The notes under the pieces: model-generated
Databases searched by the model: none
Seen by the model: only the letters and a program-made list of their open reading frames with translations
Told to the model about the DNA's origin: nothing
Sequence record: MZ501090
Reading direction: 5' to 3' (one strand)
DNA from: Escherichia phage KarlJaspers
Length of the DNA: 51,474 bases
Program-made: the position numbers and the translations under genes
In this document: one piece after another, positions 1 to 51,474 of the stretch
How positions within the stretch are numbered: position 1 is the stretch's first letter
How the letters are laid out: each line of letters starts with the position of its first letter

Positions 1-522
1 ATGGCTAAAAACGTTGAGCCAGCAGTAAAGGCTTGCAATTTTAAAAAACTATATAATAAGAAATATGGCGATATAGCAAAAATGACAAAGGCGCACAAGT
101 ACACGCCGGAGCAGGTATTTGATCTGGCTGTTCGTTACTTTACGTGGGCTGAGGAAAACCATATACAGGCTGCGGAAACGGCATCCTTTCAGGGTGACGT
201 ATACGAAAGCAAGATTCACAAGCCGCGCGTGTTCACCTTAAACGGATTCCGATTATTCGCTGGCCTTTCTGCTTCCGTGCTTGAAAAATGGCGACGTGAG
301 CCAGGATTCAGCGATGTTATGGACTTTATCGACGGCGTTGTTTACGAGCAAAAATTCCAGCTTGCCGCAAACAATATTGTTAACGCCGGATTCATTGGTA
401 AAGAGATCGGCATTGAAAAGCCAGCTACCGTTACCATTGAGAATAACACAAGCGCCAGCGTTGACGCTGTAACGGCGGAGGAAGTCAAAGAGGCGGTAAT
501 TGACATTCTGGAGAAGATATAA
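1..522 (+). CDS. terminase small subunit (putative)
   Basis: 173 aa ORF directly upstream of and overlapping (TAATG) the large terminase; basic N-terminus; position-based call. Confidence 0.5.
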   Translation: MAKNVEPAVKACNFKKLYNKKYGDIAKMTKAHKYTPEQVFDLAVRYFTWAEENHIQAAETASFQGDVYESKIHKPRVFTLNGFRLFAGLSASVLEKWRREPGFSDVMDFIDGVVYEQKFQLAANNIVNAGFIGKEIGIEKPATVTIENNTSASVDAVTAEEVKEAVIDILEKI

Positions 523-2090
523 TGCTGATTTGGGAAGACTTAACAGCGGCGCAAAAACGCGCCATTAAGGAAATGAGCGAATATTCATTCGAAAAGATGA
601 TCCGCATTTGGTTTCAACTTCTCCAGGGGCAAAGGTTCTTAGGAAACTGGCATTTCAGTTACCTATGCAGCGAAGTTGAAAAAATCATCAAAGGCGAGTC
701 ACAGAATGTAATTTTCAACATAACGCCAGGCAGCGGTAAAACAGAGATATTCTCGATCCACATGTCACCTTATGCGTCATTGAAAAGTAAGAAGGTGAGA
801 AATCTTAATTTGTCGTTTAGTGATGGCCTTGTCCAGCAGAACAGCAACCGCATCAAAGAGATTATTGGTTCTCCAGAATGGCAGGAGCTATGGCCTGGAA
901 AGCTGGCAAAGGCGAGCGCAAAGGATTTGATTGTAACCGATGGCGGCAAGGTTAAATTGCAAGTTAACTCGCGATCAATTGGTGGTCAGGTTACTGGTCT
1001 GCGTGGCGGCTACATGGACGATGGTTTTACTGGTATGTTGGTTCTTGATGATCCAGACAAGCCGGATGACATGCTTTCTAAGGTGAAGCGCGAAGCCGGA
1101 CACATGCGCCTAAAGAACACGGTGCGATCGCGTCGAATGAAAGACACTACGCCAATTGTGATGGTTCAGCAACGTCTACACGTCAATGATTCAACATGGT
1201 TCATGACAAACGGCGGCATGGGCGGCATCCAGTTTAAGGTGGTCAGTATTCCAGCGCTCGTTACTAAGGAATATCGCGAAACTCTTCCTGATTGGTTAAA
1301 GCCTGAGTTTGATCGCGATGTTTTGTCCAGTAAGCCAGTGATGATTGATGGCGTTGCTCATTATTCATTCTGGCCTGCTAAGGAAAGCGCTGAGGAATTA
1401 CTTGCACTTCGCAATGCTGATCCGTACACGTTCGCTAGTCAGTATCAGCAACAGCCTGTTGCGCTTGGCGGTAACGTGTTTAAAACAGAGTGGTTTCAGT
1501 ATTACGGCAGCAGCGAGAAATGCACGCTACCAAAACCGGATCGCTTTGAATATACATTTATCACGGTTGATACCGCGCAGAAAACAGGTGAGCTTAACGA
1601 CTACTCCGTGATCTGTTATTGGGGGATGTATAAAGATCGCGTTTACTTCATTGATGGTGTTCGCGGAAAATGGGAAGCACCAGACCTTGAGAATAATTTT
1701 GTTGCGTTCGTTAATCAGTGCTGGAAGCGCAATAAAGAATGCGGAACGTTGCGAAGGATTCATGTTGAAGATAAGTCATCTGGCACTGGCTTGATTCAGA
1801 GTGCAGCGAAAAAAATCATGATCAAGATCAATCCCGTTCAGCGCGATAAAGACAAGGTTACTCGCGCAATGGACGCAGCGCCAGTAATGCGCGCCGGACG
1901 CGTAGCACTTCCAGAATCGCATCCTATGCTGGCTGAGATACTAGCTGAAGTTGCGGCGTTTACATTCGATGATAGCCATCCTCATGATGATATTGTTGAT
2001 AACATCATTGATGCGGTTAACATTGAAATGAACATGGCAGATGATCCGGTTGGAAGAATGAAAAAATTGGCAGGTTTGCGGAACAAATAG
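522..2090 (+). CDS. terminase large subunit
   Basis: 522 aa; Walker A-like PGSGKTE near N-terminus; acidic C-terminal nuclease-like half; gene order TerS-TerL-portal. Confidence 0.85.
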   Translation: MLIWEDLTAAQKRAIKEMSEYSFEKMIRIWFQLLQGQRFLGNWHFSYLCSEVEKIIKGESQNVIFNITPGSGKTEIFSIHMSPYASLKSKKVRNLNLSFSDGLVQQNSNRIKEIIGSPEWQELWPGKLAKASAKDLIVTDGGKVKLQVNSRSIGGQVTGLRGGYMDDGFTGMLVLDDPDKPDDMLSKVKREAGHMRLKNTVRSRRMKDTTPIVMVQQRLHVNDSTWFMTNGGMGGIQFKVVSIPALVTKEYRETLPDWLKPEFDRDVLSSKPVMIDGVAHYSFWPAKESAEELLALRNADPYTFASQYQQQPVALGGNVFKTEWFQYYGSSEKCTLPKPDRFEYTFITVDTAQKTGELNDYSVICYWGMYKDRVYFIDGVRGKWEAPDLENNFVAFVNQCWKRNKECGTLRRIHVEDKSSGTGLIQSAAKKIMIKINPVQRDKDKVTRAMDAAPVMRAGRVALPESHPMLAEILAEVAAFTFDDSHPHDDIVDNIIDAVNIEMNMADDPVGRMKKLAGLRNK

Positions 2091-2106
2091 CACGAATCGA
2101 CAAACC
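2087..2106 (+). promoter_or_regulatory. conserved intergenic motif, variant copy (ATAGCACGAATCGACAAACC)
   Basis: Matches the repeated ATAGCAC...AAAC element; overlaps TerL stop TAG. Confidence 0.4.
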
Positions 2107-2120
2107 AATATATAATCAAA

Positions 2121-2146
2121 GGCTGGTAAATCCAGCCTTTTTTATT
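2121..2146 (+). terminator. rho-independent terminator
   Basis: GGCTGG-taaat-CCAGCC hairpin followed by TTTTTTATT. Confidence 0.75.
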
Positions 2147-2158
2147 GGAGGAAAGATA

Positions 2159-3439
2159 ATGAGTAAATCACGAATCGTTAAGGCTGATGGCTATAACGAG
2201 ATCTTTAAAGGCGAGAATTGCAAATCGCGAGTAGAGCAACCATTCTACATGCAATCAATGCCATACAAGACACTTGCTGACTTTTACGAAAAAGACGGCC
2301 TGGCAAAAAGGGTTATTGACGTAGTACCAGAGGAAATGGTTTCCCCTGGCTTCACGGTTGACGGCGTGGCAGACGAGGCAGCATTCCGTTCTTTGTGGGA
2401 TGAGAAGCGATTGAATGCAAAAATTATTGATGCGCTTTGCTGGTCGCGTTTGTTTGGCGGATCTGCAATCATTGCTCTTGTTCAGGATGGTCGGGCGCTC
2501 AAATCACCTGTAAAACCTGGTGCCATGCTGGAAGACGTGCGCGTTTACGATCGTTATCAGATTCGCGTTGAAGCGCGAGAAACAAATCCCCGCAAGGTTC
2601 GCTATGGTGAGCCAGTGCTTTACACTGTAACGCCAGGCGGAGACTTGCCGGAATACCAGGTACACTACACGCGCGTTTGCATTATCGACGGCGAGCGGAT
2701 ACCTAACGCAAAGCGACGCAGCAATGATGGCTGGGGTGAGTCAGTTCTTAACAAGCGACTTGTTGAGGCTATTGTTGATTATAACTATTGTGAAACATTG
2801 GCAACGCAATTATTGCGGCGGAAGCAACAGGCTGTATGGAAGGCTAAAGGACTCGCTGACTTGTGCGATGATGAGGAAGGTGTTAGCGCGGCACGCCTGA
2901 GACTTGCGCAGGTTGACGACGAGGGCGGTGTTGGCAAAGCAATTGGTATTGATGCTGAGGATGAGGAATATGATGTTCTTAATTCTGACATCAGCGGCGT
3001 TGATTCTTTCTTGGAAAAGAAAATGGATCGCATCGTTTCCCTTTCAGGTATTCATGAAATCATCCTGAAAAATAAAAACGTTGGCGGCGTTAGCGCAAGC
3101 CAAAACACGGCGCTTGAAACATTCTATAAGCTGATTGAACGAAAACGCATTGAGGATTACAAGCCTATCCTTGAATTTCTATTACCGTTCATCATTAGTG
3201 AGCAAGAGTGGAGCATTGAGTTTTCACCTTTGAGCGTACCTAGCGATAAAGATCAGGCTGAAATTCTGAATAAGAATATCGACTCAATCAGCAAGGCTAT
3301 TGATGGTCAGTTCCTTGATGTTGAAGAAGCGCGAGACACGTTGCGAGCAATCGCCCCAAGCGTTAAACTAAAGGACACTAATAAAATCAAGCTGCCGGAG
3401 CCAGCGGAGCCGGAGCCAGGCACACAGGGGAATGAGTAA
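2159..3439 (+). CDS. portal protein (putative)
   Basis: 426 aa ORF immediately after terminase; GGAGG RBS; acidic C-terminus; synteny. Confidence 0.65.
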   Translation: MSKSRIVKADGYNEIFKGENCKSRVEQPFYMQSMPYKTLADFYEKDGLAKRVIDVVPEEMVSPGFTVDGVADEAAFRSLWDEKRLNAKIIDALCWSRLFGGSAIIALVQDGRALKSPVKPGAMLEDVRVYDRYQIRVEARETNPRKVRYGEPVLYTVTPGGDLPEYQVHYTRVCIIDGERIPNAKRRSNDGWGESVLNKRLVEAIVDYNYCETLATQLLRRKQQAVWKAKGLADLCDDEEGVSAARLRLAQVDDEGGVGKAIGIDAEDEEYDVLNSDISGVDSFLEKKMDRIVSLSGIHEIILKNKNVGGVSASQNTALETFYKLIERKRIEDYKPILEFLLPFIISEQEWSIEFSPLSVPSDKDQAEILNKNIDSISKAIDGQFLDVEEARDTLRAIAPSVKLKDTNKIKLPEPAEPEPGTQGNE

Positions 3440-4203
3440 TGAAAGTGAAGGGCGTCGTTAAACAATGGCGCTTTCCTGAAGCAAGCGAGCGGCAATTTAG
3501 CCGCTCAATTCAGGAGGCAATTAGAGATCTTGTGGTTCTCATGCGCAAGCGAACAAAAGCGATGAAGTTTGACGCAACAGATAATGAGATCAACATCGCA
3601 GAAGATGAAATTAACAGCCTGGCAACTGACCTTATAGCTGGCATTGTTTCAGCTCTTCCTGCAATCGCGTTGACCATTTATAAATTCAATGCGAAGCAGT
3701 TTATCAATGTTGCCAAGTCAACTGGCGGAAAGGATAACACGGCGGTAATTGTTTTGATCGCGGTTGGCGCTAACGCTAACGAGGATTGGTATCAGACGCT
3801 ATACGGTCAATGGCACGGGCTTACAGAATCATCGCTAAGGAAGTTATTCACAAATATTGTGTCTGACTGGTCAACAAACATTCGCAATGCAAACTTTCGC
3901 GGAAGCAATGATAAACAGGTTAATGATCTTGCAGAAAAGAGATTTGCTGTTTATAGCTCCTGGGGTAAAACTAGATCAGAAAACATTATCGGCGCGTGGA
4001 ATAGTCGCCTTATGCGCCAGCGCCTTTATGATGCTAAGGTGACTCATTATTTCTGGCATGGAATGTTAGATGATAGAGAGCGCTTGCAGCATGTGTTATG
4101 GGAAGGTAAAAGAATAGCGCTTGATGCAATTCATGATTTCCCTGGTGAGCCGTGGGGTTGCCGTTGCTGGGCGATTCCAGACTGGAATAATAAAGGAGAG
4201 TAA
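3439..4203 (+). CDS. head morphogenesis / minor head protein (putative)
   Basis: 254 aa ORF start-overlapping portal stop (TAATG); position typical for minor head protein. Confidence 0.4.
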   Translation: MKVKGVVKQWRFPEASERQFSRSIQEAIRDLVVLMRKRTKAMKFDATDNEINIAEDEINSLATDLIAGIVSALPAIALTIYKFNAKQFINVAKSTGGKDNTAVIVLIAVGANANEDWYQTLYGQWHGLTESSLRKLFTNIVSDWSTNIRNANFRGSNDKQVNDLAEKRFAVYSSWGKTRSENIIGAWNSRLMRQRLYDAKVTHYFWHGMLDDRERLQHVLWEGKRIALDAIHDFPGEPWGCRCWAIPDWNNKGE

Positions 4204-4206
4204 TTA

Positions 4207-5319
4207 ATGAAGTCAAAACAAAGATTTGATAGCGTCCAGGTTAAGGCGCATTTTGATGATAATGGCTTTTTAGTGGATCGCCCAATTGTGGCGCGAATTG
4301 GTTTGCAGGAGTACCGCACACCGTATGGAATCAGACGAGAGTTCCGACCAGCGTCAGAGGTGTTTAAGGCTGATTCGCTTGCTACGTTCGCAGGCAAGCC
4401 GATCACTATCGGTCACGTCACAGTGACGCCAGACAATGCGGATCAGGTTGTTGTTGGTTCATGCGCTGGCGCTGGTGTTCCAAATGGGATTGGCGTTGAA
4501 GTTCCGTTAAGCATTTACTCAAAGAGAGCAATTGAGAGCGCAAAAAAGAAAGACACGGCGGAAATTTCAGTCGGTTACACATCGGTTGATATTGATAAGC
4601 CAGGATGGGGTAATAATAAAACTGGTGATTACTTGTTTGAGGAAGACCTTAAGGAAGACTGGAAGCCTGATTCTCCTGATTGGGTTAAATTTGACGCCAT
4701 TCAGACGAATATTCGTGTTAATCACATTGCGCTCGTCTTTCGTGGTCGTGCTGGAATTGCCAAATTAAATCTTGATAGCGAACAGGATTTTCCGTATAGT
4801 GACGAGGTTTCAAATGACAAAGGAGATGAGGAAATGACAGTAAAAATCAAACTTGATGGCGCGGTAGAATTTGATGTTCCAAAGGCCGTTGCTGATCATA
4901 TTGAGGCGCTAAAGGCTGACGCAAAAGCTGCAACCGAAAAAGCTGATGGCCTTGAGGCAGAGCGCGACGCCCTGAAAACTAAAGTCGATGGCATTCCGGC
5001 GCAGATTGCAGAAGCTGTTAAGAAGGCGAAGACTGACGCAGAAGAACACGCCAAGCTGGTTGCAGATGCAACTGAAATTGGCATCAAGTGTGACGGCTTG
5101 GACGCTAAAGCGATCAAGGTTGCTTACGTCAAAGAAGTCACTGGCGCTGATATTTCAGAAAAAGCCGATGCATATATTGAAACAGCTTTTGACCTTGCGA
5201 AGCAGTCTGATAAAATGGCGGCGCAGCGTAAATCTGTTAAGGGCGATTCTTTCGAGTCTGGCAAGAGTGAAAAAACCGACTCCCTTGATCCGACTGCGCG
5301 TTTGAAAAAACTTAAATAA
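4207..5319 (+). CDS. prohead protease / scaffolding-like protein (putative)
   Basis: 370 aa; C-terminal half Ala/Lys/Glu-rich predicted coiled coil typical of scaffolds; position before capsid genes. Confidence 0.4.
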   Translation: MKSKQRFDSVQVKAHFDDNGFLVDRPIVARIGLQEYRTPYGIRREFRPASEVFKADSLATFAGKPITIGHVTVTPDNADQVVVGSCAGAGVPNGIGVEVPLSIYSKRAIESAKKKDTAEISVGYTSVDIDKPGWGNNKTGDYLFEEDLKEDWKPDSPDWVKFDAIQTNIRVNHIALVFRGRAGIAKLNLDSEQDFPYSDEVSNDKGDEEMTVKIKLDGAVEFDVPKAVADHIEALKADAKAATEKADGLEAERDALKTKVDGIPAQIAEAVKKAKTDAEEHAKLVADATEIGIKCDGLDAKAIKVAYVKEVTGADISEKADAYIETAFDLAKQSDKMAAQRKSVKGDSFESGKSEKTDSLDPTARLKKLK

Positions 5320-5331
5320 GGAGAAATAAAC

Positions 5332-5844
5332 ATGGCTACAATTGGAGCAAGTTATTTTGCTGTAATGTCTCGTGCGTTACCTGGTCAGGTTTCTGACACT
5401 TCAGCTTATAATATTGATAGCGCTTGTGTTCTTGAGAATGCGGCAGGCAATCAGAATCAGTCTGTTTTTGTTGGTGTGGCGGTCCAGCATGGCGGCGTTG
5501 ATGCGATGGGTAATAAACTGATCAAGCCCATGGCGGCAAGCGGCAAGGCTTACGGCGTTGCAATTCGATCTCACTTTCAGACAACTTCGTCTGACGGTCG
5601 AATGATTTATGAATCTGGCGGCGGGATCAACGTAATGACTGAAGGGCGTGTTTGGATGTTGGCTAAAGACGCATCCGCGCCAGCGTTCGGCGCTACAATC
5701 AAACTTTCTGATGATGGTCAGGTTGATACCGCGTCTGGCACTATCGAAACAAACTGGATCGCGACTGGTGATTTCACCGAGTTTCAAGGCTTGAAGCTGG
5801 TAGAGGTTCAGGTGCAAAAAGTTCCGGCAGTTTCAGCAGGTTAA
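5332..5844 (+). CDS. head-associated protein, paralog A (hypothetical)
   Basis: 170 aa; shares C-terminal W-I-x-T-G motif with next ORF; good RBS. Confidence 0.4.
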   Translation: MATIGASYFAVMSRALPGQVSDTSAYNIDSACVLENAAGNQNQSVFVGVAVQHGGVDAMGNKLIKPMAASGKAYGVAIRSHFQTTSSDGRMIYESGGGINVMTEGRVWMLAKDASAPAFGATIKLSDDGQVDTASGTIETNWIATGDFTEFQGLKLVEVQVQKVPAVSAG

Positions 5845-5851
5845 TAAATAT

Positions 5852-5875
5852 GGCGCTCACTGAGCGCCTTTTTTA
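5852..5875 (+). terminator. rho-independent terminator
   Basis: GGCGC-tcactga-GCGCC hairpin followed by TTTTTT. Confidence 0.7.
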
Positions 5876-5889
5876 TATTTGGGGTTATC

Positions 5890-6324
5890 ATGAGTGATTA
5901 TTCAGTCATTGTTGGCGCTGAGTCGCCAGGGTGCATGGTCGATTCTTCAATAATGGTGATTAACGGATCTTTCGTGTGCGGAGATGAATTTATTGCGCCA
6001 GGTAAGATTGTGCGACTATCACATATAACAAATGGATACAAAATAGCAAGTGTTAATGGGGATCTTGTTATTGGCGTGGCAGTAAGGCCGCCGGACTCGT
6101 GCATATATGAGGAGTGTGATCCCGTCAATGTGGTTAGTAGAGGTAGTGTGTGGTGCTTAACTTCTGAGAGCGAAGCGCCAGAATATGGAGATAAAGTATT
6201 TGTAACGCAAGATGGAGATGCGGCATACAGTGAAGGCGACTTGCTGACTGGTTGGATCTTTACTGGCGAACATGTAAAGATTGATCATGATTCATATATT
6301 GTCGGGGTAAGCATTATCGCATAA
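5890..6324 (+). CDS. head-associated protein, paralog B (hypothetical)
   Basis: 144 aa; similar architecture to previous ORF (TGWIFTGE vs TNWIATGD). Confidence 0.4.
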   Translation: MSDYSVIVGAESPGCMVDSSIMVINGSFVCGDEFIAPGKIVRLSHITNGYKIASVNGDLVIGVAVRPPDSCIYEECDPVNVVSRGSVWCLTSESEAPEYGDKVFVTQDGDAAYSEGDLLTGWIFTGEHVKIDHDSYIVGVSIIA

Positions 6325-6342
6325 CACAAAATTATGTTGCAC

Positions 6343-6361
6343 GTTTAACAAAAAATGCTAT
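6343..6361 (-). promoter_or_regulatory. conserved intergenic motif copy, reverse orientation
   Basis: GTTTAACAAAAAATGCTAT on + strand, 45 nt upstream of capsid start. Confidence 0.5.
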
Positions 6362-6407
6362 CATTGTGGCGTTACATACTAACAGCCTTTATATATGGAG
6401 GAAGAAA

Positions 6408-7382
6408 ATGGAAAAAGAAAAATTTGATCAGCTAGATGCAGATATTGTTTCTAGTTATCTGGCTACTCGCGGCGTTAAAGGTGATGCGTCCGATATGGGT
6501 ATTTGGACCGCTCAAGAGCTACACAAGATTCGCTCTAATGCTTACGAGAAAGAGTATCCGGCAGGTTCGGCGCTTCGTGTGTTCCCTGTAACTAATGAGC
6601 TTTCTGATACTGATAAGACTTTTGAATACCAGACTTTTGATAAAGTTGGTTACGCAAAAATTATCGCTGATTATACCGACGACCTGCCAACTGTTGACGC
6701 TTTAATGTCCAGCGAGTTTGGTAAGGTGTTCCGACTTGGTAACGCGTTCTTGATCTCCATTGACGAAATCAAGGCTGGTCAGCGTACTGGTAAGAGCCTT
6801 TCCACTCGCAAGGCAAACGCAGCGCAAAACGCTCATGATCAGGAAGTTAACCGCCTGGTGTTTAAGGGTTCAAAGCCGCATAAGATTCTTTCGGTGTTTG
6901 AGCACCCTAACCTGACAAAGATCGTGTCAACTGGCTGGTTAAGTGCTGATGAAAACACTAAGTTCCCGCAGGCGGCATCTGATGAACTGGAAAAGGCTAT
7001 TGAAACAATTCAGACCATCACCAATGGTCAGCATCGAGCAACCAACATCCTGATTCCGCCGTCTATGCGCAAGGTTCTTTCCGTTCGAATGGAAAACACC
7101 ACTGAAAGTTATCTGGAATACTTCCAGAAACAAAACAGCGGAATCACCATTGACTCAATCGCAGAGCTTGAGGATATTGATGGCACAGGAACGAAAGGTT
7201 GCCTGGTATATGAGAAAGACCCGATGAACATGTCGATCGAAATTCCAGAAGCATTTAACATGCTTCCGGCGCAACCAAAAGATCTGCATTTCAAAGTTCC
7301 GTGCACTTCAAAATGTACTGGCCTGACGATTTACCGTCCGTTTACGCTAGTGCTTATTACTGGCTTGAAAAAATCAGGTTAA
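6408..7382 (+). CDS. major capsid protein (putative)
   Basis: ATG at 6408 with perfect GGAGG RBS (ORF track begins at upstream GTG 6366); about 324 aa; flanked by strong terminator. Confidence 0.55.
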   Translation: MEKEKFDQLDADIVSSYLATRGVKGDASDMGIWTAQELHKIRSNAYEKEYPAGSALRVFPVTNELSDTDKTFEYQTFDKVGYAKIIADYTDDLPTVDALMSSEFGKVFRLGNAFLISIDEIKAGQRTGKSLSTRKANAAQNAHDQEVNRLVFKGSKPHKILSVFEHPNLTKIVSTGWLSADENTKFPQAASDELEKAIETIQTITNGQHRATNILIPPSMRKVLSVRMENTTESYLEYFQKQNSGITIDSIAELEDIDGTGTKGCLVYEKDPMNMSIEIPEAFNMLPAQPKDLHFKVPCTSKCTGLTIYRPFTLVLITGLKKSG

Positions 7383-7394
7383 TCGTATAACATT

Positions 7395-7425
7395 GGGGAA
7401 TCCTTAACTGGATTCCCTTTTTTTA
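7395..7425 (+). terminator. rho-independent terminator
   Basis: GGGGAATCC-ttaact-GGATTCCC hairpin followed by TTTTTTTATT. Confidence 0.85.
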
Positions 7426-7439
7426 TTGGAGGTTATGAA

Positions 7440-7712
7440 ATGGCTAAAGAAAAAACTGTAACGCTAAAGGTTTCCGGCGTGTGCCTTATCATTGTTGATG
7501 GTGAGCATTATCATCCAGGCAAAGAGTTTGACGTAGAAGAATCAAAATTGAAAACAAGCGCGTTTGAATATCTAATTGCAAAAGGCGATCTGGAGGTTAA
7601 AGACAACTCCGCATTGAATGAAGAAATCAAACAGAGCGCAGCAAGCAAACGTAAAAAAGACCCGCGAGAGGGCAAGAGCAAAGCCGAACTTGAAGACGGC
7701 GGCATCTATTAA
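7440..7712 (+). CDS. hypothetical protein
   Basis: 90 aa ORF with GGAGG RBS; charged C-terminus. Confidence 0.45.
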   Translation: MAKEKTVTLKVSGVCLIIVDGEHYHPGKEFDVEESKLKTSAFEYLIAKGDLEVKDNSALNEEIKQSAASKRKKDPREGKSKAELEDGGIY

Positions 7713-7759
7713 TAAAGAGGGCGCTATAAGCGCCCTTTGTCATATCTGGAGGAAACACA

Positions 7760-8176
7760 ATGGTTGATGAATTTTTCACTGACGCAGAAATCACGCAGCA
7801 AATCGTGAAATTAGCTCCACCGATGAAACAGATTGATCCAGATTTAATGGTGGCATGGATTGATCTGGCAAAGGAATTTGTTTGCAAGAAGCGGTTTAAA
7901 GAATCATATCCAAAAGCGGTTGCCCTTTATACGTTGCACCTTATGACGCTTGACGGAGCTATGAAGCAAGAAGGGGAAAGCGTAGAGAGTTACTCGCGGC
8001 GCGTGGCGTCATTTTCCCTGACTGGTGAATTTAGTCAGACATTTGATCGCGTGTCAGGCGATTCAAGCGGAAAAGAGATTAGACAAACTCCGTGGGGCAA
8101 AATGTATGAGACGTTAAATAGAAAAAAAGGCGGTGGATTTGGCCTTGTGACTGGATTTCGGAGGCGCTGCAAATGA
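7760..8176 (+). CDS. head-tail connector/completion protein (putative)
   Basis: 138 aa ORF with GGAGG RBS between head and tail genes. Confidence 0.35.
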
Positions 8177-8544
8177 ACTATAACGAGATCGCAAGAATGG
8201 CAACCGAAGGAATTAACTTCTTTAGTGATGGCAACGGTGAGTTTAAGTGCATAACGCAGCGCGGAAGCGTTGAAATCATCGGAGGCGAAGAAGTAGAAAA
8301 GCCAGAGATTAGTGTAATGATTAAGGGTTTAATTAGATCCCCCAAAGTCAGAGAGGTTGACGGCGAGACAATACGAGTAACCGATAAGTTGGGAGTTTTT
8401 AACAATAAAGTTGAAATTAAGAACGGGTATCATATTGATGTTGATGGTGAATTATATGTTGTAGTTGAAGCAAGACCAATCAGACAAACCAATGTCACTG
8501 TTGCTTATCGGCCTATTTTGAGAAGGATTTCTGTACATGGCTAA
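8173..8544 (+). CDS. head-tail joining protein (putative)
   Basis: 123 aa, start overlaps previous stop (translational coupling). Confidence 0.35.
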
Positions 8545-8980
8545 AAACTACACGATAAGGGAATTTCACGGCAACATTGATGCGTGGATAAACGCCGTTG
8601 ATAATGGCCTGAAAGATTGCGTTGAGTTGTTCGCCGAAAAAGTGCATACAGATCTTGTTAAGCGTTCTCCGGTTGATACTGGTCGTTACCGTGCAAACTG
8701 GCAGGTAACAGCAAACAAGCCGCCATTGTATGCGCTTAACCAGTACGATAAGCACGGAGACAAAACGATCGCGGAAGGCAAGCGAGCCATATACGCGATT
8801 TTACGAGGTGGCGGCGCAGTAAGAGCCATTTATTTTTCTAACATGCTTATTTATGCTAACGCGCTTGAGTACGGTCATTCAAAACAAGCGCCAGCGGGTG
8901 TGCTTGGGGTTGTAGCGGTTAAGTTGAGATCTTATATGGCTGAAGCAATAAAAGAGTCGAGGGCTAAAAATGCACTATGA
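8537..8980 (+). CDS. tail completion protein (putative)
   Basis: 147 aa, overlapping coupled ORF in head-tail joining block. Confidence 0.35.
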   Translation: MAKNYTIREFHGNIDAWINAVDNGLKDCVELFAEKVHTDLVKRSPVDTGRYRANWQVTANKPPLYALNQYDKHGDKTIAEGKRAIYAILRGGGAVRAIYFSNMLIYANALEYGHSKQAPAGVLGVVAVKLRSYMAEAIKESRAKNAL

Positions 8981-9368
8981 ATTAATGCTATCGGCGCGTA
9001 AGGCGCTGGCGACTGAATACGAAAGCAGATTCATGATCGCTTATGAAAACGTAGAGTTTACGCCACCTGGTGACGGTTCGCCGTGGTTGAAGTTTGACTA
9101 TGCCGAAGTTGACACAGAATACTTGTCATTGGATCGCAAATGCGTTTCTTATATCGGAATGATTCAGGTTGGTATTGTGTTTCCACCAGGTTACGGAACT
9201 GACAGGCCGCGCGTTCTAGCTAAAGAGATTGCGCAATTCTTTTACGATGGTAAAATGCTGGAGCATGGTTATATATATGAGGGTGCAAGAGTTCACAAGC
9301 CGCTCAAGAGTGAAAGCGGTTGGATTCTCCCAATAAGGTTTTATGTTCGAATTGAAACAAAGGAGTAA
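8970..9368 (+). CDS. tail terminator-like protein (putative)
   Basis: 132 aa, coupled ORF immediately upstream of major tail gene. Confidence 0.35.
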   Translation: MHYELMLSARKALATEYESRFMIAYENVEFTPPGDGSPWLKFDYAEVDTEYLSLDRKCVSYIGMIQVGIVFPPGYGTDRPRVLAKEIAQFFYDGKMLEHGYIYEGARVHKPLKSESGWILPIRFYVRIETKE

Positions 9369-9373
9369 AAATT

Positions 9374-10036
9374 ATGCATTTACCAAATGGATCGCAAATT
9401 TTCGTTGAGAGCAATCGCGGAAGCGAAATCCAAGCAACAGCAGTGTCAAACGCCAAAGATCCTGTTTTCACTGTTGCATCTGGCGGCACTGCGTACAAGA
9501 AAGGTGATTATGTGATCATCACTGCGTCTTCTTGGGGTAAGCTGATTGATCGTGTTATGCGTGTAAAGGCTAACGGTGAAGAAACAAGCGTAACTCTTGA
9601 AGGCGTAGATACTACTGATCAGAACGTTTTCCCGTCTGGCGGTACTGCATCTTTTGCCAAAATTGATGCATGGACTGAGATCCCTTGCGTTCAGGATTTG
9701 TCGCAGGACGGCGGCGAACAGCAATACTACACTTATCAGTGTTTGGCAGACGATCAGGAACAGCAGTTACCTACCTATAAGAGCGCAGTTTCTCTGACAT
9801 ACACTTTTGCTCACGAATACGATAACGCGATCTATCCGCTATTGCGTTCAGCAGATGAATCAGGCGCTGTAACGGCGCTTCGTATGTATGTACCAAAAGC
9901 AAAAGAGATGCGTTGCTGGGCTGGTGTACTTTCGTTTAACGAAATCCCGCAGACCACAGTTAACGAAATGGAAACTGTTTCCCTTTCTGTATCACTGAAA
10001 GGTCGATTCACCTTTCTACCTTCTCAAGTAGAGTAA
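9374..10036 (+). CDS. major tail protein (putative)
   Basis: 220 aa; AGGAG RBS; followed by very strong terminator and then chaperone/tape-measure genes. Confidence 0.5.
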   Translation: MHLPNGSQIFVESNRGSEIQATAVSNAKDPVFTVASGGTAYKKGDYVIITASSWGKLIDRVMRVKANGEETSVTLEGVDTTDQNVFPSGGTASFAKIDAWTEIPCVQDLSQDGGEQQYYTYQCLADDQEQQLPTYKSAVSLTYTFAHEYDNAIYPLLRSADESGAVTALRMYVPKAKEMRCWAGVLSFNEIPQTTVNEMETVSLSVSLKGRFTFLPSQVE

Positions 10037-10040
10037 TAAC

Positions 10041-10066
10041 AAGGGGCGTTGCGCCCCTTTTTTTGT
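10041..10066 (+). terminator. rho-independent terminator
   Basis: AAGGGGCG-ttg-CGCCCCTT hairpin followed by TTTTTTT. Confidence 0.85.
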
Positions 10067-10102
10067 TACTGTACAATCATGATACACGATTCATAATCAA
10101 TT

Positions 10103-10122
10103 CTTTTAACAAAAAGTGCTAT
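10103..10122 (-). promoter_or_regulatory. conserved intergenic motif copy, reverse orientation
   Basis: CTTTTAACAAAAAGTGCTAT on + strand directly before RBS of 10136 gene. Confidence 0.5.
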
Positions 10123-10135
10123 CAAGGAGAAAGAA

Positions 10136-10453
10136 ATGTCAAAAATGAAATTGACGATTGGGCCGCTTCCTGACTTTAAATTACCAGTGAAATTTGCAAT
10201 GCCTAACGGAGAAGATCAAACAATTATCTTCACAGTTCGCCACCGCAAAACAAGTGAGATTCACGAGCGCTACACGTCAGATACTCCAATGAGCGATGTT
10301 GAAATGATCACCTTCCTTGCTTCTGGTTGGAATCTTGATGATGAATTTAACGAAGAAAATATTAAACAGCTTCTTGATTACTACCCAGCAACAGCAATCG
10401 GATTAACTAGCGCATACATGAAAGCGCTTGCGGGGCAGCGAGTAAAAAACTAA
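10136..10453 (+). CDS. tail assembly chaperone (G-like)
   Basis: 105 aa ORF directly upstream of tape measure; ends at slippery A_AAA_AAC. Confidence 0.6.
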   Translation: MSKMKLTIGPLPDFKLPVKFAMPNGEDQTIIFTVRHRKTSEIHERYTSDTPMSDVEMITFLASGWNLDDEFNEENIKQLLDYYPATAIGLTSAYMKALAGQRVKN

Positions 10454-10764
10454 AAAGGGCGGTTTACCTGTTTTATCAGAAACCGCCGACAGATGCAGAG
10501 CTTGAGGCTGTTGGCCTTACAAGGGCAGACTATGAAGGAGAAGATCCGCCAGAGGTTATATTTGATGAAAGCATGATGCAATCATGGGATATATTTTGCG
10601 CAATGCAAACGCAATGGAGATGTTCTGGCGGTGGAGCTTACGGATTTGATTATAATGTCTTGCCTATGCTTTTTGAGATTTACAAGGTTGAGGATCGCGA
10701 GATGGCGCTAAACGACTTGCGAATCATGGAGCAAAAAGCACTTGAAATGATGCATTCAAAATAA
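10136..10764 (+). CDS. tail assembly chaperone GT-like fusion via -1 frameshift
   Basis: -1 frame stays open from 10450 to stop at 10764; slippery heptamer 10444-10450; hairpin 7 nt downstream. Confidence 0.5.
10444..10487 (+). other. putative programmed -1 ribosomal frameshift site (slippery heptamer + stem-loop)
   Basis: A_AAA_AAC in G frame, then GGCGGTTT-14 nt loop-AAACCGCC stem. Confidence 0.5.
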
Positions 10765-10786
10765 GCGCCTACGGGCGCTTTTTTAT
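10764..10786 (+). terminator. rho-independent terminator
   Basis: AGCGCC-tacg-GGCGCT hairpin followed by TTTTTT. Confidence 0.7.
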
Positions 10787-10803
10787 TACCTGGAGGATTA
10801 ATA

Positions 10804-13476
10804 ATGTCAGAACAATACGCAGGCTTGACGCTTGGGGTTGATGTATCTCAACTCAACAATGCTGTAAAGTCTTTGCAGCAATTCAAGAAGGCAAACGACG
10901 ACGCAAAGGGAAGCGTTGAGAGTTTTGTTGATTCAGAGGTTGTTGCAAGACAAAGAGCCAAACAACTGGCTGAGGAATTGGCAAAGCAGAAGCAAGAATT
11001 TAAAGCAATTCAGTCGGCAATAGATCCGACAGCAAGCAAAATGGATAAGTTGCGCCAGGCTGCGACACAGCTTGATGCACTATGGAAAAAAGGAATTGTG
11101 CCGGATGATACATTCTTTGAATTAGGTTCAATTCTTGAGACACAGCAAAACAAGCTGATCGCAACGAAAAAGGCGCTAACAGAAGAAGGCCGAGCGGCGA
11201 TTGAGGAAGCAAAGAATAAAGCCAGGGCAGAGGCTGAGGCCAGAAAGTTCATTGCGGCATTACAGGCACAAGCAGACGCAGCAGAAAAGACAAAATCAGA
11301 ACTTGTTGAAATGAGAGCCGCACAACTTGGAGTTAGTGCGGAGGCCGCGCCATTTATTGCAAAAATGAAGGAGCAGGAAAAACAAGCCTCAAAACTTGGC
11401 GTTTCTATGGGGCAGTACAAGCAAGCAATGGCGCAATTGCCAATGCAGATCACTGACGTTGTTACTTCTCTTGCTTCAGGAATGCCAGTATGGATGATCG
11501 CAATCCAGCAGGGCGGGCAGATCAAGGACTCATTCGGCGGTGTTGCTAATACTTTTAAAGCGCTAATGACATTTGTCACGCCGCTAAGTGTTGGAATGAC
11601 GGCGCTGACTGGTGCTCTTGGGTATGCAGCATATAACGCTTACAAAGCCAACGCACAACTGAAGGAGATCACAAAAACCGTTCAGGATGTAACAGGTCTT
11701 TCCGGTGAGTTTGCAGAGCGGATCGCAACTGGAATCCAGGCGCTATCTGACAAGACAGGAGAGAGCGCAGACAATATCGCAAAGGCTTACATAAGCACTA
11801 AGGATGGAGCAAGCGAGGCTATACAAAAACTCGTCGATGTTGGATTTACCTATGACGAAGCAAAGGCAAAAGTAAACGAATACAAAAACGCATCAAGTTT
11901 TGTAAGTCTTAACAATGAAATTGCTGATCACAAAAACAAAGTTCTTGAGCTTGGCGATTCATGGTATGCGGTCTTAAAAGCAAAACGTGATTATGCTTCA
12001 CCGTCCGGCGGGCTGTTGGGGAAAGAGCTTGGTTATGTGAATCCAATGCTGCAATTTGCGAAGAACACCTATGAGGATATAGGAAAGATCGTAAAAGATG
12101 CGAATAAGGATATGGCGGAACGAGCAGCACGCATCGACAGAGAAAACCTTTCCTTAAACAGAGTTCGAGCGGCGCAAGAGGCTTTAAACAAAGCCATAGA
12201 GGATCAGAAGAACGTAGCAAGGACAGCAGACGAAGAGTTGAAAAAACGAGCGGCTGAGAACGTGGAGTTCAGGAGAAAAGAGCTTGAAGAGGCGAAGAAG
12301 GCGCAGCAGCAAAAGGAAAAAGTTGGTGGAGTTGTAAAAGCACCAACAGAGCAGCTTGATAAGGAGCTATATGTTCTCAAAGCGCAACTTGAAACTCTGA
12401 AAGAGCACCGAACTGTAAATGATGTTATTTCACGCCAGAGGCAATCTTTGTGGAGTATTGAAAAGCAGATCCAGATCCTGGAGGAAGCGCAAAGCAAACG
12501 TAAGCTGACAAAAGCGGAACAGGCGTTACTAAACGAGCAAAAAACAGTTCTTGCCATGGCAAAAGAAAAGGCCGAGATAGGCGATCAGATTGTTTTGCAA
12601 CAGAGAAAGAACAAGCAATACCAGGAAGGGCTAAAGTTCATTCAGCAAACTTCAGATGCCATTGATGCTATGAACTTGCGACAGTCTGGAGCTACAGATC
12701 TGCAAATCCAGCGAGAGCTTGAATTGAAAAAGTTGCGAACTGATTATGTTGCTGGCGGAGGTAGTATCGACGATGAAATTTATCAGCAGATGGAAGAAAA
12801 GCTGAAGGAGTATTACGCCACTGAGGATCAGCTAAGAAATAACTGGATTGCAGGAGCAAAAAACGCATGGGAGGTTTACGGACAAGATGCAATGGATATG
12901 TACGGAAACGTGCAAGATATTGCAAGCGAGGCGCTCAACGGTCTAACCAACCAAATGGCTACATTCCTTGCAACAGGCAAGGCAAACTTTAAGAGCTTCG
13001 CAACGTCAATCATCCAAATGATTATCCAGATGATCACGAAGATGGTTATCTTTAATGCCATATCTGGTGCGATTGGCGGTGACACTTGGACGATTGGAAG
13101 CCTTCTTAAAAATGTTGGATTTGCAACTGGTGGATACACTGGCGACGGCGGGAAGTATGAGCCAGCAGGTGTTGTCCATAAAGGCGAGTTTGTCATGACG
13201 AAGGAGGCCACGAAGCGGATCGGAGTTGGAAATCTTTACAAAATGATGCGCGGTTATGCAAATGGCGGCGTTGTTGGCGGAACTTCATACACTGGCGGCG
13301 GAGTTTCATCTGGAGCAACAAATCTTAATATTGGTGGGATCAGCGTTGATATTAACAACGGAAACGATCCGAAAGGGTTGGAGACTGGCGTAAAAATGAT
13401 TTTCACTGATATGATTAAGCGTTCCTGTACGCAGGGTGGGGAAGTTTACGAATTTGTTATGTCTAAGCGGGGGTGA
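10804..13476 (+). CDS. tail tape measure protein
   Basis: 890 aa; long coiled-coil-like Ala/Lys/Glu/Gln-rich region, hydrophobic segments, Gly-rich C-terminus; follows G/GT pair. Confidence 0.9.
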
Positions 13477-13532
13477 TAGTGAAACTTGAGCAATTCAAAT
13501 GGTGCACGCAAACGCAAGGAGGCGGCGGCACT

Positions 13533-13829
13533 ATGACCACATCAAATAACGACAGGGAAATCTCATTTGGTAATGGTTACACGCAGGTTGCGTCAGGAGG
13601 GTTTAACACTGTACGCAGGGAGTTTTCCATTGTCTATGTGGGTAATGATTACCGAGATGTTGTTGACTTCCTGAATGGTCACAGGTTGAAGCCGTTTTTA
13701 TGGTTTATGCCTGACGGTCAACCTGGTCTATTCAGGGTGAAATCTGGTAGCGTTGGATTGACTCCAATATCAGCAACTGTTCAGGAAGTGAAAGCAACAT
13801 TTACTGAGCAATTTACATCAATGCAATAA
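13533..13829 (+). CDS. minor tail protein (lambda M-like, putative)
   Basis: ATG 13533 with AAGGAGG RBS (track ORF begins at GTG 13473); about 98 aa; first gene after tape measure. Confidence 0.45.
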   Translation: MTTSNNDREISFGNGYTQVASGGFNTVRREFSIVYVGNDYRDVVDFLNGHRLKPFLWFMPDGQPGLFRVKSGSVGLTPISATVQEVKATFTEQFTSMQ

Positions 13830-13832
13830 TTC

Positions 13833-13857
13833 AAGCCGCCTTTGTGCGGCTTTTTTA
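13833..13857 (+). terminator. rho-independent terminator
   Basis: GCCGC-ctttgt-GCGGC hairpin followed by TTTTTT. Confidence 0.7.
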
Positions 13858-13890
13858 TTGATGATACAATGCACGAAAGGAGGTGCAATT

Positions 13891-14652
13891 ATGGCTAATG
13901 AAACAACAGGTCGCGCGGATCTTGAAAATTGTCTGCAAAGCCTTTACCCTGGCGAGATTATCACGCTAATTGAGATTGACGGCACAAAGTTTGGCGCAAA
14001 CATTTACCGCATACACAATGAGAATATCTCATACACTGCGGAAGAATTATTACAGGCGCGAGAAACTGGAGTTCTTCCGCCGAAAGAGATTACATTCCGT
14101 GGTGAGGTTTACGGCGCTCGCCCGTTCGGAATATCTGGAATAAACTTCACAAGCAACGGAAAGGCTGATAAGCCACAATTGATACTATCAAACCTTGATA
14201 GCCAGGTGAGCGCGATGATTCGTAACTTTAACGGCATGATGCAAGCAAAGGTGACAATATGGATCACGCCAGCCGAATTGATGGGAAAAGATGGTAGCAT
14301 TAAAGATGGTGCTTCAAGAAGGCTGGTTTATTACATTGAACGACCAAGCCATTACAATAGAATGATGGCAAAATTTGATCTGACATCGCCTTATGATATG
14401 GATGGAATAATGATTCCTCCGCGAATAACTCAAAGCGTTTGTTATTGGGCGCAGCGTGGATGGTATCGAAGCGGAAAAGGTTGCGGATACAATGGATCGC
14501 GAATGTTTGATAAAGACAACAATCCTGTAACAGATCCATCTCAAGACTTTTGCGCCGGAACTGTAACAGCGTGCAAACTTCGTTTTGGTGCAGATCAGCA
14601 GCTTGATTTTGGCGGCGCACCAGTAGCAAGCCTGTTAAGGAGAAGTCAGTGA
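13891..14652 (+). CDS. minor tail protein (lambda L-like)
   Basis: ATG 13891 with AAGGAGG RBS; C-terminal cysteine cluster (CYWAQ...GCGYNG...FCAGTVTAC) like the Fe-S site of lambda gpL. Confidence 0.65.
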   Translation: MANETTGRADLENCLQSLYPGEIITLIEIDGTKFGANIYRIHNENISYTAEELLQARETGVLPPKEITFRGEVYGARPFGISGINFTSNGKADKPQLILSNLDSQVSAMIRNFNGMMQAKVTIWITPAELMGKDGSIKDGASRRLVYYIERPSHYNRMMAKFDLTSPYDMDGIMIPPRITQSVCYWAQRGWYRSGKGCGYNGSRMFDKDNNPVTDPSQDFCAGTVTACKLRFGADQQLDFGGAPVASLLRRSQ

Positions 14653-15383
14653 TGATTAGTGCAAAAATAAAACTTGAAATAATGCAGCACGTAAAAGATG
14701 AATACCCGCGCGAGGCGTGCGGTGTTATCACTCAAAAGTCGCGGGTACAGAAATATCACCGCATCACCAACGTGCATGATGATCCTGAAAATCATTTTGA
14801 AATGGATGCGGTTGAATACGTTGAAGCGTGTGAAAGTGGAGAGCTTATTGCTGTTGTGCATAGCCATACTGGAGACGGGGCAAGCACAATTCCAAGCGCA
14901 CATGATACATGCATGTGTGATGAAATGGGCGTTTCATGGATTATTGTTTCATGGCCTGAAGGCGACATGAGAATCATTGAGCCTGAATCTCGTCCATTGA
15001 TTGGTCGTCCGTGGTCGCTTGGGGCATATGATTGCTGGGGTCTTATTATGGCATGGCACAAGCAACATGGCGTTATCCTGAATGATTTCAGGAAACCATA
15101 TGAATGGTGGAAGCCTGAGCACGGCGAAAATCTTTACCAGGAAAATTATCTGAAAGAGGGTTTTGTTGAAACAGGAGAGCCGCCAAAACCTGGTGATATG
15201 GTTATCTTCCAGCTTTCCGCGCCAGTGTGGAATCATGCAGGCATTTATCTTGGCAACAATCAGTTGCTTCATCATGCCTTTGGTAAGTTGTCGAGGGTTG
15301 ATTTGTATTCTGGATGGTATCAGGAACATGCAAAAATGGTTTGTAGACATAAGGATCTGAAATATGACTTTGAAGGTAATTAA
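14652..15383 (+). CDS. tail tip assembly protein (lambda K-like; JAB/MPN + NlpC/P60)
   Basis: EACGVI...HSHTGDGASTIPSAHD JAMM-like motif and DCWGL NlpC/P60-like Cys. Confidence 0.75.
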   Translation: MISAKIKLEIMQHVKDEYPREACGVITQKSRVQKYHRITNVHDDPENHFEMDAVEYVEACESGELIAVVHSHTGDGASTIPSAHDTCMCDEMGVSWIIVSWPEGDMRIIEPESRPLIGRPWSLGAYDCWGLIMAWHKQHGVILNDFRKPYEWWKPEHGENLYQENYLKEGFVETGEPPKPGDMVIFQLSAPVWNHAGIYLGNNQLLHHAFGKLSRVDLYSGWYQEHAKMVCRHKDLKYDFEGN

Positions 15384-15960
15384 ATTATCTGGATCTTTAG
15401 GCCGAAGATTTGGAGTATTTCATAAGCTGGCTGTTGATTCATACCCCGAAGCAATACGCGCACTATCTTCGCAGGTGGAAGGATTCAAGGACTACATGCA
15501 AAGCGAAGTAGGATCGCGAATGCGTTATGCTGTATTTGTTGACGGTAATAATGTAGGACAGCACGATGAAAAATCGTGGCAATGCGCAAAGGAAGTGAGG
15601 ATTATTCCAATCCCAACAGGTTCAAAGTCTGGCGGGTTGTTTCAGGTTGTTCTTGGCGCGGTTATTATGGCGACTGCATTTTTCACTGGCGGCGCTTCAC
15701 TTGCTTTGATGGGCGCTTTTGCATCTTCTGCTTTCATGATGGGTGGTGCTATGGTGCTTGGCGGAGTAATGCAAATGATTTCACCGCAGCAAGGAGGATC
15801 AAGATTGTCCTCACAGTCAGCAGAAAACAAACCGTCTTATGCTTTCGGTGGCGCTGTTAACACAACGGCAGCAGGATACCCAATACCATTGCCATATGGT
15901 CAAAGGACCGTTGGGGGAGCTATCTGGTCGGCTGGCAGCTATGCAGAAGATAAGGCTTAA
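15364..15960 (+). CDS. tail assembly protein (lambda I-like)
   Basis: 198 aa, overlapping K-like gene; Gly/Ala-rich hydrophobic C-terminal half; synteny. Confidence 0.6.
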   Translation: MTLKVIKLSGSLGRRFGVFHKLAVDSYPEAIRALSSQVEGFKDYMQSEVGSRMRYAVFVDGNNVGQHDEKSWQCAKEVRIIPIPTGSKSGGLFQVVLGAVIMATAFFTGGASLALMGAFASSAFMMGGAMVLGGVMQMISPQQGGSRLSSQSAENKPSYAFGGAVNTTAAGYPIPLPYGQRTVGGAIWSAGSYAEDKA

Positions 15961-15968
15961 TATAAAAG

Positions 15969-15996
15969 AGTCGCGCGTTGCGCGGCTTTTTTTTTG
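15969..15996 (+). terminator. rho-independent terminator
   Basis: GC-rich hairpin (GTCGCGCG-ttg-CGCGGC) followed by TTTTTTTTT. Confidence 0.8.
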
Positions 15997-16040
15997 CCCG
16001 TATAATTCAACAAATCAAATAGCACAAAAGGTGAAAAAGC

Positions 16041-19000
16041 ATGGCTGAAAATATGATAACGGGCAGTAAGGGTGGATCATCAAAACCTTATGTGCCGAAA
16101 GAGATGGAAGATAACCTGATCTCAATCAACAAAATCAAAATCCTTCTTGCCGTTTCCGATGGTGAGTGCGATCCAGATTTCACGCTTCGCGATCTGTATC
16201 TCGATGATGTTCCGGTAATTGCAGATGATGGAACTGTTAACTATCAGGGTGTGAAAGCTGAATTTCGACCCGGAACGCAGACGCAAGATTACATCCAGGG
16301 GTTTACTGACACATCAAGCGAAGTGACGCTGGCGCGTGACATTACGACGACAAATCCTTATGTAATTTCCGTAACCAACAAAACATTATCGGCTATCAGA
16401 ATCAAAATGCTAATGCCAACAGGCATTAAGCAAGAGGATAACGGCGATCTTGTCGGCGTTAAGGTTACTTATGCTGTTGATATGGCTGTTGACGGAGACT
16501 CTTACAAAGAGGTATTGCTAGACACTATCGAAGGTAAAACGCGTTCCGGTTACGACAGAAGCCGGAGGATTGACCTTCCGGCATTTAATGATCGCGTATT
16601 ACTTAGGGTTAGAAGGGTTACGGCAGACAGCACATCTTCTCGTGTTACTGATCTGATTAAACTACAAAGTTACGCTGAGGTTATTGATGCAAAATTCCGT
16701 TATCCTCTGACTGGTCTTGTTTACGTTGAATTTGACAGCGAATTGTTCCCAAATCAGATCCCTAACATTTCAATCAAGAAGAAATGGAAGCTGATTAACG
16801 TTCCGAGTAACTACGATCCTGTTTTGAGAGAGTATCACGGTTCATGGGATGGAACATTCAAAAAAGCATGGTCAAATAATCCAGCATGGGTGCTTTATGA
16901 CATTATCACAAACCAGCGATATGGATTAGATCAGCGAGAGCTTGGTGTGCAGGTTGACAAATGGAGTCTTTACGAAGCGGCGCAATACTGCGATCAGAAA
17001 GTGCCGGACGGAAAAGGCGGCACAGAGCCGCGTTATCTATGCGACGTTGTGATTCAAAGCCAGATTGAGGCTTATCAGCTTATTCGTGATATTTGCTCAA
17101 TCTTCAGAGGCATGAGCTTTTGGAATGGAGAGAGCTTGTCAATCGTCATTGATAAGCCGCGCGATCCGTCGTACATCTTCACAAATGACAATGTTGTTGA
17201 TGGTGATTTTCAGTACACAACAGCAAGTGAAAAGAGCATGTACACGCAGTGCAACGTGACGTTCGATGACGAACAAAACATGTATCAACAGGACGTAGAG
17301 GGTGTATTCGACACAGAGGCCGCATTGCGATTTGGATACAATCCTACAAGCATAACCGCGATCGGATGTACACGCAGGAGTGAGGCTAATCGGCGCGGTC
17401 GATGGATACTAAAAACCAACTTGCGCAGCACTACGGTAAACTTTGCTACTGGACTGGAAGGCATGATCCCATCAATAGGTGATGTGATTGCTATTGCTGA
17501 CAATTTTCACAGCAGCAACCTTAAATTAAACCTATCAGGGCGCGTGATGGAAGTTTCCGGCTTGCAGGTGTTCGTTCCGTTTAAGATTGACGCGCGACCA
17601 GGTGATTTCATTATCATCAACAAGCCGGACGGAAAGCCAGTTAAGCGCACAATCTCAAAAGTAAGCGGTGACGGAAAAACCATTGAACTAAACATTGGGT
17701 TTGGGTTTGAAGTTAAACCTGACACGGTTTTTGCAATCGACCGCACTGATATTGCATTGCAGCAATACGTTGTAACGAGTATCGGCAAAGGTGATGATGA
17801 TGATGAATTTACATACTCCATCACGGCTGTTGAATATGACCCTAACAAATACGACGAGATTGATTATGGAGTAAACATTGACGACAGGCCAACTTCAATT
17901 GTCCAGCCTGACACAATGGCAGCGCCTGAAAATGTGCAAATATCCTCATACTCGCGAATTGTCCAGGGTGCAAGCGTTGAGACAATGGTTGTGTCGTGGG
18001 ATAAAGTACCTTACGCATCGCTGTATGAAATGCAATGGCGAAAAGGTGATGGCAACTGGCTGAATACACCACAGACCGCAAACAAAGAAATTGAGGTTGA
18101 AGGTATTTATTCAGGAAACTACCAGGTAAGGGTTAGATCTGTTTCCGCTTCAGGTTCTACGTCTCCGTGGTCCAGAATTGTGACAGCATCACTGACTGGT
18201 AAGGTAGGAGAGCCAGGCGCGCCAGTTAACTTAACCGCATCCGACAATGAAGTGTTTGGCATTCGTGTTAAGTGGGGGATGCCAGAAGGGAGCGGAGACA
18301 CGGCATACATTGAGCTTCATCAGTCGCCGGATGGAACGGCTGAAAACTCAAGCCTGCTAACGCTGATCCCGTATCCACAATATGAATACTGGCACGGTAC
18401 GCTTCCGGCTGGTCATGTTGTATGGTATCGGATCAGGAGCGTAGACAGGATCGGCAACGTTTCCGGTTGGACTGATTTTGTTAGAGGTATGGCTTCAGAT
18501 GATGTGGAGGCTGTTTTAGGAGATATTCTTGATAAGATTTTTGATACTGAAGCAGGTCAGGATCTTAAAGAGAACGCCATTGACAGTGCAAACAAGATAA
18601 AGGACCAGGCGCAAGCAATCATCCAGAATGCTCTTGCTAATGATGCTGATATTAAGTGGACGCGAGTACAAAATGGAAAGCGAAAGGCTGAATATGGTCA
18701 CGCGCTTGAGCTTATCGCCACAGAGACTGAGGCGCGAGTTACGCAGATTGAAGAATTGAGGGCGTCAATCGACGAGGATATTGTTTCAAGCATAAAGACA
18801 GTGCAGGAGGCTATCGCCACAGAATCTGAAACGCGAGCAACTCAAATAAATGCTTTGGATTCAAAATTCACAACTGAAATTGACGGTGTAAAACGCGATA
18901 CAGCCGCAAGCATTAATCAGGTTAATCAAACCATTGCCAATGAGTCAGAAGCGCGCGCGCAGGCCGTTAACGCGCTTGATGCGAAGTTCACAAAGGAGAT

Positions 19001-19619
19001 CGAAGATTTAAACGGAGTCATTAAGACTGAGGTTGAGGCTAACATCTCTGAAGTGAAACAGGCTATCGCTAACGAGACAGAGGCAAGGGTGCAGGCTGAC
19101 CAGGCGTTAACAGCTAAGTTTGGAGACGTTGAATCTGCATTAGCTCAAAAACTTGATTCGTGGGCTGGCGTTGATTCGGTTGGCGCTAAGTACGCCATGA
19201 AATTGGGCCTTACTTACAACGGGCAGAAGTACAGCGCAGGAATGGTAATGCAGCTTTCTCAGAGTTCATCCGGCCTTATCTCGCAAATTTTGTTTGATGC
19301 GAATAGGTTTGCGATTATGACTAGCTCGACTGGCGGAGTGTATACGCTGCCTTTCGTTGTTGAAAATAACCAGGTATTCATCAATAGCTTGTTAGTTAAA
19401 AACGGATCAATAAACAATGCGATGATCGGTAACTTCATCCAATCAAACAATTACGTTTGGAATCAAACAGGATGGAGGTTGGATAAAAACGGCACGTTTG
19501 AAAATTATGGTTCTACTCCTGGAGAGGGAGCCATGAAAATGACAAACGAAACGATCAGCGTTAGGGATGCAAACGGCGTTTTGCGTGTTCAGATTGGGCG
19601 TATCACAGGTTATTGGTAA
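16041..19619 (+). CDS. tail tip / host-specificity protein (lambda J-like)
   Basis: 1192 aa; position after M-L-K-I; central repetitive region and C-terminal coiled-coil repeats (TETEARxxQ...). Confidence 0.85.
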   Translation: MAENMITGSKGGSSKPYVPKEMEDNLISINKIKILLAVSDGECDPDFTLRDLYLDDVPVIADDGTVNYQGVKAEFRPGTQTQDYIQGFTDTSSEVTLARDITTTNPYVISVTNKTLSAIRIKMLMPTGIKQEDNGDLVGVKVTYAVDMAVDGDSYKEVLLDTIEGKTRSGYDRSRRIDLPAFNDRVLLRVRRVTADSTSSRVTDLIKLQSYAEVIDAKFRYPLTGLVYVEFDSELFPNQIPNISIKKKWKLINVPSNYDPVLREYHGSWDGTFKKAWSNNPAWVLYDIITNQRYGLDQRELGVQVDKWSLYEAAQYCDQKVPDGKGGTEPRYLCDVVIQSQIEAYQLIRDICSIFRGMSFWNGESLSIVIDKPRDPSYIFTNDNVVDGDFQYTTASEKSMYTQCNVTFDDEQNMYQQDVEGVFDTEAALRFGYNPTSITAIGCTRRSEANRRGRWILKTNLRSTTVNFATGLEGMIPSIGDVIAIADNFHSSNLKLNLSGRVMEVSGLQVFVPFKIDARPGDFIIINKPDGKPVKRTISKVSGDGKTIELNIGFGFEVKPDTVFAIDRTDIALQQYVVTSIGKGDDDDEFTYSITAVEYDPNKYDEIDYGVNIDDRPTSIVQPDTMAAPENVQISSYSRIVQGASVETMVVSWDKVPYASLYEMQWRKGDGNWLNTPQTANKEIEVEGIYSGNYQVRVRSVSASGSTSPWSRIVTASLTGKVGEPGAPVNLTASDNEVFGIRVKWGMPEGSGDTAYIELHQSPDGTAENSSLLTLIPYPQYEYWHGTLPAGHVVWYRIRSVDRIGNVSGWTDFVRGMASDDVEAVLGDILDKIFDTEAGQDLKENAIDSANKIKDQAQAIIQNALANDADIKWTRVQNGKRKAEYGHALELIATETEARVTQIEELRASIDEDIVSSIKTVQEAIATESETRATQINALDSKFTTEIDGVKRDTAASINQVNQTIANESEARAQAVNALDAKFTKEIEDLNGVIKTEVEANISEVKQAIANETEARVQADQALTAKFGDVESALAQKLDSWAGVDSVGAKYAMKLGLTYNGQKYSAGMVMQLSQSSSGLISQILFDANRFAIMTSSTGGVYTLPFVVENNQVFINSLLVKNGSINNAMIGNFIQSNNYVWNQTGWRLDKNGTFENYGSTPGEGAMKMTNETISVRDANGVLRVQIGRITGYW

Positions 19620-19625
19620 AAGCAA

Positions 19626-19653
19626 AGGGAGGCGCATTGCCTCCCTTTTTTTA
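19626..19653 (+). terminator. rho-independent terminator
   Basis: AGGGAGGC-gcatt-GCCTCCCT hairpin followed by TTTTTTT. Confidence 0.85.
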
Positions 19654-20310
19654 TTAGTCATATTTTGATGCGTCTATAGCAAGTATTGATGAAGAATAAT
19701 AAACCCCAAGCGGACCAGGCGTTTGAGCAACCTGCTTTGATATTGAGTAAATATTTGATCCAGATGCGCCGGATTGTGATTCAAATATCATGTGACCGCC
19801 AAGTTGAGGATTTGGAACGGAGTTTATTGCCGTTTGAAATGGCGTTACAGCGCATGTATAACCCAAATAAACATCAAATGTTATTCCGCTAACTGGTATT
19901 TGGTGAGCCTCTAAAGGCTTCATTTTTCCGTGGTATGTCATTTGACCAGCGGAATTATAAAACGCTATTCCGTGACTACCAGGACTTGTTACCATATCGC
20001 TAAAAGCGTAAACCCTAATCCATCCAGGGTTGTCCGTCCTATCAATCCTAAGTGCATGATAACCACCATTATTTATGTGAGAAAAAGCAGTGTATGCACG
20101 AGATCCCATTCTCACAAAGAAAAAGCATACACGATCAAATGGTATTGATGTTTGATAAATGGAGCCGTTATAAACCCCCATATCACCTCGATTAATTAAA
20201 TTCACAGGCGTAAAATCAGGACTTAGCCAAATTGACCCATCCGGCTTTGTGATCTGCATTCCGTACATGTTACCCCCAAAACGTATATATATATCTTGAC
20301 TCGCCAGCAT
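19654..20310 (-). CDS. hypothetical protein (C-terminal part of gene split at TA tract)
   Basis: 218 aa ORF; its first 41 nt overlap the upstream 94 aa ORF in another frame. Confidence 0.4.
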   Translation of the reverse strand: MLASQDIYIRFGGNMYGMQITKPDGSIWLSPDFTPVNLINRGDMGVYNGSIYQTSIPFDRVCFFFVRMGSRAYTAFSHINNGGYHALRIDRTDNPGWIRVYAFSDMVTSPGSHGIAFYNSAGQMTYHGKMKPLEAHQIPVSGITFDVYLGYTCAVTPFQTAINSVPNPQLGGHMIFESQSGASGSNIYSISKQVAQTPGPLGVYYSSSILAIDASKYD

Positions 20311-20554
20311 TAAGACCAGACCACGAAACAGTATTCCCGCTAACGTTTATTGTTGGTGCTCCCCAGTTAACTCCAGCCCACGTCTGCGTTCCAATATATC
20401 CAGCCTTTAATGTTTTTCCTGGCGGCTGATTGTAATATGTCTTGCTTCCTGATGGTTGTGTGAATCTATCCAGGAAGAATACAGGAGTTAATAAACCAGT
20501 AACATCCCTTCCTTGTTCGTCGTAAATTGCGTAACCGTATGCCATTATTTGCAC
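20270..20554 (-). CDS. hypothetical protein (N-terminal part of split gene)
   Basis: 94 aa ORF ending YIYTFWG encoded across (TA)5 tract at 20284-20294. Confidence 0.4.
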   Translation of the reverse strand: MQIMAYGYAIYDEQGRDVTGLLTPVFFLDRFTQPSGSKTYYNQPPGKTLKAGYIGTQTWAGVNWGAPTINVSGNTVSWSGLNAGESRYIYTFWG

Positions 20555-20814
20555 TCCACATAATCAAAATTATCCTCGCTTTGCCACCTGTGAACGAAAG
20601 TTACATATTTTTGTGATGGAGCTACGCGATAGTGTTTTTCACCGAATCTGTTTTCGCGCACAGCGTTTATTTTCACAGGATAGCTATCATTTACAGGGAA
20701 TGTTTTCACCATGTATGAGCCAACGCAATCAACCTCTTTATAGCCCCCATCCATTGACGCAGAACAACCAGTCAGGGCAACGGCGGCAATCAAAACGGCT
20801 ATTAACTTTTTCAT
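20545..20814 (-). CDS. outer-membrane lipoprotein, Cor-like superinfection exclusion (putative)
   Basis: 89 aa; signal peptide with lipobox LTGC; location after tail tip gene as for cor in T1/phi80-type phages. Confidence 0.5.
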   Translation of the reverse strand: MKKLIAVLIAAVALTGCSASMDGGYKEVDCVGSYMVKTFPVNDSYPVKINAVRENRFGEKHYRVAPSQKYVTFVHRWQSEDNFDYVECK

Positions 20815-20869
20815 TTTGGTGTCTCCTTAGTTGTTGTTGGTTGCAACTATACACGATCTTGCGGTGGGC

Positions 20870-20888
20870 GTTTAGCAAAAAGTGCCAT
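20870..20888 (-). promoter_or_regulatory. degenerate copy of conserved motif upstream of cor-like gene
   Basis: GTTTAGCAAAAAGTGCCAT; minus-strand TATAGT and AAGGAG RBS follow. Confidence 0.35.
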
Positions 20889-20959
20889 TCTGTTCTTTTT
20901 GTTCTCCTGCGTTCTCAAATCTGCGGAGGCTTAAATTTAGCTCAAAATGTGAGCAACAA

Positions 20960-21130
20960 TAGAGCGATATACATACAGATAAATATATATACATACATAT
21001 AAATCAATAAGTTAGTAGTATATATATTTATATTTGTTCTTTATTGTTATCTATGTTTTGTGTGATTTTGTGTGTCTGGTGATTTTTCTGTGATTATGTA
21101 TGTGTCAGTGGTTGTGTGTGTCTATATATC
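20960..21130. repeat. AT/GT-rich non-coding island, copy 1 (homologous to 43100-43300)
   Basis: Shares about 48 bp core beginning AAATCAATAAGTTAGT plus GT-rich tracts with second island. Confidence 0.7.
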
Positions 21131-21258
21131 TATATCCGGCGCAAATTGAGGAACAAGAGAACAAAAAGACAACAAAGATATTTATCAATCACTTACATGT
21201 AAGTTTTGTTATCAAAGATGTCTAGAACGTTGTTAGAACAGAAAAAACAAAATAACTA

Positions 21259-21286
21259 TTGACTAAACGCATCAAATAGCTACAAT
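21259..21286 (+). promoter_or_regulatory. sigma70-like promoter for recombination operon
   Basis: TTGACT - 16 nt - TACAAT, 30 nt upstream of 21316 start. Confidence 0.5.
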
Positions 21287-21315
21287 GCAGACATACCAAC
21301 CAATGAGGGCAAATC

Positions 21316-22377
21316 ATGAATAAGTTTATGGCGTACACCAGCGAAGAAATGAGCAACGAGCTTTATCACAATCCAGAAGCGTGGACTGCTGATTATGTTA
21401 GCGGTTCAAGCCTGGCAGAGATTTACAGCACATGCCCGGCAGCGTGGAAGTTCAAGCCGCGTGACGACAAGAGCAAGGCGCTAGTTTTTGGTACGCAGTC
21501 GCATACCAATTTTGAAAGCAAGGAGCTTTTCGAAAAAACCTATCGCCGTGCGCCAGCGCCAGAAGACTTTAAGGATCTGATAACCAGCCAAACGGCGCTT
21601 GCTGCAAAGCTAAAATCATTTGGCCTGAAAGGTACAACAGGAAAGACTTACCCTGAACTTATAAAAATGTTGGTTGACTGCGGAGAAGACCTTAACGTCA
21701 TGTGGTTAATCGACATGATCGCAGAAAGTCAAGCCAGGGCCGATGGGGTTCAGTTAATCGAAGCTAAAGATTACGATGCGTGCGTGGCAATGCGCCAGGT
21801 TCTGGAATCAATACCGGAACATAACGCATGTATGAATAGCAAGACGGCACAACGTGAATTATCGTTATTCGGTGAAATCAACGGCGTAAAAGTCAAAGTG
21901 CGATGCGATCACGTTGACGTAACAAAGAACGTGACAGCAACTCTTATTGATGGTTACGATGAAAAAGGTCAGCCGATTTGCCGCGATATTATTTATCCAG
22001 AAGCTATTGTGATCACTGACTACAAAACAACAATGAGCGCTAATCCGGTTGAGTTTATGCGCCTGGCTTACAATCACGGCTATTATTTGAAAATGGCGTT
22101 GCAATGTGATTTATTCAGAAAAGCGTATCCAGAAGAAAAGCGACCTATAGTTGTGCGACTGTTAGCGCAAGAGAAGAAAGAGCCTTATTTGCCGTTGGCT
22201 TTTCGCATGAATAGCGAGCAATTAAAGATCGGGCGCATTCAGTACATGAGCGTGATTAACCAGTTTGCCATGTGCCAGCAGCATGACGTTTGGCCTTCGT
22301 ATTCAAACGGTGAGCCGGAGGTTTGCCTTGATACTCCTGATTGGGTGCGCCGCCAGTTTAAGCAATATCTTATTTAA
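21316..22377 (+). CDS. PD-(D/E)XK-family recombination exonuclease (putative)
   Basis: 353 aa; VITDYKTT motif; first gene of exonuclease-annealase-SSB module. Confidence 0.5.
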   Translation: MNKFMAYTSEEMSNELYHNPEAWTADYVSGSSLAEIYSTCPAAWKFKPRDDKSKALVFGTQSHTNFESKELFEKTYRRAPAPEDFKDLITSQTALAAKLKSFGLKGTTGKTYPELIKMLVDCGEDLNVMWLIDMIAESQARADGVQLIEAKDYDACVAMRQVLESIPEHNACMNSKTAQRELSLFGEINGVKVKVRCDHVDVTKNVTATLIDGYDEKGQPICRDIIYPEAIVITDYKTTMSANPVEFMRLAYNHGYYLKMALQCDLFRKAYPEEKRPIVVRLLAQEKKEPYLPLAFRMNSEQLKIGRIQYMSVINQFAMCQQHDVWPSYSNGEPEVCLDTPDWVRRQFKQYLI

Positions 22378-22458
22378 ACAGCACAAATAGCTAAACAAAT
22401 GAAAAATGCGGTGTTATAATTCACAGCATAAGTTAACAGTAAACGAGAGGAAATAAAT

Positions 22459-22740
22459 ATGGAAAACAATAAATCAGTATCAGCGGTAGCAGTTCACATC
22501 AATAATTTTGCCACTGGCATGGCTATGTTGCTTCGTGATTTTGTAGCGCCGCTTGACCCAACGGCAGGCGCAGAAGAAATGGAGTACATCAGAAAAGTAA
22601 TGGATGCAGTCGATAACGTCATACTTATTGCAACAATGAGCGAAGACAACGAGGAAGCAATCAAGGCGGTAAAAGAAAGTTCCGATCGCATGATGGAAAA
22701 TCTGATTAAATTACACACCAAAGAAGAAACAAAACATTAA
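22459..22740 (+). CDS. hypothetical protein
   Basis: 93 aa ORF with GAGAGGAAA RBS. Confidence 0.4.
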   Translation: MENNKSVSAVAVHINNFATGMAMLLRDFVAPLDPTAGAEEMEYIRKVMDAVDNVILIATMSEDNEEAIKAVKESSDRMMENLIKLHTKEETKH

Positions 22741-22785
22741 CAGCAATAAGGCGGCGAAAGCCGCCATTAATTACGGGAATTAATC

Positions 22786-23442
22786 ATGAAACTATCAGAG
22801 CAATTCGACAAGGTTTTACCAGCACTGCATAAGGCGCGTAGTTTGTTTGTAAAGGTGAAGAAGGATAAGCAAAATACGCACCTTAAAAACCGTTACGCAA
22901 CACTTGATGCCGTACTTGATGCAATCACTCCAGCATTGAACGATAACGAGCTAATGTTGATGCAGGATATGATTGAAAGCGAACAACCTAACAGAATCAA
23001 GGTTGAGACAACAGTTCTTCATGTTTCTGGTCAGTGGGTTAAATTTTACGCAGAGCTACCAATCGTCAAAAACGATCCTCAAGGCGTCGGATCTGCATTC
23101 ACATACGCGCGTCGTTATGCAGCCGCAGCAGCATTTGGCTTAAGCCAGGCAGACGATGATGCACAAATTGCTGTTAAATCTGCAAACGACTGGAAACGTG
23201 ACATTGAGAAATGCGAGAGCGTAAACGAATTGCAAGAAGTGCTAAAATCAGCATGGAAGGCAAGCGATCCGGCAAGCAAGCAGGTAATTAAAGAGCATTA
23301 CGAAAAGCGCAAGGCAGAGCTTGAGATCGGCAAAGCACGAGGATTTAATCCAGCGCAACCAAAGCAAAATCTTGCCTCGCCAGAAGTTGACACAAAAAAC
23401 GACGAGCAAGTAAAATCACAAAGTATCACTGATTTTGAATAA
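22786..23442 (+). CDS. Erf-like single-strand annealing protein
   Basis: [18 protein letters not shown] resembles the conserved SYARKYA motif of Erf-family recombinases (from memory). Confidence 0.55.
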
Positions 23443-23450
23443 TTGACATG

Positions 23451-23472
23451 GGGCGCTTGCGCCCCTTTCTTA
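23451..23472 (+). terminator. rho-independent terminator (weak)
   Basis: GGGGCGC-ttg-CGCCCC hairpin followed by TTTCTT. Confidence 0.5.
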
Positions 23473-23486
23473 CAGGAGTATAAAAC

Positions 23487-23939
23487 ATGCATATTATTAC
23501 TGGTGAGATCCGAAAAGAGCCGCGAGTAAAGCAAATGCCTAACGGCAGCACACTTTATGTAGTTGAACTTCCAGAGCGATACAAAGATAAAGATGGAAAC
23601 TGGCAATATACAAACTACAGTTTCTTTTTTAATGCTAAAACAGAAGGTATTAAGGGTTGGTATGATGAGGCGTTCCAGGTTGGCAAGGTTATTTCTGTAT
23701 CTTGCGACACTCTGCGCATTGAAACGCGAGAATACAACGGAAAGATGTATTCAAGTTTAATGCCAGGAGGATTTGCAAATCTTATCTTCAGTCAGCGCGG
23801 GGAAAGCCAGCAACAATATCAGCAGCGAACGCAATGGGGATGGGGCCAACCACAACAACAGAATCAACCGCAACAACCGCAACAGCCAAGACAAAGCAAT
23901 CAGCCACCTATGGATTTTGACGACGACATCCCTTTTTGA
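23487..23939 (+). CDS. ssb: single-stranded DNA-binding protein
   Basis: 150 aa; Gln/Pro-rich linker; acidic C-terminal tail DFDDDIPF characteristic of SSB. Confidence 0.85.
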   Translation: MHIITGEIRKEPRVKQMPNGSTLYVVELPERYKDKDGNWQYTNYSFFFNAKTEGIKGWYDEAFQVGKVISVSCDTLRIETREYNGKMYSSLMPGGFANLIFSQRGESQQQYQQRTQWGWGQPQQQNQPQQPQQPRQSNQPPMDFDDDIPF

Positions 23940-23944
23940 TCAGT

Positions 23945-23967
23945 AAAGGGGCATTACGCCCCTTTTT
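23945..23967 (+). terminator. rho-independent terminator between convergent genes
   Basis: GGGGC-attac-GCCCC hairpin followed by TTTTT. Confidence 0.6.
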
Positions 23968-24211
23968 CACCCTCAGCCATCCCAAGAACAGCAATCACCT
24001 TAACAGCAATTCGCTTTGCAAGTTCAGTTTGATGAGCGTTCAGCTTTCCAGTGGTCATTATTGACAACATTCCGCTCATACTTCCAAGCCCGTTAAAATC
24101 TGACATTGCCGATTTCATGATTGATATTGGTGAGTGACCCTCATCAGCTATTGTGTGCGCTCTCTCTGACAGGTCTTTAACTACCTGAGCAATTCCTTCA
24201 CTTTTCGTCAT
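23954..24211 (-). CDS. hypothetical protein
   Basis: 85 aa ORF, last gene of leftward 4-gene operon. Confidence 0.4.
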   Translation of the reverse strand: MTKSEGIAQVVKDLSERAHTIADEGHSPISIMKSAMSDFNGLGSMSGMLSIMTTGKLNAHQTELAKRIAVKVIAVLGMAEGEKGA

Positions 24212-24689
24212 TTGCTTTTCCTTCAGGAGTTGATTGCTGTTCTGGCATTACAGGCCACGGGCTAATTGATTCCCTTTCTGCTACTGGCTTTTCAGGTTCA
24301 ATTCCTAAAAACTTTCCTACAAACTCACCAACAAAATTTGAGCTATCGCTTACATAAACATGCATCCTGTCTAGATCTGCAACAGTAACGCTATTTGGTG
24401 CGATCATGATCCTCTGTTGGTGAAAACCGATATACATCACATTAGCCGGACGCTCAAGAGTCCCCATATTTGGCGCAATTACGCCCATTATCCAACAATA
24501 ATGAATGTTGCCATCAAGCGGCTCACATCCAGCGTTAAGCCAGTTTACTTTCTGGTGAGGAAACGCCATTGATGAATCAGTAGCATCACGCCGTAACGAC
24601 CATTTAACTCCGCCAATCTCAATGATTTGTTTCGGCCTCATCCCGTTGAATTGAGTCACGCCAGCGCCATTTTGATTAATGTTTTGCAT
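24198..24689 (-). CDS. hypothetical protein
   Basis: 163 aa ORF overlapping neighbours by a few codons. Confidence 0.45.
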   Translation of the reverse strand: MQNINQNGAGVTQFNGMRPKQIIEIGGVKWSLRRDATDSSMAFPHQKVNWLNAGCEPLDGNIHYCWIMGVIAPNMGTLERPANVMYIGFHQQRIMIAPNSVTVADLDRMHVYVSDSSNFVGEFVGKFLGIEPEKPVAERESISPWPVMPEQQSTPEGKANDEK

Positions 24690-24703
24690 ATCGGTTAACC
24701 TTT

Positions 24704-25027
24704 TTACATTGATTTCATTTTACGCAATGCGCAGATACAAGCGGCAGCAAGATCGGTTAATTCTTTCTCAATGCCATGATGCGAGCCGTCTGCCTTTTCG
24801 GTCATTAGCTCTTTGTATTCCATTTCTACAATCGACATTAAGCCGCCTGGCTTGTCAATGTGCGCGTCCCAGGTTTTAGGATAGTGCTTAGTTCTTTCCA
24901 TAACACTTCCCATAACTGAATCATGTTTGCTATCTCGCTCATAATCATCATCATGATCATCACTCCCGATTGAAACTCGCGGCAAATGAATGCGCGGTAT
25001 TTTATAGCCAGCATAACGGATCTTCAT
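24704..25027 (-). CDS. MazG-like nucleotide pyrophosphohydrolase (tentative)
   Basis: EMEYKELMTE and EKELTDLAAA segments resemble paired EExxE/ExxxD helices of MazG-type NTP-PPases; start uncertain. Confidence 0.3.
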   Translation of the reverse strand: MKIRYAGYKIPRIHLPRVSIGSDDHDDDYERDSKHDSVMGSVMERTKHYPKTWDAHIDKPGGLMSIVEMEYKELMTEKADGSHHGIEKELTDLAAACICALRKMKSM

Positions 25028-25076
25028 TATCTCACCCTCTTGATGAAAAGCGCCCCGAAAGGCGCTTGATTTATTA

Positions 25077-25778
25077 TCAGCCGCAACAGCCAGTAGGCGG
25101 AGTCTGAGGAGTAGGCAACTTGAAGTTTACCAATTGCTCTACCTGGTTGATTTTGCAATTCAGTGCGGCGGTCTGGTTTGCCTGAGATAGAGCAAAACGC
25201 GCTTCCTGCAACTGAGCTTTCATATCGCAAATCAAAACAGCCTGAGAATCAGCAAACTGTTGACGAATCAGATCTCGCGTTGCGTTACCTTGTCGCTCAA
25301 TGTTCAGGTTAGTCTCGCAGCAACATCTTTCGGCTGCAATCTGCGCCTGATAGGAACGCTCAAGAGCATTAACATCAGCAGCATTAATCGCAGCAACTGT
25401 CTGGTTAGTACCGCTAACAATCGCGGTATTCAGTCCGGCAAAACCTTGCACCGATGCAAGCAGGCTTTGCGTATTCTGGCTGGTAATGCCGTTAAATGTT
25501 GATGCGGCGGAGCGCTCAACGGTAAGGTTTGTGGAGTTTTGGCCTTGCAGAGTTTGCAGCCCCAGGTTGTTTACGCCTGTCTGGATGTTATTAATACCAT
25601 CAAGAACAGCGTTAGCACCGACAGCAACAGCAGCACCATCACCACCATAACCACCACGACCATTAAAGCCATTACCAAACCAAGACCCAATCAGGCCACC
25701 AACAGCACCGCCAAGACCAGCCGCGCCAGCTTCGCCACCAAAACCACCACCAGTAGGGAGTAAAGTCATATCTGACAT
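25077..25778 (-). CDS. glycine-rich protein with glycine-zipper N-terminus and Cys-rich C-terminus (unknown function)
   Basis: 233 aa; GGGFGGEAGAAGLGGAVGGLIGSWFG; Asn/Gln/Ser/Thr-rich middle; CCC and terminal GCCG. Confidence 0.5.
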   Translation of the reverse strand: MSDMTLLPTGGGFGGEAGAAGLGGAVGGLIGSWFGNGFNGRGGYGGDGAAVAVGANAVLDGINNIQTGVNNLGLQTLQGQNSTNLTVERSAASTFNGITSQNTQSLLASVQGFAGLNTAIVSGTNQTVAAINAADVNALERSYQAQIAAERCCCETNLNIERQGNATRDLIRQQFADSQAVLICDMKAQLQEARFALSQANQTAALNCKINQVEQLVNFKLPTPQTPPTGCCG

Positions 25779-25911
25779 AGTAAATTCCTCTTTGACGTTA
25801 AAAAAATTAAAAAAAAGTTTGTAACATTTGCGTTACGACAAATAGTATGCGCCTAACTGTCAGGAATAGATATAAAGAATTTGTAAGCGATATGTCAGCA
25901 ACTGGCATAAA

Positions 25912-25943
25912 GGCGAAAAAAGGCGCAGCCTGAGCCGCGCCTT
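25912..25943 (-). terminator. rho-independent terminator (minus strand)
   Basis: Minus strand AAGGCGC...GCGCCTT hairpin followed by TTTTTT, downstream of tail-fibre gene. Confidence 0.7.
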
Positions 25944-25947
25944 GTGA

Positions 25948-26625
25948 TTAAATGTTGTTATTTTTTATTGATTCAATTTGGCTTTTTAATTGCTCTATTT
26001 CTTCTTTCATCCGTTTCACATGATGAATTAGCGGAACAACCAAACGCTCATACATAACGCCTTCTGCAACCATGCCATTGCTTGAGGCGATTTCTGGATC
26101 ATCACCTTCTTGTAATGGCCTCCAGTGAACGTATTCAGACGCAATCTCTCCAACTTCTTCGGCGATCAGTCCATACCAACCCCAATCTTTTCTGTCATTC
26201 TCGCAAATCGACCGATACCAGACAGGACGCATGTCAAACATTCGATCTGCATATTCATCCATAACAGTTTCAACAGATCTTTTGTATCTTTCGGAAGACG
26301 TTGAACGAAGAACGCTTGACACTGCGGCATCTGGATTGAGATACAAGTTTGCGCCAGCGGTTGTTGTTCCAAGTCTAAAAAAGTAAACGGCCTCTTGTGC
26401 TGTTAATGGGTAAAAGTTTCCGCTATGTGTTCCGCCCTCTAATTCATTTGAAAGCTCGCTTTTCTTCATGTACGTCTTTAACTTGTTGTCAACGTCAGAG
26501 CTTGATGGCTTTGTGTTAACTTCTTGCTGCAACGTGGAAACATTGCCTTGCAACGTGGAAACATTGCCTTTTAAAGCAGTTATATCAGCCGGAATATTTG
26601 TTACGGTAGCCATGATTAAGCCCAC
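25948..26625 (-). CDS. tail fibre protein with C-terminal intramolecular chaperone-like domain (putative)
   Basis: 225 aa; tandem NVSTLQG repeat; C-terminal WGWYGLIAEEVGEI...ERLVVPLIHHVK resembles S74 chaperone domains. Confidence 0.5.
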   Translation of the reverse strand: MGLIMATVTNIPADITALKGNVSTLQGNVSTLQQEVNTKPSSSDVDNKLKTYMKKSELSNELEGGTHSGNFYPLTAQEAVYFFRLGTTTAGANLYLNPDAAVSSVLRSTSSERYKRSVETVMDEYADRMFDMRPVWYRSICENDRKDWGWYGLIAEEVGEIASEYVHWRPLQEGDDPEIASSNGMVAEGVMYERLVVPLIHHVKRMKEEIEQLKSQIESIKNNNI

Positions 26626-26894
26626 TCCCTAAGTTTTTGATCCGTCACAACGGTTCTGCTATTGAATAATTTCGCATCGTAATTATCATTAATGATGCGA
26701 GCGTTCACAAAATAACCATCATTTTTCTCTACAATTTCCTCTCCTTCTTCCGTTACAGATACAACAGTGTAAGTGTTCCCGATAACGTCGAGAAGAATTG
26801 CATCCTGAATGGATTCGTTTTCGTTCCATTCAATTTCTTCAAGAAAGGCAGAAAACTCTGCCTTGTCTGCAAATTTCAGTGTTAAATCTCTCAT
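26616..26894 (-). CDS. hypothetical protein (tail-fibre associated)
   Basis: 92 aa ORF coupled between two tail-fibre genes. Confidence 0.4.
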   Translation of the reverse strand: MRDLTLKFADKAEFSAFLEEIEWNENESIQDAILLDVIGNTYTVVSVTEEGEEIVEKNDGYFVNARIINDNYDAKLFNSRTVVTDQKLREWA

Positions 26895-28849
26895 TATACA
26901 ATTTCCCCCAATTGATGATCTGTTAATGCCTTATGCCAGATCCTAAAGTTTCTAATGTGTCCAAACAAATGGCGCTCTCCAGTTCCTGTTTGTCCGCCAA
27001 ACCTGATATTTTTATCTCCTGTTACGCCTATGTAATCGCAGTATGAATCAGACACTGCTATAGCATTGGTGACAACATGAAATTTGCCATCAGATTTTGC
27101 AATGCATCCAAAAGTGGATTTTTTTGCAAACACATCAGATGCCGCGCTATTAATATATGCCCCAGCAGGCGTTGATAAACTCATGTATAATTTTCCACTT
27201 CCTCTATTTATTGCCGCAATTGCTGATTGACCAGTATTTGCAGCAGCTATATCCCAAACACGAGGGGCAGAATTTGGAGCAACATCCCAACACTTACTAA
27301 CCTCAAGCAAAAAAGTAAACGGCAATTTATATAGGTTGTTTTTTGTTGGAATGCTAACAAGATCGCTAGCTCTCGTTGTTGGCATTGAAGTTATAATAAA
27401 TGACGATGCTGTATTTCCAAGTTCAATTTGCGGCGTAGCCATCGTTAACGTTGAATCAGAATAAAATGGTTCGTTGTTAATTTTATTAGTCATGTAAAAT
27501 GCACAATTAACAGTGTCAACATTTGTATTGGCTGTATATGTCGCTTGATAATACATCCATTCGCCATCCTGTTCCACTTTAGCGGTTATAAGTGAAGTGT
27601 CTCCACTTACCGATGCAACCAAAGTATCAAGATCCAAATAAGAATCAGCAGAAAATGTATCTACTCCATCAATAATTGTAGACACTCGAAGCCTGCATCT
27701 TGCTTTAGCACCTTTAACCCTACAAGAAAAGGTGAAACTTTCACCTGACACCAAAGGGAATCTATCGGCTGTAACAACTCCATGAACGGTATAACCTCCA
27801 GTAGTACCAACAATACTTTCTACAGGGGTGACTGTAGCGTAGTTAAAACCACGATCATCCGTTCCGAAAGTTTTATTTAAAGAAGAATGAATAGTCCAAG
27901 AATCTGTTTTATTTGAGTTTCTTAGATAGTTAGTTCTTTGCCCTTCGATTAAAAGACCTTCTTTTTCAAAACGAGGTTCGTCAATCTCCGCAACAGTCAA
28001 TACACCTGATTTGTTAATATAAGTTGCTGTTGAAGCGCGTGAAAATGTAACTACTTTATCTGTTGGCATAGTTATAACATCATTACCAACTGTTATTTTT
28101 TTGTAACCAGGTGCAAAGCCTGTAATCATCTCAAGAGAATCATTAAACGGTATCCACACGTCGGGCAGCGGTTGCAATAAATCTTTGTAAGGTTCTGCGG
28201 CCTGCCTTGCGTATTCCTCCGCTTGATCTCGCGCACTTTCAGCTCCTGCCTTTGCAGTGTTCGCAGCGTTACGCGCGGATTCAGCGCCAGACTTTGCTGT
28301 TTCAGCGCCAGTCTTTGCAGTGTTTGCAGCGTCGCGCGCGGATTCAGCAGCGGTCTTTGCAGTATCAGCGCCTTTCTTGCTGTTTTCTGCATTTGTTGCG
28401 CTTTTCTTCGCGTTATTCTCGCTAGTTTTAGCGGCCTTCTGGCTTGCTGCGGCCGCAGCAGCATCGCTCTTTACGTCAGCCTGTATCTGTTGAAGTTTAT
28501 CCCAATCAAATGTTTCGATGATCTCAATGAATCTGGCAAATTCAGTTTCTTTACCCTGGTAATATCGCAGTGTTTCAGCGACATCTTGCGCCAGGCCATC
28601 AACAGTTATTGAATCATGAAGCATGATCAGATAGTTTGTCTTTGCTACAACAGCGCCGCCAGTAGTAATGGCGCGAATGCTTGTGTCGCTAATAACCTCA
28701 GTGATTACAGCGGCTTGCATTGGATTTGTTAAGAAAAATATTGTTGCACCAGGGCGAATGAGTGTTAGCTGTTCGCGCCATTTTGTGCCGTATCCAGTTA
28801 TATAACCTTGCGCGTCCATTGACGCCTGTCCGGTTCTGTAAATTGCCAT
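26894..28849 (-). CDS. tail fibre protein (Ala-rich repeat shaft, lectin-like C-terminus)
   Basis: First ATG at 28849 with GGGAG RBS (track ORF starts TTG 28903); repeats AxTAKxGAESARxAANTAK; C-terminus RFGGQTG...NFRIW. Confidence 0.6.
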
Positions 28850-28906
28850 GCGTTTTCTCCCATGTTGTATGTTAATGTCAATGCAGATAATAGCATTTGA
28901 CAAGGC

Positions 28907-28930
28907 AAAAAAAAACCCCGCAATGCGGGG
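28907..28930 (-). terminator. rho-independent terminator (minus strand)
   Basis: Minus strand CCCCGC-att-GCGGGG hairpin followed by TTTTTTTTT, downstream of primase gene. Confidence 0.8.
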
Positions 28931-28947
28931 TAAAGTAGCAGTGACAT

Positions 28948-29880
28948 TTAGAGAATTGATTCAGGTTTGAAAACCTTCCTCTCTATCCCTTGCCTGTAAT
29001 TATCATTAATCGGCATCATAATTTCAAGTCCTCTTTCCTCGGCAGCAATGATCGCGTCACGGTCTGTACTCTTACAGACAACTCTCATTCTTCTGTTTCC
29101 CTTATACCTGTAAGCCACAATCTCAATGTTAGTTGCATCAAAGCAGGCCCAGACCTCTTGACCAGTTGCAAGGTGGATGTGTTGCGCATCAATCCAGTCA
29201 ACGCAAAGATAGATCGTCTTATCTGTACTTCCTGTTCTCACAATCGACCCTCGCGTGTAGTCCTTTGCGAGAAAAGACTGATTGCCGTCTTCATCAATGA
29301 AAAGCACATTGCACATTTCATCATCAATCTCATCTGAGTGTACCAGGTGACACGGTAACGCGTGAATGTATCGGCCATCTTTTACGCCGCAATCATAATG
29401 ACCATCTTCAGGCGGGTATATTCCTTCATATGTGCTTAACGGCGTGCGATCAAATTTTAGTGTTTTTGACATAACGCGCTCGCAGCATTCATGGCTTGCC
29501 TGTTTCCCAAACGAATAACCAGAATCACGAGATACTCGCTTATTTGCCTTGATCCTATAGTCCTGCGGAACTTTTCCAAGAAAACGGCCCAAAATATTGA
29601 TCACTTCGCTGTAAGGTTCTCCGGTTAGCTTCATGATCCAACCAATTCCGGTATCATTACCGCACACGTTGCAGATCGCACCGCCATCGCCTTTTTTATC
29701 GCCAAGTTTATCCGTCCATCTGAAGCGATCCTTTCCGCCGCAGTGTGGGCAAGATTGATGCTTTCCGTTAAAAACTTCATTTGGAAGACCGCAAATACTT
29801 TGTAGCGCCTCACGCCACAATCCTTGCATATATGGGAGAACATCTTCCTTTTGATAAACCATAAAGTTTTCGTTATTCAT
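28948..29880 (-). CDS. DNA primase (zinc-ribbon type, putative)
   Basis: CPHCGG...CNVCG zinc-binding motif and acidic DEIDDE segment; start ambiguous (29880 with GAGGTG RBS, or 29982). Confidence 0.55.
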
Positions 29881-29935
29881 ATACACCTCAAACAAAAAAG
29901 CCTGACAGATGATAACATCATGCCAGGCATTGTTT

Positions 29936-30409
29936 TTAGCAATTAGTGCTTTCAGGTTTATACAGGAATCCGCCAGGTTCATAATCTGACATTCTTACCA
30001 CTCGCAACATTTCACGCTTATCACATCTCTTTGTGAGCGGTTTGCCATTGGAATCAAATCGCAGGTCTGGACGACAGAATGATGCGCGATAGCCTTGACA
30101 TCCATATTTTTTGTAATCGTTATGCACCTTTTGAGCGCCAGCGGCTGAAATCATACCGCGAACGCGCCACTGATTTACAGTTTGCTGGCTAACGTTAAGA
30201 CGTTTTGCCATTGCTGACACGCTTCCGTAATACTCAATAAGGATGTCAAGTCGCGCTTTTAGTCCGGCGCGCACTTCATCTTTTAAAACATAGTATCCCG
30301 TAGGGCGCTTGCGCTTCTTCTTATCCTTTCCTCTTCGAGTTCCGTTATTGCCATTAATTGTGCGCTTGTCAATCTTGCCTGTTGATACTGCGATTCGTTG
30401 CTCTTTCAT
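29936..30409 (-). CDS. HTH DNA-binding protein (putative transcription regulator)
   Basis: 157 aa; basic N-terminus; helix-turn-helix-like SVSAMAKRLNVSQQTVNQW. Confidence 0.5.
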   Translation of the reverse strand: MKEQRIAVSTGKIDKRTINGNNGTRRGKDKKKRKRPTGYYVLKDEVRAGLKARLDILIEYYGSVSAMAKRLNVSQQTVNQWRVRGMISAAGAQKVHNDYKKYGCQGYRASFCRPDLRFDSNGKPLTKRCDKREMLRVVRMSDYEPGGFLYKPESTNC

Positions 30410-30422
30410 TATTCATTCTCCA

Positions 30423-30441
30423 ATAGCATTTTTTGTTAAAC
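30423..30441 (+). promoter_or_regulatory. conserved intergenic motif copy upstream of helicase
   Basis: ATAGCATTTTTTGTTAAAC, then TATTAT about 19 nt downstream. Confidence 0.5.
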
Positions 30442-30498
30442 GATGATTTAATGATTGTGTATTATACACGCCAAATGGCATTACTCAAAGGTTTTAGA

Positions 30499-32538
30499 AT
30501 GATTCCAAACATTGAAAAGCAAATATCAACACTTGGTGAAACGGTAATTAAATCCATTCAGGAGCGATTCACTGTTGGCGAGATTGTGCCTTACCATTAC
30601 CAGTGCGTTGCATACGCTGAGATCGCAAAGCGTATGAAAAATTATGAGCATCCATTCTTTGTTAAAGCGTCCGTATCGGCTGGCAAAACATTGATGTTTG
30701 CAATGGTTGCTCACCAGTGCCGGAAAATGGGCTTGAAAATGATGGTCCTTGCTCGCCAGGCTGAGATTGTGGATCAGGATTCTGAAGAGATAACAAATCT
30801 TGGTGTGCCGAACTCCATCTATTGTGCAGGACTGAAGACAAAAAGCGCATACTTTCCGATCGTTGTTGGTTCTGAGGGAACTGTAGTTAATGGACTGTTT
30901 AAAGCGCTTGGCGACTATGTTCCGCACGTTATCGGGATTGACGAGTGTCACCAGGTGGATTGGGAAGACCTTGCCGACGCAATAGAGAAAGACGAATCAT
31001 TTTTACAAATGACAACGAAGAAAGGCGAAAAAGTACCAAATCCAGATTATGACATAACGAGCGATAACGAATGCGAAGAGTTCCTGATTGGTGAGGATGG
31101 CTTGCCAATGGAGGGAACAGGCCGCACACAATACACTGTCATTATCATGGAAATGATGCGCCGCTGCCGGAAAACATATGGTCATGAACTGCGCATATTT
31201 GGCATGACTGGATCGGAGTTTCGCGGCGTAGTCCCGATCCTGGTAGAAGACAAAAAACAGAAAGGATTCTGGCGTGAACAGGTTACTAATATTGACACCA
31301 ACTACCTGATCAAATTCGGTTCTGTTGTGCCAACAAATTTTGGCGACGTTGGCGATCTAGGGTATGACCTTTCAGAGTTTGAGGCATCCAGTGAGGATGG
31401 AGTTGCAGACTTTGACGCTAAAACGCTTCGCAGGATGGAACAAAAAATTCATGAAGAAGCGACCATGACAAAGCGCATCATGGCGAAAGTTCACGAGATC
31501 TGTAAAAACCGCAACGGCGTACTTGTGACATGTGCAGGAGAAAGGCATTGCAAAGAGGCAGCGGCAGCGTTGCCACCTGGAACTACTTACAGGATCATTA
31601 CTGGTAAGACTGGCGACAATCAGCGCAAGGAGTGGTTGAGGGAAGCATACGAAGGGAAGGTAAAATACATCTTCCAGGTTCAGGCGCTAACTACTGGCGT
31701 TAACGTGCCGTTTTGGGATACGTCTGTTATTCTGCGTAAGATTGGATCGCTAACTTTGCTGATTCAGCTTTTAGGACGCGGAATGCGACTTCTTAAGAAA
31801 TGGCATAAGGAACAAGGCTTCAAGAAAGATGATCACCTGGTTATGGATTTTTCAGGAACGATGGACGAGTTAGGTGAGCTTTATTTTGATCCGATACTGG
31901 AACAGGCGCAACATCAGAAGCGATTCAGGAACGGTAAAGATCCGAAGCCTTGTCCTGTTTGCGGAACTCTTAATAGCTATTATGCTCGTCGTTGTATGCA
32001 CGTAGACGAAAACGGCAACAGATGCGAGTGGTTCTTTAAATTCAGGACATGTGATGATCAGATTGACCCGCGCACTAAAAAGATTATTCAGCGCGGTTGT
32101 GGAACGAAAAATGATATTGCGGCCAGGGTATGCAGACATTGCGACATGTCATTGATTGACCCTAACGAGAAGTTAAGCGGAAAGCACTACACAAAAAACG
32201 ACTGGTTTCAGGTGCAATCTTTCTCGGTTGACATGACGAAAAACCAGAAAGGGATAATATTTAATTATGAGCTTTCCGATGGCATAGATACTTTCAGGGC
32301 GAGAGAGATATTTTTCCCTGAATCTGAGAGCCAAATTTGCCGCGCAAAATGGCGAAGCGTTGCTCTTAAGCACATACCAGATCGCCGTGTTGCTGGCATG
32401 GTGGCGAGCTATCGTAATGCACGAAAAATAATGCAATATGTTAATCACATTATGCCGCCATCGCGTGTTACTCACAGAAAGACTAGCAATGGCGAAGATA
32501 ATTTATACAAGAAGGACTTTAATTATGGCAATGACTGA
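30499..32538 (+). CDS. ATP-dependent DNA helicase (SF2, DEAH-like)
   Basis: Walker A SAGKT, IGIDECHQ motif II, C-terminal Cys4 zinc ribbon; start 30499 chosen because motif overlaps track start 30433. Confidence 0.75.
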   Translation: MIPNIEKQISTLGETVIKSIQERFTVGEIVPYHYQCVAYAEIAKRMKNYEHPFFVKASVSAGKTLMFAMVAHQCRKMGLKMMVLARQAEIVDQDSEEITNLGVPNSIYCAGLKTKSAYFPIVVGSEGTVVNGLFKALGDYVPHVIGIDECHQVDWEDLADAIEKDESFLQMTTKKGEKVPNPDYDITSDNECEEFLIGEDGLPMEGTGRTQYTVIIMEMMRRCRKTYGHELRIFGMTGSEFRGVVPILVEDKKQKGFWREQVTNIDTNYLIKFGSVVPTNFGDVGDLGYDLSEFEASSEDGVADFDAKTLRRMEQKIHEEATMTKRIMAKVHEICKNRNGVLVTCAGERHCKEAAAALPPGTTYRIITGKTGDNQRKEWLREAYEGKVKYIFQVQALTTGVNVPFWDTSVILRKIGSLTLLIQLLGRGMRLLKKWHKEQGFKKDDHLVMDFSGTMDELGELYFDPILEQAQHQKRFRNGKDPKPCPVCGTLNSYYARRCMHVDENGNRCEWFFKFRTCDDQIDPRTKKIIQRGCGTKNDIAARVCRHCDMSLIDPNEKLSGKHYTKNDWFQVQSFSVDMTKNQKGIIFNYELSDGIDTFRAREIFFPESESQICRAKWRSVALKHIPDRRVAGMVASYRNARKIMQYVNHIMPPSRVTHRKTSNGEDNLYKKDFNYGND

Positions 32539-32944
32539 TAAAGGCGATTATCTTGAGTTTTACGAAAGAGATCCGACGGATACGCTAAAAGAGGAATCAC
32601 ACCAGATTGGGGCGTTTCAATGGTTAACTTATGCTCATCCTGAATTGCTGGCATGGCATACGAAAAACGAGGGCGACAAGGGAATCGCCACAGCAATGAT
32701 GGATCAGCAAGCTGGACTTGTTAAGGGAGTAAGTGATTTTATCATCCTGATTGGATTAAAAGGCCGTTACCCGTTCGCGGCAATAGAGATGAAGCGCGTC
32801 AATAAGTCCGGCAAGGGGAAGGCTTCACCAGTCAGCAAGGAGCAAAAAGCCTTCTTGCGCCGCGTGCGTGAGCTTGGCGGATTCGCTGCCGTAACATACG
32901 GATATAAGCAATTCATGATCGCGGTAGAATACATGATGAAATAG
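32525..32944 (+). CDS. VRR-NUC domain nuclease
   Basis: GVSDFIILIGL...AIEMKR...KEQKAFL typical VRR-NUC signature; ATG 32525 with AAGGA RBS. Confidence 0.65.
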   Translation: MAMTDKGDYLEFYERDPTDTLKEESHQIGAFQWLTYAHPELLAWHTKNEGDKGIATAMMDQQAGLVKGVSDFIILIGLKGRYPFAAIEMKRVNKSGKGKASPVSKEQKAFLRRVRELGGFAAVTYGYKQFMIAVEYMMK

Positions 32945-32960
32945 CACTTTTTGTTAAAAC
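32941..32960 (+). promoter_or_regulatory. conserved intergenic motif copy
   Basis: ATAGCACTTTTTGTTAAAAC overlapping stop TAG; followed by GGCGC...GCGCC hairpin and ATAATA. Confidence 0.6.
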
Positions 32961-33018
32961 AGGCGCGAAGGATTGCGCCATAATAACACAAGTTCAACAA
33001 GCAACAGGTAATTAAGAA

Positions 33019-33720
33019 ATGAGTAAAGAAACTGAAGTGACATTTGAACAAATAGAACGAGAAACATTCATTGGCAATGCTCTTGCTACTGGAGGCCATT
33101 ACCAGGCTGTTAAACCAAATCAATATTTCAAAGTGACTGGCAACCGCTATAACGGCAGCAATACGCCTGACATTGTGCGCGATTTGTGGTCTACGCCGTA
33201 TGAACTTGTCGCATGGATGGAAAGCGAATACGGTGATTATGACATCGACGCGGCGGCAAGCAAAGAAAATGCTGTATGTGAAAAATTCTACAGCAAGGAA
33301 ACAAATTGCTTAAAGCGTTGGTGGGGTAGTAACAAGCATATATGGCTGAATCCGCCGTACAGCAATATAACGCCTTTCGTTAAGAAAGCGATTGAGCAAA
33401 TGGAGCACAATAACCAGATCGACATTCTGTTACCTTGCGACACATCAACAGGATGGTTTTATGAAGCGCAGCAGCGCGCAGCGGAAATCATCTGGATCAC
33501 TGGCGAAGTTTACCAGGAGGACGGAACAGAATATTCCCGCACAGGACGCCTTGCGTTTACCTCTGCTCTTACAGGTAAACCAGTACAGGGAAACAACAAA
33601 GGAAGCGTTATTTTCATCATGCGCGAACTTAAAGAAGGTGAGCAGCAGAAAACTCGATACGTTAAAATCAGCGACATTTGCCCTTCGGTGGCAGACCGTC
33701 GCGCACGGAAACGGAGCTAA
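33019..33720 (+). CDS. dam: DNA N6-adenine methyltransferase (phage Dam-type)
   Basis: NPPY catalytic motif (HIWLNPPYSN); 233 aa. Confidence 0.8.
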   Translation: MSKETEVTFEQIERETFIGNALATGGHYQAVKPNQYFKVTGNRYNGSNTPDIVRDLWSTPYELVAWMESEYGDYDIDAAASKENAVCEKFYSKETNCLKRWWGSNKHIWLNPPYSNITPFVKKAIEQMEHNNQIDILLPCDTSTGWFYEAQQRAAEIIWITGEVYQEDGTEYSRTGRLAFTSALTGKPVQGNNKGSVIFIMRELKEGEQQKTRYVKISDICPSVADRRARKRS

Positions 33721-33724
33721 AACA

Positions 33725-33985
33725 ATGCAGAAAGAAAGAAGAGTTGTACTTAATGAAGATGGCGAATTTCTTTTGTATCGCGCTATGGTATGCGATGCAC
33801 TTGATAAAAACCCTAACGTGAAAAAGATGATTGATTGCGATCCGTGGGAATTTTCAAGCGCATTAGATATGAGCTTTGAGGAGACAAAAAAACTCCCACT
33901 TGAAAAATGGCACGAACAAATCAGAAATGACATGCAAGAATTTGTCGATTCGTGGAATTTTCAGAACGGAATGATCCACCAATAG
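33725..33985 (+). CDS. hypothetical protein
   Basis: ATG 33725 after Dam stop; track ORF 33392-33985 upstream part overlaps Dam out of frame. Confidence 0.4.
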   Translation: MQKERRVVLNEDGEFLLYRAMVCDALDKNPNVKKMIDCDPWEFSSALDMSFEETKKLPLEKWHEQIRNDMQEFVDSWNFQNGMIHQ

Positions 33986-34001
33986 CACTTTTTGTTAAAA
34001 C
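33982..34001 (+). promoter_or_regulatory. conserved intergenic motif copy
   Basis: ATAGCACTTTTTGTTAAAAC overlapping stop TAG; GCCCGAC-cttgt-GTCGGGC hairpin then ATAATT. Confidence 0.6.
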
Positions 34002-34057
34002 GCCCGACCTTGTGTCGGGCATAATTATTTCATCAAAACGAACAAGAGGAAAACAAA

Positions 34058-34237
34058 ATGGTTGTTTACGATCCACGCGCTTTTAAAATTGCTCAAGAAG
34101 TTTCACGCGAATCTGTTGCTGGCGGTTCGGTTAACGGATATCAGTTTGATTGGTCGGCAGCAATGACCCTGCTTAAGGTTGCATATGGTCACGCGCCAAT
34201 TGAAACAGCGGAGGAATATTATAAGCATGAAGGTTGA
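34058..34237 (+). CDS. hypothetical small protein
   Basis: 59 aa ORF (below track cutoff) with GAGGAAAA RBS, downstream of motif copy. Confidence 0.4.
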   Translation: MVVYDPRAFKIAQEVSRESVAGGSVNGYQFDWSAAMTLLKVAYGHAPIETAEEYYKHEG

Positions 34238-34469
34238 ACAAGGTAGGCAGGCCGTATGGGATCACGCAAAGGAGTGCGGGATCTCTGAAGACATAGCCAT
34301 GATAGCAAAATATTTTGATATTGCTGACATAAGCATTATCAGCGGCGACAAAATGACATTTCTCAATGAACGACCGCGCAAGATGCATCGCGTACCAGCA
34401 ATACCAACAAAGATTGATTTCAAAGAGGCTATGGCGAAAATTCGCGAGCCGCGCAAATACTACAAATGA
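34227..34469 (+). CDS. hypothetical protein
   Basis: ATG 34227 with GGAGGA RBS, overlaps previous small ORF. Confidence 0.35.
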   Translation: MKVEQGRQAVWDHAKECGISEDIAMIAKYFDIADISIISGDKMTFLNERPRKMHRVPAIPTKIDFKEAMAKIREPRKYYK

Positions 34470-34567
34470 GGATTATTATCATGTGGCGTTTGTTACTTTT
34501 GCCCTTACCTGTTATGATGGCGATCTCTATTGTATACGTTGTCATAATGAGATAAGGAGAATTTTTG

Positions 34568-35683
34568 ATGAAGCAAATCAAAATCACAGATGAACAATTT
34601 ATCAATGAGCGCAAGCAGGGAAAGACATATAAGCAGATCGCTAATGAGTATGGCATGAACGTTCGCAGCATTGAGCGCCGCGCGGCACGATTAGCAAAGC
34701 AAGGTAAAGTTACAACCATCGGATCGCCTGGTTTTGGTGTTACTGGAGAATCAAAGCTAATTGATAAAGATGGCAATGTGGTTATGACATGGATTAAGAC
34801 AAGTAAGGACCGCGAACAGCTAGAAGCATTAATGCAGGCCGCTATTGATGCATTTAGCGAAGAAGTCCCTCGACTTGATCCGCAGCCAGAATCACAAAAG
34901 GATTATAGCGAGACGTTATCACTGTATCCGATCTTTGATATGCACTTGGGCGCAATGGCGCATAAGCATGAATGCGGCGAGAACTGGGATACAGCAACAG
35001 CAGAGCGCGTAATGAATAATTTCATTGATTATTCCATCCAGTGCGCGCCGGATAGCGAAAATGCTGTTTTGCTGATTGGTGGTGACATGCTGCATAGTGA
35101 CGGCCTGGAAGCGGTGACACCTGCAAGCGGTCACGTATTGGATCAAGATAGTCGATACGCAAAACTTGTTTATGTTGCCATCCGGTCAGTGCGTAGAGCA
35201 ATTACAAAGCTGTTATCAAAACACAAAAACGTCGAGATTCAGATCATTGAAGGCAACCACGACCAAAGCGGCATGATCTGGTTGCGCGCAGCAATGGCGG
35301 CAGCATATGAGAATGAGCCACGAGTGCATGTTGATGTGTCTCCGCGAGTAGTTCATCACACACAATATGGCAAAACATTCCTGGCATACCATCACGGGCA
35401 CACTATCCGCAAGCCTGAAACATTGCTCATGATGTGCGCAGCAGACTGGCGCGAAGACTTCGGCAATTCAAAAATGATGTATGCTCACGTAGGGCATTGG
35501 CATCATCAAACAGTAACCGAAACAAGCCTGGGAATTGTTGAAGTGCATAGCACTATGGCGGCAAAAGATGCATATGCGGCGCGCGGTGGATGGCGTTCTC
35601 GCCGCCGTGCGGCTGTTATTGTTTATGATAAAGAATACGGAGAAGTGGGGCGATTTATGCATTATCCAGAAATTGCTGGTTGA
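34568..35683 (+). CDS. calcineurin-like metallophosphoesterase with N-terminal HTH-like region
   Basis: DMHLG, GGDMLH, GNHD, HHGH, GHWHH motifs; N-terminal KTYKQIANEYGMNVRSIERR helix-turn-helix-like. Confidence 0.6.
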   Translation: MKQIKITDEQFINERKQGKTYKQIANEYGMNVRSIERRAARLAKQGKVTTIGSPGFGVTGESKLIDKDGNVVMTWIKTSKDREQLEALMQAAIDAFSEEVPRLDPQPESQKDYSETLSLYPIFDMHLGAMAHKHECGENWDTATAERVMNNFIDYSIQCAPDSENAVLLIGGDMLHSDGLEAVTPASGHVLDQDSRYAKLVYVAIRSVRRAITKLLSKHKNVEIQIIEGNHDQSGMIWLRAAMAAAYENEPRVHVDVSPRVVHHTQYGKTFLAYHHGHTIRKPETLLMMCAADWREDFGNSKMMYAHVGHWHHQTVTETSLGIVEVHSTMAAKDAYAARGGWRSRRRAAVIVYDKEYGEVGRFMHYPEIAG

Positions 35684-35726
35684 ACTTTTAATCATTAAAA
35701 TATAAATATAAATCATCAATTTAATT

Positions 35727-35756
35727 GGGCGTGGCATTTTGCTTCGCCCTTTTTTT
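35727..35756 (+). terminator. rho-independent terminator
   Basis: GGGCG-13 nt loop-CGCCC hairpin followed by TTTTTTT. Confidence 0.65.
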
Positions 35757-35829
35757 ATTCCTTTTTGTGCGTTCAATGGTTAGGATACAAACAATTAATT
35801 GTTGACTTTTATATACAGGAGATCTAATC

Positions 35830-36045
35830 ATGAAAGATTTTTTAAACGCTGCAACTTCCGGCACTGGCGGCGCGTCAATCACTGGCGCGGTAACTGGTCA
35901 AACAACTATTGCAATAGCCAGCTTCGTTTTGATGGCTGCATTTGGTATGTGGGGCGCTTATCTTCGCTGGCGTGATAGTAAGGCGCTACGTGACGCGCTT
36001 GAATGCGGTGATATTAAGAAAGCTATTGAGATCAGAGGGAAATAA
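35830..36045 (+). CDS. holin (putative)
   Basis: 71 aa; one clear TM segment, charged C-terminus; immediately upstream of endolysin. Confidence 0.55.
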
Positions 36046-36533
36046 TGAGTATAAAACAAAGAGTGACCGCTGCGGCTTTTGGCGTTGCTCTTGCCCTTAC
36101 TTCTCCGCTACTGGAGGAAATAGAAGGAGTAAAACATAAGCCGTACAAAGATATTGCTGGGATATGGACGGTTTGCGCCGGAATAACTGGACCTGACGTA
36201 ATACAAGGCAAAACGTACACACAAAGAGAGTGCGATGCACTACTGGCAAAGCATATCAAGATCGCAAAGGATGAAGTTGATAAGCGTGTAAAGGTTGACA
36301 TTCCTGATACAATGCGCGCAGCAATGTATTCATTCACATACAATGCTGGAACTGGAGCTTTTAGAAATTCAACCATGCTTAAGCTGATTAATAACGGTCG
36401 TTATATGGAAGCGTGCAATCAGTTATGGCGATGGACAAAATACACCAATCCAAAAACAGGAAAGAAAGAAACGTCTAAAGGACTGCGCAACCGCCGCGCG
36501 GTGGAATTTAAATATTGCATTAAGGATCTGTAA
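36045..36533 (+). CDS. SAR endolysin (T4-lysozyme-like muramidase)
   Basis: N-terminal signal-anchor-release helix; catalytic E-D-T spacing ([23 protein letters not shown]). Confidence 0.85.
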
Positions 36534-36535
36534 TC

Positions 36536-36934
36536 ATGAGAAAGTTATCAGCAATCGCGATCGCTGTTATTTTGTCTGGATGTTCAAGCGTTACGCCACT
36601 GACCGGATTAATCGGTAGTAAGCCGGAAATCACAGCACAGGCAGGAGCGGAGAACGTAAAGCAGACCGTTGGCGTTACCGCAAAGCAGGACACCAGCACA
36701 AAACAGGAAACTACAATAAAGGAATCTGCGGTTGATAAGGTGGACACTTCCAGCAAGAAGGATTTCACTACGTCAACCATTCAGGCTAACACCATCAAGG
36801 CTGATAAAATCCAGGTTGTGCAGGGTGAGCAAAGTAAGTGGTACGATCCTATAATCTATTGCGCTGCAATTTTCAGTGGTCTTTTGTCAATGCTTTACTT
36901 TTCCTACCGCAAAGGCAACAAAAAGGAGGCTTAA
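36536..36934 (+). CDS. unimolecular spanin (lipoprotein with C-terminal TM)
   Basis: Lipobox ILSGCSS at N-terminus plus C-terminal TM helix; architecture as described for T1 gp11. Confidence 0.7.
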   Translation: MRKLSAIAIAVILSGCSSVTPLTGLIGSKPEITAQAGAENVKQTVGVTAKQDTSTKQETTIKESAVDKVDTSSKKDFTTSTIQANTIKADKIQVVQGEQSKWYDPIIYCAAIFSGLLSMLYFSYRKGNKKEA

Positions 36935-36950
36935 CGCCTCCTTTGTTTTA
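36924..36950. terminator. bidirectional terminator-like hairpin between convergent genes
   Basis: AGGAGGC-ttaac-GCCTCCT hairpin with T-rich flanks on both strands. Confidence 0.45.
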
Positions 36951-37184
36951 TAGTGAATCCATCAAATCTTGAAAGCTGTTTCCGCTATAATCATTCTCGA
37001 CAAGAATGTAAGCACCTTTCTTCTTTATATCCCATAGCATTTCATTGTATTCGTAACGATTTATTTCAAACGTGCTGCCATCTTCTCTTGTCGCAGTTCC
37101 TTTGTCGTTGAAAACATCAAAAGTTACATTGATGATTTTTGTCTCTTTCTTTGTTACTTTGATAGCCATTTTTAAAATCCTCAT
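36948..37184 (-). CDS. hypothetical protein
   Basis: 78 aa ORF downstream of motif copy 37227-37246. Confidence 0.4.
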   Translation of the reverse strand: MRILKMAIKVTKKETKIINVTFDVFNDKGTATREDGSTFEINRYEYNEMLWDIKKKGAYILVENDYSGNSFQDLMDSL

Positions 37185-37226
37185 ATTCGTTCCGATGAAA
37201 CAAATATACCCGATACGAGATCGGGA

Positions 37227-37246
37227 GTTTTAACAAAAAGTGCTAT
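37227..37246 (-). promoter_or_regulatory. conserved intergenic motif copy
   Basis: Minus strand ATAGCACTTTTTGTTAAAAC, then CCCGAT-ctcgt-ATCGGG hairpin and TATATT. Confidence 0.6.
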
Positions 37247-37437
37247 TCAATACGCTTTACAGTAACCAACAAAACGCCGTCCTCATCACACAAATTATGC
37301 TCTGATATATCAAACGCTCGCATGTCAGAATGAATGAGCGTTAACATTGCGTGCATGAAGTCGTCATGTGAGATTGAACTTACGGCGCAGAACTTCAATA
37401 TTTTGTCTATTAGCATTTGACGTAAACAATTCTTCAT
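37243..37437 (-). CDS. hypothetical protein (uncertain)
   Basis: 64 aa ORF overlapping 37364-37756 by 74 nt in another frame. Confidence 0.25.
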   Translation of the reverse strand: MKNCLRQMLIDKILKFCAVSSISHDDFMHAMLTLIHSDMRAFDISEHNLCDEDGVLLVTVKRIE

Positions 37438-37756
37438 CGCTCATTTCTCCGATCCTTAAAACATCCCTTACCCATTCGTTTTGCATACCTTCCAGGCTGT
37501 AAAGTTCAAACGAGAAAGGGCGATTTGCTGATCCTTTCTTACACCAGAACTTTCCACCAACTCCATCAAGATAACCAGCGGTCATCATTCTTGCGCAAAA
37601 CTCTTTTGAAACGGCGGTTGCAAACATTCTCGGCGTAAATCCTGCGGCCCTTGCGAGCCGCTCACATTCTCTATGCTGAAATATAAATTTTGCGATATGT
37701 TGACGTGTAAACCATTCGAATGACTCACACCAGCGATACAGATCCAGAAGAAACAT
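37364..37756 (-). CDS. hypothetical protein
   Basis: 130 aa ORF immediately downstream of DUF3987-like gene. Confidence 0.4.
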   Translation of the reverse strand: MFLLDLYRWCESFEWFTRQHIAKFIFQHRECERLARAAGFTPRMFATAVSKEFCARMMTAGYLDGVGGKFWCKKGSANRPFSFELYSLEGMQNEWVRDVLRIGEMSDEELFTSNANRQNIEVLRRKFNLT

Positions 37757-37758
37757 AA

Positions 37759-39342
37759 TTACCCCAGCAATGTTGGATTTACGAAAACAACGCCATTAAT
37801 CACACAAATATAATTTCTTTCCTCAAGCATCGGAAGCAGTTGCGTTTCCATGCGCTTCATTACGCCAGCCTGACCAACAAACGGCTTAACTTTTCGTGCA
37901 GCCTCATATATGGCGCGAACATTCAAGATTCCCTTATTAGCCTTTCCGTGTCGAGTGATGATCTCGATTAGTTTACCCATTTCAGCATCATCACCAGCGT
38001 AGCCAGAAGCGTTGGCGGCGCTAATGTATGTTTTGCTCAACTCGCTAAACATCAACAATGCTTCCTGAACGGTTTCAACCTCAATTTCTTTCGACTTCTG
38101 AGGGTATCCACCAGGATTAAACCAGTTGCGGATAGTGTGCAAAACTGAAGCAATCCTGATCACCTGCTTATCCATTTTGCCAAGCGCGCCGCGCAGCATT
38201 GTATGCGAATACTTTCCGCCATCGGCAAGGTGCGGTTCCATCTCCTGACGAGCCATGTTAAGAACTCGCATTGCTGATTTGCTGATCTTAAGCTGGATGT
38301 TTGATTCGCTCATTATGTTATGGATCAGCTTGAAATATTGGCTTTTCAGTTCCCCGTCAACAGGTTCATAAGTAGAATCACCGTTATCATCAACAAACTT
38401 TCTACGGCCTAAAAATGATTCCTCACGCACAAGCAAATAACGCTCACTTACACCGATACCGCGCGATCCTGCATCCATGATGGCATTGATTGTTTCATCC
38501 TGGGCAATTACCGCCATACAGCCAAGAGCTTTAAAACTCATATTGTTGTCAGCGTTTGCACGAGCTATAGAAACATGACCATGATCCCAGGCTTTTAATA
38601 CAAGTTCGCTGTTGGTTTTACGTTCGCTATTGGCATATGTCAGACCTAAAAGGCTGTTAATACTCGTTGCCTCGTCTGAAATTACAGCAAAGTTTCCCTG
38701 GCGGTTGTTGATTCTTGCAAGTCCTTCCGGCGTGGTGTCGGAGACAGGGAAAACAATGTCACACATCTTTTCCAGTTTTTCTTCCAGATCTTCTTTCTCC
38801 TGGTATAGCGATTCCATATCAGCGCCGGAACGCTCGCTTTTCATCTCTTTTGCAAGACCTGCCAACTTTGCCTGAATCTTTTTTCTTTCCTTCTTTCGCT
38901 GATCGTTAATTCTTTCCACTTCTGCAACCATTGGAGCAAGTGCCAGGCTGTTAACGGCAGACTTACCAGTTGAAGGAGGCTGGCTTGTAACAACGTACAG
39001 AGCGGTTGGTTGATCCGTTCCGTGATACTCAACCGTGAAGCGTCCAAGCATTGCAGCAGACACGCAGCCGATAAAATGCATATATGCCGATGATTCAGGG
39101 AATTGAACAGATCGAGCAATGTTGCGCGCCAACTTTCCAACAACATCAACATCATTGCCAAGAGAAATTATAGGGTAGCGATCGTTTCCGTTATTAACAT
39201 CATTAACCTCACCCCAAAAGCTGGACGATTGACGGTATCCGTTTGCCTGAATGGACACGCGCACCGGAGACAATCCTTGTGCATCAGCTAATTCGATAAT
39301 TTGTTTTGGTGTTAGTTTATTGGTTTCAAACGAAAAATTCAT
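37759..39342 (-). CDS. P-loop protein, DUF3987-like (putative replication/primase-associated)
   Basis: 527 aa; Walker A-like SQPPSTGKSA; family assignment from memory, unverified. Confidence 0.4.
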   Translation of the reverse strand: MNFSFETNKLTPKQIIELADAQGLSPVRVSIQANGYRQSSSFWGEVNDVNNGNDRYPIISLGNDVDVVGKLARNIARSVQFPESSAYMHFIGCVSAAMLGRFTVEYHGTDQPTALYVVTSQPPSTGKSAVNSLALAPMVAEVERINDQRKKERKKIQAKLAGLAKEMKSERSGADMESLYQEKEDLEEKLEKMCDIVFPVSDTTPEGLARINNRQGNFAVISDEATSINSLLGLTYANSERKTNSELVLKAWDHGHVSIARANADNNMSFKALGCMAVIAQDETINAIMDAGSRGIGVSERYLLVREESFLGRRKFVDDNGDSTYEPVDGELKSQYFKLIHNIMSESNIQLKISKSAMRVLNMARQEMEPHLADGGKYSHTMLRGALGKMDKQVIRIASVLHTIRNWFNPGGYPQKSKEIEVETVQEALLMFSELSKTYISAANASGYAGDDAEMGKLIEIITRHGKANKGILNVRAIYEAARKVKPFVGQAGVMKRMETQLLPMLEERNYICVINGVVFVNPTLLG

Positions 39343-39394
39343 TAATGATAACTCCTTTTTTGATGCGGCAATAATACCGCACCAATGCTACCCG

Positions 39395-39414
39395 CATTTA
39401 ACAAAAAATGCTAT
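39395..39414 (-). promoter_or_regulatory. conserved intergenic motif copy
   Basis: Minus strand ATAGCATTTTTTGTTAAATG, then palindrome TGCGGTATTATTGCCGCA. Confidence 0.55.
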
Positions 39415-39632
39415 TTGATCCGCTCTATGCTAACTAAGATTTTTTCTGGTTCCCTTGCGCTATAGCAATTCGCGGTTACGGAATCAGCAAAATCAAAATA
39501 AAGTGATTTGTGGTAAGAAAGACCAATCAGCCATCCAACCATCGTTTTCTTTATTGGCCTGACTATATCGCCAGGCTTGAAGGTTTTTGTTGCTGAATGA
39601 GTCACCTTATAGCGATATTCAGCCTTGATCAC
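39411..39632 (-). CDS. hypothetical protein
   Basis: 73 aa ORF. Confidence 0.4.
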   Translation of the reverse strand: MIKAEYRYKVTHSATKTFKPGDIVRPIKKTMVGWLIGLSYHKSLYFDFADSVTANCYSAREPEKILVSIERIK

Positions 39633-40015
39633 TTATACATAGCCTCAAACAAATGACATCCACCAGCGGAAAAGCCTACTTCTTCGCGGTATAGCGTCCA
39701 GCGGTCGCCAGCTTCATCAAACACATAACCAGCAACAGCGCCAAGCGCGCGGCCTTGCTCAATCTGGTAGCGCTTTCCTTCTTTGAAATGCTTTTTGCAC
39801 GGGATCTTGTGATCTACAAAGGTGCATTTAATTGTTTTTGTCTTGATATGACGATAGTCAGACTCAACAGCGTTTTGCCACTTGCTACCCTTTGTAATGC
39901 TCTTTACCTGGAATTGTTCCAATTCGATCACATCATCGCTACCAGCAATTTTTTCGTATACAGCTATATAACGACCGTTCATCAAAACATTGGTTTTATT
40001 GCAGATAACTTTCAT
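39629..40015 (-). CDS. hypothetical protein
   Basis: 128 aa ORF downstream of motif copy. Confidence 0.4.
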   Translation of the reverse strand: MKVICNKTNVLMNGRYIAVYEKIAGSDDVIELEQFQVKSITKGSKWQNAVESDYRHIKTKTIKCTFVDHKIPCKKHFKEGKRYQIEQGRALGAVAGYVFDEAGDRWTLYREEVGFSAGGCHLFEAMYK

Positions 40016-40070
40016 CGTTTATTTCTCCTTTCGTTCCGGTGAAGTGATTATGCCAGGCTTTTACACCTGG

Positions 40071-40090
40071 CTTTTAACAAAAAGTGCTAT
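40071..40090 (-). promoter_or_regulatory. conserved intergenic motif copy
   Basis: Minus strand ATAGCACTTTTTGTTAAAAG, then GCCAGG...CCTGGC hairpin and ATAATC. Confidence 0.6.
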
Positions 40091-40797
40091 TTTGCGTTTG
40101 CTTCAAAGACGGCGCGAGCAAAACCGCGCGGTGTGAGGGAGCGGATCATCTTTGTGCGAGATGATTTTCCGCCAGTTTTGGCCCAACCAGGATTATCCTT
40201 GTCGTCCTCTTTCGGAAGGATTGTTGCGCGCGGAGGAATAACAAAACCGTTTCCAGTCCAAAGACATGTTTTCTTAAAGTACCGATCCCGCGCCGGAATA
40301 ATATCAGGGAAGTCGGGATGCTTATCATCTTCCGGCAGATAGCCAGCATAATCGCACGGATGGAACGTATAATCAGGCTTGCGCCATAACGTTGACAGCT
40401 TGCCTACAGGATTCTCTATCATGTACGGAACACCGAAATAATCAGCGATATGCGACGCAATTTTGCAAGTGTCGGCGGCCTCATCCTGGAAAGATGGATT
40501 CTCAAGGCGTTTTTTGGCCCAATGGCGAGATCCGCTATTTGCAAGGTCAGTGCATGGAGGGAATGCCATAATAAAATCAGGCTTACCCCAATTTTCAAGT
40601 TTTGCGGTATATTTGAATAGCTCATCAATCCACACATTAACGTAAAAAATATTGTCGTGGATTATGCGCACTGATTGGTAGTCGCCATGATCTGCATCAT
40701 CGTAATTAAAGCAAATGCACTTATATCCAGCGTCGGCCCAATCTTTAACAGCCTTTCCAGATCCATCAAACAAAGAGAAAATTAAACCTTTATACAT
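40087..40797 (-). CDS. C5-cytosine DNA methyltransferase-like protein (compact)
   Basis: Motif I LFDGSG, motif IV FPPCTDLANSG, ENV-like MIENPVG, motif IX-like RSLTPRGFARA; only 236 aa. Confidence 0.5.
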   Translation of the reverse strand: MYKGLIFSLFDGSGKAVKDWADAGYKCICFNYDDADHGDYQSVRIIHDNIFYVNVWIDELFKYTAKLENWGKPDFIMAFPPCTDLANSGSRHWAKKRLENPSFQDEAADTCKIASHIADYFGVPYMIENPVGKLSTLWRKPDYTFHPCDYAGYLPEDDKHPDFPDIIPARDRYFKKTCLWTGNGFVIPPRATILPKEDDKDNPGWAKTGGKSSRTKMIRSLTPRGFARAVFEANAK

Positions 40798-40806
40798 TTC
40801 ATTACC

Positions 40807-41031
40807 TCAAAACGGAAAGCATCTAGGACAGTTCGGATCAAAATTGCAACCACAATCATTAACAATCATAGTTGGATCTGCAAATGCAGCGCCGCATTCA
40901 TGGTTCATATCCATTTCACCCAACGCATCATCAAGCGTCCTGATTTTATATGCGACTTCAAGCGCTGCCTCTTTATTCAGTCCGGCATCTTCTGCTTTTT
41001 GCAGTCGCTCAAAAAAACCGTCTTGACTCAT
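40807..41031 (-). CDS. hypothetical Cys-rich small protein
   Basis: 74 aa with HECG and CGCNFDPNCPRC cysteine cluster. Confidence 0.4.
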   Translation of the reverse strand: MSQDGFFERLQKAEDAGLNKEAALEVAYKIRTLDDALGEMDMNHECGAAFADPTMIVNDCGCNFDPNCPRCFPF

Positions 41032-41141
41032 TTAATAAACTCCTTAACAACAGCAAGAATAATCACAAGCCCAGCAGTAAAAACAAGCAAACCGACAAGG
41101 CCAATCATAACACCAAATAAAATATCAAGCGTCTTAATCAT
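41028..41141 (-). CDS. small single-TM membrane peptide (37 aa)
   Basis: MIKTLDILFGVMIGLVGLLVFTAGLVIILAVVKEFIK; stop TGA overlaps next ATG (ATGA); not in ORF track. Confidence 0.35.
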   Translation of the reverse strand: MIKTLDILFGVMIGLVGLLVFTAGLVIILAVVKEFIK

Positions 41142-41188
41142 TTATTCACCATTGATAAAACGGGAGTCGGAAACCTCCCATTGATTAA

Positions 41189-41449
41189 TCATACAGCCTT
41201 CCAGCTTTCAATAAACATGCTGTTTTCTTCCAGCAGTTTAATCAATTCTTCGCGCGTATATTTGCGGATTTTACTACCTGGATGTGAGCCAACAACAAAC
41301 ACACCTTTACCACTCGTGATTGTTAACTGGTTGATTCCGCAAGATTTATCCATCTTAATGGCGACGCGGTGATGTGCATCAACAGTGTGCATGATGTTAG
41401 TGACTTTAGCTTTCATTATGCGATCCTCATTGTACTTAGTGTAGGACAT
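41189..41449 (-). CDS. hypothetical protein
   Basis: 86 aa ORF. Confidence 0.4.
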   Translation of the reverse strand: MSYTKYNEDRIMKAKVTNIMHTVDAHHRVAIKMDKSCGINQLTITSGKGVFVVGSHPGSKIRKYTREELIKLLEENSMFIESWKAV

Positions 41450-41454
41450 TATAT

Positions 41455-41688
41455 TTACTTCAAATTCTCGATCTTGTTATTGCCAATTGAAGAATGAACG
41501 CAACGCTCTTGCGACTCCTTGTCGCCATGAACATCAATATAATAACCAGGTATGACAGTAAAAAACCAATTGCCACGCCAGAAGAAATAAAGGCCATGCT
41601 TGCTTCCTTTCGCGCATTTATTAGCATTTTTAGGTATTGGAAGTCCGTGTACTCTACGCAATTCTACATTCTTGTTAAAATTTGGCAT
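41455..41688 (-). CDS. hypothetical protein
   Basis: 77 aa ORF. Confidence 0.4.
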   Translation of the reverse strand: MPNFNKNVELRRVHGLPIPKNANKCAKGSKHGLYFFWRGNWFFTVIPGYYIDVHGDKESQERCVHSSIGNNKIENLK

Positions 41689-41882
41689 TACACAACCTCC
41701 ATAATAGTATTGAATCCACGCAGTTTGAAAGCATTTCCATGTTTAACAACGTTCCATGTCAGGCCGGAGTGATACGCAACCATATCCTCAAGATCAATGG
41801 TGATGATAGCGCCTTTCTTAAAGATTCCTTTCTCGTGAGTAGTGTCACGCTGTACAACTTTAACATCAACTTGATTTTCCAT
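41688..41882 (-). CDS. hypothetical protein
   Basis: 64 aa ORF downstream of motif copy. Confidence 0.4.
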   Translation of the reverse strand: MENQVDVKVVQRDTTHEKGIFKKGAIITIDLEDMVAYHSGLTWNVVKHGNAFKLRGFNTIMEVV

Positions 41883-41937
41883 TTTTAAATCCTCGTTCGT
41901 TGTCGATGCGCATAATATACCAATCAGAGGCGCATCG

Positions 41938-41957
41938 GTTTTAACAAAAAGTGCTAT
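41938..41957 (-). promoter_or_regulatory. conserved intergenic motif copy
   Basis: Minus strand ATAGCACTTTTTGTTAAAAC, then 8-bp CGATGCGC stem with TATATTAT in loop. Confidence 0.6.
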
Positions 41958-42263
41958 TTAGTCCAGGAGTTCGATTTCGCGCTCGCCAGTTAACGGATCT
42001 TTAATCCAGAATCCAAGCGCCTCACCGTAAATACCGCCATAGAATCCAAGCGCCGACAGTTCCTCACCTTTAACAAATACCAGATCACCGCTACGGCTTA
42101 CGTGAGACACGTTAACGATAACCGGAAATGTGCGGTTTTTAAATGCAGGCCGCAGGGCGTAACACCCGTTATTGAGAAAACGTGCTTTGCGCTTAACTGG
42201 AATAGGTGCATTGATTCGCGCCATCTTTATTTCTCCTTCATTGTTGATCGTGTTTAACGGCAA
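41958..42263 (-). CDS. hypothetical protein
   Basis: 101 aa ORF. Confidence 0.4.
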   Translation of the reverse strand: MPLNTINNEGEIKMARINAPIPVKRKARFLNNGCYALRPAFKNRTFPVIVNVSHVSRSGDLVFVKGEELSALGFYGGIYGEALGFWIKDPLTGEREIELLD

Positions 42264-42483
42264 TCAGAACATCACAGGACTCGTTAATAAATTTTGCCAT
42301 GCGCTTATCATCACCAACAGGGATTAGCGCATTACACTCGCGCTTGCTACTGAATACCGTCACTTTATGAAACGATGCGAACGGCATCGACGGGAACTCG
42401 ACTGTTTGCGTCAAGATCCGCAATCCCATCTTTTTGGCCCTTACCTGGGCCTCGGCAAGTTCAAAATCCACTTCATTAATCAT
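42238..42483 (-). CDS. hypothetical protein
   Basis: 81 aa ORF. Confidence 0.4.
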   Translation of the reverse strand: MINEVDFELAEAQVRAKKMGLRILTQTVEFPSMPFASFHKVTVFSSKRECNALIPVGDDKRMAKFINESCDVLIAVKHDQQ

Positions 42484-42752
42484 TTCTTGATCTCCTCAGC
42501 AATAAATTTCAGGACTTTGCGCAAAAACACTTCATTATTGATGGTCGCTGGCAATTCCTCTTTCACTTCTTGCGGCAGGTAAACGTTGCCATGCCAGGTC
42601 AAGCAATCGTAGTTGATACGATAAGAGCAAAGCCACTCGCAATCGTTATCCGCTTCCCAAATGCAGAGTTGCAGAACATCGCCGAAGTCTTCAACAGTCA
42701 GGTCCAGACCGTGACGCTTTGCAAAGTTGAAAGTGGTTTTGCTGATGTTCAT
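42480..42752 (-). CDS. hypothetical protein
   Basis: 90 aa ORF, first gene of leftward early operon. Confidence 0.4.
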   Translation of the reverse strand: MNISKTTFNFAKRHGLDLTVEDFGDVLQLCIWEADNDCEWLCSYRINYDCLTWHGNVYLPQEVKEELPATINNEVFLRKVLKFIAEEIKK

Positions 42753-42815
42753 TTGCTTTCTCCTGATGGGTATCTCGTTTCGATGGGATAACTATACCAG
42801 GTTATCCCGATCGTG

Positions 42816-42834
42816 CTTTAACAAAAAGTGCTAT
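42816..42834 (-). promoter_or_regulatory. conserved intergenic motif copy
   Basis: Minus strand ATAGCACTTTTTGTTAAAG, then GGGATAA...TTATCCC hairpin with TATAGT. Confidence 0.6.
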
Positions 42835-43099
42835 TTGCTGACTGGTCATTATTCCACATATTCCATTAATCAGGAATAACAGGAATAATTCATTCGCGAT
42901 CACCTGGATTGTGAGACTTTGAGTTTGATCAATTTTAATCAGTTGATTAACTTTTTGTGTGGAGGGGATAGAGAAATGCGGCCCTCTTGCATCCTTTCCG
43001 GCAATCCTGGCGCGCACATCTGTTATTTCTGTTCCCCGTGTTATCTCAAATAAGCCTCCGCACTTTTAGATAACAGAATCGGCGTTCATCAACAAAAAG

Positions 43100-43300
43100 A
43101 ACAAAATAAAATTTATATATATACCCATAAAATCAATAAGTTAGTTATATATGTATTTATATTTGTTATTTACTGTTGAGCTTGTTCTATTGGTATATGG
43201 TGGGGTGGTATTGTTTGTGGTGATATGTATGTGTGATTGTATATTTTTTAATCAATGGTGATGTGTGGTGATTTTTGTATGTATATATATGGGTATGGGG
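43100..43300. repeat. AT/GT-rich non-coding island, copy 2 (homologous to 20960-21130)
   Basis: Core AAATCAATAAGTTAGT at 43130-43145 plus GT-rich tracts (GGTGATTTTTGTATG). Confidence 0.7.
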
Positions 43301-43424
43301 CAATCCTCCGTCAACCAAGTCAACAAGGTCATTTTTAACAGAAAAACCAATGGCTTAACTGAAGCATTTTGTTATCTTTAAACACGCCATGCGCCAAAAA
43401 TTGTTATTAAAACACAAAAATACA

Positions 43425-43455
43425 TTGACATGCAGGAAGGGCAAGGCAATAATGC
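43425..43455 (+). promoter_or_regulatory. candidate promoter for rightward early operon
   Basis: TTGACA at 43425-43430; -10 assignment ambiguous (TAATGC at 19 nt). Confidence 0.3.
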
Positions 43456-43489
43456 ATTAAGTTTAAACGCAACAAAAGGAGTAGATGCC

Positions 43490-43960
43490 ATGATCGAAGA
43501 AAATATTAGCACCATGTCGCGTAGTGAGTTCTGCGATATGCTTCGCGACCTGGGCGCGGCAATTGGTAGTGGTGAGCGTAATAATGTATTCATGCCAGCG
43601 CTTTTTTTGTGCGCTAATGTGGAGAACGGCGAAGCAATTACGGCATCGTACATGCGCCAGGTTGTCAACCGCGTACCTGAAGTAAAGCAAAAAGGCGTGA
43701 TCAGCATTAAGCGAAAGGTGACTGATGAGGGTGATGGCTTTGTGTTTGCGCTCACTGAAGCCAAAAGCAAACCTCGTGTTCTGACTGGGGATGATATAGC
43801 GAAACTTGAAATCAAGTGGCGAGCAAAGTTTATTGCTCAACTACTGAAAACACAGCCGCGAATCAGTGATCTGGAAGGTGAGCGCCTGGAGGGTGCGGCA
43901 ATCGCACTTGAGCGAATGAATGAAATGCTCAACGAGATGGTAAAGGTGGGGGATGAATAA
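43490..43960 (+). CDS. hypothetical early protein
   Basis: ATG 43490 with AAGGAG RBS (track start 43430 lacks RBS); 156 aa. Confidence 0.45.
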   Translation: MIEENISTMSRSEFCDMLRDLGAAIGSGERNNVFMPALFLCANVENGEAITASYMRQVVNRVPEVKQKGVISIKRKVTDEGDGFVFALTEAKSKPRVLTGDDIAKLEIKWRAKFIAQLLKTQPRISDLEGERLEGAAIALERMNEMLNEMVKVGDE

Positions 43961-44220
43961 TGAATAAGGCATTAATTGGAGTTTTGATTGCAATTGCTAC
44001 CCTGACCGGATGCGAAAAGGCATCTGAATCAACGGTAGTCGTAGGCGTGGAGTCAGATTTTAAAGTCGGTCGCCTGTTTACTGTTGATGGATGCACTGCG
44101 TACCGATTCTATGACAACGGTCGGGCAATCTATTACACCAATTGTAAGGGCGCAACGGATAGCACATACCGCAGCGGCAAAAACGTAATGCACCAACAAG
44201 TCACAACAGATATGAAATAG
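43960..44220 (+). CDS. early lipoprotein (possible exclusion protein)
   Basis: Signal peptide with lipobox LTGC; 86 aa. Confidence 0.5.
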   Translation: MNKALIGVLIAIATLTGCEKASESTVVVGVESDFKVGRLFTVDGCTAYRFYDNGRAIYYTNCKGATDSTYRSGKNVMHQQVTTDMK

Positions 44221-44236
44221 CACTTTTTGTTAAAAC
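44217..44236 (+). promoter_or_regulatory. conserved intergenic motif copy
   Basis: ATAGCACTTTTTGTTAAAAC overlapping stop; GCCAGG-tgcaaat-CCTGGC hairpin then ATAATA. Confidence 0.6.
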
Positions 44237-44292
44237 GCCAGGTGCAAATCCTGGCATAATAGCCTCATCGAAACGAGATTGAGGAAAACAAA

Positions 44293-44478
44293 ATGGCACG
44301 TCGCATTACCAAAGACCTTAAAGTACTGAACAAAGAAAACGTAGTTAAAATCCTGGTAATCTGGGGATACAACGAAGAAACAGCAAAGCAGAAGGTAGAT
44401 GCGGGTTATGACCTGGCTGTAAAAGCAATGCCAAACGACGACGCCAAAGGCATTGCAAACTATGTAGCTTTCTTTTAA
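44293..44478 (+). CDS. hypothetical protein
   Basis: 61 aa ORF with GAGGAAAA RBS. Confidence 0.4.
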   Translation: MARRITKDLKVLNKENVVKILVIWGYNEETAKQKVDAGYDLAVKAMPNDDAKGIANYVAFF

Positions 44479-44493
44479 TTAGCAGGTGAATAA

Positions 44494-44679
44494 ATGAAAA
44501 CGAAATTAGTCCATAAATCAGAAATCAAGATCGGCGATACTGTGATTCACAACGGAGAGCTTAGAACGGTTGGCAAAGAGTCAATAAGCCGCGATGAATT
44601 TATGGGGATCTTGTTGTTCGGTGACTCTTATCGGCTGGGTTATAAAATGGTTGAGCTTGTGGAAGAGGTAAAATTCTAA
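44494..44679 (+). CDS. hypothetical protein
   Basis: 61 aa ORF. Confidence 0.4.
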   Translation: MKTKLVHKSEIKIGDTVIHNGELRTVGKESISRDEFMGILLFGDSYRLGYKMVELVEEVKF

Positions 44680-44699
44680 ATAGCACTTTTTGTTAAAAC
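44680..44699 (+). promoter_or_regulatory. conserved intergenic motif copy
   Basis: ATAGCACTTTTTGTTAAAAC directly after stop TAA; ATAATA downstream. Confidence 0.55.
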
Positions 44700-44777
44700 T
44701 CAAAAACGATAACCAGGCATAATACACACATAGGGCGGCACGGCGTCGCCCAGTTAAACCAATCAGGAGAAAGCACT

Positions 44778-45668
44778 ATGTTAAAACTTGCTAACATTAA
44801 ATTCCCGATCACCTTCGAATCTCGCGGCGTTGGTCACTTCATGTTTTCCGACAAAAATACATGCACTAAGTTTAACGAATACGGAAAGCCTGATGTTTCA
44901 ACAATGGAGATTGAGCACCTCATTGATGCGCACAATAAGCACTACAACTCGCTTAAAGACTATGGCTACGCAATGCCAGGCTATACATGTTTTCACTACA
45001 AGCCATATAAGGGCCAGGTGTTACCAGTGCGCTCACCGGAACGCGCAGAGATTCCGATGGTCGAGATGAAAACCTGCGACTATAAAAAATTGTGGTGCTT
45101 AAGAGTGGATAACATCAAGTATCCGATCACGTTCTACACGGCTGGTAATTCAACGATTCGCTTCACATCGCGCGAAAATGGCGTTTATAGCGATGGTACG
45201 AAATCAGAGTTGAAAGTTGATTTCTTTGTCAATGGTCACAACAAATTCAATCCGCACAACGAAGAGGATAAGGTTTACTACGTGGAAGACATTACAAAAC
45301 ACTTGTTTGGAGATGCGCCAATTGGCGGCGGGAAGACGTCAATTCAGCAAATCATTGGCGAGGAGATCCACAAGGCAGCCGTTAAAATGAAAGCACCTGT
45401 AGGCTGGCGTATTGACAAGAGCGCCTTTGCATATCAAGAAATCGTAACGCAGGGCAAAATTGAAGATATGCCGCTTGGCGCTTCAATCATCGGCATCAGA
45501 GACAATAACGGCGACTGGAATGATGTTTCATTCCCTGTCAAGCGGATCGAGTTGCACGAAGACCTGATTTGCATCCTGGCGCATCATGGCAGCTATAAGG
45601 ACAAGCCATTCGCCGCCGAGCTTAACATCAAGCGCGGAACTATGGTTAAGTGGAAAGTCAAAGTGTAA
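44778..45668 (+). CDS. hypothetical protein with internal duplication
   Basis: 296 aa; NIKFPITFESRG (N-terminus) repeated as NIKYPITFYTAGN about 100 residues later. Confidence 0.45.
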   Translation: MLKLANIKFPITFESRGVGHFMFSDKNTCTKFNEYGKPDVSTMEIEHLIDAHNKHYNSLKDYGYAMPGYTCFHYKPYKGQVLPVRSPERAEIPMVEMKTCDYKKLWCLRVDNIKYPITFYTAGNSTIRFTSRENGVYSDGTKSELKVDFFVNGHNKFNPHNEEDKVYYVEDITKHLFGDAPIGGGKTSIQQIIGEEIHKAAVKMKAPVGWRIDKSAFAYQEIVTQGKIEDMPLGASIIGIRDNNGDWNDVSFPVKRIELHEDLICILAHHGSYKDKPFAAELNIKRGTMVKWKVKV

Positions 45669-45688
45669 ATAGCACGAATTGTTAAAAC
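45669..45688 (+). promoter_or_regulatory. conserved intergenic motif copy (GAATT variant)
   Basis: ATAGCACGAATTGTTAAAAC; GGCC...TATAAT...GGCC downstream. Confidence 0.55.
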
Positions 45689-45741
45689 TCAAATGTGGGG
45701 CCAGGTATAATGGCCTCACTTTCAACGAAGGAGATAAAACG

Positions 45742-45960
45742 ATGTACATTAGCAAGAAGATGAAATGCGTTTCCGTTAATTATGGTTGTGCTGGAATGTT
45801 CAAGCCTGGCGAAATCTATACGGCGCAAAAACTGAAATCATCAACCGGATCCTTTTACGTCAGCAACAGCAAAGGGCATCGCATGTTCCTGAACGGAGGT
45901 GAAGGCACTAAGGTTATGGCACACGCTATGGTAATTGCTGAATTTGAGGAAGTGAAATAA
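45742..45960 (+). CDS. hypothetical protein
   Basis: ATG 45742 with AAGGAG RBS; 72 aa. Confidence 0.4.
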   Translation: MYISKKMKCVSVNYGCAGMFKPGEIYTAQKLKSSTGSFYVSNSKGHRMFLNGGEGTKVMAHAMVIAEFEEVK

Positions 45961-46499
45961 TGAAAAAATACGAATTTGAACTTTGGGGCAGCAAATACCA
46001 TTTTTCCACTAGCAAGCCGATTGTTATCGTTGACCTGGACGGAACGTTATCAGACGGAACGCATCGCTTACACCTTCTTCCGACAGAGGATTTACACCTT
46101 ACAGAAAGCTGGTCTGAGTTCAATAAGGCGGCTGTTGGCGATTCGCCGATTAAGAGCACTGTTGCAGTGGTTAACGGTTTGTGGATGTCAGGATTTGCCA
46201 TCGTTATCCTGACCGGACGTAGCGATGAAGTGATGGAGGACACCTGCAAATGGATTAACGAAAACGGCATCAAGTACGATGCGTTAATCATGCGCCGCAA
46301 GGAAGACAACCGCAAAGACACAATCATCAAAGAAGAAGTCTTGCGCGCTATCGGACTGGAAAACATTGTGTGCGCTTTTGATGATTCGCCGAACGTGGTT
46401 AAGCACTTCCGAAGCCTGGGAATCACAACCTATCAGGTCACGGAATACGACAAGCCACACAATCATATCCAATCGCATGGCGTGGAGGAATTGAAATGA
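45960..46499 (+). CDS. HAD-family phosphatase (T4 Pnk phosphatase-domain-like)
   Basis: DLDGT motif I, TGR motif II, RKDTIIKEEVL and FDDSP; resembles T4 Pnk phosphatase (recalled from memory). Confidence 0.55.
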   Translation: MKKYEFELWGSKYHFSTSKPIVIVDLDGTLSDGTHRLHLLPTEDLHLTESWSEFNKAAVGDSPIKSTVAVVNGLWMSGFAIVILTGRSDEVMEDTCKWINENGIKYDALIMRRKEDNRKDTIIKEEVLRAIGLENIVCAFDDSPNVVKHFRSLGITTYQVTEYDKPHNHIQSHGVEELK

Positions 46500-46657
46500 C
46501 CTGGATTCTATTTGTGATTATCACAAGCTACAATTCAGCCGCCATTGAGTCTCGCGAGTTCCACGGTGAATCAAGATGTCAGGCCGCGAGAGAGCAAGTA
46601 ATTTTGCATATGTCAGATAACGATAAAGAAGTTGAAGTATTCTGCATTCGTAAATAG
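46496..46657 (+). CDS. hypothetical small protein (53 aa)
   Basis: ORF below track cutoff; hydrophobic N-terminus WILFVIITSY; stop TAG inside motif copy. Confidence 0.3.
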   Translation: MTWILFVIITSYNSAAIESREFHGESRCQAAREQVILHMSDNDKEVEVFCIRK

Positions 46658-46673
46658 CACTTTTTGCAAAAAC
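46654..46673 (+). promoter_or_regulatory. conserved intergenic motif copy (variant)
   Basis: ATAGCACTTTTTGCAAAAAC; GGGCTT...AAGCCC hairpin enclosing TATAGT downstream. Confidence 0.55.
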
Positions 46674-46728
46674 AGATTGTCGGGCTTGCGGTATAGTAAG
46701 CCCATCGACAACAAACGAGGATTAAATC

Positions 46729-46992
46729 ATGGTTAATAAAGTTGAGTTTTTCAAAGCGGTAGACAAGATTGACGGCGCGCCAAGTTTCTTTGCTATCCAT
46801 TCCATTGACGGCGAAGACGTTGAATACAACGTGATTAGTCGAGACGGTATATCAAAACTTAGTGACCTGGTGGGTTATATTGTGGCGAACGGGAAATGTG
46901 CATGGCCCGATTCACCACGAGAGCCGCGCCGCCGCGACATGCAAAATCCAGTTCTGCTTTACACGCTGGTAATTGAAGTAGTCAACAAATGA
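46729..46992 (+). CDS. hypothetical protein
   Basis: 87 aa with GAGGA RBS. Confidence 0.4.
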   Translation: MVNKVEFFKAVDKIDGAPSFFAIHSIDGEDVEYNVISRDGISKLSDLVGYIVANGKCAWPDSPREPRRRDMQNPVLLYTLVIEVVNK

Positions 46993-47174
46993 TTTGGTTA
47001 CTTGTATTTTTAGTAGTTTTCTTTTATATTTCAGGCTTATTCATCTTCCGCGCATTGGTTAAAGAGTGTGATTGCACTGATAAAGATCAGCCTCTTGTTC
47101 TGATGTTCTGGTTTGTGTGGTTTTGGGTGGCGCTTTACCAGATTGTACGGGATGAAAGCGGTTTTAAGTGGTGA
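46989..47174 (+). CDS. small membrane protein (two predicted TM helices)
   Basis: 61 aa; LLVFLVVFFYISGLFIF and LVLMFWFVWFWVALY hydrophobic stretches. Confidence 0.4.
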   Translation: MIWLLVFLVVFFYISGLFIFRALVKECDCTDKDQPLVLMFWFVWFWVALYQIVRDESGFKW

Positions 47175-47229
47175 TTCTTACTATAGCGCATTCACGCAGT
47201 GCGCTATGTTGAGATAACAACAGGAGTTC

Positions 47230-47367
47230 ATGAAGATGCGAAACTTCGAAAAAATCGTAACCAAGAAAAAGCGCTACAGCTACGACGAGCACCGCGAGAT
47301 GAATCAACGCTATCGCAAGAAGCGCCAGCGCACAGGTAAACATTCAAGCAGATATGGAGAAAACTAA
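47230..47367 (+). CDS. hypothetical small basic protein (45 aa)
   Basis: CAGGAG RBS; Lys/Arg-rich; stop adjoins kinase start; not in ORF track. Confidence 0.3.
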   Translation: MKMRNFEKIVTKKKRYSYDEHREMNQRYRKKRQRTGKHSSRYGEN

Positions 47368-47368
47368 T

Positions 47369-47959
47369 ATGAAGCGAGACATTATCATCCTTAACGGACC
47401 GCCAGGAGTTGGCAAGGATACGCTTGCGGCATACTTAACTGGCCATCGTTACGCAGCCGTTAAAGCGTCGTTTAAGCAACCGATGTTTGATATTGCATTC
47501 TCCATGCTTGGCGTTTACCTATATGACGAGTTCATTGATCTGTATAACGACCGCGAGCAGAAAGAAAAGCCTCAAGCAATCTTGCAAGGCAATTCGCCTC
47601 GCAAGTTCATGATCTGGATTAGCGAAGAAGTCATGAAGCCAGCTTTTGGCGAGCAATATTTCGGAAATCGCATGGTTGAGCAAGTACACGAGATGTACAG
47701 AGATTTGGCTGTTGTAATTAGTGATGGCGGATTCCCTGAAGAAATCAAGCCGCTCGTTAAGGCAGGCCATGAAGTTCACATTTGCCGACTGCATCGCGAA
47801 GGATTCACGTTTGATGGCGATTCGCGAAACTATATTGACCTGAGCGGATACCATCACCGAGTCAAGCATTACGACTTCACAATGATTGATGGCGAGCCAG
47901 AAAAGACTGTTGACGAGATCATCAAAACGGTGCAGTGGAAACACACAAAGATTGAATAG
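47369..47959 (+). CDS. P-loop nucleotide kinase (dNMP kinase-like, putative)
   Basis: Walker A GPPGVGKDT near N-terminus; ATG 47369 preferred over 47354 (GGAG 9 nt upstream). Confidence 0.5.
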   Translation: MKRDIIILNGPPGVGKDTLAAYLTGHRYAAVKASFKQPMFDIAFSMLGVYLYDEFIDLYNDREQKEKPQAILQGNSPRKFMIWISEEVMKPAFGEQYFGNRMVEQVHEMYRDLAVVISDGGFPEEIKPLVKAGHEVHICRLHREGFTFDGDSRNYIDLSGYHHRVKHYDFTMIDGEPEKTVDEIIKTVQWKHTKIE

Positions 47960-47975
47960 CACGAATTGCTAAAAG
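47956..47975 (+). promoter_or_regulatory. conserved intergenic motif copy (GAATT variant)
   Basis: ATAGCACGAATTGCTAAAAG overlapping stop TAG; TATAAT downstream. Confidence 0.5.
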
Positions 47976-48029
47976 CGGGGCACAATGCCTCGCTATAATA
48001 CAAACACCAATCAACGAGAGGAAATCATC

Positions 48030-48431
48030 ATGGTAGAGTTAAACGACATTCGCGTTGGGACAAAATTTCGCGTAACCTGGGCAGATAAATATTGCGGAGT
48101 TAGCAAGGGCCAGATTGTTACTGTGGATAGTATTTATCGCGGATGCAGCAAAGACTTTCGGCGCCCACGCATCAAGAATGGCTATATCATTACTCGCCGT
48201 TTTGGGTTTGATCATTATTGCGTAGTGTCAACTCAAGGCGCTTTGATTGAGCTTAAGCGAATAAGCGATCATCGCGGCTGTCATGTTAAGACAATGAAAA
48301 CACCATTTCAGCGAGCGCGATACGATGCGCGACGGATGCGCCGACTTGCTCGAAATGCGATCAAGTTCAAAAAGCCTGGCAGTAATTTTTACAGAATGTA
48401 CAAAGGGATTGCGCGAAATGCTGGGAAATAA
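48030..48431 (+). CDS. hypothetical protein
   Basis: ATG 48030 with GAGAGGAAA RBS; basic C-terminus. Confidence 0.4.
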   Translation: MVELNDIRVGTKFRVTWADKYCGVSKGQIVTVDSIYRGCSKDFRRPRIKNGYIITRRFGFDHYCVVSTQGALIELKRISDHRGCHVKTMKTPFQRARYDARRMRRLARNAIKFKKPGSNFYRMYKGIARNAGK

Positions 48432-48530
48432 CAACAACGCAACCAATCCAAAGCCGCCATTTGATTTTCATGAAATCATGATTGTGTTATTCTTGATTCT
48501 CTTAGTTGTTTATTCAGTGAGGGCCGCAAT

Positions 48531-48794
48531 ATGGTTTTTAATGCACTAAAACGAATCTTTAAACCTGAATACCGGATCGTTGCTTGCACAGAATGTAAGA
48601 TTTATTACCTGCAACGCCGCCGCGTTATTAGTGGGGATTGTGAATATCTAACTGATGATGCTTTCGGATTTTGGGCTATGGAGTTCAATAGCTACAGCGA
48701 AGCGCGTGAATACGCTAAAAAGTTGCACAAGTTCAGACCTTACAAGCTGCGTTTGCTGGTTGTCAAAAAATGCGATGTGTGGGATCACGAATGA
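48531..48794 (+). CDS. hypothetical protein
   Basis: 87 aa ORF. Confidence 0.35.
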   Translation: MVFNALKRIFKPEYRIVACTECKIYYLQRRRVISGDCEYLTDDAFGFWAMEFNSYSEAREYAKKLHKFRPYKLRLLVVKKCDVWDHE

Positions 48795-48970
48795 AAAGAG
48801 TAATTATCATTTTTATTGCCGTTATCGCTGGTTGTTACCTGGCTTATAATTATAGCGGCATTGTTGAGTCAATCGGCGGGTTGATTATCTTCATGGCTGG
48901 TGGGTATGCTGGCTATTGTGATGGATTCGAGAACGGAAAGCGTTACGTGCTGACCGGAAAAAAGAAGTAA
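48791..48970 (+). CDS. small membrane protein
   Basis: MKRVIIIFIAVIAGCYLAY and GGLIIFMAGGYAGY hydrophobic segments. Confidence 0.35.
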   Translation: MKRVIIIFIAVIAGCYLAYNYSGIVESIGGLIIFMAGGYAGYCDGFENGKRYVLTGKKK

Positions 48971-49013
48971 TGTTAACCGCGCCGCTTCGGTGGCGCTAAA
49001 AGGAGGAAACAAA

Positions 49014-49301
49014 ATGGCTAAAAGCAATCGTAAAATGTTGATTAACGCATTCGAAAAGGAAGCGCTTGAGCGTGGTTGGAATGACTCATTTCACACAGCA
49101 AACTGTATCCGCCGTTACGGATTCAAGGATTGCCGATCCTGGGCGCGTCAAATGGCTTCATGGTATGATCTTGATGCGCATTACCTTGATATGGATTGCG
49201 CCCTGGTTGAAATGATTGAGCAGGCCGCACTAGAGGATCGACCATTAACGCAATCTGATTTTGACGATTTTGTGCGCGATGAAATCTATTACATGAGCTA
49301 A
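49014..49301 (+). CDS. hypothetical protein
   Basis: ATG 49014 with AAAGGAGGAAA RBS; 95 aa. Confidence 0.45.
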   Translation: MAKSNRKMLINAFEKEALERGWNDSFHTANCIRRYGFKDCRSWARQMASWYDLDAHYLDMDCALVEMIEQAALEDRPLTQSDFDDFVRDEIYYMS

Positions 49302-49320
49302 TAGCACTTTTTGTTAAAAC
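49301..49320 (+). promoter_or_regulatory. conserved intergenic motif copy
   Basis: ATAGCACTTTTTGTTAAAAC overlapping stop TAA. Confidence 0.55.
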
Positions 49321-49376
49321 TTCCGCGAGGGCATTTGTTAAAGTGTCCTCATTGAAGCGAAACAGAGTAAATCAAA

Positions 49377-49589
49377 ATGAAAATTCGAATCACCAGGGTT
49401 GACATTGACCGTAACGACGGAAGCATTACCCTTGAACAATGTGGATTCAAAGTTGGTGACATTGTAGAGGTTGACGGATTCTTTCGCGATGGTTCTTACT
49501 GCGTGTTAGCAATCCGCAACACGGAAGAAATTCGAATCGGTGATAACATCGGCGTAAACCATGACGAATGCGAGGTAGTAGAGGAATGA
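49377..49589 (+). CDS. hypothetical protein
   Basis: 70 aa ORF. Confidence 0.4.
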   Translation: MKIRITRVDIDRNDGSITLEQCGFKVGDIVEVDGFFRDGSYCVLAIRNTEEIRIGDNIGVNHDECEVVEE

Positions 49590-49894
49590 TCACGATTAAC
49601 CTTTCAGAAGAGCAAGCAAAGAAACTCCTGCATGCTGTAGGTTCTCGTGCGCTTTGCGGATCAACTGATGAAATGATGATTGATCATGAGGTTGCAAGAG
49701 AGCTTTTTACTCAGCTTGAGCAAAAATTCTCACCACGTCCGACTGACGCGGCAGAAACCGCAAAATGGCTTGCTGAGAATGGATACACGGCTTTAAAAGT
49801 TCATAACTGGAAGCGAAAGAATGAAAGCATGGAGTCGGCATTTGCCAATTACGCCAAATCAGTTGCAAAGCAGGTAACGGAGAAATATAAATGA
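49586..49894 (+). CDS. hypothetical protein
   Basis: ATG 49586 overlapping previous stop (ATGA), GAGGTAGTAGAGGA upstream. Confidence 0.4.
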   Translation: MITINLSEEQAKKLLHAVGSRALCGSTDEMMIDHEVARELFTQLEQKFSPRPTDAAETAKWLAENGYTALKVHNWKRKNESMESAFANYAKSVAKQVTEKYK

Positions 49895-50205
49895 TTTACA
49901 TTCACTACTACCATATCGGGACAAACGAAAACAAGCAGGAGCGCAGAACAATTTGTGACACACTCGACGATGCTAAAGCACAGCAACGCGTTTTGGGTGG
50001 TGTAATTCAGGCTTTTGAGCCAGTGGAAGACATAGAGCACCGAGAGCATTTGAAAGAGATTATTGTTGATGAAATTTCATCACTAATCGACGACATGACA
50101 AATCACGGTCCTGGTTCTACGTGGGAAGAAGCTGGATCGACGGAGTGGGATTGTGCTAAGGTTGCAACGCTTAACAACTTTCGTGAGTTGCTCGACGATT
50201 TTTAA
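49891..50205 (+). CDS. hypothetical protein
   Basis: 104 aa ORF, coupled start. Confidence 0.4.
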   Translation: MIYIHYYHIGTNENKQERRTICDTLDDAKAQQRVLGGVIQAFEPVEDIEHREHLKEIIVDEISSLIDDMTNHGPGSTWEEAGSTEWDCAKVATLNNFRELLDDF

Positions 50206-50215
50206 TTAAAATTGA

Positions 50216-50260
50216 ATGCCTCATACAGCGAACAGGACGCATTTTGACGAGGCATTTTTT
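50216..50260 (+). terminator. terminator-like hairpin
   Basis: ATGCCTC...GAGGCAT stem with long loop followed by TTTTTT. Confidence 0.45.
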
Positions 50261-50275
50261 AGGTAAGGTGATTCA

Positions 50276-50404
50276 ATGGATAGCTACATAAAACCGTCGC
50301 AGTGGTGCGCACAGAAGCAAGAGGAAGCATTGGAGCGCGGCGATACTGAAACAGCAATGCACTATTTCGAAATGTACAACTTGTGGAAGGGTAGAGGTCT
50401 GTAA
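50276..50404 (+). CDS. hypothetical small protein (42 aa)
   Basis: AAGGTGA RBS; stop overlaps next ATG; not in ORF track. Confidence 0.3.
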   Translation: MDSYIKPSQWCAQKQEEALERGDTETAMHYFEMYNLWKGRGL

Positions 50405-50634
50405 TGTTTGGAATGAATGAGGCGCAATTCAACGCTGCAAAACGCCAGGCTAAGAAGTGCGGCGAGGCAATGAAGGCGGATGTTGAAAAGCGCGGGAAGT
50501 ATGTTGATGAAGTCATGAAGGGCATTATTGCCGAACATTATCAGCCAGTTGCGCCAATGCTGACAATTACCCAATTCATCTGGTTGTGTGGTTATCTTCG
50601 TGGGAGATGGGGAAACGCATTTGACCGCGAATGA
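50404..50634 (+). CDS. hypothetical protein
   Basis: 76 aa ORF. Confidence 0.4.
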   Translation: MFGMNEAQFNAAKRQAKKCGEAMKADVEKRGKYVDEVMKGIIAEHYQPVAPMLTITQFIWLCGYLRGRWGNAFDRE

Positions 50635-50663
50635 TTGACAACGATTTCCTGATTGGTTAGCAT
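50635..50663 (+). promoter_or_regulatory. sigma70-like promoter
   Basis: TTGACA - 17 nt - TAGCAT. Confidence 0.5.
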
Positions 50664-50669
50664 ATTCAA

Positions 50670-50770
50670 CGTTTACATAAGAGCGGCATTAGTGCCGAAC
50701 GGGTGGCGCGGTTGCCACGCAACAACGGCGATATGCAGGTTTTTACCGTAAGACGTATCGCCTTTTTTTT
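50670..50770 (+). ncRNA. candidate small RNA or leader/attenuator (three hairpins ending in terminator)
   Basis: Downstream of promoter: CGGCA...TGCCG, GTGGC...GCCAC, GGCGATA...TATCGCC + TTTTTTTT; no ORF. Confidence 0.3.
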
Positions 50771-50782
50771 ATAGGTGAATAT

Positions 50783-51016
50783 ATGGAAAAGTACAAATTA
50801 ACTTTCATGTTTAATAGCATGGTGATGAATCCATTAAATGGTTACGCTTGCAATAGCTTTTCTGTTACCGTTAATGAGGATGAAATTGATGATGATGGAA
50901 AACTCATTCGAATTGGTGAATACTTGTACCCCGTTCACAATATCAATTGCATCAAACGCGAGATCGTAAAAGATGAAGTACAAGGTAAGGTTGACGATCA
51001 GGCGAATGGGGCGTAA
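50783..51016 (+). CDS. hypothetical protein
   Basis: 77 aa ORF with AGGTGA RBS. Confidence 0.4.
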   Translation: MEKYKLTFMFNSMVMNPLNGYACNSFSVTVNEDEIDDDGKLIRIGEYLYPVHNINCIKREIVKDEVQGKVDDQANGA

Positions 51017-51158
51017 TTGCTCGTCATGTAGACAAAGTTTTGAATGTGAGGTTGAAGCGCGCGGAGAGCTTGAGGCAGCAGCAAGAGCAAAAGAGTTGTC
51101 CGGCGCTAATCAAGACACTCACCAGTTTTCAATAGATCTTGTAAGGAAAATGTCATGA
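50973..51158 (+). CDS. hypothetical protein (start uncertain)
   Basis: 61 aa ORF overlapping previous gene in a different frame. Confidence 0.25.
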   Translation: MKYKVRLTIRRMGRNCSSCRQSFECEVEARGELEAAARAKELSGANQDTHQFSIDLVRKMS

Positions 51159-51394
51159 GTTCTGTAATTATTGGTTTGGTTGCTTTAATCATTGGTGTTC
51201 TAATCGGCTTTGTTGCTGTATCTTTCGTGGTGGCTGTCGGTGTTCGCTATAAGTCAAAAAAAGGTGAATTTGCTTTAGCGTTTTGGGATGAAGAACAGAA
51301 AGTTTGGCAGGTTCGCGGTCACTATTTATCAATCGGTGGCAGGATTCACAGCACTATGAAGACAAATCCAGAAAAAGTAAAATACAAGTATTGA
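51155..51394 (+). CDS. small membrane protein
   Basis: 79 aa; N-terminal TM helix VIIGLVALIIGVLIGFVAVSFVVAV; AAGGAAA RBS. Confidence 0.45.
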   Translation: MSSVIIGLVALIIGVLIGFVAVSFVVAVGVRYKSKKGEFALAFWDEEQKVWQVRGHYLSIGGRIHSTMKTNPEKVKYKY

Positions 51395-51401
51395 ACAACT
51401 A

Positions 51402-51425
51402 CCCGCCAAATGGCGGGTTTTTTAT
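51402..51425 (+). terminator. rho-independent terminator
   Basis: CCCGCC-aaat-GGCGGG hairpin followed by TTTTTTAT. Confidence 0.8.
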
Positions 51426-51474
51426 TGCCTGCAATTTGTCTATAATGAGGCTTTGTTATAAAGGAGGGCGCATT

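Follow-up and report, generated by a model that had tools for sequence, protein, structure and literature searches.

Identification of the Repeat

The DNA of Escherichia phage KarlJaspers (accession no. MZ501090; the whole stretch of 51,474 nt is called the window here), a Hanrivervirus (T1-like, Drexlerviridae), raises the question of what a short repeat between its genes is and which protein reads it. About 20 copies of the repeat, with the consensus ATAGCAC(N3)TTG(Y)TAAAAC, were found in the window. A search for ATAGCACNNNNNGTTAAAAC allowing up to three mismatches gave 19 matches compared to 1.91 expected, and 0 of 100 shuffles reached 19. A previous sequence-only reading had reported about 18 copies, and all of its positions were recovered, including the degenerate 20870(-) copy, which is ATGGCACTTTTTGCTAAACG at 20869-20888; in addition, copies were found at 29933(-), 22378(+), and 16019(+). 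As that reading had also claimed, the stop codon of the upstream gene was mostly located inside or abutting the motif (15 of 21 copies), and in 10 of these 15 copies it was a TAG at motif positions 2-4. In TLS, T1, and Rtp the same repeat had already been described, as a direct repeat of 21 nt, with its function left open (PMC11447400). The repeat itself is already known, and its marbox identity is the new result.

By comparison with a published marbox pattern and class II definition (both from PMC12052159), the repeat is a consensus marbox, i.e., the predicted site for the host MarA/SoxS/Rob stress-response activators. The motif matched gcaNNwwNtgNNaaa perfectly and AYnGCACnnWnnRYYAAAYn everywhere except at position 19, and variation among copies was confined to the degenerate positions of the marbox code. 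When the published pattern GCANNWWNTGNNAAA was used blind, 20 perfect matches were found in the window (1.70 expected), 20 in T1 (0.74 expected), and 14 in a Klebsiella Webervirus (0.79 expected), and 0 of 100 shuffles reached the count in any of the three; AYNGCACNNWNNRYYAAAY with up to one mismatch gave 20 matches in the window (1.41 expected). For a test of the free positions, 388 cassettes were picked by GCA..AAA plus a -10 alone, and these positions were found to obey the marbox degeneracy (A1 89%, Y2 93%, C7 86%, W9 and W10 95%, R13 94%, Y14 94%, Y15 96%).

The E. coli micF class II promoter, taken from the genome, consists of ACAGCACTGAATGTCAAAAC, 18 nt and TAGAAT, and showed the identical frame, terminal AAAAC and 18-nt gap. 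The phage marbox shares the micF geometry (20 bp, 18 nt, -10), being forward-oriented and centered near -41. Besides, the mar operon marbox was identical to one phage variant at 17 of 20 positions. Class II sites in the literature are forward-oriented, are concentrated around -41 and have no -35, and Rob at micF occludes sigma R4 from the -35. Positions A3 and T11, which are N in the marbox code, were nearly invariant in the phage and position 19 was A, not Y, which points to a further constraint or to another reader, acting instead or in addition.

The host global regulator Lrp could be proposed to bind the motif, as its SELEX consensus yAGhAwATTwTdCTr showed 10 full and 3 partial matches to motif positions 2-16. 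However, the central ATT, which is the best-conserved part of that consensus, varies in the phage (TTT, GAA, AAA, TAA), at the phage-invariant C-44, T-40, and A-34/-33 the consensus has either no specified base or a mismatch, and Lrp usually acts on arrays of degenerate sites, not on one site 18 nt from a -10. An Lrp site is very improbable on these points.

Promoter Architecture

Eighteen copies in the window were found 17-18 nt 5' of a sigma70 -10 hexamer (18 nt in 14 copies, 17 nt in four), with invariant A-11 and T-7, G-14, C-1/A+1, and no -35 box (Table 1). This bears out the TATAAT-like hexamer reported previously, as well as the distance of 22 bp between TTG(Y)TA and the -10. A profile of 49 copies likewise showed no -35, with G-14 in 43 copies, A-11 and T-7 in all 49, and C-1/A+1. 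The arrangement is conserved in related phages: 307 of 359 unique cassettes, drawn from 83 T1-like genomes or loci, had a gap of 17-19 nt (18 nt in 251, 17 in 45, and 19 in 11).

Table 1. Predicted promoter cassettes, further marbox copies, pir features and hairpins in the window (gap, nt between marbox and -10).
Feature	Position	Strand	Marbox	Predicted -10	Gap	Predicted +1	Gene or remark
Cassette	10072-10122	-	10103-10122 ATAGCACTTTTTGTTAAAAG	TATCAT 10079-10084	18	10072	antisense to late genes
Cassette, degenerate	20839-20888	-	20869-20888 ATGGCACTTTTTGCTAAACG	TATAGT 20846-20851	17		20545-20814(-)
Cassette	22378-22427	+	22378-22397 ACAGCACAAATAGCTAAACA	TATAAT 22415-22420, TG-extended	17		22459-22740; missed previously
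Cassette	29902-29952	-	29933-29952 AAAGCACTAATTGCTAAAAA	TATCAT 29909-29914	18		primase-like, 28948-29880(-); pir stop codon inside marbox
Cassette	30423-30472	+	30423-30442 ATAGCATTTTTTGTTAAACG	TATTAT 30460-30465	17		helicase, 30499-32538; equivalent present in T1
Cassette	32941-32991	+	32941-32960	CATAAT 32979-32984	18	A 32991	33019-33720
Cassette	33982-34032	+	33982-34001	CATAAT 34020-34025		A 34032	34058-34237
Cassette	37196-37246	-	37227-37246	TATATT 37203-37208		A 37196	36948-37184(-)
Cassette	39364-39414	-	39395-39414 ATAGCATTTTTTGTTAAATG	TATTAT 39371-39376		A 39364	37759-39342(-)
Cassette	40040-40090	-	40071-40090	CATAAT 40047-40052		A 40040	39629-40015(-)
Cassette	41907-41957	-	41938-41957	TATATT 41914-41919		A 41907	41688-41882(-)
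Cassette	42784-42834	-	42815-42834	TATAGT 42791-42796		A 42784	42480-42752(-)
Cassette	44217-44267	+	44217-44236	CATAAT 44255-44260		A 44267	44293-44478
Cassette	44680-44730	+	44680-44699	CATAAT 44718-44723		A 44730	44778-45668; no spacer hairpin
Cassette	45669-45718	+	45669-45688 ATAGCACGAATTGTTAAAAC	TATAAT 45706-45711	17	A 45718	45742-45960
Cassette	46654-46704	+	46654-46673 ATAGCACTTTTTGCAAAAAC	TATAGT 46692-46697		A 46704	46729-46992
Cassette	47956-48006	+	47956-47975 ATAGCACGAATTGCTAAAAG	TATAAT 47994-47999		A 48006	gene ending 48431
Cassette	49301-49351	+	49301-49320	TAAAGT 49339-49344		A 49351	49377-49589
Orphan marbox, antisense	6342-6361	-	ATAGCATTTTTTGTTAAACG				just 5' of major-capsid gene region; T1 equivalent 15086(-)
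Orphan marbox, degenerate	16019-16038	+	ATAGCACAAAAGGTGAAAAA				on RBS/start of large tail gene 16041-19619
Marbox-like copy, degenerate	2087-2106	+	ATAGCACGAATCGACAAACC				after large-terminase gene, then terminator 2118-2140; no promoter geometry
pir	29936-30409	-					T1 orf23 homologue
Canonical sigma70 promoter of pir	30461-30488	-		TTGAGT-16-TATAAT			T1 equivalent TTGAAT-17-TATAAT
Hairpin, class A	32962-32979	+					dG -11.4, z -3.7
Hairpin, class A	34002-34020	+					terminator-like, then ATAATTATTT
Hairpin, class A	37209-37225	-					terminator-like, then TATATTTGTT
Hairpin, class A	40053-40070	-
Hairpin, class A	44237-44255	+
Hairpin, class A	47976-47992	+
Hairpin, class B	29900-29928	-					dG -18.1, z -5.0
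Hairpin, class B	39361-39384	-
Hairpin, class B	41904-41937	-
Hairpin, class B	42781-42813	-
Hairpin, class B	45695-45719	+
Hairpin, class B	46682-46703	+
Hairpin, class B	49327-49350	+

These features support a non-standard promoter class with activator-dependent (class II) architecture, of which the motif makes up the upstream half. A phage-specific promoter class needing an activator or sigma appropriation had been suggested before; the -10 without a correctly spaced -35 agrees with activator dependence, but the analysis did not support "phage-specific": the site is a consensus marbox of the host, and neither an AraC/XylS-type protein nor a sigma factor was recognizable among the phage proteins. 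About 18 predicted motif promoters lie inside operons headed by a few canonical promoters and cover nearly every early/replication gene block.

RNA polymerase might instead read the motif directly, as an UP-like element plus a displaced -35-like TTG(Y)TA, with G-14 and a good -10 being self-sufficient and the marbox resemblance having no functional consequence. T- and A-tracts and a TTGnTA hexamer are present in the motif, 88% of copies have G-14, the -10 is strong, and T1 Pdam, a canonical motif promoter, is active in plain, Pir-free E. coli and in cell-free lysate; an UP-like role was also proposed by the TLS authors (PMC11447400). We nevertheless judge such an activator-free promoter quite unlikely. 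The distance of TTG(Y)TA to the -10 is beyond the tolerance of sigma70, and UP elements are located at -59 to -38, whereas here an A-tract occupies the -35 position. Besides, the invariant G-47, C-46, A-45, C-44, and G-38 imply base-specific major-groove reading, which is not done by alpha-CTD, and agreement with two marbox definitions plus precisely the spacing of micF is very unlikely to arise by chance.

Inverted copies had been taken as an argument against a simple promoter-only model. Two copies, 6342(-) and 10103(-), are indeed antisense to late genes, and they are the only ones, but these two are no evidence against the other 18 being promoter elements; the 30423 copy is co-oriented with the downstream helicase gene. 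A canonical rightward promoter (TGTACA-16-CATAAT, 10070-10097) overlaps the 10103(-) cassette, which points toward a bidirectional terminator (10041-10059), and the same arrangement was found in T1 at 18850(-). No -10 was found 17-19 nt from the 6342(-) orphan. The position of the 16019(+) copy is conserved in T1 (25021) and TLS (24908), and the 2087(+) copy is probably a relic.

Hairpins Within the Cassettes

The GC-rich inverted repeats noted previously were found to be real, with z < -2.5 in 13 of 17 window copies. They had been placed between motif and hexamer, but about half of the copies have one arm on either side of the -10, and the 3' arm falls in the discriminator. Hairpins were divided into class A, which fills the promoter spacer (-29 to -12), and class B, in which the arms flank the -10 and the -10 is in the loop. 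A strong stem was present in 60.5% of 248 cassettes compared to 5.1% of shuffles. Stem mismatches were mainly G.T and rarely A.C (35:4, versus 85:92 in shuffles), and the ratio was 11:2 across 94 independent families (p = 0.02). This asymmetry marks the GC-rich dyads as sense-RNA hairpins of upstream transcripts and not promoter-recognition elements, which argues against the hairpin as a promoter signal. The hairpins may form a second, independent layer, located in sense RNA that enters from the gene upstream, where some would serve as terminators and others as 3'-end stabilizers; their arms would fit the positions left free by the promoter, namely spacer (-30 to -13) and discriminator (-6 to -1). 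Terminator-like U-tails were present in only a subset, which counts against a firm assignment of RNA function.

The motif itself is transcribed in read-through RNA, is intergenic, runs along transcription and is followed by RNA hairpins, all of which would suit an element acting on or through RNA, such as a boxA/boxB-like antitermination signal or a stoperator-like elongation block, instead of a promoter; a stoperator was also considered by the TLS authors (PMC11447400). We regard this as hardly likely, and the previous suggestion of a boxA/boxB-like element was not supported: hairpin and loop sequences are mutually unrelated, unlike boxB, and the rigid distance of mostly 18 nt (17-19 nt) to a sigma70 -10 with invariant A-11/T-7 is a property of DNA promoters. 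In addition, 36 of the 94 cassette families have no hairpin, no Rfam family matched, and the motif does not covary with the only HTH protein of the phage (see below).

Candidate Readers of the Motif

At its core, the motif also forms an imperfect palindrome (TAGCA-N5-TGYTA, centered at -42), to which a dimeric HTH protein would be suited; this counts against the host activator proposed below. The rival candidate is Pir (T1 Orf23), which has a Cro-family HTH domain and is the one HTH regulator of the phage; a Pir dimer could bind this palindrome and activate in the way of lambda cI at PRM, and it would repress its own gene from a motif located 3' of its own start site. The gene is a core gene (842 T1-like phage records), and its product is active in regulation: one motif promoter, T1 Pdam, is activated by Pir, and Ppir, the promoter of pir itself, which overlaps an inverted motif, is repressed by it; this also counts against a host activator. 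In the window, the inverted marbox at 30423-30442 is in the 5' UTR of pir, adjoining the RBS, and the -10 of this cassette overlaps, on the other strand, that of the canonical leftward pir promoter, for which T1 has an equivalent. However, 18 very different Pir recognition helices (e.g., VSIQVVQQW, VNLKTVWGW, VTPQAVEEW, and ISNSLLTIW) were found with an identical motif core, which shows no covariation. Pir also regulates T1 Phol and PrecE, both of which lack the motif, Pdam functions without Pir, and no common operator was found when four Pir-responsive regions were compared. Moreover, the motif flanks (A1, AAAAC) and W/Y degeneracy are asymmetric and fit the marbox code, not a palindrome. Pir is an unlikely reader in our view.

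No homologue of MarA or SoxS was found in the phage, and no AraC/XylS Pfam domain was found in 56 phage ORFs of at least 90 aa. Since the phage has no recognizable AraC/XylS protein and the Pir helices vary against an unchanged motif, we infer that the likeliest protein to bind the motif and activate from it is a host activator of the MarA/SoxS/Rob/RamA type, a view held with somewhat better than even confidence. In this model, each copy forms the upstream portion of a sigma70 promoter that is organized like the class II mar/sox/rob promoters of E. coli: the marbox at -50 to -31 (RE1 GCAC, -47 to -44; RE2 TAAA, -36 to -33) stands in for the -35 hexamer, a -10 hexamer preceded by G-14 follows after exactly 18 nt, and transcription would start at an A located 7 nt past the hexamer. 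The marbox would be bound by a monomeric activator with two HTH motifs, from the MarA/SoxS/Rob family of the host (RamA in Klebsiella and Salmonella). This activator would displace sigma70 region 4 from the -35, touch sigma R4 and alpha-CTD, and recruit RNA polymerase, as seen in structures of Rob and RamA at micF. When infection begins, Rob would be the likeliest factor, being constitutive and abundant, and in stressed or multidrug-resistant hosts the same promoters would be further stimulated by MarA, SoxS, and RamA. As the marbox is placed where MarA/SoxS/Rob activate promoters lacking a -35, the phage probably puts most of its early genes under a host stress regulator.

A literature search revealed no paper connecting mar/sox/rob with T1-like phages. 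Without stress, host cells contain little MarA and SoxS and keep most of their Rob sequestered; for a phage that is fast and virulent, relying on these activators seems a risk, which counts against the proposal. So does the good growth of T1 on ordinary K-12, and we know of no report of T1 resistance in rob, marA, or soxS mutants, which also counts against it.

Comparison with Known Systems

The 21-nt direct repeat aaATAGCACnnnTTGnTAAAA of T1-like phages (TLS, T1, Rtp, and Rogue1; PMC11447400) is the same element as the window motif. It was described as intergenic, oriented along transcription and located about 76 nt 5' of start codons, with A, T, and G subgroups; a stoperator, an enhancer site or an UP element was considered, and only three sigma70 promoters were given for TLS (PMC11447400). 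The fixed -10 hexamer 18 nt downstream and the marbox identity were not noted there.

The PeSL (promoter-early stem-loop) cassettes of T4-like phages, which are composites of terminator and promoter (PMC4122927), are similar in being short, conserved and intergenic, in uniting an early promoter and a stem-loop whose sequence varies, and in flanking small early genes. PeSL promoters are, however, standard sigma70 early promoters with a -35, whereas the window cassettes carry a marbox at the upstream position and have the stem-loop inside the promoter, in the spacer or around the -10. Lambda PRM (cI at OR2) and T4 MotA/AsiA middle promoters also show a weak or absent -35 and an activator near -35 that contacts sigma70 region 4, but their activator is phage-encoded (cI; MotA with AsiA), whereas the motif of the window is not tracked by any cognate phage protein and is the site of an activator family of the host.

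The closest similarity on the host side was to MarA/SoxS/Rob/RamA class II promoters of Enterobacteriaceae (e.g., micF, lpxCP2, and rfaYP1), which have the same asymmetric 20-bp marbox with GCAC and YAAA, forward, over the -35 and centered near -41, no recognizable -35, and a canonical -10 and start site. In contrast to these, the phage sites are found in a virulent phage, at about 18-20 per 50-kb genome and at nearly every early gene block. The predicted phage sites are perfect consensus sites, whereas natural host marboxes carry 1-3 mismatches, and they differ further in the fixed N positions A3 and T11, the strongly conserved G-14 and the RNA hairpin interleaved in the spacer.

Occurrence of the Repeat in the Window

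BLAST analysis (megablast of the 30–50 kb part) assigned the window to a T1-like siphovirus of the family Drexlerviridae, genus Hanrivervirus, with 94–95% identity to Escherichia phage herni, Shigella phage pSf-1, damhaus and JakobBernoulli. Scans of the window for tRNAs and for Rfam families found neither. About 20 of the GenBank records MG065636–MG065680, named "Campylobacter phage" with Campylobacter jejuni as host, matched positions 30000–50000 and were 93–100% identical to the phage studied here; these records are likely contaminants or mislabelled.

The repeat ATAGCAC(N3)TTG(Y)TAAAAC was shown to be real: with up to three mismatches allowed, the pattern proposed from the sequence alone gave 19 matches compared to 1.9 expected, a number reached by none of 100 shuffles. 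Every position listed in that sequence-only reading was recovered, and additional copies were found at 29933(-), 16019(+) and 22378(+). In 15 of 21 copies, the stop codon of the upstream gene fell inside the motif or directly next to it, as had been noticed, and in ten of these 15 it was the TAG at motif positions 2–4. Alignment of the copies revealed a cassette consisting of this stop codon, the 20-bp motif, 18 nt and a TATAAT-like hexamer, followed by 6 nt with a final C, an A, a weakly conserved TCGAAACGA, the RBS and ATG. The gap between the motif and the best -10-like hexamer was 18 nt in 14 copies and 17 nt in four, which places TTG(Y)TA 22 bp upstream of the -10 and agrees with the non-standard spacing described earlier.

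Proposed Promoter Architecture and Conservation

The same cassette was found in T1 and in the Klebsiella Webervirus NJR15, and 49 copies from the three genera (window, T1, NJR15) were combined into a profile. Its consensus from -51 to -31 was aATAGCAC(T/G)(W)(W)TTG(Y)TAAAAC, with G-47, C-46, A-45, T-40, G-38 and A-34 invariant. Positions -35 to -30 read AAAACc, with no -35 hexamer, whereas A-11 and T-7 were present in all 49 copies and G-14 in 43; in the predicted start region, C-1 occurred in 34 and A+1 in 40 of the 49. A family sample was extended by fetching 80 further IMG/VR loci around the phage HTH regulator, and among 359 unique cassettes the gap was 18 nt in 251, 17 nt in 45 and 19 nt in 11. 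Together with a CA start and a -10 signature specific to sigma70, the rigid gap argues that motif and hexamer form one promoter and are read together.

This is not a standard sigma70 promoter, in which a -35-like hexamer lies 17 ± 1 bp upstream of the -10: at a distance of 22 bp, TTG(Y)TA is not a -35 element. The motif also differs from an UP element, an A/T minor-groove tract at about -59 to -38 upstream of a -35, by its invariant G-47, C-46, C-44 and G-38, by an A-tract at -35 to -32, and by the lack of a -35. In sigma54 promoters the GG and GC elements are exactly 10 bp apart; the motif (TAGCAC-N3-TTGC, compared to TGGCAC-N5-TTGC) is 2 bp short and has AG for GG, and this reading was rejected. 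The consensuses of IHF, OmpR, ArcA, CRP, Fis and DnaA, compared by eye, gave poor or partial matches and were likewise rejected; the ACTTTTTG that the motif has in common with OmpR sites is lost in the GAATT variant. Lrp was rejected as well, since its consensus contains a central ATT that is not conserved in the motif.

A weak A-TCGAAACGA leader was observed at +1 to +11 of most cassettes (e.g., 44267–44277 and 42784–42774(-)), with an information content of 0.3–0.45 bits per position. A similar leader, ATCGTAAACGAAGGAG, was found 3′ of the canonical, motif-less T1 recE promoter, and the leader is therefore independent of the motif.

Match of the Motif to the Marbox

The published marbox, the DNA site of the host activators MarA, SoxS and Rob, is 5′-gcaNNwwNtgNNaaa-3′, and in class II promoters its orientation is forward and it overlaps the -35 (PMC12052159). 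The positions of class II sites cluster around -41, again in forward orientation, and promoters of this kind retain a -10 and a start site but have no -35 (PMC10268841). At micF, the RamA site is at about -41 (PMC8811837), and the 20-bp robbox carries a GCAC and a CAAA element, the latter over the -35, where Rob displaces sigma70 region 4 and contacts both sigma R4 and alpha-CTD (PMC9178005).

The motif has the marbox layout, i.e., asymmetric GCAC and (Y)AAA elements parted by an A/T-rich stretch. Used blind, the published pattern gave 20 perfect matches in the window compared to 1.70 expected, 20 in T1 (0.74 expected) and 14 in NJR15 (0.79 expected). The classical 20-bp consensus that Martin et al. 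reportedly gave in 1999, AYnGCACnnWnnRYYAAAYn, also gave 20 matches in the window with at most one mismatch (1.41 expected). Among 388 loosely anchored cassettes, the free positions followed the marbox degeneracy code everywhere except at position 19, which is A in micF too. All 18 cassettes with a -10 showed the forward orientation, with GCAC upstream and AAAAC beside the spacer, and relative to the predicted +1 the motif spans -50 to -31 with its center at -40.5, matching class II placement. The E. coli micF promoter taken from the genome reads ACAGCACTGAATGTCAAAAC + 18 nt + TAGAAT, i.e., the same orientation, frame and 18-nt gap as in the phage cassettes, and the marbox of the mar operon showed 17/20 identity to one phage variant. 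The cassettes combine the sequence features of class II promoters: a consensus marbox, its orientation, overlap with the -35 position at a fixed distance from the -10, and a canonical -10 and predicted start site with no -35. The best explanation for the repeat is a marbox belonging to class II, micF-like sigma70 promoters.

Genomic Distribution of the Predicted Promoters

Marbox promoters are proposed to drive most of the early and replication gene blocks, and they would be embedded within operons headed by a few canonical promoters, such as the two listed in the table. Matches to canonical sigma70 -35/-10 pairs were rarer than in shuffled sequences in the region 40001–51474 (11 compared to 23.8 ± 4.4 expected), a depletion that fits early transcription relying on marbox-type promoters. 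Two large non-coding regions, 20830–21315 and 43020–43430, were found to be partial direct repeats of one another with the common core ATATAC..ATAAAATCAATAAGTTAGT..TATTTATATTTGTT, after which come short G/T-rich repeats (GTGGTGAT/GTGTGT). Each lies between a gene block running leftward and one running rightward and has one of the two canonical promoter matches at its right edge; a possible role is that of an origin or a primary early control region.

The sequence-only reading had objected to a promoter-only model that the copies near 6343 and 10103 are inverted relative to the flanking late genes. The copy at 10103(-) was found to have class II geometry, in antisense direction; 6342(-) lacks this geometry, as do 16019(+) and 2087(+) among the late-region copies. 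The 10103(-) cassette, which would fire into a bidirectional terminator, is overlapped by a canonical promoter of rightward direction (TGTACA-16-CATAAT) just upstream of the tail gene at 10136, and this layout is conserved in T1 at 18850(-). The promoter would yield only a 15–30-nt RNA ending at the terminator, and it could be a promoter-occlusion switch or a source of small RNA. The degenerate marbox at 16019–16038 coincides with the RBS and start codon of a gene for a 1192-aa tail protein; it shows no promoter geometry and has the same placement in T1 (25021) and TLS (24908).

Coordinates of predicted promoters and a terminator in the window
Feature	Position	Strand	Elements
Antisense marbox promoter	marbox 10103–10122, -10 10079–10084	-	
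Bidirectional terminator	10041–10059		
Canonical promoter heading an operon	43425		TTGACA-17-AATAAT
Canonical promoter heading an operon	21259		TTGACT-16-TACAAT

Hairpins within the Cassettes

The GC-rich inverted repeats noticed earlier were confirmed by RNAfold of positions -30 to +3, with a mean z-score of -3.1 compared to shuffles and 13 of 17 copies below -2.5. A strong perfect stem was present in 60.5% of 248 cassettes with an 18-nt gap, compared to 5.1% of shuffles preserving the -10. Two classes were distinguished. Class A hairpins lie wholly within the spacer, with stems beginning at -30/-29 and ending at -13 to -10, and class B hairpins have arms flanking the -10, with the hexamer in the loop and the 3′ arm ending at -1 to +4.

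Among stems with one internal mismatch, 35 had G.T and four A.C, compared to 85 and 92 in composition-preserving shuffles, and the difference persisted after collapse to 94 independent hairpin families (11 vs. 2, p = 0.02). A G.T mismatch pairs as G.U solely in the sense-strand transcript, and the excess therefore indicates that the hairpins are selected in RNA from the upstream gene, not as DNA cruciforms or in antisense RNA. By the same observation, a DNA cruciform, an N4-like hairpin promoter and a MerR-like spacer distortion were rejected. Extrusion of a hairpin that would restore a 17-bp spacing for TTGTTA was rejected on geometry, as removal of about 18 nt leaves just 4. The boxA/boxB-like element suggested earlier was not supported either: the hairpins belong to 94 unrelated families at two positions and 36 families have no hairpin, which does not correspond to a lambda-type nut site, where an N-type protein recognizes a conserved boxB stem-loop or loop.

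The hairpins are a separate RNA layer nested in promoter positions left unconstrained, which shows that such a layer can be accommodated inside a promoter. Within orthologous groups, 118 pairs were invariant and 28 included a disrupting variant, compared to 12 G.U-mediated and seven compensatory changes. With this modest compensatory signal, the main support for hairpin selection comes from how diverse the paralogous cassettes are and from strand asymmetry. Equivalent hairpins are annotated as terminators in T1, and terminator-like hairpins were found at 34002–34020 and 37209–37225 in the window; the 9 nt 3′ of the stem contained on average 3.8 T in class A and 1.9 in class B, i.e., the tails are not U-rich on average. 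The hairpins may act as 3′-end stabilizers or partial terminators.

Candidate Regulators

The ORF at 29936–30409(-) encodes a Cro-family HTH protein homologous to T1 Orf23 (Pir), a core gene present in 842 phage records. T1 Pir acts positively on Phol and Pdam and negatively on PrecE and its own promoter, and Pdam is active without Pir (PMC6737242). Several observations could suggest Pir as the protein reading the motif: pir adjoins a motif copy; a leftward canonical promoter at pir (TTGAGT-16-TATAAT in the window, TTGAAT-17-TATAAT in T1) has its -10 region in common with the rightward motif promoter in both phages; and the core of the motif, TAGCA-N5-TGYTA, forms an imperfect palindrome centered at -42. 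However, 86 Pir homologues carried 18 recognition helices that differ strongly from one another, with no change in the motif core, and the motif is absent from T1 Phol and PrecE. The activity of Pdam without Pir also speaks against Pir. Pir was rejected as the best model because its helices do not covary with the motif and because it regulates promoters without the motif. A stoperator of the mycobacteriophage L5 type, an asymmetric site for a cognate phage repressor that is independent of promoter elements, likewise appears improbable from the sequence, given the rigid distance to the -10 and the absence of covariation with the sole phage HTH protein. No common Pir operator was found among T1 Phol, Pdam, Ppir and PrecE.

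The best-conserved parts of Pir across genera were not in the HTH recognition helix; conservation was highest in a basic segment near the N-terminus (IDKRxINGNNGxRRGKDKK) and in a segment with Cys near the C-terminus (FRASFCRPDLRFDxNGKP..RC). A homologue consisting of the HTH only was detected directly upstream of the primase in Klebsiella phage RSU-F4K5, which is not a member of Drexlerviridae and contains no marbox motif.

The phage-specific activator or sigma appropriation considered earlier was not supported, as the motif is a host marbox and no phage counterpart of its activators was found: phmmer and tblastn detected no MarA/SoxS-like phage protein, and no AraC/XylS Pfam domain was present in the 56 non-structural ORFs of at least 90 aa, a search whose scope is ORFs of that size and recognizable homologues. 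On the sequence evidence, it is rather probable that host MarA, SoxS, Rob or RamA bind and activate the phage marboxes. Rob is abundant and constitutive, with bile salts, fatty acids or dipyridyl as its activating signals. A literature search found no paper on action of these proteins at the T1-like sites. The broader proposal, that T1-like phages including Klebsiella Webervirus have tied almost their whole early program to the host Mar/Sox/Rob/RamA regulon, is more speculative and rather doubtful at present.

If it were true, exposure to bile, antibiotics or oxidants would make cells better hosts with faster phage early-gene expression, as would marR, ramR or soxR mutations in multidrug-resistant strains overproducing the activators. 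About 20 perfect-consensus marboxes in each genome, with their number raised by replication, would also titrate the activators and thereby blunt host efflux and stress response. If the class II marbox reading itself holds, a whole family of virulent enterobacterial phages would rely for early transcription on a family of host activators of stress and antibiotic resistance. Phage susceptibility would then be linked to bile, antibiotics and mar/ram/sox mutations, which are common in multidrug-resistant E. coli and Klebsiella. Klebsiella Webervirus phages are candidates for therapy, and the reading would have a bearing on phage therapy and phage-antibiotic synergy.

Comparison with Known Elements

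A 2024 re-annotation of phage TLS reported a 21-nt direct repeat, aaATAGCACnnnTTGnTAAAA, with 18 intergenic copies that are co-oriented with transcription and precede start codons by about 76 nt; the repeat was also described in T1, Rtp and Rogue1. Its authors proposed a role as stoperators, sites for enhancer binding or UP elements, and called the function open (PMC11447400). Only three sigma70 promoters were given for TLS (PMC11447400), and the fixed -10 hexamer apparently went unnoticed. The repeat itself was thus already known, and the marbox reading and the fixed -10 hexamer are apparently new. No mapping of 5′ ends or transcripts for T1-like phages was found in the literature search. A composite architecture of promoter and stem-loop is also known from PeSL-type phage cassettes, which flank small early genes, combine a conserved early promoter of another type with a variable stem-loop, and mediate shuffling by recombination. 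Validated host class II sites deviate from the consensus at some positions, whereas the phage sites match it perfectly; if the host activators do act on them, they would represent a natural collection of super-consensus class II marbox promoters.

Follow-up and report, generated by a model that had tools for sequence, protein, structure and literature searches.

The gene at positions 34568..35683 (+ strand) of Escherichia phage KarlJaspers (MZ501090; the whole 51,474-nt record is the window analysed here) encodes a metallophosphoesterase preceded by a helix-turn-helix (HTH), which on balance is probably a stand-alone, HTH-tethered DNA nuclease or phosphodiesterase of phage DNA metabolism. The DNA substrate and the biological role are what we infer, and the basis for this reading, established here, is an intact two-metal site, the HTH itself, the identity of the fold neighbours, the position in the operon and the finding that the gene has no constant partner.

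That the gene is real and intact is confirmed. The open reading frame (34565/34568..35683, 371 codons) has its ATG at 34568 and its TGA at 35681-35683, which gives a product of 371 aa and 41.9 kDa, and a strong Shine-Dalgarno sequence, AAGGAG (34554..34559, + strand), can be read directly 8 nt upstream of the start. The antisense reading frames over the gene are all at most 115 aa long and have no counterpart among the annotated genes of close relatives. The protein is ca 99% identical to entries from Fulano1, damhaus and aaroes, which GenBank names "putative phosphoesterase" or "DNA repair exonuclease", and it matches PHROG 704 ("DNA repair exonuclease") with an E-value of 1.4e-150, residues 5-368 covering profile positions 3-387 of 390. 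With this full-length match and thousands of homologues, the observation is far beyond chance. The surrounding DNA is ca 97% identical to that of the Hanrivervirus phages (Drexlerviridae, Tempevirinae) pSf-1, phiE31-2 and Fulano1, and KarlJaspers is therefore a T1-like virulent coliphage genome of the Hanrivervirus type.

The catalytic domain comprises residues 116-365 (34913..35662, + strand) and belongs to the calcineurin-like metallophosphoesterases (MPEs), of the kind seen in Mre11, SbcD and the DP1 subunit of PolD. The original prediction had stated that all hallmark motifs of this superfamily are present, and the five motifs were indeed found intact in the sequence and in the family alignment. 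Motif I is D124-M-H126, which supplies metal ligands (34937..34945), motif II is G172-D173-M-L-H176, of the Mre11-type GDxxH form (35081..35095), motif III is the GNHD of residues 229-232 (35252..35263), motif IV is H276-G-H278 (35393..35401) and motif V is G309-H310-W-H312 (35492..35503), all on the + strand. In an alignment of 39 cluster representatives with 31-56% identity, D124, H126, D173, H176, N230, H231, H276, G309 and H312 are invariant, and H310 and D232 are conserved in at least 90% of the sequences. Because every catalytic residue is strictly conserved over thousands of clusters, the putative enzyme core is almost certainly active. Five further invariant residues, E135, T184, L191, D192 and R196, are specific to the family. 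Four of them (T184, L191, D192 and R196) are located in a family-specific loop, SDGLEAVTPASGHVLDQDSR (residues 177-196, 35096..35155, + strand, pLDDT 87-91), which probably forms a substrate-binding lid. The Pfam Metallophos model PF00149 scores below its gathering cut-off (15.3 bits versus 21.5, E 0.029), 9 of the 39 relatives match it at E ≤0.01, and NCBIfam gives motif matches below threshold only. Judged by its sequences, the family is a divergent branch of the calcineurin-like superfamily.

A first AlphaFold model, based on a shallow alignment of 22 sequences with 60-89% identity, was poor (pLDDT 69.5), and it was replaced by a model from the diverse 39-sequence alignment, with a pLDDT of 89.2. 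Its core, residues 116-365, is an alpha/beta sandwich with the MPE beta-sandwich fold. The structural comparison that the original prediction had proposed places this model nearest to PolD DP1 and Mre11/SbcD. Namely, the highest score, 15.8, is obtained for the proofreading exonuclease PolD DP1, followed by T. maritima Mre11 (14.5), S. aureus SbcD (14.4), MJ0936 (14.1), LpxH (13.5), several other Mre11 proteins (ca 13) and Rv0805 (12.7), while the protein phosphatase PP5 scores far lower, at a poor 8.9. Foldseek likewise ranks Mre11 and DP1 at the top (E ca 1e-7). When the family profile was compared with all PDB sequences, the only metallophosphoesterases touched were T. maritima Mre11 (E 0.56) and the Pseudomonas putida nuclease MPE (E 1.7), with motifs I, II (lGDFlH against TGDLLH), III and V aligned. 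Taken by themselves these matches lack significance, but they are in line with the fold comparison. A PDB search with the single KarlJaspers sequence gave no relevant match. The PPP signatures GDxHG, GDxVDRG and GNHE are absent, and no PPP-type protein phosphatase was matched by the family profile among the PDB sequences. The suggestion that the protein could be either a DNA-targeted nuclease or phosphodiesterase or a protein phosphatase is thus supported in its first half, by the Mre11/DP1-like fold, and not in its second.

An HTH-like region of about 60 residues had been predicted at the N-terminus. The HTH is there, at residues 8-44 (34589..34699, + strand), whereas the extension ahead of the MPE core is considerably longer, about 115 residues. 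In the model the HTH consists of three helices (8-16, 21-28 and 32-44; pLDDT 84-92), and residues 1-50 contain 12 K/R and 5 D/E, with a pI of 10.3, such that this part of the protein is predicted to be a basic DNA-binding module. The Pfam match on the KarlJaspers protein itself is below threshold (HTH_28, E 0.0026), while relatives match Sigma70_r4_2 (1.5e-9) and GerE (2.4e-8). Between the HTH and the catalytic domain the model has a linker (34733..34864, + strand, pLDDT 81-88) made of a beta-hairpin (residues 56-80) and a helix (82-99), in which G69 is invariant across the family and W75 is conserved in at least 90% of its members. The basic HTH is present in nearly all family members.

The family is not new; it occurs widely in phages and has been annotated before. 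When 1.84 billion cluster representatives (50%-identity clusters) were scanned exhaustively with HMMER, 4,624 relatives were found at E ≤1e-3, of which 1,040 reached E ≤1e-30. Their length is 360-480 aa in nearly all cases, which leaves room for the N-terminal extension, and the architecture of HTH, linker and MPE is kept throughout. By tblastn the gene is found in 2,037 of 50,697 phage records (ca 4%), including T1 (56.6% identity), Kagunavirus, Jerseyvirus, the N4-like DFL12phi1, Campylobacter myoviruses, and phages of Rhodobacter, Vibrio, Ruegeria and Flavobacterium. Homologues with ca 65% identity are found in E. coli prophages. In BFVD, the family is split into two or three short adjacent pieces (ca 100-300 aa) in Roseobacter phage RDJL Phi 1, Salmonella phage 36, Jk06 and phiJLA23, which suggests frameshifts, sequencing errors or interruption by a mobile HNH gene. 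A homing or HNH endonuclease gene lies immediately downstream of the family gene in T1 and Jerseyvirus.

As to the position in the genome, it had been proposed that a place between the methylase and the lysis genes gives no obvious functional context. The position was correctly described. In KarlJaspers the gene is the last cistron of a block with helicase (30433-32538), VRR-NUC (32438-32944) and Dam methyltransferase (33019-33720) genes, three or four small reading frames lying between the last of these and the HTH-metallophosphoesterase gene. A primase gene on the - strand precedes the helicase in the gene order, and T1 has the same order around the gene. Downstream follow the holin (35830-36045), lysozyme (36045-36533) and spanin (36536-36934) genes. 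Between the phosphoesterase and holin genes there is an intrinsic terminator (35727..35756, + strand), formed by a stem-loop at 35727-35749 and a run of seven T, with a folding energy of -14.6 kcal/mol and a z-score of -3.7; none of 200 shuffled sequences was as stable. A sigma-70-like promoter-like site follows at 35802-35831, with its -10 element abutting the holin start codon. It follows that the gene is the end of the replication/modification block and not the start of the lysis cassette, which looks like a separate transcription unit.

Some other features of this region can be mentioned. A GC-rich terminator-like hairpin, GCCCGAC...GTCGGGC, is located at 34002-34020, downstream of the Dam gene and inside the same block, and another, with a 9-bp stem, at 36922-36944, after the spanin gene, where the transcription of the two strands converges. 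The helicase and VRR-NUC reading frames overlap by about 100 nt as listed; in relatives the VRR-NUC gene is annotated with a later start, is 420 nt long and shares only a few bases with the helicase stop, which suggests translational coupling. On the - strand, 37759-39342 encodes a second replication protein of 527 aa, called "helicase" in relatives and assigned to DUF3987 (the D5-type primase/helicase N-terminal region) in T1. The lysis cassette is therefore flanked by two helicase-like genes, one on each strand.

In other phages the neighbourhood centres broadly on the replication and recombination of DNA and on nucleotide metabolism. In E. coli lambdoid prophages and in phage mEp013, the gene has an O-like initiator (with an antirepressor-like gene) on one side and a DnaB-type helicase on the other, with NinB downstream and Erf and SSB across the repressor. 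In DFL12phi1 it comes after dCTP deaminase, a MazG-like protein and thymidylate synthase, in Rhodobacter phage RcCWillis after the lysis genes, facing a DNA methylase and ThyX, and on other contigs a dUTPase or dNMP kinase is near. For a wider survey, reading frames were called in 80 IMG/VR loci and the neighbours clustered, leaving 47 loci after dereplication. The commonest neighbour clusters are lysozyme, DUF3310, YbcO, antiterminator Q, spanins, terminase and DnaB, which together are nin-like. The largest cluster occurs in at most 8 of the 47 loci and there is thus no constant partner; no obligate partner gene emerged from this clustering. A Rad50/SbcC-like ATPase was found neither in these 47 neighbourhoods nor in the annotated genome of the KarlJaspers phage type.

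Taken as a DNA nuclease or phosphodiesterase, the protein would work as follows. A metal-dependent phosphodiesterase of the Mre11/SbcD/PolD-DP1 structural type, probably using Mn2+ or Mg2+, would act on DNA, and the basic three-helix HTH would, together with the hairpin-helix linker, hold the catalytic domain on double-stranded DNA. The protein would be made together with the phage replication and recombination genes, and would most likely trim or cut DNA ends or intermediates in recombination-dependent replication, and/or break down host DNA for reuse of its nucleotides.

It is important to point out how this differs from the known enzymes of the same structural type. With Mre11 and SbcD the protein shares motif II, GDxxH with its conserved histidine, and the fold of the nuclease domain, but the sequence identity is 13-18%, and the N-terminal HTH is not found in them. 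Mre11, SbcD and T4 gp47 have a Rad50/SbcC ATPase as partner, which is missing in KarlJaspers and beside the relatives. Mre11 and SbcD also have a capping domain and a Rad50-binding C-terminus, while here only about 55 residues follow motif V, and these complete the core sandwich. The domain most similar in structure to the model is the PDE domain of DP1, the archaeal 3'-5' proofreading exonuclease. DP1 has an OB fold and acts together with the polymerase subunit DP2, whereas the N-terminus here is an HTH and a hairpin. No DNA polymerase gene is annotated in the relatives of KarlJaspers, and T1 and TLS are reported to be without one (PMC11447400). The P. putida nuclease MPE/PdeM, a ligase-associated ssDNA endonuclease, differs in size and architecture; the score is 19.9 bits against a family threshold of 150, and the KarlJaspers family has no ligase/Lhr context.

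For the T1-like phages a more specific role can be considered. T1 and TLS break down the host genome and recycle its nucleotides, and the gene products responsible are described as not yet identified (PMC11447400). T1 mutants with a defect in this breakdown are reported to be better transducers (Roberts & Drexler 1981, cited in PMC11447400). In T5, A1 was reported to be necessary and sufficient for degradation of the host chromosome, and it is a predicted metallophosphatase resembling double-strand-break-repair nucleases and polymerase proofreading subunits; A1 and the DNA-binding A2 are both required for the second-step transfer of T5 DNA, and A2 is dispensable for degradation (2026 preprint). 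It is a tentative idea, more likely wrong than right, that the HTH-phosphoesterase destroys the host chromosome in T1-like phages, as a single-chain counterpart of A1 (the nuclease) and A2 (the DNA binding). Alternatively, it may process recombination and replication intermediates in these phages. The likeness to A1 (PHROG 1745) is that both are phage metallophosphatases that stand alone and share their structural neighbours, and that the context is similar, A1-like genes being found near DNA methyltransferase, ThyX and MazG-like genes. A1 differs in having 556 aa and a 300-residue N-terminal region, and among A1-like proteins an N-terminal HTH was seen as one weak Pfam match only. Homology was rejected, as there are no reciprocal matches between PHROG 704 and 1745 and hhalign aligns motif III only, with 16-19% probability (16% with a five-member A1 alignment). 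Nor did hhalign find any similarity between the HTH and A2. The best reading would accordingly be that of a functional analogue, not a relative, of A1. Since the family is frequent in temperate phages, wholesale host destruction is unlikely as its general role.

The gene is nevertheless a tractable candidate for the enzyme of host-chromosome degradation in T1 and TLS. If it does have this role, the same family would provide a partner-free Mre11-like nuclease in thousands of virulent and temperate phages, and the HTH would either determine which DNA is cut or link the enzyme to the machinery of replication or transcription. Should it rather be a nuclease of recombination or replication, one would have a Mre11-type active site working without Rad50, with the HTH borrowed as a DNA clamp. 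A literature search found no experiments on the family, and papers on the Stx-phage replication region and on CRISPRi-ART do not mention it.

A1-like metallophosphatases themselves extend beyond Demerecviridae, with matches in 1,135 phage records. In Caulobacter phage CcrPW (1492-5939, locus coordinates), for example, an A1-like gene lies between two DNA methyltransferase genes, next to DNA polymerase I, and others lie beside ThyX or MazG-like genes, in contexts that resemble those of the HTH-phosphoesterase family.

Among the alternatives to a DNA nuclease, the one that survives best, although unlikely, is a phosphodiesterase for nucleotides or small molecules, serving nucleotide-pool control or anti-defence, with an HTH that only autoregulates or anchors. 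Candidate substrates would be cyclic or linear (oligo)nucleotide immune signals, 2',3'-cNMP, Ap4A or dNTP-related compounds. This is difficult to reconcile with a predicted DNA-binding HTH that is conserved in nearly all members, with a motif II whose invariant histidine is of the Mre11 type, and with top fold matches that are nucleases. No family of the PADLOC anti-phage defence models was matched at E up to 1, which also argues against it. The phage enzymes known to destroy immune signals, Acb1 and Apyc1, have different folds, and this counts against it as well. The literature on Metis and PUA-Cal-HAD concerns host defence metallophosphatases and not the present family.

A less probable option is an end-healing phosphoesterase for RNA or DNA (a 2',3'-cyclic phosphodiesterase or 3'-phosphatase). 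Its partner would be a split PNKP, made up of a HAD 3'-phosphatase and a P-loop kinase, and the two would repair nucleic acids that host defence nucleases have cut, in the manner of T4 Pnk and Clostridium thermocellum Pnkp. The idea derives from Kagunavirus K1G, where the gene overlaps a HAD_PNKP 3'-phosphatase gene (E 6.7e-20) that is followed by a P-loop kinase gene, all in one operon, and from a T7-like contig, where the gene is between endonuclease VII and a HAD_PNKP phosphatase, directly ahead of the latter, with a dGTP diphosphohydrolase-like gene after it. Orthologues of both K1G partners also occur elsewhere in the KarlJaspers phage type, with 56% and 51% identity. Such partners are, however, nearby in only 2-3 of the 80 IMG/VR loci, and the PNKP association was rejected as a general feature, being lineage-restricted. 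In C. thermocellum Pnkp, end healing is done by a lambda-phosphatase-like module, a class that scores poorly in the structural comparison, and the HTH suggests duplex DNA and not tRNA as the substrate; no ligase is associated.

The K1G genes form a reverse-oriented cassette (6001-8167, locus coordinates) inserted in the tail gene module, with an imm-like gene, the HTH-phosphoesterase, the PNKP-type HAD 3'-phosphatase and the P-loop kinase. The annotated "polynucleotide kinase" of T1-like and K1G phages corresponds to the phosphatase half of T4 Pnk only, the kinase being a separate gene.

It is very doubtful that the protein acts chiefly in transcription regulation (of middle or late genes, for instance), with a sigma-region-4/LuxR-like HTH doing the work and the phosphoesterase being only a sensor or scaffold. 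The Sigma70_r4_2 and GerE matches of the relatives fit this view, as do some records named "transcriptional regulator", a location that in several phages is directly ahead of lysis or late genes, and the reported binding of T5 A1 to RNA polymerase (2026 preprint). The strict conservation of the catalytic residues over thousands of clusters argues against it, and a repeat search around the gene gave only chance-level two-copy matches, with no operator-like repeats.

Finally, it is highly improbable that we are dealing with a lambda-type protein phosphatase (Ser/Thr/Tyr) whose targets are host or phage proteins: the protein is of the same superfamily, temperate relatives have the gene in a nin-like region with YbcO, NinB, antiterminator Q and lysis genes, which is where lambda carries NinI, and the Jerseyvirus protein is named "putative serine/threonine protein phosphatase" in GenBank, but the PPP signatures are absent, the structural score is poor, no PPP-type sequence was matched and there is an HTH here.

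The DNA nuclease or phosphodiesterase thus being the preferred reading, several database names lack support, namely "Ser/Thr phosphatase", "DNA polymerase II small subunit", "proof-reading exonuclease" and "transcriptional regulator"; in the re-annotation of TLS, the orthologue is called "proof-reading exonuclease (gp66)" (PMC11447400). We suggest "HTH-domain metallophosphoesterase, Mre11/DP1-like" as a replacement.

The host labels of some records also look doubtful. About 20 "Campylobacter phage" records (e.g. MG065643.1, "Campylobacter phage E6") carry T1-like coliphage sequence, and the same holds for the record "Streptococcus phage MBBL140". The phosphoesterases of E6 and MBBL140 are 95% and 78% identical to the KarlJaspers protein, respectively, and the genomes or contigs are ca 49-50 kb long.

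Follow-up and report, generated by a model that had tools for sequence, protein, structure and literature searches.

What does the short sequence that recurs along the leftward early block of this phage do, and does it divide the block into units that can be gained and lost as a whole? The window, i.e. the entire 51,474-nt stretch of MZ501090 analyzed here, represents the nearly complete genome of a T1-like phage (Drexlerviridae, Hanrivervirus). The original prediction was right about a conserved motif on the block's minus strand (AATAGCACTTTTTGTTAAAA, as read along the genes): the whole window holds 16 copies with at most three mismatches, against 0.14 expected by chance, and a degenerate pattern search brings the total to 18. 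The repeat consensus, read in the direction of the genes, is AATAGCACnnnTTGnTAAAA, and copies have the same orientation as the genes downstream of them. Copies are also present in T1 (n=23), Rtp (n=20), and TLS (n=20); the sequence is unaltered in Vibrio and Citrobacter relatives, and identical in Escherichia and Klebsiella phages as well.

This motif is the already published intergenic 21-base repeat of T1-like phages (TLS, T1, Rtp; 2024), described for TLS as an ‘intergenic 21-base direct repeat’, aaATAGCACnnnTTGnTAAAA, and also noted in T1, Rtp, and Rogue1 (PMC11447400, 2024). In the passages of the TLS paper available to us, the repeat has the same consensus, the same T, G, and A centre variants, the same orientation with transcription, and the same distance of ~76 nt to start codons, with 21 copies, 18 of them intergenic, against 18 in the window; there is no difference in kind, and the window is one more carrier genome. 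The same passages leave the function undecided among stoperator, enhancer site, and UP element, and put stoperators forward as an analogue (PMC11447400). Relative to them, the fixed-distance -10, a dyad near -42, a context-dependent stem-loop, a copy in the capsid promoter, and the cassette junctions are new.

The phasing to a -10 and the conservation of the motif were counted over 80 sites in four genomes, and the other promoter features over 70 sites. The best -10-like hexamer lies exactly 22 nt past the motif in 60/80 sites, and 21-23 nt past it in 69/80. Features that played no part in site selection are also frequent, namely G at -14 (55/70), TG (30/70), C at -1 (45/70), and A at +1 (58/70), and the distance from motif to ATG, likewise outside the selection, is 73-77 nt. 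The motif (21 bp) occupies approximately -51 to -32. A 22-nt spacer whose sequence is free separates it from a TATAAT-like -10, beyond which come a conserved start region (C-n-C-A(+1)-T), a leader rich in A (ATCGAAACGA), and an SD; the ATG is reached ~75 nt past the motif. We could not find any -35 hexamer at the motif promoters, and a generic sigma-70 scan recovers none of them, in agreement with the TLS paper, where no more than three canonical intergenic promoters were identified (PMC11447400). The view that the motif forms the upstream half of a compact ~80-bp module, which would start a transcription unit without a -35 box, is strongly supported by these sequence features, and it is very probable that the modules are promoters.

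The core of the motif is a dyad, TAGCA-N5-TG(C/T)TA, centred near -42, in which positions 3-7 are complementary to positions 13-17. G5, C6, and A7 are invariant in 80/80 sites and G14 in 79/80, and a variant with a GAA centre accounts for 21/80. The half-sites are only 5 bp each, the flanks are asymmetric, and a T at position 15 breaks one dyad pair in about half of the copies.

Six copies had been predicted between 37.2 and 42.8 kb, each preceding one or two small ORFs. We found five (5’ ends at 42835, 41958, 40091, 39415, and 37247), with no sixth even at five mismatches, and the units that they head contain 3, 6, 2, 3, and 1 ORFs in transcription order, including a 527-aa helicase and a 236-aa methyltransferase among the small genes. 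All promoters and ORFs of the block are on the minus strand. The first composite promoter (42753..42835) has its motif at 42835..42816, a -10 (TATAGT) at 42796..42791, and a stem-loop at 42813..42781 spanning the -10; the predicted +1 is 42784, the A of CCCATC, from which a leader and SD lead to the ATG at 42752. Its unit (41958..42752) comprises three ORFs of 90 aa (42480..42752, PHROG 6147), 81 aa (42238..42483), and 88 aa (41958..42224, PHROG 9595), the TAA of the last overlapping the next motif.

The second composite promoter (41883..41958; motif 41958..41939, -10 TATATT at 41919..41914, predicted +1 at ~41907) also has a stem-loop spanning the -10 (41937..41904), and heads a unit of six ORFs (40087..41882). 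These code for a 64-aa protein matching the Gp54 antiviral trigger (41688..41882, Pfam PF25180), a 77-aa DUF7274 protein (41455..41688), an 86-aa protein (41189..41449, PHROG 4344), the 37-aa hydrophobic peptide that had been predicted (41028..41141), the equally predicted 74-aa protein with a Cys-rich C-terminus (40807..41031, PHROG 9323; five Cys among the last 29 residues), and a 236-aa protein annotated as a Dcm-like methyltransferase in relatives (40087..40797). The 37-aa and 74-aa ORFs are therefore real, but they are the fourth and fifth genes of the unit, downstream of a terminator-like hairpin at ~41150-41180 between the 86-aa and 37-aa ORFs, and have no motif of their own.

The third composite promoter (40016..40091; motif 40091..40072, -10 CATAAT at 40052..40047, predicted +1 at ~40040) has its stem-loop within the spacer (40071..40052), and precedes two ORFs (39411..40015) of 128 aa (39629..40015, PHROG 2684, MORN-like in the annotation of one relative) and 73 aa (39411..39632). 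The fourth (39343..39415) carries the variant motif AATAGCAT at 39415..39396, with a -10 (TATTAT) at 39376..39371, a predicted +1 at ~39364, and a stem-loop spanning the -10 (39396..39360). Its three-ORF unit (37243..39342) includes the DUF3987-type helicase (37759..39342, 527 aa), a 130-aa ORF that is YdbL-like in relatives (37364..37756), and a 64-aa ORF (37243..37437) that overlaps the previous one and whose stop is the TAG of the next motif. The fifth (37170..37247; motif 37247..37228, -10 TATATT at 37208..37203, predicted +1 at ~37196) has a terminator-like stem-loop at 37225..37209, followed by TATATTTGTTT, and heads a single 73-aa ORF (36948..37169). The leftward block and the lysis genes, which run rightward, end at a shared bidirectional intrinsic terminator (36922..36944).

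The prediction that each motif starts within the stop codon of the upstream gene holds at four of these sites: the TAG within AATAGC is the stop of the upstream ORF at 37243, 39411, and 40087 (in the latter case the methyltransferase TAG, 40089..40087, in the motif of the third promoter), and at 41958 the motif is overlapped by a TAA. It fails at 42835, where an upstream ORF continues through the copy without stopping. Genome-wide, 12/17 copies examined contain the stop codon of an upstream ORF of 53 aa or longer.

Only promoters preceded by the end of a co-directional gene contain a GC-rich stem-loop, whose sequence varies. The mean folding z at motif sites is -2.7, against -0.3 in random 40-mers (p ~1e-17). 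The stem-loop is missing at the 10 copies without an upstream co-directional gene (mean z -0.49) and is found at the remaining 74 (mean z -3.41; p = 4e-5 for the contrast), with the qualification that these context classes were partly chosen after the pattern had been seen in the window, seven of the 10 cases without an upstream gene coming from other genomes. One exception is the copy at 44679, which has a gene upstream and no predicted stem-loop. The fold is better on the sense strand at 51 sites and on the antisense strand at 18; however, control 40-mers give 237 versus 158, so the bias is in part a general property of the coding strand. Most stem-loops have no U-tract and are thus not classical terminators, that at 37225..37209 being the only one of the block called terminator-like, and an Rfam search gave no match. 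Given this restriction to sites where a co-directional gene ends, the stem-loop probably attenuates upstream transcription, and we consider it reasonably likely that it serves the upstream transcript.

Do whole cassettes vary among relatives, as was predicted? We compared the window with six close relatives. The fifth promoter together with its 73-aa gene (36948-37240) is exactly missing in JakobBernoulli and Fulano1, whereas damhaus keeps the promoter and has a different gene in place of the 73-aa one; the 73-aa gene is present in only 19 phage records, versus 63 close relatives with the core helicase. At 41958, JakobBernoulli, pSf-1, and herni have an extra promoter and two genes, and the second promoter of the block combines, as a chimera, parts of the two that border this extra cassette in JakobBernoulli, which places the crossover within the motif. 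In Fulano1, an HNH gene takes the place of the 73-aa gene at 39411..39632, and the junction (39414) coincides exactly with the motif edge. Several indels are insertions of free-standing HNH endonucleases unrelated to the motif, and a replacement at 41442-41685 adjoins a promoter at just one end. The notion of promoter-gene cassettes is supported by promoter anatomy and by cassette-wise variation, but not as one gene per motif, the units having one to six genes. Sequence comparison supports the view that relatives gain, lose, or swap whole promoter-plus-gene cassettes at motif sites, and it is quite probable that the modules act as crossover points and cassette boundaries.

Outside the block, plus-strand copies are present at 32940..32959 and 33981..34000, both with a stem-loop in the spacer, and in the rightward early arm at 44216..44235 (the first, downstream of the DUF7174 gene, which has a canonical promoter, TTGACA-17-AATAAT, at 43425-43453), 44679..44698 (the exception mentioned above), 45668..45687 and 47955..47974 (both GAA-centre variants), 46653..46672, and 49300..49319. 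On the minus strand, the copy at 20870..20889 heads a lipoprotein (cor-like) unit and has no stem-loop. An antisense copy after the major tail gene (10104..10123, minus strand) has a good -10 (TATCAT, 10084..10079), and its predicted start at ~10072 leads directly into a bidirectional terminator (10042-10066). Finally, the canonical promoter of the major capsid gene (6338..6365, plus strand, TTGCAC-16-TATCAT; ATG at 6409) has as its 16-bp spacer a reverse-oriented copy (6343-6362). Conservation extends to copies that have no usable -10, at this promoter and beside late-gene ribosome sites.

Two further copies surround the gene of a 157-aa Cro-like helix-turn-helix (HTH) protein (29936..30409, minus strand), the counterpart of T1 gp23, Rtp52, and TLS gp58. 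The gene has a canonical sigma-70 promoter (30461..30488, minus strand, TTGAGT-16-TATAAT), whose -10 overlaps face to face that of the motif promoter heading the 701-aa helicase unit; this arrangement is conserved in T1 (36511, minus strand) and TLS (35909, minus strand). The helicase copy (30422..30441, plus strand) has no stem-loop, lies 13 nt from the regulator start codon, and falls at ~+14 to +33 in the transcript predicted for the regulator. At the other end, the 18th copy, GAAAGCACTAATTGCTAAAA (29934..29953, minus strand), heads the primase gene, and its stem-loop (29928..29900), with TTTTTTGTTT, provides the regulator gene with a plain intrinsic terminator; in T1 the corresponding element carries a terminator annotation. 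The N-terminal arm of the protein is basic and nearly invariant, its HTH occupies residues 55-90, and a segment at the C-terminus is conserved. It matches PHROG 2856 ‘transcriptional regulator’ (E = 3e-78) and P22_Cro/YdaS HTH, and its profile matches include solved Cro proteins. The best fold matches of its AlphaFold model (pLDDT 85) are Xfaso-1 Cro (TM 0.74) and the N15 Cro-operator complex, and controller C-proteins are also among the matches. Homologues occur in contigs of up to ~78 kb, the largest mostly of ~50 kb. On the basis of geometry and shared family distribution only, this conserved protein of the family is a plausible binder of the motif, at slightly less than even confidence.

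Our tentative overall reading is that the modules are sigma-70 -10 promoters activated by the Cro-like protein at the dyad, with attenuating stem-loops, and form cassette boundaries. The protein would be made from its ordinary sigma-70 promoter; host sigma-70 RNA polymerase would use the -10 of the module, and a dimer on the dyad would substitute for the absent -35 contact from a class II activator position, as lambda cI does at OR2 for PRM. The geometry at its own promoter would let the protein limit its own synthesis, and the site within the core of the capsid promoter means that it could hold back late genes. If it simply accumulated, that site would repress a gene required late, and the model would then call for a further assumption, e.g. 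titration by replicating DNA. The stem-loop, in the spacer or across -10/+1, would act in RNA reading through from the upstream gene as attenuator, terminator, or 3’ stabiliser, insulating the units from one another. Taken by itself, activation as the sign of the protein at the motif promoters is rather doubtful, and G at -14 or the extended -10 may be enough for activity, making an activator dispensable.

Class II activator-dependent promoters are bound by CRP or FNR at -41.5, or by cI in the case of PRM. The modules resemble them, and the C-protein boxes of restriction-modification systems, in a dyad near -42 for a (here predicted) dimeric HTH protein, a weak or absent -35, and the gene of the candidate binder beside one site; they differ in that one motif type is shared by ~18-23 promoters per genome, far more than in those systems. 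In T4 middle promoters, a MotA box is used together with AsiA-remodelled sigma-70. There too the sigma-70 -10 is kept and a phage-specific box replaces the -35 for a phage-protein reader (a candidate here), but the MotA box has its centre at -30 and lacks dyad symmetry, and we identified no AsiA-like or MotA-like protein in the window.

The same promoters and the same binder may instead have the opposite sign, the motif being an operator for early shut-off; we consider this unlikely. The promoters would be intrinsically strong via an extended -10 and A/T tracts, and early transcription would be shut off by the accumulating regulator, in the manner of lambda or P22 Cro at OL and OR or of an L5-type stoperator. 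The Cro-like sequence and fold of the protein agree with this, as do G at -14 and TG, which suggest independence from a -35, the overlap of the motif with the -35 region, and the filling of the capsid promoter spacer and the position on the downstream side of the regulator start, both classical repressor geometries. However, accumulation would also silence the capsid promoter, which is needed late; and strict 22-nt phasing with a centre near -42 is an activator requirement, superfluous for a repressor. Stoperators, proposed in the TLS paper itself (PMC11447400), are similarly many copies of a short, oriented, intergenic site along transcription units, but those of L5 are asymmetric, block elongation, and are not phased or otherwise tied to a -10, and L5 is temperate and uses an immunity repressor, whereas T1-like phages are virulent.

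Still less likely is that host RNA polymerase itself reads the motif, via its alpha C-terminal domains or sigma region 4, as an unusually placed UP-like or -35-like element giving very strong promoters. UP elements are among the options of the TLS paper (PMC11447400), the 3’ half of the commonest variant (TTTTTGTTAAA) fits the UP-element consensus core (WTTTTNNNAAA), TTGnTA is similar to TTGACA, and phages of Escherichia, Klebsiella, Vibrio, and Citrobacter, hosts with conserved polymerases, share an identical element. Yet invariance falls on G and C bases (G5, C6, A7, G14) rather than on A/T tracts, the T-tract is missing in the GAA-centre variant, the UP-like match is ~8 bp nearer the -10 than a UP element, and TTGnTA, 22 bp from the -10, is beyond reach of sigma region 4, while the conserved copies without a usable -10 point to a polymerase-independent binding site. 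Recognition of the dyad by a host DNA-binding protein is very improbable: a pre-existing cell factor would avoid the chicken-and-egg problem of a motif present on nearly every early unit, the first-transcribed ones included, but the canonical promoters of the regulator and DUF7174 genes could supply a phage factor first, the motif is kept across hosts as distant as Vibrio, and we know of no E. coli regulator with a TAGCA-N5-TGCTA site. Least probable of all is a role mainly in read-through RNA (processing, stability, or a translation-termination signal) with an incidental -10: despite the overlapped stop codons and the sense-biased stem-loop, the motif is conserved without a stem-loop at copies lacking an upstream gene, fixed phasing, a G at -14, and CA(+1) mark a promoter at the level of DNA, the capsid copy is reversed, and Rfam has no match.

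To return to the sigma-70 modules with attenuating stem-loops, a close counterpart in organization is found in the promoter-early stem-loop (PeSL) cassettes of T4-type phages (PMC2839356, PMC4122927). Both are small repeated early modules of promoter and stem-loop between small, mostly uncharacterised genes, both have the junctions of insertions, deletions, and replacements between close relatives within the modules, and in both the stem-loop is interpreted as a terminator or attenuator of upstream transcription (PMC2839356, PMC4122927). The sequences and phage families are unrelated, and PeSL have consensus -35 and -10, an AT-rich upstream region, and a separate stem-loop (PMC2839356, PMC4122927), whereas the modules of the window have a 21-bp dyad motif instead of a -35 and a stem-loop inside the promoter. 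Repeated about 18 times, such a module would provide expression signals for any gene placed behind it as well as safe crossover points for recombination, through which cassettes may be gained, lost, or swapped.

A 6-kb search sequence taken from the block, the leftward early region at ~37.2-42.8 kb on the minus strand, matched 177 phage records. Best among them were Escherichia phage phiE31-2, at 97%, and, at 96%, Shigella phage pSf-1, two members of the genus Hanrivervirus (Tempevirinae, Drexlerviridae), which makes the window a T1-like phage (96-97% identity) and, since their genomes measure 51-52 kb against its 51,474 bases, an essentially complete T1-like genome. The motif that recurs in the block reads TTTAACAAAAAGTGCTATT on the plus strand and AATAGCACTTTTTGTTAAAA in gene orientation. 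Allowing up to three mismatches, we found 16 copies in the entire window, where 0.14 are expected from shuffles; a 17th appears at four mismatches and an 18th (29953, minus strand) through a degenerate pattern. T1, Rtp and TLS, which represent three subfamilies, carry 23, 20 and 20 copies with less than one expected in each, and the motif sequence is the same in Vibrio phage Vc1 and Citrobacter phage HCF1, the most divergent relatives reached. By its sequence, the motif is the already published Drexlerviridae repeat, here in one more genome. The accessible text of the 2024 re-annotation of TLS describes a 21-nt direct repeat of consensus aaATAGCACnnnTTGnTAAAA, most strongly conserved at ATAGCAC and TAAAA, which is intergenic, oriented with transcription and followed by start codons ~76 nt downstream, and mentions like repeats in T1, Rtp and Rogue1 (PMC11447400). 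The same text reports just three canonical intergenic promoters, notes that T1-like phages encode neither an RNA polymerase nor a sigma factor, so that the host enzyme is thought to serve, and gives the function of the repeat as an open question (PMC11447400). Our literature search found no transcript mapping or binding tests in Drexlerviridae or T1-like phages.

In the window, 16 of the 18 copies point along the next gene, whose ATG mostly lies 73-77 nt from the motif; the late-operon copies at 6362 and 10123 are antisense, and so are their counterparts in T1 and TLS. The block itself holds five copies, with 5' ends at 42835, 41958, 40091, 39415 and 37247 (promoters 1 to 5), and not the six of the original prediction: no sixth is present there at up to five mismatches, and a relaxed search yields noise only. 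Nor is each copy followed by one or two small ORFs, as had been proposed, the units holding 3, 6, 2, 3 and 1 ORFs in the order of leftward transcription and including a 527-aa DUF3987-type helicase and a 236-aa methyltransferase. The view that almost all small genes come with a copy of their own was overstated, as these are multi-gene units in which large genes are included. The Cys-rich 74-aa and hydrophobic 37-aa ORFs singled out as examples are real, but neither has a copy of its own, both lying deep in the six-gene unit. The overlap of the motif with the upstream stop codon is borne out: at 12 of the 17 copies examined, an upstream ORF of 53 aa or more is closed by a TAG within AATAGC or by a TAA that overlaps the first A of the motif.

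When 80 sites, drawn from the window and from T1, Rtp and TLS, are aligned, G5, C6, A7 and A18 prove invariant (80/80) and G14 nearly so (79/80). The best TATAAT-like hexamer lies 22 nt past the A of TTGnTA at 60 of these sites, and 21-23 nt past it at 69, while random placement over the 15 spacings scanned would give ~7% per spacing. Once 70 sites are anchored on this -10 hexamer, columns that had played no part in site selection display G at -14 (55/70), TG at -15/-14 (30/70), C at -1 (45/70) and A at +1 (58/70). Extended -10 sigma-70 promoters carry TGn just 5' of a good -10 hexamer, and their -35 is dispensable; within the block, T-G at -15/-14 is present at 41958 and 42835 only. A generic sigma-70 scan (TTGACA-16/18-TATAAT) recovers none of the five block promoters and finds 9 sites against 17.4 in shuffles, and this failure together with the deficit of sites indicates that they are not ordinary promoters. 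The -35 position reads AAAACn, which accounts for both the scan missing the motif sites and the mere three canonical promoters listed for TLS. From these alignments we take every copy to form the upstream portion of a sigma-70-type promoter that has a predicted start, a -10 that may often be of the extended type, and no -35. For promoters 1 to 5, the predicted start, the A located 7 nt past the -10, falls at 42784, 41907, 40040, 39364 and 37196. The predicted start is followed by an A-rich leader (ATCGAAACGA), a Shine-Dalgarno sequence and the ATG, 73-77 nt from the motif, the whole forming a composite module of ~80 bp. In many copies, and across subfamilies, the first 10-12 predicted transcribed bases (ATCGAAACGA) are conserved; conservation from +1 to +12 exceeds what a promoter needs and may reflect an element of the leader that serves translation or stability. 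T1 (8362-8379 and 25021-25038) and TLS (24908-24925) also have motif-like copies whose centre is AAA and which have no -10, directly over the ribosome-binding regions of terS and of a tail J-like gene.

Other promoter types were considered for the same bases. UP elements, which are read by the alpha C-terminal domains, have an A/T-rich consensus at -59 to -38; a part of one motif variant matches it, in the wrong place (-43 to -33), the invariant positions of the motif are G and C, and the T-tract is missing from the variant with a GAA centre (21 of the 80 sites). In sigma-54 promoters, the GG and GC elements are spaced by exactly 10 bp (TGGCAC-N5-TTGC), and the motif contains similar words (xAGCAC...TTGC), but with a gap of N3 instead of N5 and a sigma-70 -10 at a fixed distance. 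Finally, TTGnTA cannot be the -35 element itself, as 22 bp to the -10 is too far.

The sigma-70-type promoter is overlaid by a second feature. The 40 nt past the motif fold much more stably than shuffled sequences, with a mean z of -2.7, against -0.3 for random 40-mers of the genome (p ~1e-17). The stem arms vary from copy to copy and also between orthologous promoters of different phages, where their positions shift as well, those of the helicase promoters being complementary in each case (TGCGG/CCGCA, GACGG/CCGTC, GTTGCCG/CGGCAAC and GATGCCG/CGGCATC), and the stem lies either entirely in the spacer, ending at -13, or across the -10, ending at +1 to +5. Folding follows genomic context: the 10 copies without an upstream co-directional gene, i.e. 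the promoters of the helicase and of the lipoprotein unit, in four genomes each, and, in two genomes, the antisense copy past the tail gene, have a mean z of -0.49, and the other 74 copies one of -3.41 (p = 4e-5). The pattern was first seen in the window, and 7 of these 10 copies come from other genomes; the two classes are based on annotation, since automatic classing by ORF length was noisy, some real genes being only 26-49 aa long. Since the stem-loop is missing where the upstream gene is absent, it goes with the end of that gene and is not part of the promoter mechanism, and the same grounds lead us to reject a cruciform or a loop that exposes the -10.

Classical intrinsic termination does not describe the stem-loops either, as most have no U-tract and a T-run is found only at 37225..37209 and in the 29953 copy, the latter being a plain intrinsic terminator whose T1 counterpart is annotated as such. 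Sense folds are stabler than antisense ones at 51 sites against 18, a bias that is weaker in coding strands generally (237 against 158). Both this bias and the terminator at 29953 fit an association of the stem-loop with the end of an upstream gene. Rfam returned zero matches over the whole window. Most simply read, the spacer that the promoter leaves free also encodes an RNA hairpin that would attenuate, terminate or stabilise upstream transcripts. At the plus-strand copy at 44679-44778 there is an upstream gene, yet no stem-loop is predicted at the usual place; a GC-rich hairpin (GGGCGGCACGGCGTCGCCC) lies instead in a longer leader, past the predicted start.

The core of the motif is a dyad, in which positions 3-7 (TAGCA) are complementary to positions 13-17 (TGCTA, or TGTTA in about half of the copies) across five bases. 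If +1 is the conserved A located 7 nt after the -10, the dyad is centred at -42. CRP, FNR and other class II activators bind around -41.5/-42, and lambda cI at OR2 contacts sigma from there to activate PRM. With the start so placed, a dyad near -41.5 combined with a weak -35 matches class II geometry, in which the dyad is the site of a dimeric activator. Judged by geometry, the modules would come closest to class II activator-dependent promoters or to the middle promoters of T4, in which a phage protein takes over the -35 contact. The flanks of the dyad are asymmetric, with C8, T12 and the A-run conserved, making the motif a pseudo-palindrome like the operators of Cro and cI, regulators of a type that binds as a dimer.

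Concerning a protein that could bind it, T1, Rtp and TLS annotate a small "transcriptional regulator", which neighbours the primase gene and lies in divergent orientation to the large helicase. Its counterpart in the window is a 157-aa ORF (29936..30409, minus strand). This protein matches PHROG 2856 (E = 3e-78), and the P22_Cro and YdaS helix-turn-helix models score slightly below the Pfam curated cut-offs. A profile of 33 homologues searched against solved proteins retrieved Xfaso-1 Cro and the engineered hybrid XPH1 (E ~1e-3), as well as P22 Cro (0.012). The AlphaFold model (mean pLDDT 85) has fold matches with TM scores of 0.67-0.74, the best being Xfaso-1 Cro (0.74) and the N15 Cro-operator complex (~0.7), along with controller C-proteins of restriction-modification systems. 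Profile and model agree on a helix-turn-helix with the all-alpha Cro fold. On its N-terminal side lies a basic arm that hardly varies and that the model leaves disordered, and on its C-terminal side a conserved segment. Conservation is highest outside the helix-turn-helix, over residues 14-37 (DKRTxNGNNGTRRGKDKKxRK), the invariant residues of the arm being D14, R16, G20, N21, N22, R26, D29 and R33. Of the contigs on which homologues were found, the largest are mostly of ~50 kb and none exceeds ~78 kb, so that the regulator, like the motif, looks like a hallmark of the family.

The regulator gene is among the few with a canonical promoter (TTGAGT-16-TATAAT, 30488-30461, minus strand), and its counterparts in T1 (36511, minus strand) and TLS (35909, minus strand) have one too. 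Its -10 (30461-30466) faces and overlaps that of the motif promoter of the helicase (30460-30465; motif at 30422..30441, plus strand), an arrangement kept in T1 and TLS, and the overlap at 30455-30490 implies that polymerase would be able to occupy just one of the two promoters at a time. On the transcript predicted for the regulator, the helicase-promoter motif falls at about +14 to +33. Given its canonical promoter and the position of this motif, the regulator could already be present when the first motif promoter fires, and could restrict its own production. From this geometry, it is a candidate for a pre-made and self-limiting motif binder. Co-variation of regulator and motif was uninformative, because the motif is essentially unchanged in the genomes with the most divergent homologues (Vibrio phage Vc1, Citrobacter phage HCF1 and two metagenomic contigs). 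An IMG/VR contig of Shigella phage 2019SD1, in which the regulator is present and the motif absent (zero intact copies), was discarded because the record carries a flag as an unverified assembly and is scrambled, with many short pieces rearranged relative to the window.

An alternative candidate factor for the motif promoters is the product of the DUF7174 gene (ORF end 43960), the first of the rightward early arm, which is likely an immediate-early gene. A near-consensus promoter (TTGACA-17-AATAAT, 43425-43453, plus strand) precedes it. The divergent region between the leftward and rightward arms contains a stretch that is very rich in AT and has short, irregular repeats (43090-43300), similar to one near the left end of T1; it may serve as an origin, be related to packaging, or supply the promoter of an ORF reading through the motif at 42835.

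Two late-operon copies are placed differently. The canonical sigma-70 promoter of the major capsid gene (TTGCAC-16-TATCAT, 6338-6365, plus strand; ATG at 6409) has a 16-bp spacer that is the motif in reverse orientation, and the same arrangement occurs in T1 (TTGACG-16-TATTAT, 15062-15095) and TLS (TTGAAC-16-TATATT, ~15020-15050). The capsid-promoter copies have a poor -10 in their own, leftward direction, and any motif binder there would occupy the core of a late promoter. Just past the major tail gene, an antisense copy with a good -10 (10042-10123, minus strand; arranged alike at 18770-18850 in T1) has a predicted start at ~10072 that leads directly into a bidirectional terminator. The predicted ~40-nt RNA might act as a small RNA or through transcriptional interference with the late operon. 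The genes for a recE-like exonuclease, an Erf-like annealing protein and SSB have canonical sigma-70 promoters (21259, 22392 and 23387, plus strand), kept across subfamilies (T1 30319 and 31457; TLS 29110 and 31243). Having its recombination genes on canonical and not on motif promoters, the genome uses two promoter classes.

One scheme, which we regard as rather unlikely, would join these arrangements. A single, family-specific Cro-like protein would bind ~20 identical operators per genome, with an effect set by position: at -42 it would activate early and middle promoters that have no -35, in the capsid promoter spacer it would repress, and downstream of its own start it would curb its own synthesis. 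Replication of phage DNA would raise the number of operators above that of the protein; early genes would then be switched off and the capsid promoter would come on, a timer by titration run with one factor. In their free spacer these modules would also harbour RNA attenuators, and they would act as crossover points when cassettes are exchanged.

Exchange of cassettes was examined by comparing the block with six Hanrivervirus relatives. Promoter 5 and its single 73-aa gene (36948-37240) are exactly absent from JakobBernoulli and Fulano1, where the first bases of the motif are fused to the stop codon of this cassette gene. In damhaus, promoter 5 is retained with another gene behind it, the match resuming at 37186 in the leader. 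JakobBernoulli, pSf-1 and herni have an additional promoter and two genes at 41958; the window promoter there combines the upstream flank and motif of one of their two copies with the spacer, hairpin and leader of the other, indicating a crossover within the shared motif. Fulano1 has an HNH gene in place of the 73-aa gene of unit 3 (39411..39632), with one junction right at the motif edge (39414). In place of the DUF7274 gene (41442-41685), four relatives have another gene followed by an additional motif promoter, and damhaus has both.

Junctions thus placed in modules are those at 37241, 37186 and 39414 and the one inside the motif at 41958. By our count, ~4-5 of ~13 distinct junctions fall in modules, which make up 7.6% of the block, a share that is suggestive in this small sample of six genomes. 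In a phage collection, the helicase core occurs in 131 records (63 at ≥90% identity), the 73-aa cassette gene of unit 5 in 19, and the two-gene cassette absent from the window in 165, of which 89 are Klebsiella phages; these frequencies fit a patchy distribution of cassettes. The original prediction that promoter-headed modules ease gene gain and loss therefore has comparative support in cassette-wise variation among relatives, but was overstated, as three HNH endonuclease insertions lie away from the motif. The first gene of unit 2 (64 aa, 41688-41882, minus strand) matches Pfam PF25180, 'phage antiviral trigger protein Gp54' (E = 3e-37), so at least one cassette gene is a known target of bacterial defence.

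This organisation recalls the PeSL cassettes of T4-type phages, small repeated modules of promoter and stem-loop that flank genes of unknown function and whose recombination brings about insertion, deletion and replacement (PMC2839356, PMC4122927). As in PeSLs, indel and replacement junctions between close relatives fall in modules. However, PeSLs have a sigma-70 -35 and -10 and an AT-rich upstream region, whereas here the -35 is absent and the sequence unrelated; the PeSL stem-loop, which is stable and acts on upstream transcription, lies beside the promoter, whereas the present ones are nested in it. The latter are highly significant, are confined to copies preceded by an upstream gene, and mostly have no U-tract. 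Recombination of neighbouring modules into mini-circles is a further PeSL feature. Judging from these sequences, the modules organise genes in a PeSL-like manner but are not members of the PeSL family.

T1 is a classic coliphage with many relatives, and T1-like phages are widely isolated for therapy. To the question of function left by those who described the repeat, our analysis adds a testable architecture and a candidate regulator: the anatomy supplies predicted starts and a candidate binder, points out bases for mutation and predicts a role for the stem-loops. Gene cassettes that are flanked by promoters and can be shuffled were first known from T4-type myoviruses; with the present modules they extend to a siphovirus family unrelated to these, and help explain the spread of small accessory genes among Drexlerviridae, including at least one known defence trigger.

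Follow-up and report, generated by a model that had tools for sequence, protein, structure and literature searches.

A compact Dcm-like cytosine-C5 methyltransferase gene in the genome of a Hanrivervirus corresponds to the retron-triggering dcm gene of phage K42

The closest described system is the Dcm protein of K42, a 51.7-kb KarlJaspers (Bas06)-like phage of the Drexlerviridae that was selected for escape from the retron Ec86 (Eco1) (Wang et al., bioRxiv 10.1101/2023.08.16.553469; the reference list of PMC12640716 gives the publication as Cell Rep 2024;43:114857). All four K42 escapers had a 711-bp dcm gene lost or silenced, either by a 2,262-bp deletion, by deletion of G451, or, in two cases, by a C-to-A exchange 9 bp before the start of dcm, and K42 Dcm expressed alone was toxic only in Ec86-carrying cells (bioRxiv 10.1101/2023.08.16.553469). 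The same study reported high levels of 5mC in the msDNA, as detected by LC-MS, with the wild-type enzyme but not with a C82A/E128A/K175A/K176A mutant, a structural overlay placing K175 and K176 in the substrate site, and abolished defence when the CCTGG of the msDNA stem-loop was changed to AATGG, ACTGG, or CATGG; moreover, Dcm was encoded by 34 of the 35 Ec86-sensitive phages (bioRxiv 10.1101/2023.08.16.553469). Later papers take the triggering of Ec86/Eco1 by Dcm as established.

Two further groups of enzymes are relevant for comparison. The bacterial type II C5-methyltransferases (C5-MTases), such as M.HhaI, M.HaeIII, M.MpeI, and E. coli Dcm, comprise 320-472 amino acids and contain motif X, and target-recognition domains of the M.HhaI type span about 80 amino acids or more. 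The catalytic domains of DNMT3A and DNMT3B (PDB 6u8p, 4u7t) consist of about 285 amino acids, retain motif X, form DNMT3L-assisted oligomers, and have CpG as target.

The DNA analysed here, a stretch of 51,474 nucleotides from Escherichia phage KarlJaspers (record MZ501090; referred to as the window), is an essentially complete Hanrivervirus genome (Drexlerviridae, Tempevirinae). Its dcm-like open reading frame is a real gene, which starts with ATG and contains 236 codons in 711 bp including the stop (Table 1). It shares with K42 dcm this length, the numbering of C82, E128, K175, and K176, the G at position 451 of the coding sequence (window position 40347), and a genome-strand C located 9 bp upstream of the start, while the phage family and the genome size are alike as well. 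The correspondence between the two genes is based on length, these landmark positions, and the nucleotide identities of 86-96% to other Tempevirinae dcm genes, a range into which the identity between the window gene and K42 dcm probably falls. Formation of 5mC in DNA was measured by LC-MS for the K42 enzyme and is assigned to the window protein by this landmark correspondence. The base at position -9 of the window gene is a C on the plus strand (40806) and represents a coding-strand G within the GAGG of the Shine-Dalgarno sequence; therefore, the upstream C-to-A change of the escapers is best read as a knock-down of the ribosome-binding site. The finding as such is already known, as the protein of relatives has been annotated and the matching K42 gene has been characterised by experiment, including its role as retron trigger. 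It depends on this gene whether Ec86/Eco1, a retron native to E. coli BL21, stops phages of this type, and retron sensitivity via dcm bears on the choice or engineering of phages.

Table 1. Coordinates of the dcm-like gene, its motifs, and associated features in the window.
Feature	Position	Strand	Remarks
dcm-like gene, very probable DNA C5-cytosine methyltransferase (orphan), 236 aa	40087..40797	-	stop codon 40087-40089
Shine-Dalgarno GAGG, 8-11 nt upstream of dcm ATG	40805..40808	-	from the sequence
Motif I, F10-D-G-S-G14, AdoMet-binding loop following strand 1	40756..40770	-	G12, S13, G14 invariant in family alignment
Motif IV, P80-P81-C82, C82 as catalytic nucleophile	40552..40560	-	P81 and C82 invariant in family alignment
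Motif VI, E128-N129-P130 (ENV-type, Glu contacts flipped cytosine)	40408..40416	-	invariant; at least 90% in distant members
Motif VIII-like, R170-D-R-Y-F-K175-K176-T-C-L-W-T-G182, strand 177-182	40252..40290	-	D171, Y173, K175, W180 invariant
Minimal target-recognition segment, residues 183-218, ~35 aa	40144..40251	-	between motif VIII-like and motif IX
Motif IX-like, R219-S-L-T-P-R-G-F-A-R-A229	40111..40143	-	R219-G225 invariant
Dam-type N6-adenine DNA methyltransferase, 233 aa, second phage MTase	33019..33720	+	PF05869 E=2.3e-60; PADLOC orphan MTase E=5e-103
Promoter-like element over dcm stop codon	40047..40091	-	20-mer AATAGCACTTTTTGTTAAAA precedes an inverted repeat (GCCAGG/CCTGGC) with two CCWGG sites; CATAAT follows
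Nearest upstream 20-mer copy	41939..41958	-	probable start of five-gene unit ending with dcm
20-mer minus-strand copies (20 nt each)	6343, 10104, 20870, 37228, 39396, 40072, 41939, 42816	-	
20-mer plus-strand copies (20 nt each)	30422, 32940, 33981, 44216, 44679, 45668, 46653, 49300	+	

An earlier note on this DNA had described a compact C5-MTase-like protein of 236 amino acids with the motifs FDGSG, PPC, an ENV-like motif, and RSLTPRGFARA, and had proposed a minimal target-recognition domain. All of these motifs are indeed present at residues 10-14, 80-82, 128-130, and 219-229, respectively, and the size of the target-recognition segment bears out the second proposal. Motif I aligns with the motif I region of DNMT3B and shows the consensus FDxTG in distant members of the family, while C82 is kept in at least 90% of these and aligns with the PC motif in both DNMT3B and E. 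coli Dcm. Some of the motifs deviate from the usual patterns: motif VI contains Pro in place of Val (ENP vs. ENV), the canonical QxRxR of motif VIII is absent, with R170, D171, Y173, and K175 being conserved within a consensus RDAYxKKTCLW, and the motif IX-like sequence carries a Gly where a Glu is usual (R.L..RE.AR). No canonical motif X (GN.V) can be recognised at the C-terminus of the 236-residue protein, because it stops 7 residues past motif IX, and N234 is the sole invariant residue in this part; the DNMT3 domains differ in this respect. Across 53 members sharing 30-56% identity, P80, C82, E128, N129, P130, K175, R219, S220, P223, and G225 are conserved in at least 90% of the sequences. 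The most variable part of the alignment is the target-recognition segment, which ends with a conserved GGKSxRTK sequence and in which two or more sequence types (DNPGW, GYSxQ) can be told apart.

The profile search proposed in the earlier note gave a divided picture. The window protein matches the PHROGs family phrog_757 ('DNA methyltransferase') over its full length (residues 2-235, E=6.2e-86), and no difference from the compact phage MTases of this family was found, so it is regarded as a member. In contrast, it stays below the gathering cut-off of Pfam PF00145 (11.1 bits vs. 22, E=0.27), and an NCBIfam search with the protein gave no match; when 47 homologues were taken singly, seven reached PF00145 at E<=0.01, the best one with 1.3e-6. 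Homologues were found by tblastn in 1,502 phage records, which include Drexlerviridae, Klebsiella Webervirus, Dhillonvirus, and rV5-like as well as Certrevirus myoviruses, and also phages of Vibrio, Xanthomonas, and Arthrobacter. A large protein set contained 3,363 homologues, nearly all of 226-260 amino acids, and an exhaustive HMMER scan yielded 1,230 clusters at 50% identity with typical lengths of 200-260 amino acids. Small size is thus shared by the whole family and does not reflect a truncation; the enzyme is one of the smallest C5-MTase scaffolds.

Several single members or records of this set deserve mention. In phage DELF2 (LC516895, Tunavirus), the dcm homologue at 17231-17935 is annotated as two open reading frames (17231-17416 and 17435-17935), a split that could be due to a frameshift or a sequencing error or could mark a pseudogene, and T1 contains no dcm homologue. 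In some metagenomic relatives, the compact MTase domain is part of a larger fusion protein with other modules, being placed at the C-terminal end in three of them (P0212, 453 aa; P0225, 401 aa; P0234, 414 aa), and further fusions are represented by the BFVD relatives A0A6J5SE15 (1397 aa, named 'Helicase/UvrB, N-terminal') and A0A6J5NPY6 (1126 aa). The 'Campylobacter phages' A119, A115a, and A142 (MG065673, MG065678, and MG065662; labelled C. jejuni) either carry a terminase protein about 90% identical to that of this coliphage or rV5-like dcm homologues, and these records are probably coliphage contaminants or mislabelled.

Sequence searches of the PDB, using either the single protein or the family profile, gave marginal matches to DNMT3B (E=0.2-1) around motifs I-IV, and a comparison of folds was therefore needed. 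The predicted structure of the window protein has the three-dimensional fold of DNA C5-MTases of the PF00145 type, scoring 14.2 against DNMT3B, 12.7 against DNMT3A, 12.6 against a DNA C5-carboxymethyltransferase (8yf3), 12.2 against the prophage MTase 3g7u, 11.4 against M.HhaI, and 10.3-11.1 against DNMT1, M.HaeIII, M.MpeI, and Dnmt2, while the sequence identity to the DNMT3A/DNMT3B domains amounts to only 15-17%. In the predicted secondary structure, a strand at residues 5-9 is followed by motif I, a strand at 75-78 by PPC, and ENP is placed on a strand at 125-130; a conserved insert covers residues 146-176, RDxYxKK precedes the strand at 177-182, and the invariant RSLTPRG opens the last helix (224-234). 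The confidence of the model is lowest in the target-recognition segment (pLDDT 64 for the block 201-210). A C5-MTase-fold enzyme moving a group other than methyl, for example a carboxy-SAM-dependent DNA cytosine C5-carboxymethyltransferase catalysing the first step of a hypermodification, is an alternative that we consider very improbable. A Dnmt2-type RNA (tRNA) m5C methyltransferase, or a protein that binds DNA or SAM but is inactive, would be an even more remote explanation, since the methylation of msDNA required the catalytic residues, as indicated by the K42 mutant control, the family as a whole conserves C82 and ENP, and DNA MTases reach higher scores than Dnmt2. We are highly confident that the window gene encodes an active stand-alone AdoMet-dependent DNA cytosine-C5 methyltransferase belonging to the compact phage-borne family of phrog_757.

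According to the established chemistry of C5-MTases, AdoMet should bind at the FDGSG loop and the target cytosine would be flipped out of the DNA; Cys82 would then attack C6, with Glu128 contacting N3/N4, and the methyl group would be transferred to C5, followed by beta-elimination. The DNA would be read by the very short segment of residues ~183-218, probably aided by the conserved insert. No phage partner should be required, because the K42 protein alone is active in E. coli. Together with the phage Dam enzyme, the Dcm-like enzyme would methylate the DNA after replication, and a likely benefit may consist in shielding it from those restriction enzymes which cannot cut DNA methylated in this way. 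The BASEL study found no simple relation of these MTase genes to restriction sensitivity. As shown for K42, a cost would arise when the msDNA stem-loop of Ec86/Eco1 is methylated and abortive infection is set off, which makes the methylation armour provided by dcm and Dam a double-edged one.

An orthology with E. coli Dcm was considered and rejected, because an hhalign comparison with the protein of strain K-12 (472 aa) aligned only 24 columns around motif IV, with a probability of 1%. The term 'Dcm-like' therefore denotes a class of function and not orthology, and specificity cannot be inferred by homology. As further differences from the bacterial type II enzymes, the window protein has neither a cognate restriction enzyme nor a Vsr partner, with no vsr-like gene being present among the scanned open reading frames flanking dcm. 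The CCWGG target of K42 Dcm is an assumption carried over from E. coli Dcm, and the CC mutations of the msDNA were scored for loss of defence (bioRxiv 10.1101/2023.08.16.553469); a search of the literature for mapped 5mC sites of the compact MTase family retrieved annotations only. It is thus conceivable, though we would not favour it, that the true site of an active DNA C5-MTase of this kind is other than C(m5C)WGG, involving the outer C, a shorter or relaxed site overlapping CCTGG, or a preference for hairpins or single-stranded DNA. Both the short target-recognition segment, which is unrelated to that of E. coli Dcm, and its occurrence in at least two sequence types would be consistent with this alternative, as would the observation that MG1655 is dcm+, yet its control msDNA was low in 5mC and Ec86 was not self-activated (bioRxiv 10.1101/2023.08.16.553469). 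If true, a specificity unlike that of E. coli Dcm would explain why Ec86 is fired by the phage enzyme but not by MG1655 Dcm. However, the ACTGG and CATGG variants of the msDNA were both without defence, which fits a site of the CCWGG type. A tentative reading, to which we give a similarly low likelihood, is that the family of ~230-residue proteins forms a distinct minimal class of DNA C5-MTases without motif X and with a target-recognition domain of ~35 amino acids, whose specificity is perhaps unlike that of E. coli Dcm.

The motif counts of the window are also those to be expected with a protected CCWGG site, although host Dcm could explain them equally well. CCWGG occurs in 127 copies vs. 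67 expected from base composition (1.9 times), whereas CCSGG occurs in 2 copies (52 expected from base composition, 12 from a Markov model) and GGWCC in 12 copies (67 expected from base composition). Abundant CCWGG with purged CCSGG and GGWCC fits a protected CCWGG, and the protecting enzyme could equally be the host Dcm. Ten phage genomes were compared for motif counts, and the observed/expected ratios of CCWGG (Markov) ranged from 0.82 to 1.09 in the seven genomes with dcm vs. 0.76-0.86 in the three without it (T1, MK907258, and C119), a difference that points the expected way but is too small and too confounded to carry weight, since host Dcm also protects CCWGG. The scarcity of CCSGG is shared by Warwickvirus brachmannus (3 vs. 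18), but not by T1, Webervirus, or Dhillonvirus genomes, and may reflect a restriction pressure of the CCNGG or CCSGG type on Tempevirinae.

The earlier note had also placed a Dam enzyme beside the C5-MTase, and the Pfam and PADLOC matches confirm this assignment (Table 1). The comparison of GATC with the presence of Dam served as positive control for the motif-count method and had a clear outcome, with observed/expected ratios (Markov) of ~0.8-1.0 in Dam+ relatives vs. 0.27-0.30 in the Dam-less MK907258 and C119. Note that MK907258 (Veterinaerplatzvirus) and phage C119 (KT825490, Rogunavirus), both Drexlerviridae coliphages, contain neither Dam nor a dcm-like gene; GATC occurs 60 times in the former and 56 times in the latter, vs. 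~200 expected.

The 3-kb stretch around dcm is 92-97% identical to the phages damhaus, phiE31-2, pSf-1, egaa, and JakobBernoulli. The annotation of JakobBernoulli (Bas07) names the syntenic gene 'Dcm-like C5 cytosine methyltransferase', while its Dam gene is listed as 'Dam-like N6-adenine methyltransferase'. The dcm-like gene is located in a leftward (minus-strand) block of small hypothetical genes, next to a DUF3987 helicase gene, and no Pfam nuclease domain was found in the scanned open reading frames flanking it, which is why the enzyme is regarded as an orphan. Upstream of dcm, a 74-codon open reading frame (40807-41031, minus strand) ends 9 nt before the dcm ATG; its product, for which Pfam gave no match, is rich in Cys at the C-terminus (HECGAAF...DCGCNFDPNCPRCFPF) and is possibly a small protein that binds zinc. 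With regard to the entire window, 21 of the 64 possible 6-bp palindromes are absent (including GAATTC, AAGCTT, CTGCAG, ATCGAT, and GTCGAC) and 34 occur in at most 4 copies, the median observed/expected ratio being 0.21 for 6-bp palindromes vs. 0.87 for non-palindromic hexamers. This extreme avoidance spares hexamers that contain GATC, GCGC, or CGCG or consist of A and T only, while GGCGCC is present in 1 copy vs. 21 expected (Markov).

A repeated 20-mer that came to light in a BLAST check overlaps the dcm stop codon as part of a promoter-like element. It occurs in 16 copies in the window (at most 3 mismatches) vs. 0.04 expected, and at least 9 copies are present in 15 kb of JakobBernoulli. The copies are mostly intergenic, those flanking the examined genes share the direction of these genes, and the TAG within the 20-mer often represents the stop codon of the upstream gene. 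About 19-20 nt downstream of the 20-mer, a -10-like GG(C/T)ATAAT follows, and then a Shine-Dalgarno sequence and an ATG. Judged by its sequence, the element looks like an UP-element plus a -10 promoter without a -35 region, and, judged by the position of the nearest upstream copy, dcm probably closes a unit of five genes. A scan for promoter and terminator consensus sequences around dcm scored no better than shuffled sequences. The hairpin past the dcm stop codon, with its two CCWGG sites, was considered as a methylation target and set aside, because CCWGG is frequent in the genome and the stems differ in other copies of the element. The spacer forms a perfect inverted repeat of 5-7 bp in about 6 of the 16 elements (32962-32979, 34002-34020, 37208-37226, 40050-40070, 44236-44255), with stems varying by copy (GCCAGG/CCTGGC, GCCCGAC/GTCGGGC, CCCGAT/ATCGGG, GGCGC/GCGCC). 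On the opposite strand, the combination of hairpin and TTTTAACAAAAAG looks similar to an intrinsic terminator.

Follow-up and report, generated by a model that had tools for sequence, protein, structure and literature searches.

The window analysed here is the complete 51,474-nt genome of Escherichia phage KarlJaspers (MZ501090), a T1-like Hanrivervirus of the family Drexlerviridae. A leftward ORF (42480-42752) and a rightward gene starting with the ATG at 43490 are separated by a non-coding region that contains an AT- and G/T-rich island with a G+C content of 27% (43100-43300). The rightward gene has an AAAGGAG ribosome-binding site and its start is as annotated in relatives. Both flanking genes are placed as in the first-pass annotation. 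The island is the middle of a non-coding module of about 400 bp (43021-43424), which is found once more near 21 kb (20891-21258). We refer to the 21 kb module as copy 1 and to the module at 43 kb as copy 2. The features of the two loci are as follows.

42816-42834, minus strand: ATAGCACtttTTGtTAAAG, one copy of the 21-nt direct repeat known from the literature, which precedes the start codon at 42752 by 64-82 nt
42841-43020, no strand assigned: extra segment beside copy 2 only, a candidate pac region, missing from copy 1
43021-43045, plus strand: left cluster of three direct repeats phased at about 10 bp, TGTTATttcTGTTCCccgTGTTATC (copy-1 counterpart at 20891-20916)
43039-43075, no strand assigned: small palindrome, TGTTATCTCAAA / TTTTAGATAACA, flanking the GC-rich 10-mer AAGCCTCCGC (43052-43061)
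43096-43171, no strand assigned: AT-rich core, where the duplex is least stable in the region (z 4.5-4.8)
43131-43143, plus strand: predicted IHF site AATCAATAAGTTA, a perfect match to the consensus WATCAANNNNTTR (same 13-mer at 21002-21014)
43164-43188, plus strand: centre cluster of three direct phased repeats, TGTTATttacTGTTGAgctTGTTCT
43195-43300, plus strand: variable G/T-rich, C-depleted spacer, the island proper (1 C in 106 nt)
43310-43349, minus strand: right cluster of inverted repeats, gTCAACcaagTCAACaagg then tttAACAGaaaa
43345-43357, plus strand: second IHF-like site AACCAATGGCTTA, one mismatch to the consensus
43367-43424, plus strand: promoter-proximal conserved repeats, TTTTGTTATC (43367-43376) and ATTGTTATTAAAACACAAAAA
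43425-43453, plus strand: near-consensus sigma-70 promoter of the rightward early operon, TTGACA-17-AATAAT (11/12 matches)
20891-21286, plus strand: copy 1, the whole module including its promoter, upstream of an operon for a RecE-like exonuclease, Erf and SSB

The strong G/T strand skew first reported for the island is borne out. The 41-mer quoted for it, GGTGGGGTGGTATTGTTTGTGGTGATATGTATGTGTGATTG, has a single occurrence (43199-43239, plus strand), and 43195-43300 is made up of 21 A, 1 C, 35 G and 49 T (G+T 0.79). Given the single C, the spacer contains no GTC sites of the T7 primase type. GGTGAT(A/T)T motifs occur in it, and its end is formed by an alternating TA block (43276-43291). Exactly at the right edge of the island the top strand turns from T/G-rich to A/C-rich. 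A 100-bp window with two or fewer C is found at 43151-43250 and nowhere else in the genome. The two islands contain the most G+T-rich 100-bp windows of the genome (0.81 each) and its lowest duplex stability, whether in windows of 50, 100 or 200 bp (z 4.5-5.3). Both module copies are AT-rich and adjacent to repeats, as a DNA unwinding element is. The third least stable region (35650-35850) was considered as a third copy of the module and proved to be an ordinary terminator and the holin promoter instead.

The AT-rich core is itself an inverted repeat. In copy 2, arms of 26 nt that are 77% complementary (43096-43121 and 43146-43171) enclose the IHF consensus, and the corresponding arms of copy 1 (20979-20992 and 21018-21031) measure 14 nt and have a complementarity of 100%. 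The IHF consensus is matched 10 times genome-wide, against 4.1 expected. The two intergenic regions, 2.4% of the genome in length, hold four of the ten matches. The repeat word is similarly concentrated, with eight TGTT[AC]T per 500 bp in the module region against 0.8 genome-wide, an enrichment of about 10-fold.

The 21 kb island had been described as sharing the same core, and an alignment of 51 columns (ATAAATCAATAAGTTAGT..TATATATATTTATATTTGTT.TTTA.TGTT, about 88% identical) supports this. The likeness extends well beyond the core, because about ten flanking sub-elements occur in both copies in like order and at like spacings. The left repeats and the IHF site are 110 and 111 bp apart in the two copies, the IHF site and the centre repeats 33 and 33 bp, and the right repeats and the second IHF-like site 35 and 35 bp. 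The GC-rich 10-mer is inverted in copy 1 (GCGGAGGCTT, 20923-20932), and other lineages have GC-rich elements at the same place. Over 16 nt, the right cluster of copy 1 (21148-21173) shows 94% complementarity with the left cluster. The second IHF site of copy 1 is perfect (TATCAATCACTTA, 21183-21195), TTTTGTTATC recurs at 21204-21213 at an equal distance from the IHF-like site, and the counterpart of the sigma-70 promoter is at 21259-21286. The operons downstream of the two copies are unrelated.

Homologous modules were found in 43 distinct relatives, T1 and TLS included, and in every T1-like phage examined. Among 11 close relatives, the AT core and the centre repeats (43100-43194) have the lowest fraction of variable sites in the region, 0.063. 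The flanking genes stand at 0.11-0.15, with about 0.33 for third codon positions, and the G/T-rich part reaches 0.217. The position of least stability is retained in the 43 relatives. The strong G/T skew is lineage-specific and not family-wide, as the G+T fraction of the spacer ranges from 0.46 to 0.76 over 43 loci. Repeat orientation is kept: the centre cluster has TGTW over WACA at 144:14 in 43 copy-1 loci, and in the right flank the orientation is reversed, with WACA over TGTW at 194:94 in 43 loci. In eight representative genomes, the spacing of same-strand TGT[TA] words has two peaks, one of 9-12 bp with 72 cases where about 17 were expected, and one of 18-22 bp with 58 where 21 were expected. 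The first IHF site is present in several genera and absent from TLS-like and T1-like phages. The second IHF-like site keeps its position in nearly all lineages, and in T1-like phages it is perfect and on the minus strand. The word GGTGATTT lies 61-83 bp to the right of the least stable centre in island-1 copies, and its variants, G[GT]TGAT[AT]T, are found 40-170 bp to the right of that centre in 25 of 54 loci, T1-like phages included, against a background of 0.18 per kb per strand. An IMG/VR scan with 15-mers returned almost only chance matches, and an 11.8-kb contig with a distant DUF3987 helicase has no comparable island, neither outcome being informative.

The repeat word itself shifts with the lineage, which fits a phage-encoded binding protein. 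It is GTTCT/GTTAT in this phage, GTTCAC/GTTCC in TLS, GTTAC/GTTAA in T1 and GTAAT in a further relative (L042). In the phage Fulano1, an exchange has taken in the module's right half along with the promoter and the downstream gene, and the G/T spacer has been replaced.

The module has a defined anatomy, occurs twice, is conserved across the family and sits at the physical extremes of its genome. Judged from sequence, the island is best read as the centre of a conserved non-coding assembly platform for DNA-binding proteins, one of two in the genome. Its features recall an iteron-type replication origin, namely the least stable DNA of the genome, an IHF site centred in an AT-rich inverted repeat, and three helically phased repeat clusters of which the outer ones are inverted. 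Our leading reading, which we hold tentatively and rate at somewhat below an even chance, is that the module is a replication origin built of iterons, an unwinding element and IHF sites, and present twice as are oriL and oriR of SPP1. According to two papers (PMC11447400, PMC7718038), the origin of the family has not been located. The TLS reannotation reports no origin-type repeats anywhere in the TLS genome and does not describe the island module (PMC11447400).

From this layout we infer a repeat-binding protein, IHF binding, unwinding and initiation at the module. A sequence-specific protein would occupy the phased TGTT-type repeats of the left, centre and inverted right clusters. Host IHF would bend the DNA in the middle of the AT-rich inverted repeat and near the right cluster and so bring the repeat clusters together. 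Torsion from this complex, along with negative supercoiling between the divergent early promoters, would open the AT core and the TA block, and the MCM-like helicase (37759-39342) and the zinc-ribbon primase (28948-29982) of the phage would be loaded next. The G/T-rich, C-depleted spacer may be a strand-asymmetric zone that is exposed single-stranded. The two copies would parallel SPP1 oriL and oriR, of which the second is believed to make forks stall and so to set off a recombination-dependent switch to concatemers. Copy 1 lies directly upstream of the exonuclease/annealase/SSB operon and copy 2 beside the packaging start.

Several observations count against an origin. The repeat cores are just 4-6 bp and degenerate, and the words of the two copies in one phage are related but non-identical. 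DnaA boxes were not found in either island, and GATC clustering of the oriC kind is missing, as neither copy of the module contains a GATC site. TLS-like and T1-like phages lack the first IHF site, and the module is not beside the helicase or primase genes. Judged from the ORF map, the orientation of the genes would not fit bidirectional firing from both copies especially well. Every origin-like feature of the module is compatible with a transcriptional control region as well.

Two phage proteins are candidates for binding the repeats. The helicase was modelled (pLDDT 93) as an AAA+ protein that carries a winged helix at its C-terminus, and all of the top structural matches of this model are MCM2-7. 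On this model, the winged-helix domain (residues about 445-527) is a candidate repeat binder. The other candidate is a Cro-like helix-turn-helix protein (29936-30409). The recognition helix of the winged helix is nearly the same in this phage and TLS, despite their differing repeat words. No clear co-variation of the repeat word with the winged helix of the helicase or with the recognition helix of the helix-turn-helix protein was seen in a comparison of three genomes. An initial homologue search with the C-terminus of the helicase gave eight near-identical fragments. Sequence and profile searches of the PDB with the helicase, the primase and the helix-turn-helix protein gave a Cro-type helix-turn-helix as the sole informative match.

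One of the closest parallels to the proposed origin is SPP1, whose two origins, oriL and oriR, are similarly organised, with direct repeats as well as an AT-rich unwinding element (PMC6316719). As in SPP1, a pac-type siphophage, there are two separated copies per genome that combine repeats with an AT-rich unwinding element. The AT-rich islands are likewise the strongest composition bias of the SPP1 genome, and SPP1 encodes a 5'-3' exonuclease, an annealase and an SSB that serve the concatemer switch (PMC6316719, PMC3485210). The published description of SPP1 includes no IHF sites (PMC6316719). The SPP1 initiator gp38 binds its repeats and oriL lies within gene 38, whereas both copies are intergenic here. 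SPP1 uses a DnaB-type helicase with a loader, in place of the MCM-like helicase and phage primase, and the hosts differ.

The origin of plasmid pSC101 is laid out as an AT-rich region with an IHF site, three direct iterons, inverted repeats and a promoter, and in the pSC101 and R6K gamma origins IHF bending joins distant sites. The module follows the same order, from an AT-rich region with an IHF site through three direct repeats to inverted repeats by a promoter. In contrast to the plasmid iterons, which are 17-22 bp and about 22 bp apart, its repeats have a 5-6-bp core and a period of about 10 bp. It has neither a DnaA box nor a downstream rep gene, and it has in addition a G/T-rich spacer of 100 bp and, upstream, a third repeat cluster. 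The ori and crr of satellite phage P4 carry the type I iteron TGTTCACC, to which the alpha primase-helicase binds through its C-terminal winged-helix domain. P4 is similar in its two separated cis elements with short TGTTC-type repeats, and the (T)GTTCAC of TLS relatives matches the iteron at 7/8 positions. The T1 primase is annotated as P4-alpha-like, and the replicative helicase has a C-terminal winged helix. However, the repeat word here is TGTTCT/TGTTAT and not TGTTCACC, primase and helicase are separate, the helicase is MCM-like and not of superfamily 3, and no sequence match to any solved structure was found, the P4 alpha origin-binding domain included. On the repeat word, the separate genes and the MCM fold, the module was not assigned to the P4 ori/crr class.

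The first-pass annotation proposed that the island, by its position, controls both early transcription units. Part of this proposal stands. The island lies between divergent units with a sigma-70 promoter 125 bp to its right, and the phased repeats and IHF-type sites would suit a regulatory nucleoprotein complex. Other points reach further than promoter control: the island contains no detectable promoter, the module also heads the unrelated 21 kb operon, and the skew that had been stressed is not conserved in the family. As the main rival to the origin, a control region for the divergent early promoters is possible, if doubtful. A phage regulator, for example the Cro-like helix-turn-helix protein, would act with IHF on the repeats as operator or architectural elements, and would activate, shut off or insulate the strong early sigma-70 promoters and the leftward promoters with the direct-repeat motif. 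The AT core would be a bendable or supercoil-sensitive hinge. Consistent with this, both copies lie between divergent units and 120-125 bp upstream of a near-consensus sigma-70 promoter, and just three sigma-70-like intergenic promoters were found in the TLS genome (PMC11447400). All the way from the right repeats to the -35 hexamer, with the IHF-like site and TTTTGTTATC in between, the spacing is conserved. In Fulano1 the module's right half moves with the promoter and its gene, and the phage-encoded Cro-type protein has a recognition helix that varies between lineages. Distance argues the other way. An UP element or IHF-activated promoter has its AT-rich or IHF site in a range of about 40-110 bp upstream of the transcription start. 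The second IHF-like site, 68 bp upstream of the -35 hexamer (43357 to 43425), fits this range, whereas the island (125 to about 330 bp upstream of the hexamer) is outside it. Upstream distances from the promoter are 240-330 bp for the most conserved part, the core and the centre repeats, and 380-400 bp for the left cluster. On the other side, a packaging-site-like segment of about 180 bp separates the island from the leftward motif. The instability and the three phased clusters with inverted outer arms also exceed the known needs of upstream-promoter or IHF-activated promoters. An origin role and control of early transcription could coexist in the module.

The 21-nt direct repeats of TLS and T1, aaATAGCACnnnTTGnTAAAA, are a different element (PMC11447400). 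They resemble the module in being conserved, non-coding repeats of T1-like phages with no assigned function, and one lies to the left of each island (42816-42834 and 20871-20888), the latter directly abutting the left repeat cluster of copy 1. They differ in number and placement, with 18-21 sites per genome that are always about 76 nt upstream of a start codon, as opposed to two sites of about 400 bp.

A more specific form of the origin reading, and an unlikely one, is that the copies are paired cis elements for the MCM-like helicase. The pac-side copy would fire as the origin, and the copy at the recombination operon would be a programmed fork barrier or second origin that turns replication to recombination-dependent formation of concatemers, with the C-depleted G/T strand as a strand-specific helicase-loading pad. 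In this scheme the pac-side copy belongs to the terminal redundancy and so occurs at either end of the first packaged chromosome.

It is quite improbable that the island belongs to the pac signal for the small terminase subunit, on the model of P1 or SPP1, where bent or IHF-bound DNA and short repeats stand beside the cut site. The T1 record begins at the left end, with a 2.8-kb terminal repeat. The pac of TLS was mapped 5,882 bp from a HindIII site, and the site at 5876 places pac at position 1 of the TLS record. In both phages the homologue of island 2 starts about 190-200 bp to the right of that end, and TGTGATT-like words are shared by the G/T-rich spacer and the surroundings of the T1 and TLS ends. 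However, the published left end or pac, which is position 1 in the records of T1 and TLS, corresponds on alignment to about 42900-42960, about 150-250 bp to the left of the island, the published mapping being coarse. These ends fall in a separate segment (42841-43020) with features of its own: a palindrome (ATTATTCC..GGAATAAT, 42848-42889), GATC/TGATCA sites (42898, 42927), TGATT/TTGA repeats and an IHF consensus on the minus strand (42936-42948). The segment is missing at copy 1, while the island is duplicated at 21 kb. Restriction analysis of TLS gave a single submolar pac fragment, although the coarse mapping leaves some overlap possible. Short repeats and an IHF site near the packaging start are known from P1 pac and lambda cosB. 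The GATC-containing hexamers at 42898 and 42927 are of this kind, but such features are confined to 42841-43020 and are not part of the island, which occurs twice in the genome. A pac site would be unique and contain the first cut, and here the ends lie to the left of the element.

We consider it very unlikely that the island has no sequence-specific function and is an AT-rich flexible spacer, a supercoil sink or a region for host nucleoid proteins, with the G/T skew a by-product of mutation or of strand composition where transcription diverges. The switch of strand composition at the right edge does fit the divergence of two transcription units, the skew differs widely among lineages, and the spacer of Fulano1 has been replaced. 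Yet the core is conserved far beyond synonymous sites, the spacings of the sub-elements are identical in the two copies and across subfamilies, and GGTGATTT and its variants keep their position well above background.

It is hardly credible that a small protein or a structured non-coding RNA is made from the island, since the minus-strand hypothetical protein that several relatives annotate across 42802-43128 is interrupted in many others and the island is not flanked by a promoter and terminator pair. The small minus-strand ORF (42802-43017/43128) has stops or frameshifts in many relatives, shows no codon-position bias (14, 12 and 15 variable sites at positions 1, 2 and 3) and has no PHROG match. 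RNA and DNA folds of both strands were no stabler than shuffled sequence (z +1.6, +1.0, +0.2), and Rfam gave no match at the gathering score or at E <=1. Two other kinds of element were rejected. Chi or Chi-like GCTGGTGG has 39 matches with up to one mismatch, none of them in either island, and the G runs of the island are, by eye, too short for a G-quadruplex.

Delbruck's original seven T phages include T1, and the Drexlerviridae are among the most often isolated coliphages and a notorious laboratory contaminant. The module gives this family a duplicated, family-wide and precisely bounded pair of DNA targets of about 400 bp each. Should the origin be confirmed, it would reveal the way in which an MCM-like phage helicase is recruited in bacteria and the reason for the two copies, and offer a handle to engineer or disable T1-like phages. 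Were the two copies paired elements for that helicase, they would represent a new origin architecture, in which tripartite 10-bp-phased mini-iterons are combined with dual IHF bends and a strand-asymmetric loading zone, and in a classic phage family would tie replication, recombination and packaging together. If the module is instead a transcriptional control region, it still defines the operator architecture of the early genes. Either way, the protein annotations across 42802-43128 need revision.

The first-pass annotation described a G/T-rich island at 43100-43300 as the second copy of an island near 21 kb, placed between the divergent early genes. We found each part of this description in the sequence. 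The interval 43195-43300 is composed of A21 C1 G35 T49, the 41-mer quoted from it occurs once in the window (43199-43239), the island at 20960-21140 has in common with it a core of ~88% identity, and the flanking genes are as described. No 100-bp window with two or fewer C exists in the genome outside island 2. The two highest G+T fractions of any window in the genome (0.81 each) fall in the two islands, which are also its two least stable duplex stretches at all window sizes tried (z 4.5-5.3). The G/T-rich island is, however, merely the middle of a larger module of ~400 bp (43021-43424), followed by a promoter and the rightward gene. The parts of this second copy (copy 2) are as follows.

Parts of copy 2 and the adjoining promoter and gene start
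43021-43045, three left direct repeats (TGTTAT/TGTTCC/TGTTAT), spaced 9-10 bp
43039-43075, small palindrome with a GC-rich 10-mer inside
43096-43121 / 43146-43171, AT-rich inverted repeat
43131-43143, perfect IHF consensus match AATCAATAAGTTA at the centre of the AT-rich inverted repeat
43164-43188, three centre direct repeats (TGTTAT/TGTTGA/TGTTCT)
43195-43300, C-poor G/T-rich spacer with GGTGAT(A/T)T motifs
43276-43291, alternating TA block at the right end of the spacer
43310-43349, inverted repeats of the right cluster
43345-43357, second IHF-like site with one mismatch
43367-43376, conserved word TTTTGTTATC
43425-43453, near-consensus sigma-70 promoter
43490, start codon of the rightward gene

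Copy 1 (20891-21286) contains all of these parts in unchanged order. The two copies have 111 and 110 bp from the left repeats to the IHF site, 33 bp in both from there to the centre repeats, and 35 bp in both from the right repeats to the second IHF site; these distances are almost equal, and the one marked difference is the G/T spacer, longer by 33 bp in copy 2. There are eight occurrences of the word TGTT[AC]T in 43001-43500 and another eight in 20501-21500, whereas its genome-wide rate is 0.8 per 500 bp. The two module regions also hold 15 of the 25 TATATA-type words and 7 of the 10 ATACATA words in the genome, and their intergenic regions hold 4 of its 10 IHF-consensus matches (4.1 expected genome-wide). 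The GC-rich 10-mer is GCGGAGGCTT in copy 1 (20923-20932) and the exact reverse complement, AAGCCTCCGC, in copy 2 (43052-43061), with flanks (TCTCAAAT ... TTTAG) in the same orientation in both. Other lineages have GC-rich elements of either orientation at this position, which separates the left repeats from the AT core.

The window is a complete genome (51,474 bp) of a T1-like siphophage. The 900 bp surrounding island 2 matched 128 phage records, best among them the Hanrivervirus phages phiE31-2, SFP17, JakobBernoulli (Drexlerviridae; Tempevirinae; Hanrivervirus) and herni at 93-94% identity. About 20 UNVERIFIED 'Campylobacter phage' records (A131, A127, A134, A123, A118 and others, among them L201, MG065665.1) are Drexlerviridae genomes, 90-96% identical to coliphage Hanrivervirus in the island-2 region, and are probably mislabelled or contaminant phages. 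The gene content is consistent with the T1-like assignment.

Genes of the window
21316, RecE-like PDDEXK exonuclease
22786, Erf-type annealase
28948-29982, minus strand, zinc-ribbon primase
29936-30409, minus strand, Cro-like helix-turn-helix protein
30433, superfamily 2 helicase
37759-39342, minus strand, DUF3987 helicase

Our comparison of the module covered 44 IMG/VR loci, each with a RecE-like gene and the DNA upstream of it, together with the complete genomes of T1 and TLS. Of the 43 distinct sequences, all except L046 have their least stable 60-mer 289-343 bp upstream of the start codon of the exonuclease. In this locus (IMGVR_UViG_2974632794_000001) island 1 is cut off inside the G/T-rich spacer and fused to an exonuclease-gene-like fragment, a junction that is either a rearrangement or an assembly artefact. 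The 43 sequences show a strong orientation of the centre cluster (TGTW:WACA = 144:14) and a reversed bias in the right flank (94:194). Same-strand repeat spacings in eight representative genomes peak at 9-12 bp (72 vs ~17 expected) and at 18-22 bp (58 vs 21 expected), which is helical phasing. The repeat word itself varies by lineage: the window has GTTCT/GTTAT, TLS-like phages have GTTCAC/GTTCC, T1-like phages have GTTAC/GTTAA, and the locus L042 has GTAAT. In any one phage, copy 1 and copy 2 carry related words that are not the same. Hanrivervirus and several further lineages carry the first IHF site, which was not found in the TLS-like or T1-like phages among the 43 sequences; the second IHF-type site is shared in position by nearly all lineages, on the other strand in T1-likes. 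The island-1 copies have GGTGATTT at 61-83 bp to the right of the least-stable centre, and 25 of 54 loci, including all T1-like copy-1 loci, have G[GT]TGAT[AT]T matches at 40-170 bp to its right (background 0.18 per kb per strand). The G+T fraction of the spacer is ~0.72 in Tempevirinae and ~0.58 in T1-likes, with a minimum of 0.46; the strong skew is not universal among relatives.

In an alignment of 14 Hanrivervirus sequences the AT core and centre repeats have the lowest fraction of variable sites (0.063); the flanking genes have 0.11-0.15, rising to ~0.33 at third codon positions, and the G/T spacer has 0.217. Fulano1 (L200, OL539459.1; 380-810), a natural recombinant, has an island-2 left half nearly identical to that of the window up to a breakpoint near 43204, beyond which come a shorter spacer lacking G/T richness, inverted repeats of TGAAC type, and a promoter and first gene that differ from those of the window. 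The halves of the module are thus separable, since the left half was kept with a different right half, and what is maintained is the architecture, not the spacer sequence. Between modules, the conserved core seems to serve as a recombination junction.

A likely packaging signal lies next to island 2. Position 1 of the T1 record is the left end, with a 2.8-kb terminal repeat. Published mapping placed the pac site of TLS 5,882 bp away from a HindIII site, at an AGATTT, and the TLS record has a HindIII site at 5876 and begins with AGATTT. In both, the island-2 homologue starts ~190-200 bp right of position 1. Both ends align to ~42900-42960 of the window, within a segment of ~180 bp (42841-43020) that is likely the pac region, although the published end and pac mapping in T1 and TLS is coarse.

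Features of the segment 42841-43020
within 42841-43020, palindrome ATTATTCC..GGAATAAT, full form ATTATTCCacatATTCC-attaatca-GGAATaacaGGAATAAT, also in T1 (L002, 48765-48805)
42898 and 42927, GATC/TGATCA sites
within 42841-43020, TGATT/TTGA repeats
42936-42948, minus strand, IHF consensus

This layout recalls P1 pac, with its GATC hexamers and IHF. The segment adjoins island 2 only; in copy 1 the left repeats are directly abutted by a 21-nt direct-repeat motif. Because the ends fall in a segment missing from copy 1, pac would be a neighbour of copy 2 and not the island. Minus-strand copies of the 21-nt direct repeat published for T1-like phages (ATAGCAC-N3-TTG-N-TAAA) lie at 42816-42834 and 20871-20888, each followed 21-22 nt downstream by TATAGT, a -10-like hexamer. 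This distance is too great for a normal sigma-70 -35 and suggests activator-dependent promoters. T1 (60-125) and the T1-like loci L063-L071 have a second direct-repeat copy immediately left of the island-2 repeats, so that their pac-like segment is bracketed by two such motifs; the second copy is preceded, leftward, by a perfect hairpin (TACCAGG-TTCG-CCTGGTA) and a 7-codon mini-ORF.

Other signals were not evident. A minus-strand hypothetical protein is annotated across 42802-43128 in several relatives (JakobBernoulli bas07_0066, slyngel gp66, herni gp31, grams gp09). The annotation is probably spurious, because the frame is interrupted by stops or frameshifts in many relatives and its variable sites (14/12/15) show no codon-position bias; it has no PHROG match. 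Folds of both strands are no better than those of shuffled sequences, and the island has no Rfam match. The islands contain no Chi, near-Chi or DnaA box, and neither module contains GATC. An AT-rich region at 35.7 kb, considered as a third copy, is an ordinary terminator and promoter.

Two proteins are candidates for acting on the module. The AlphaFold model of the DUF3987 helicase (alignment of 60 sequences) is confident (pLDDT 93, pTM 0.91); in it a C-terminal winged helix (predicted elements H451-468, E472-474, H475-482, H494-508, E512-515, E518-521) follows an AAA+ core. The top Foldseek matches in the PDB are all MCM2-7 subunits (best E 2.6e-6, TM-score ~0.34); no solved structure matches at the sequence level. 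An exhaustive search with the helicase C-terminus gave 121 relatives. The last ~75 residues of the helicase are also a stand-alone domain in ~170-aa proteins (P0046, P0079, P0093, P0094, P0103, P0114). The protein upstream of the primase is a Cro-type helix-turn-helix protein. Across three genomes we saw no clear link between the recognition helix of either protein and the repeat word.

The module is a real and strongly constrained cis-acting element, so far undescribed in the accessible literature. From its sequence, it is probably an origin-like region of iterons, unwinding element and IHF site, and we tentatively propose that it may serve as an iteron-type replication origin. This is the reading best indicated by the features taken together: the least stable DNA of the genome, an IHF site at the middle of an AT-rich inverted repeat, three clusters of helically phased short repeats with the outer ones inverted, lineage-specific repeat words, strict spacing and two copies per genome. 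The origins of pSC101 and R6K have a similar layout. Under the twin-domain model, divergent early transcription at either side would supply the unwinding element with additional negative supercoiling. Copy 1 is directly upstream of the exonuclease/annealase/SSB operon. The duplication resembles the oriL/oriR pair of SPP1, two similarly organised copies that combine direct repeats with an AT-rich unwinding element, the second of which has been suggested to halt forks and to trigger recombination-dependent concatemer synthesis (PMC6316719). The main alternative, in which the module serves the divergent early promoters as an operator or architectural region, would explain the conserved spacing from the right part of the module to the promoter and the co-transfer of right half, promoter and gene in Fulano1; we consider a purely regulatory role somewhat less likely than an origin, and the two roles are not mutually exclusive. 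According to the accessible literature, no origin has been found in T1-like phages (PMC11447400; PMC7718038). As a possible iteron-type origin, the module gives this classic phage family a specific candidate for its missing origin, one that is easy to test.
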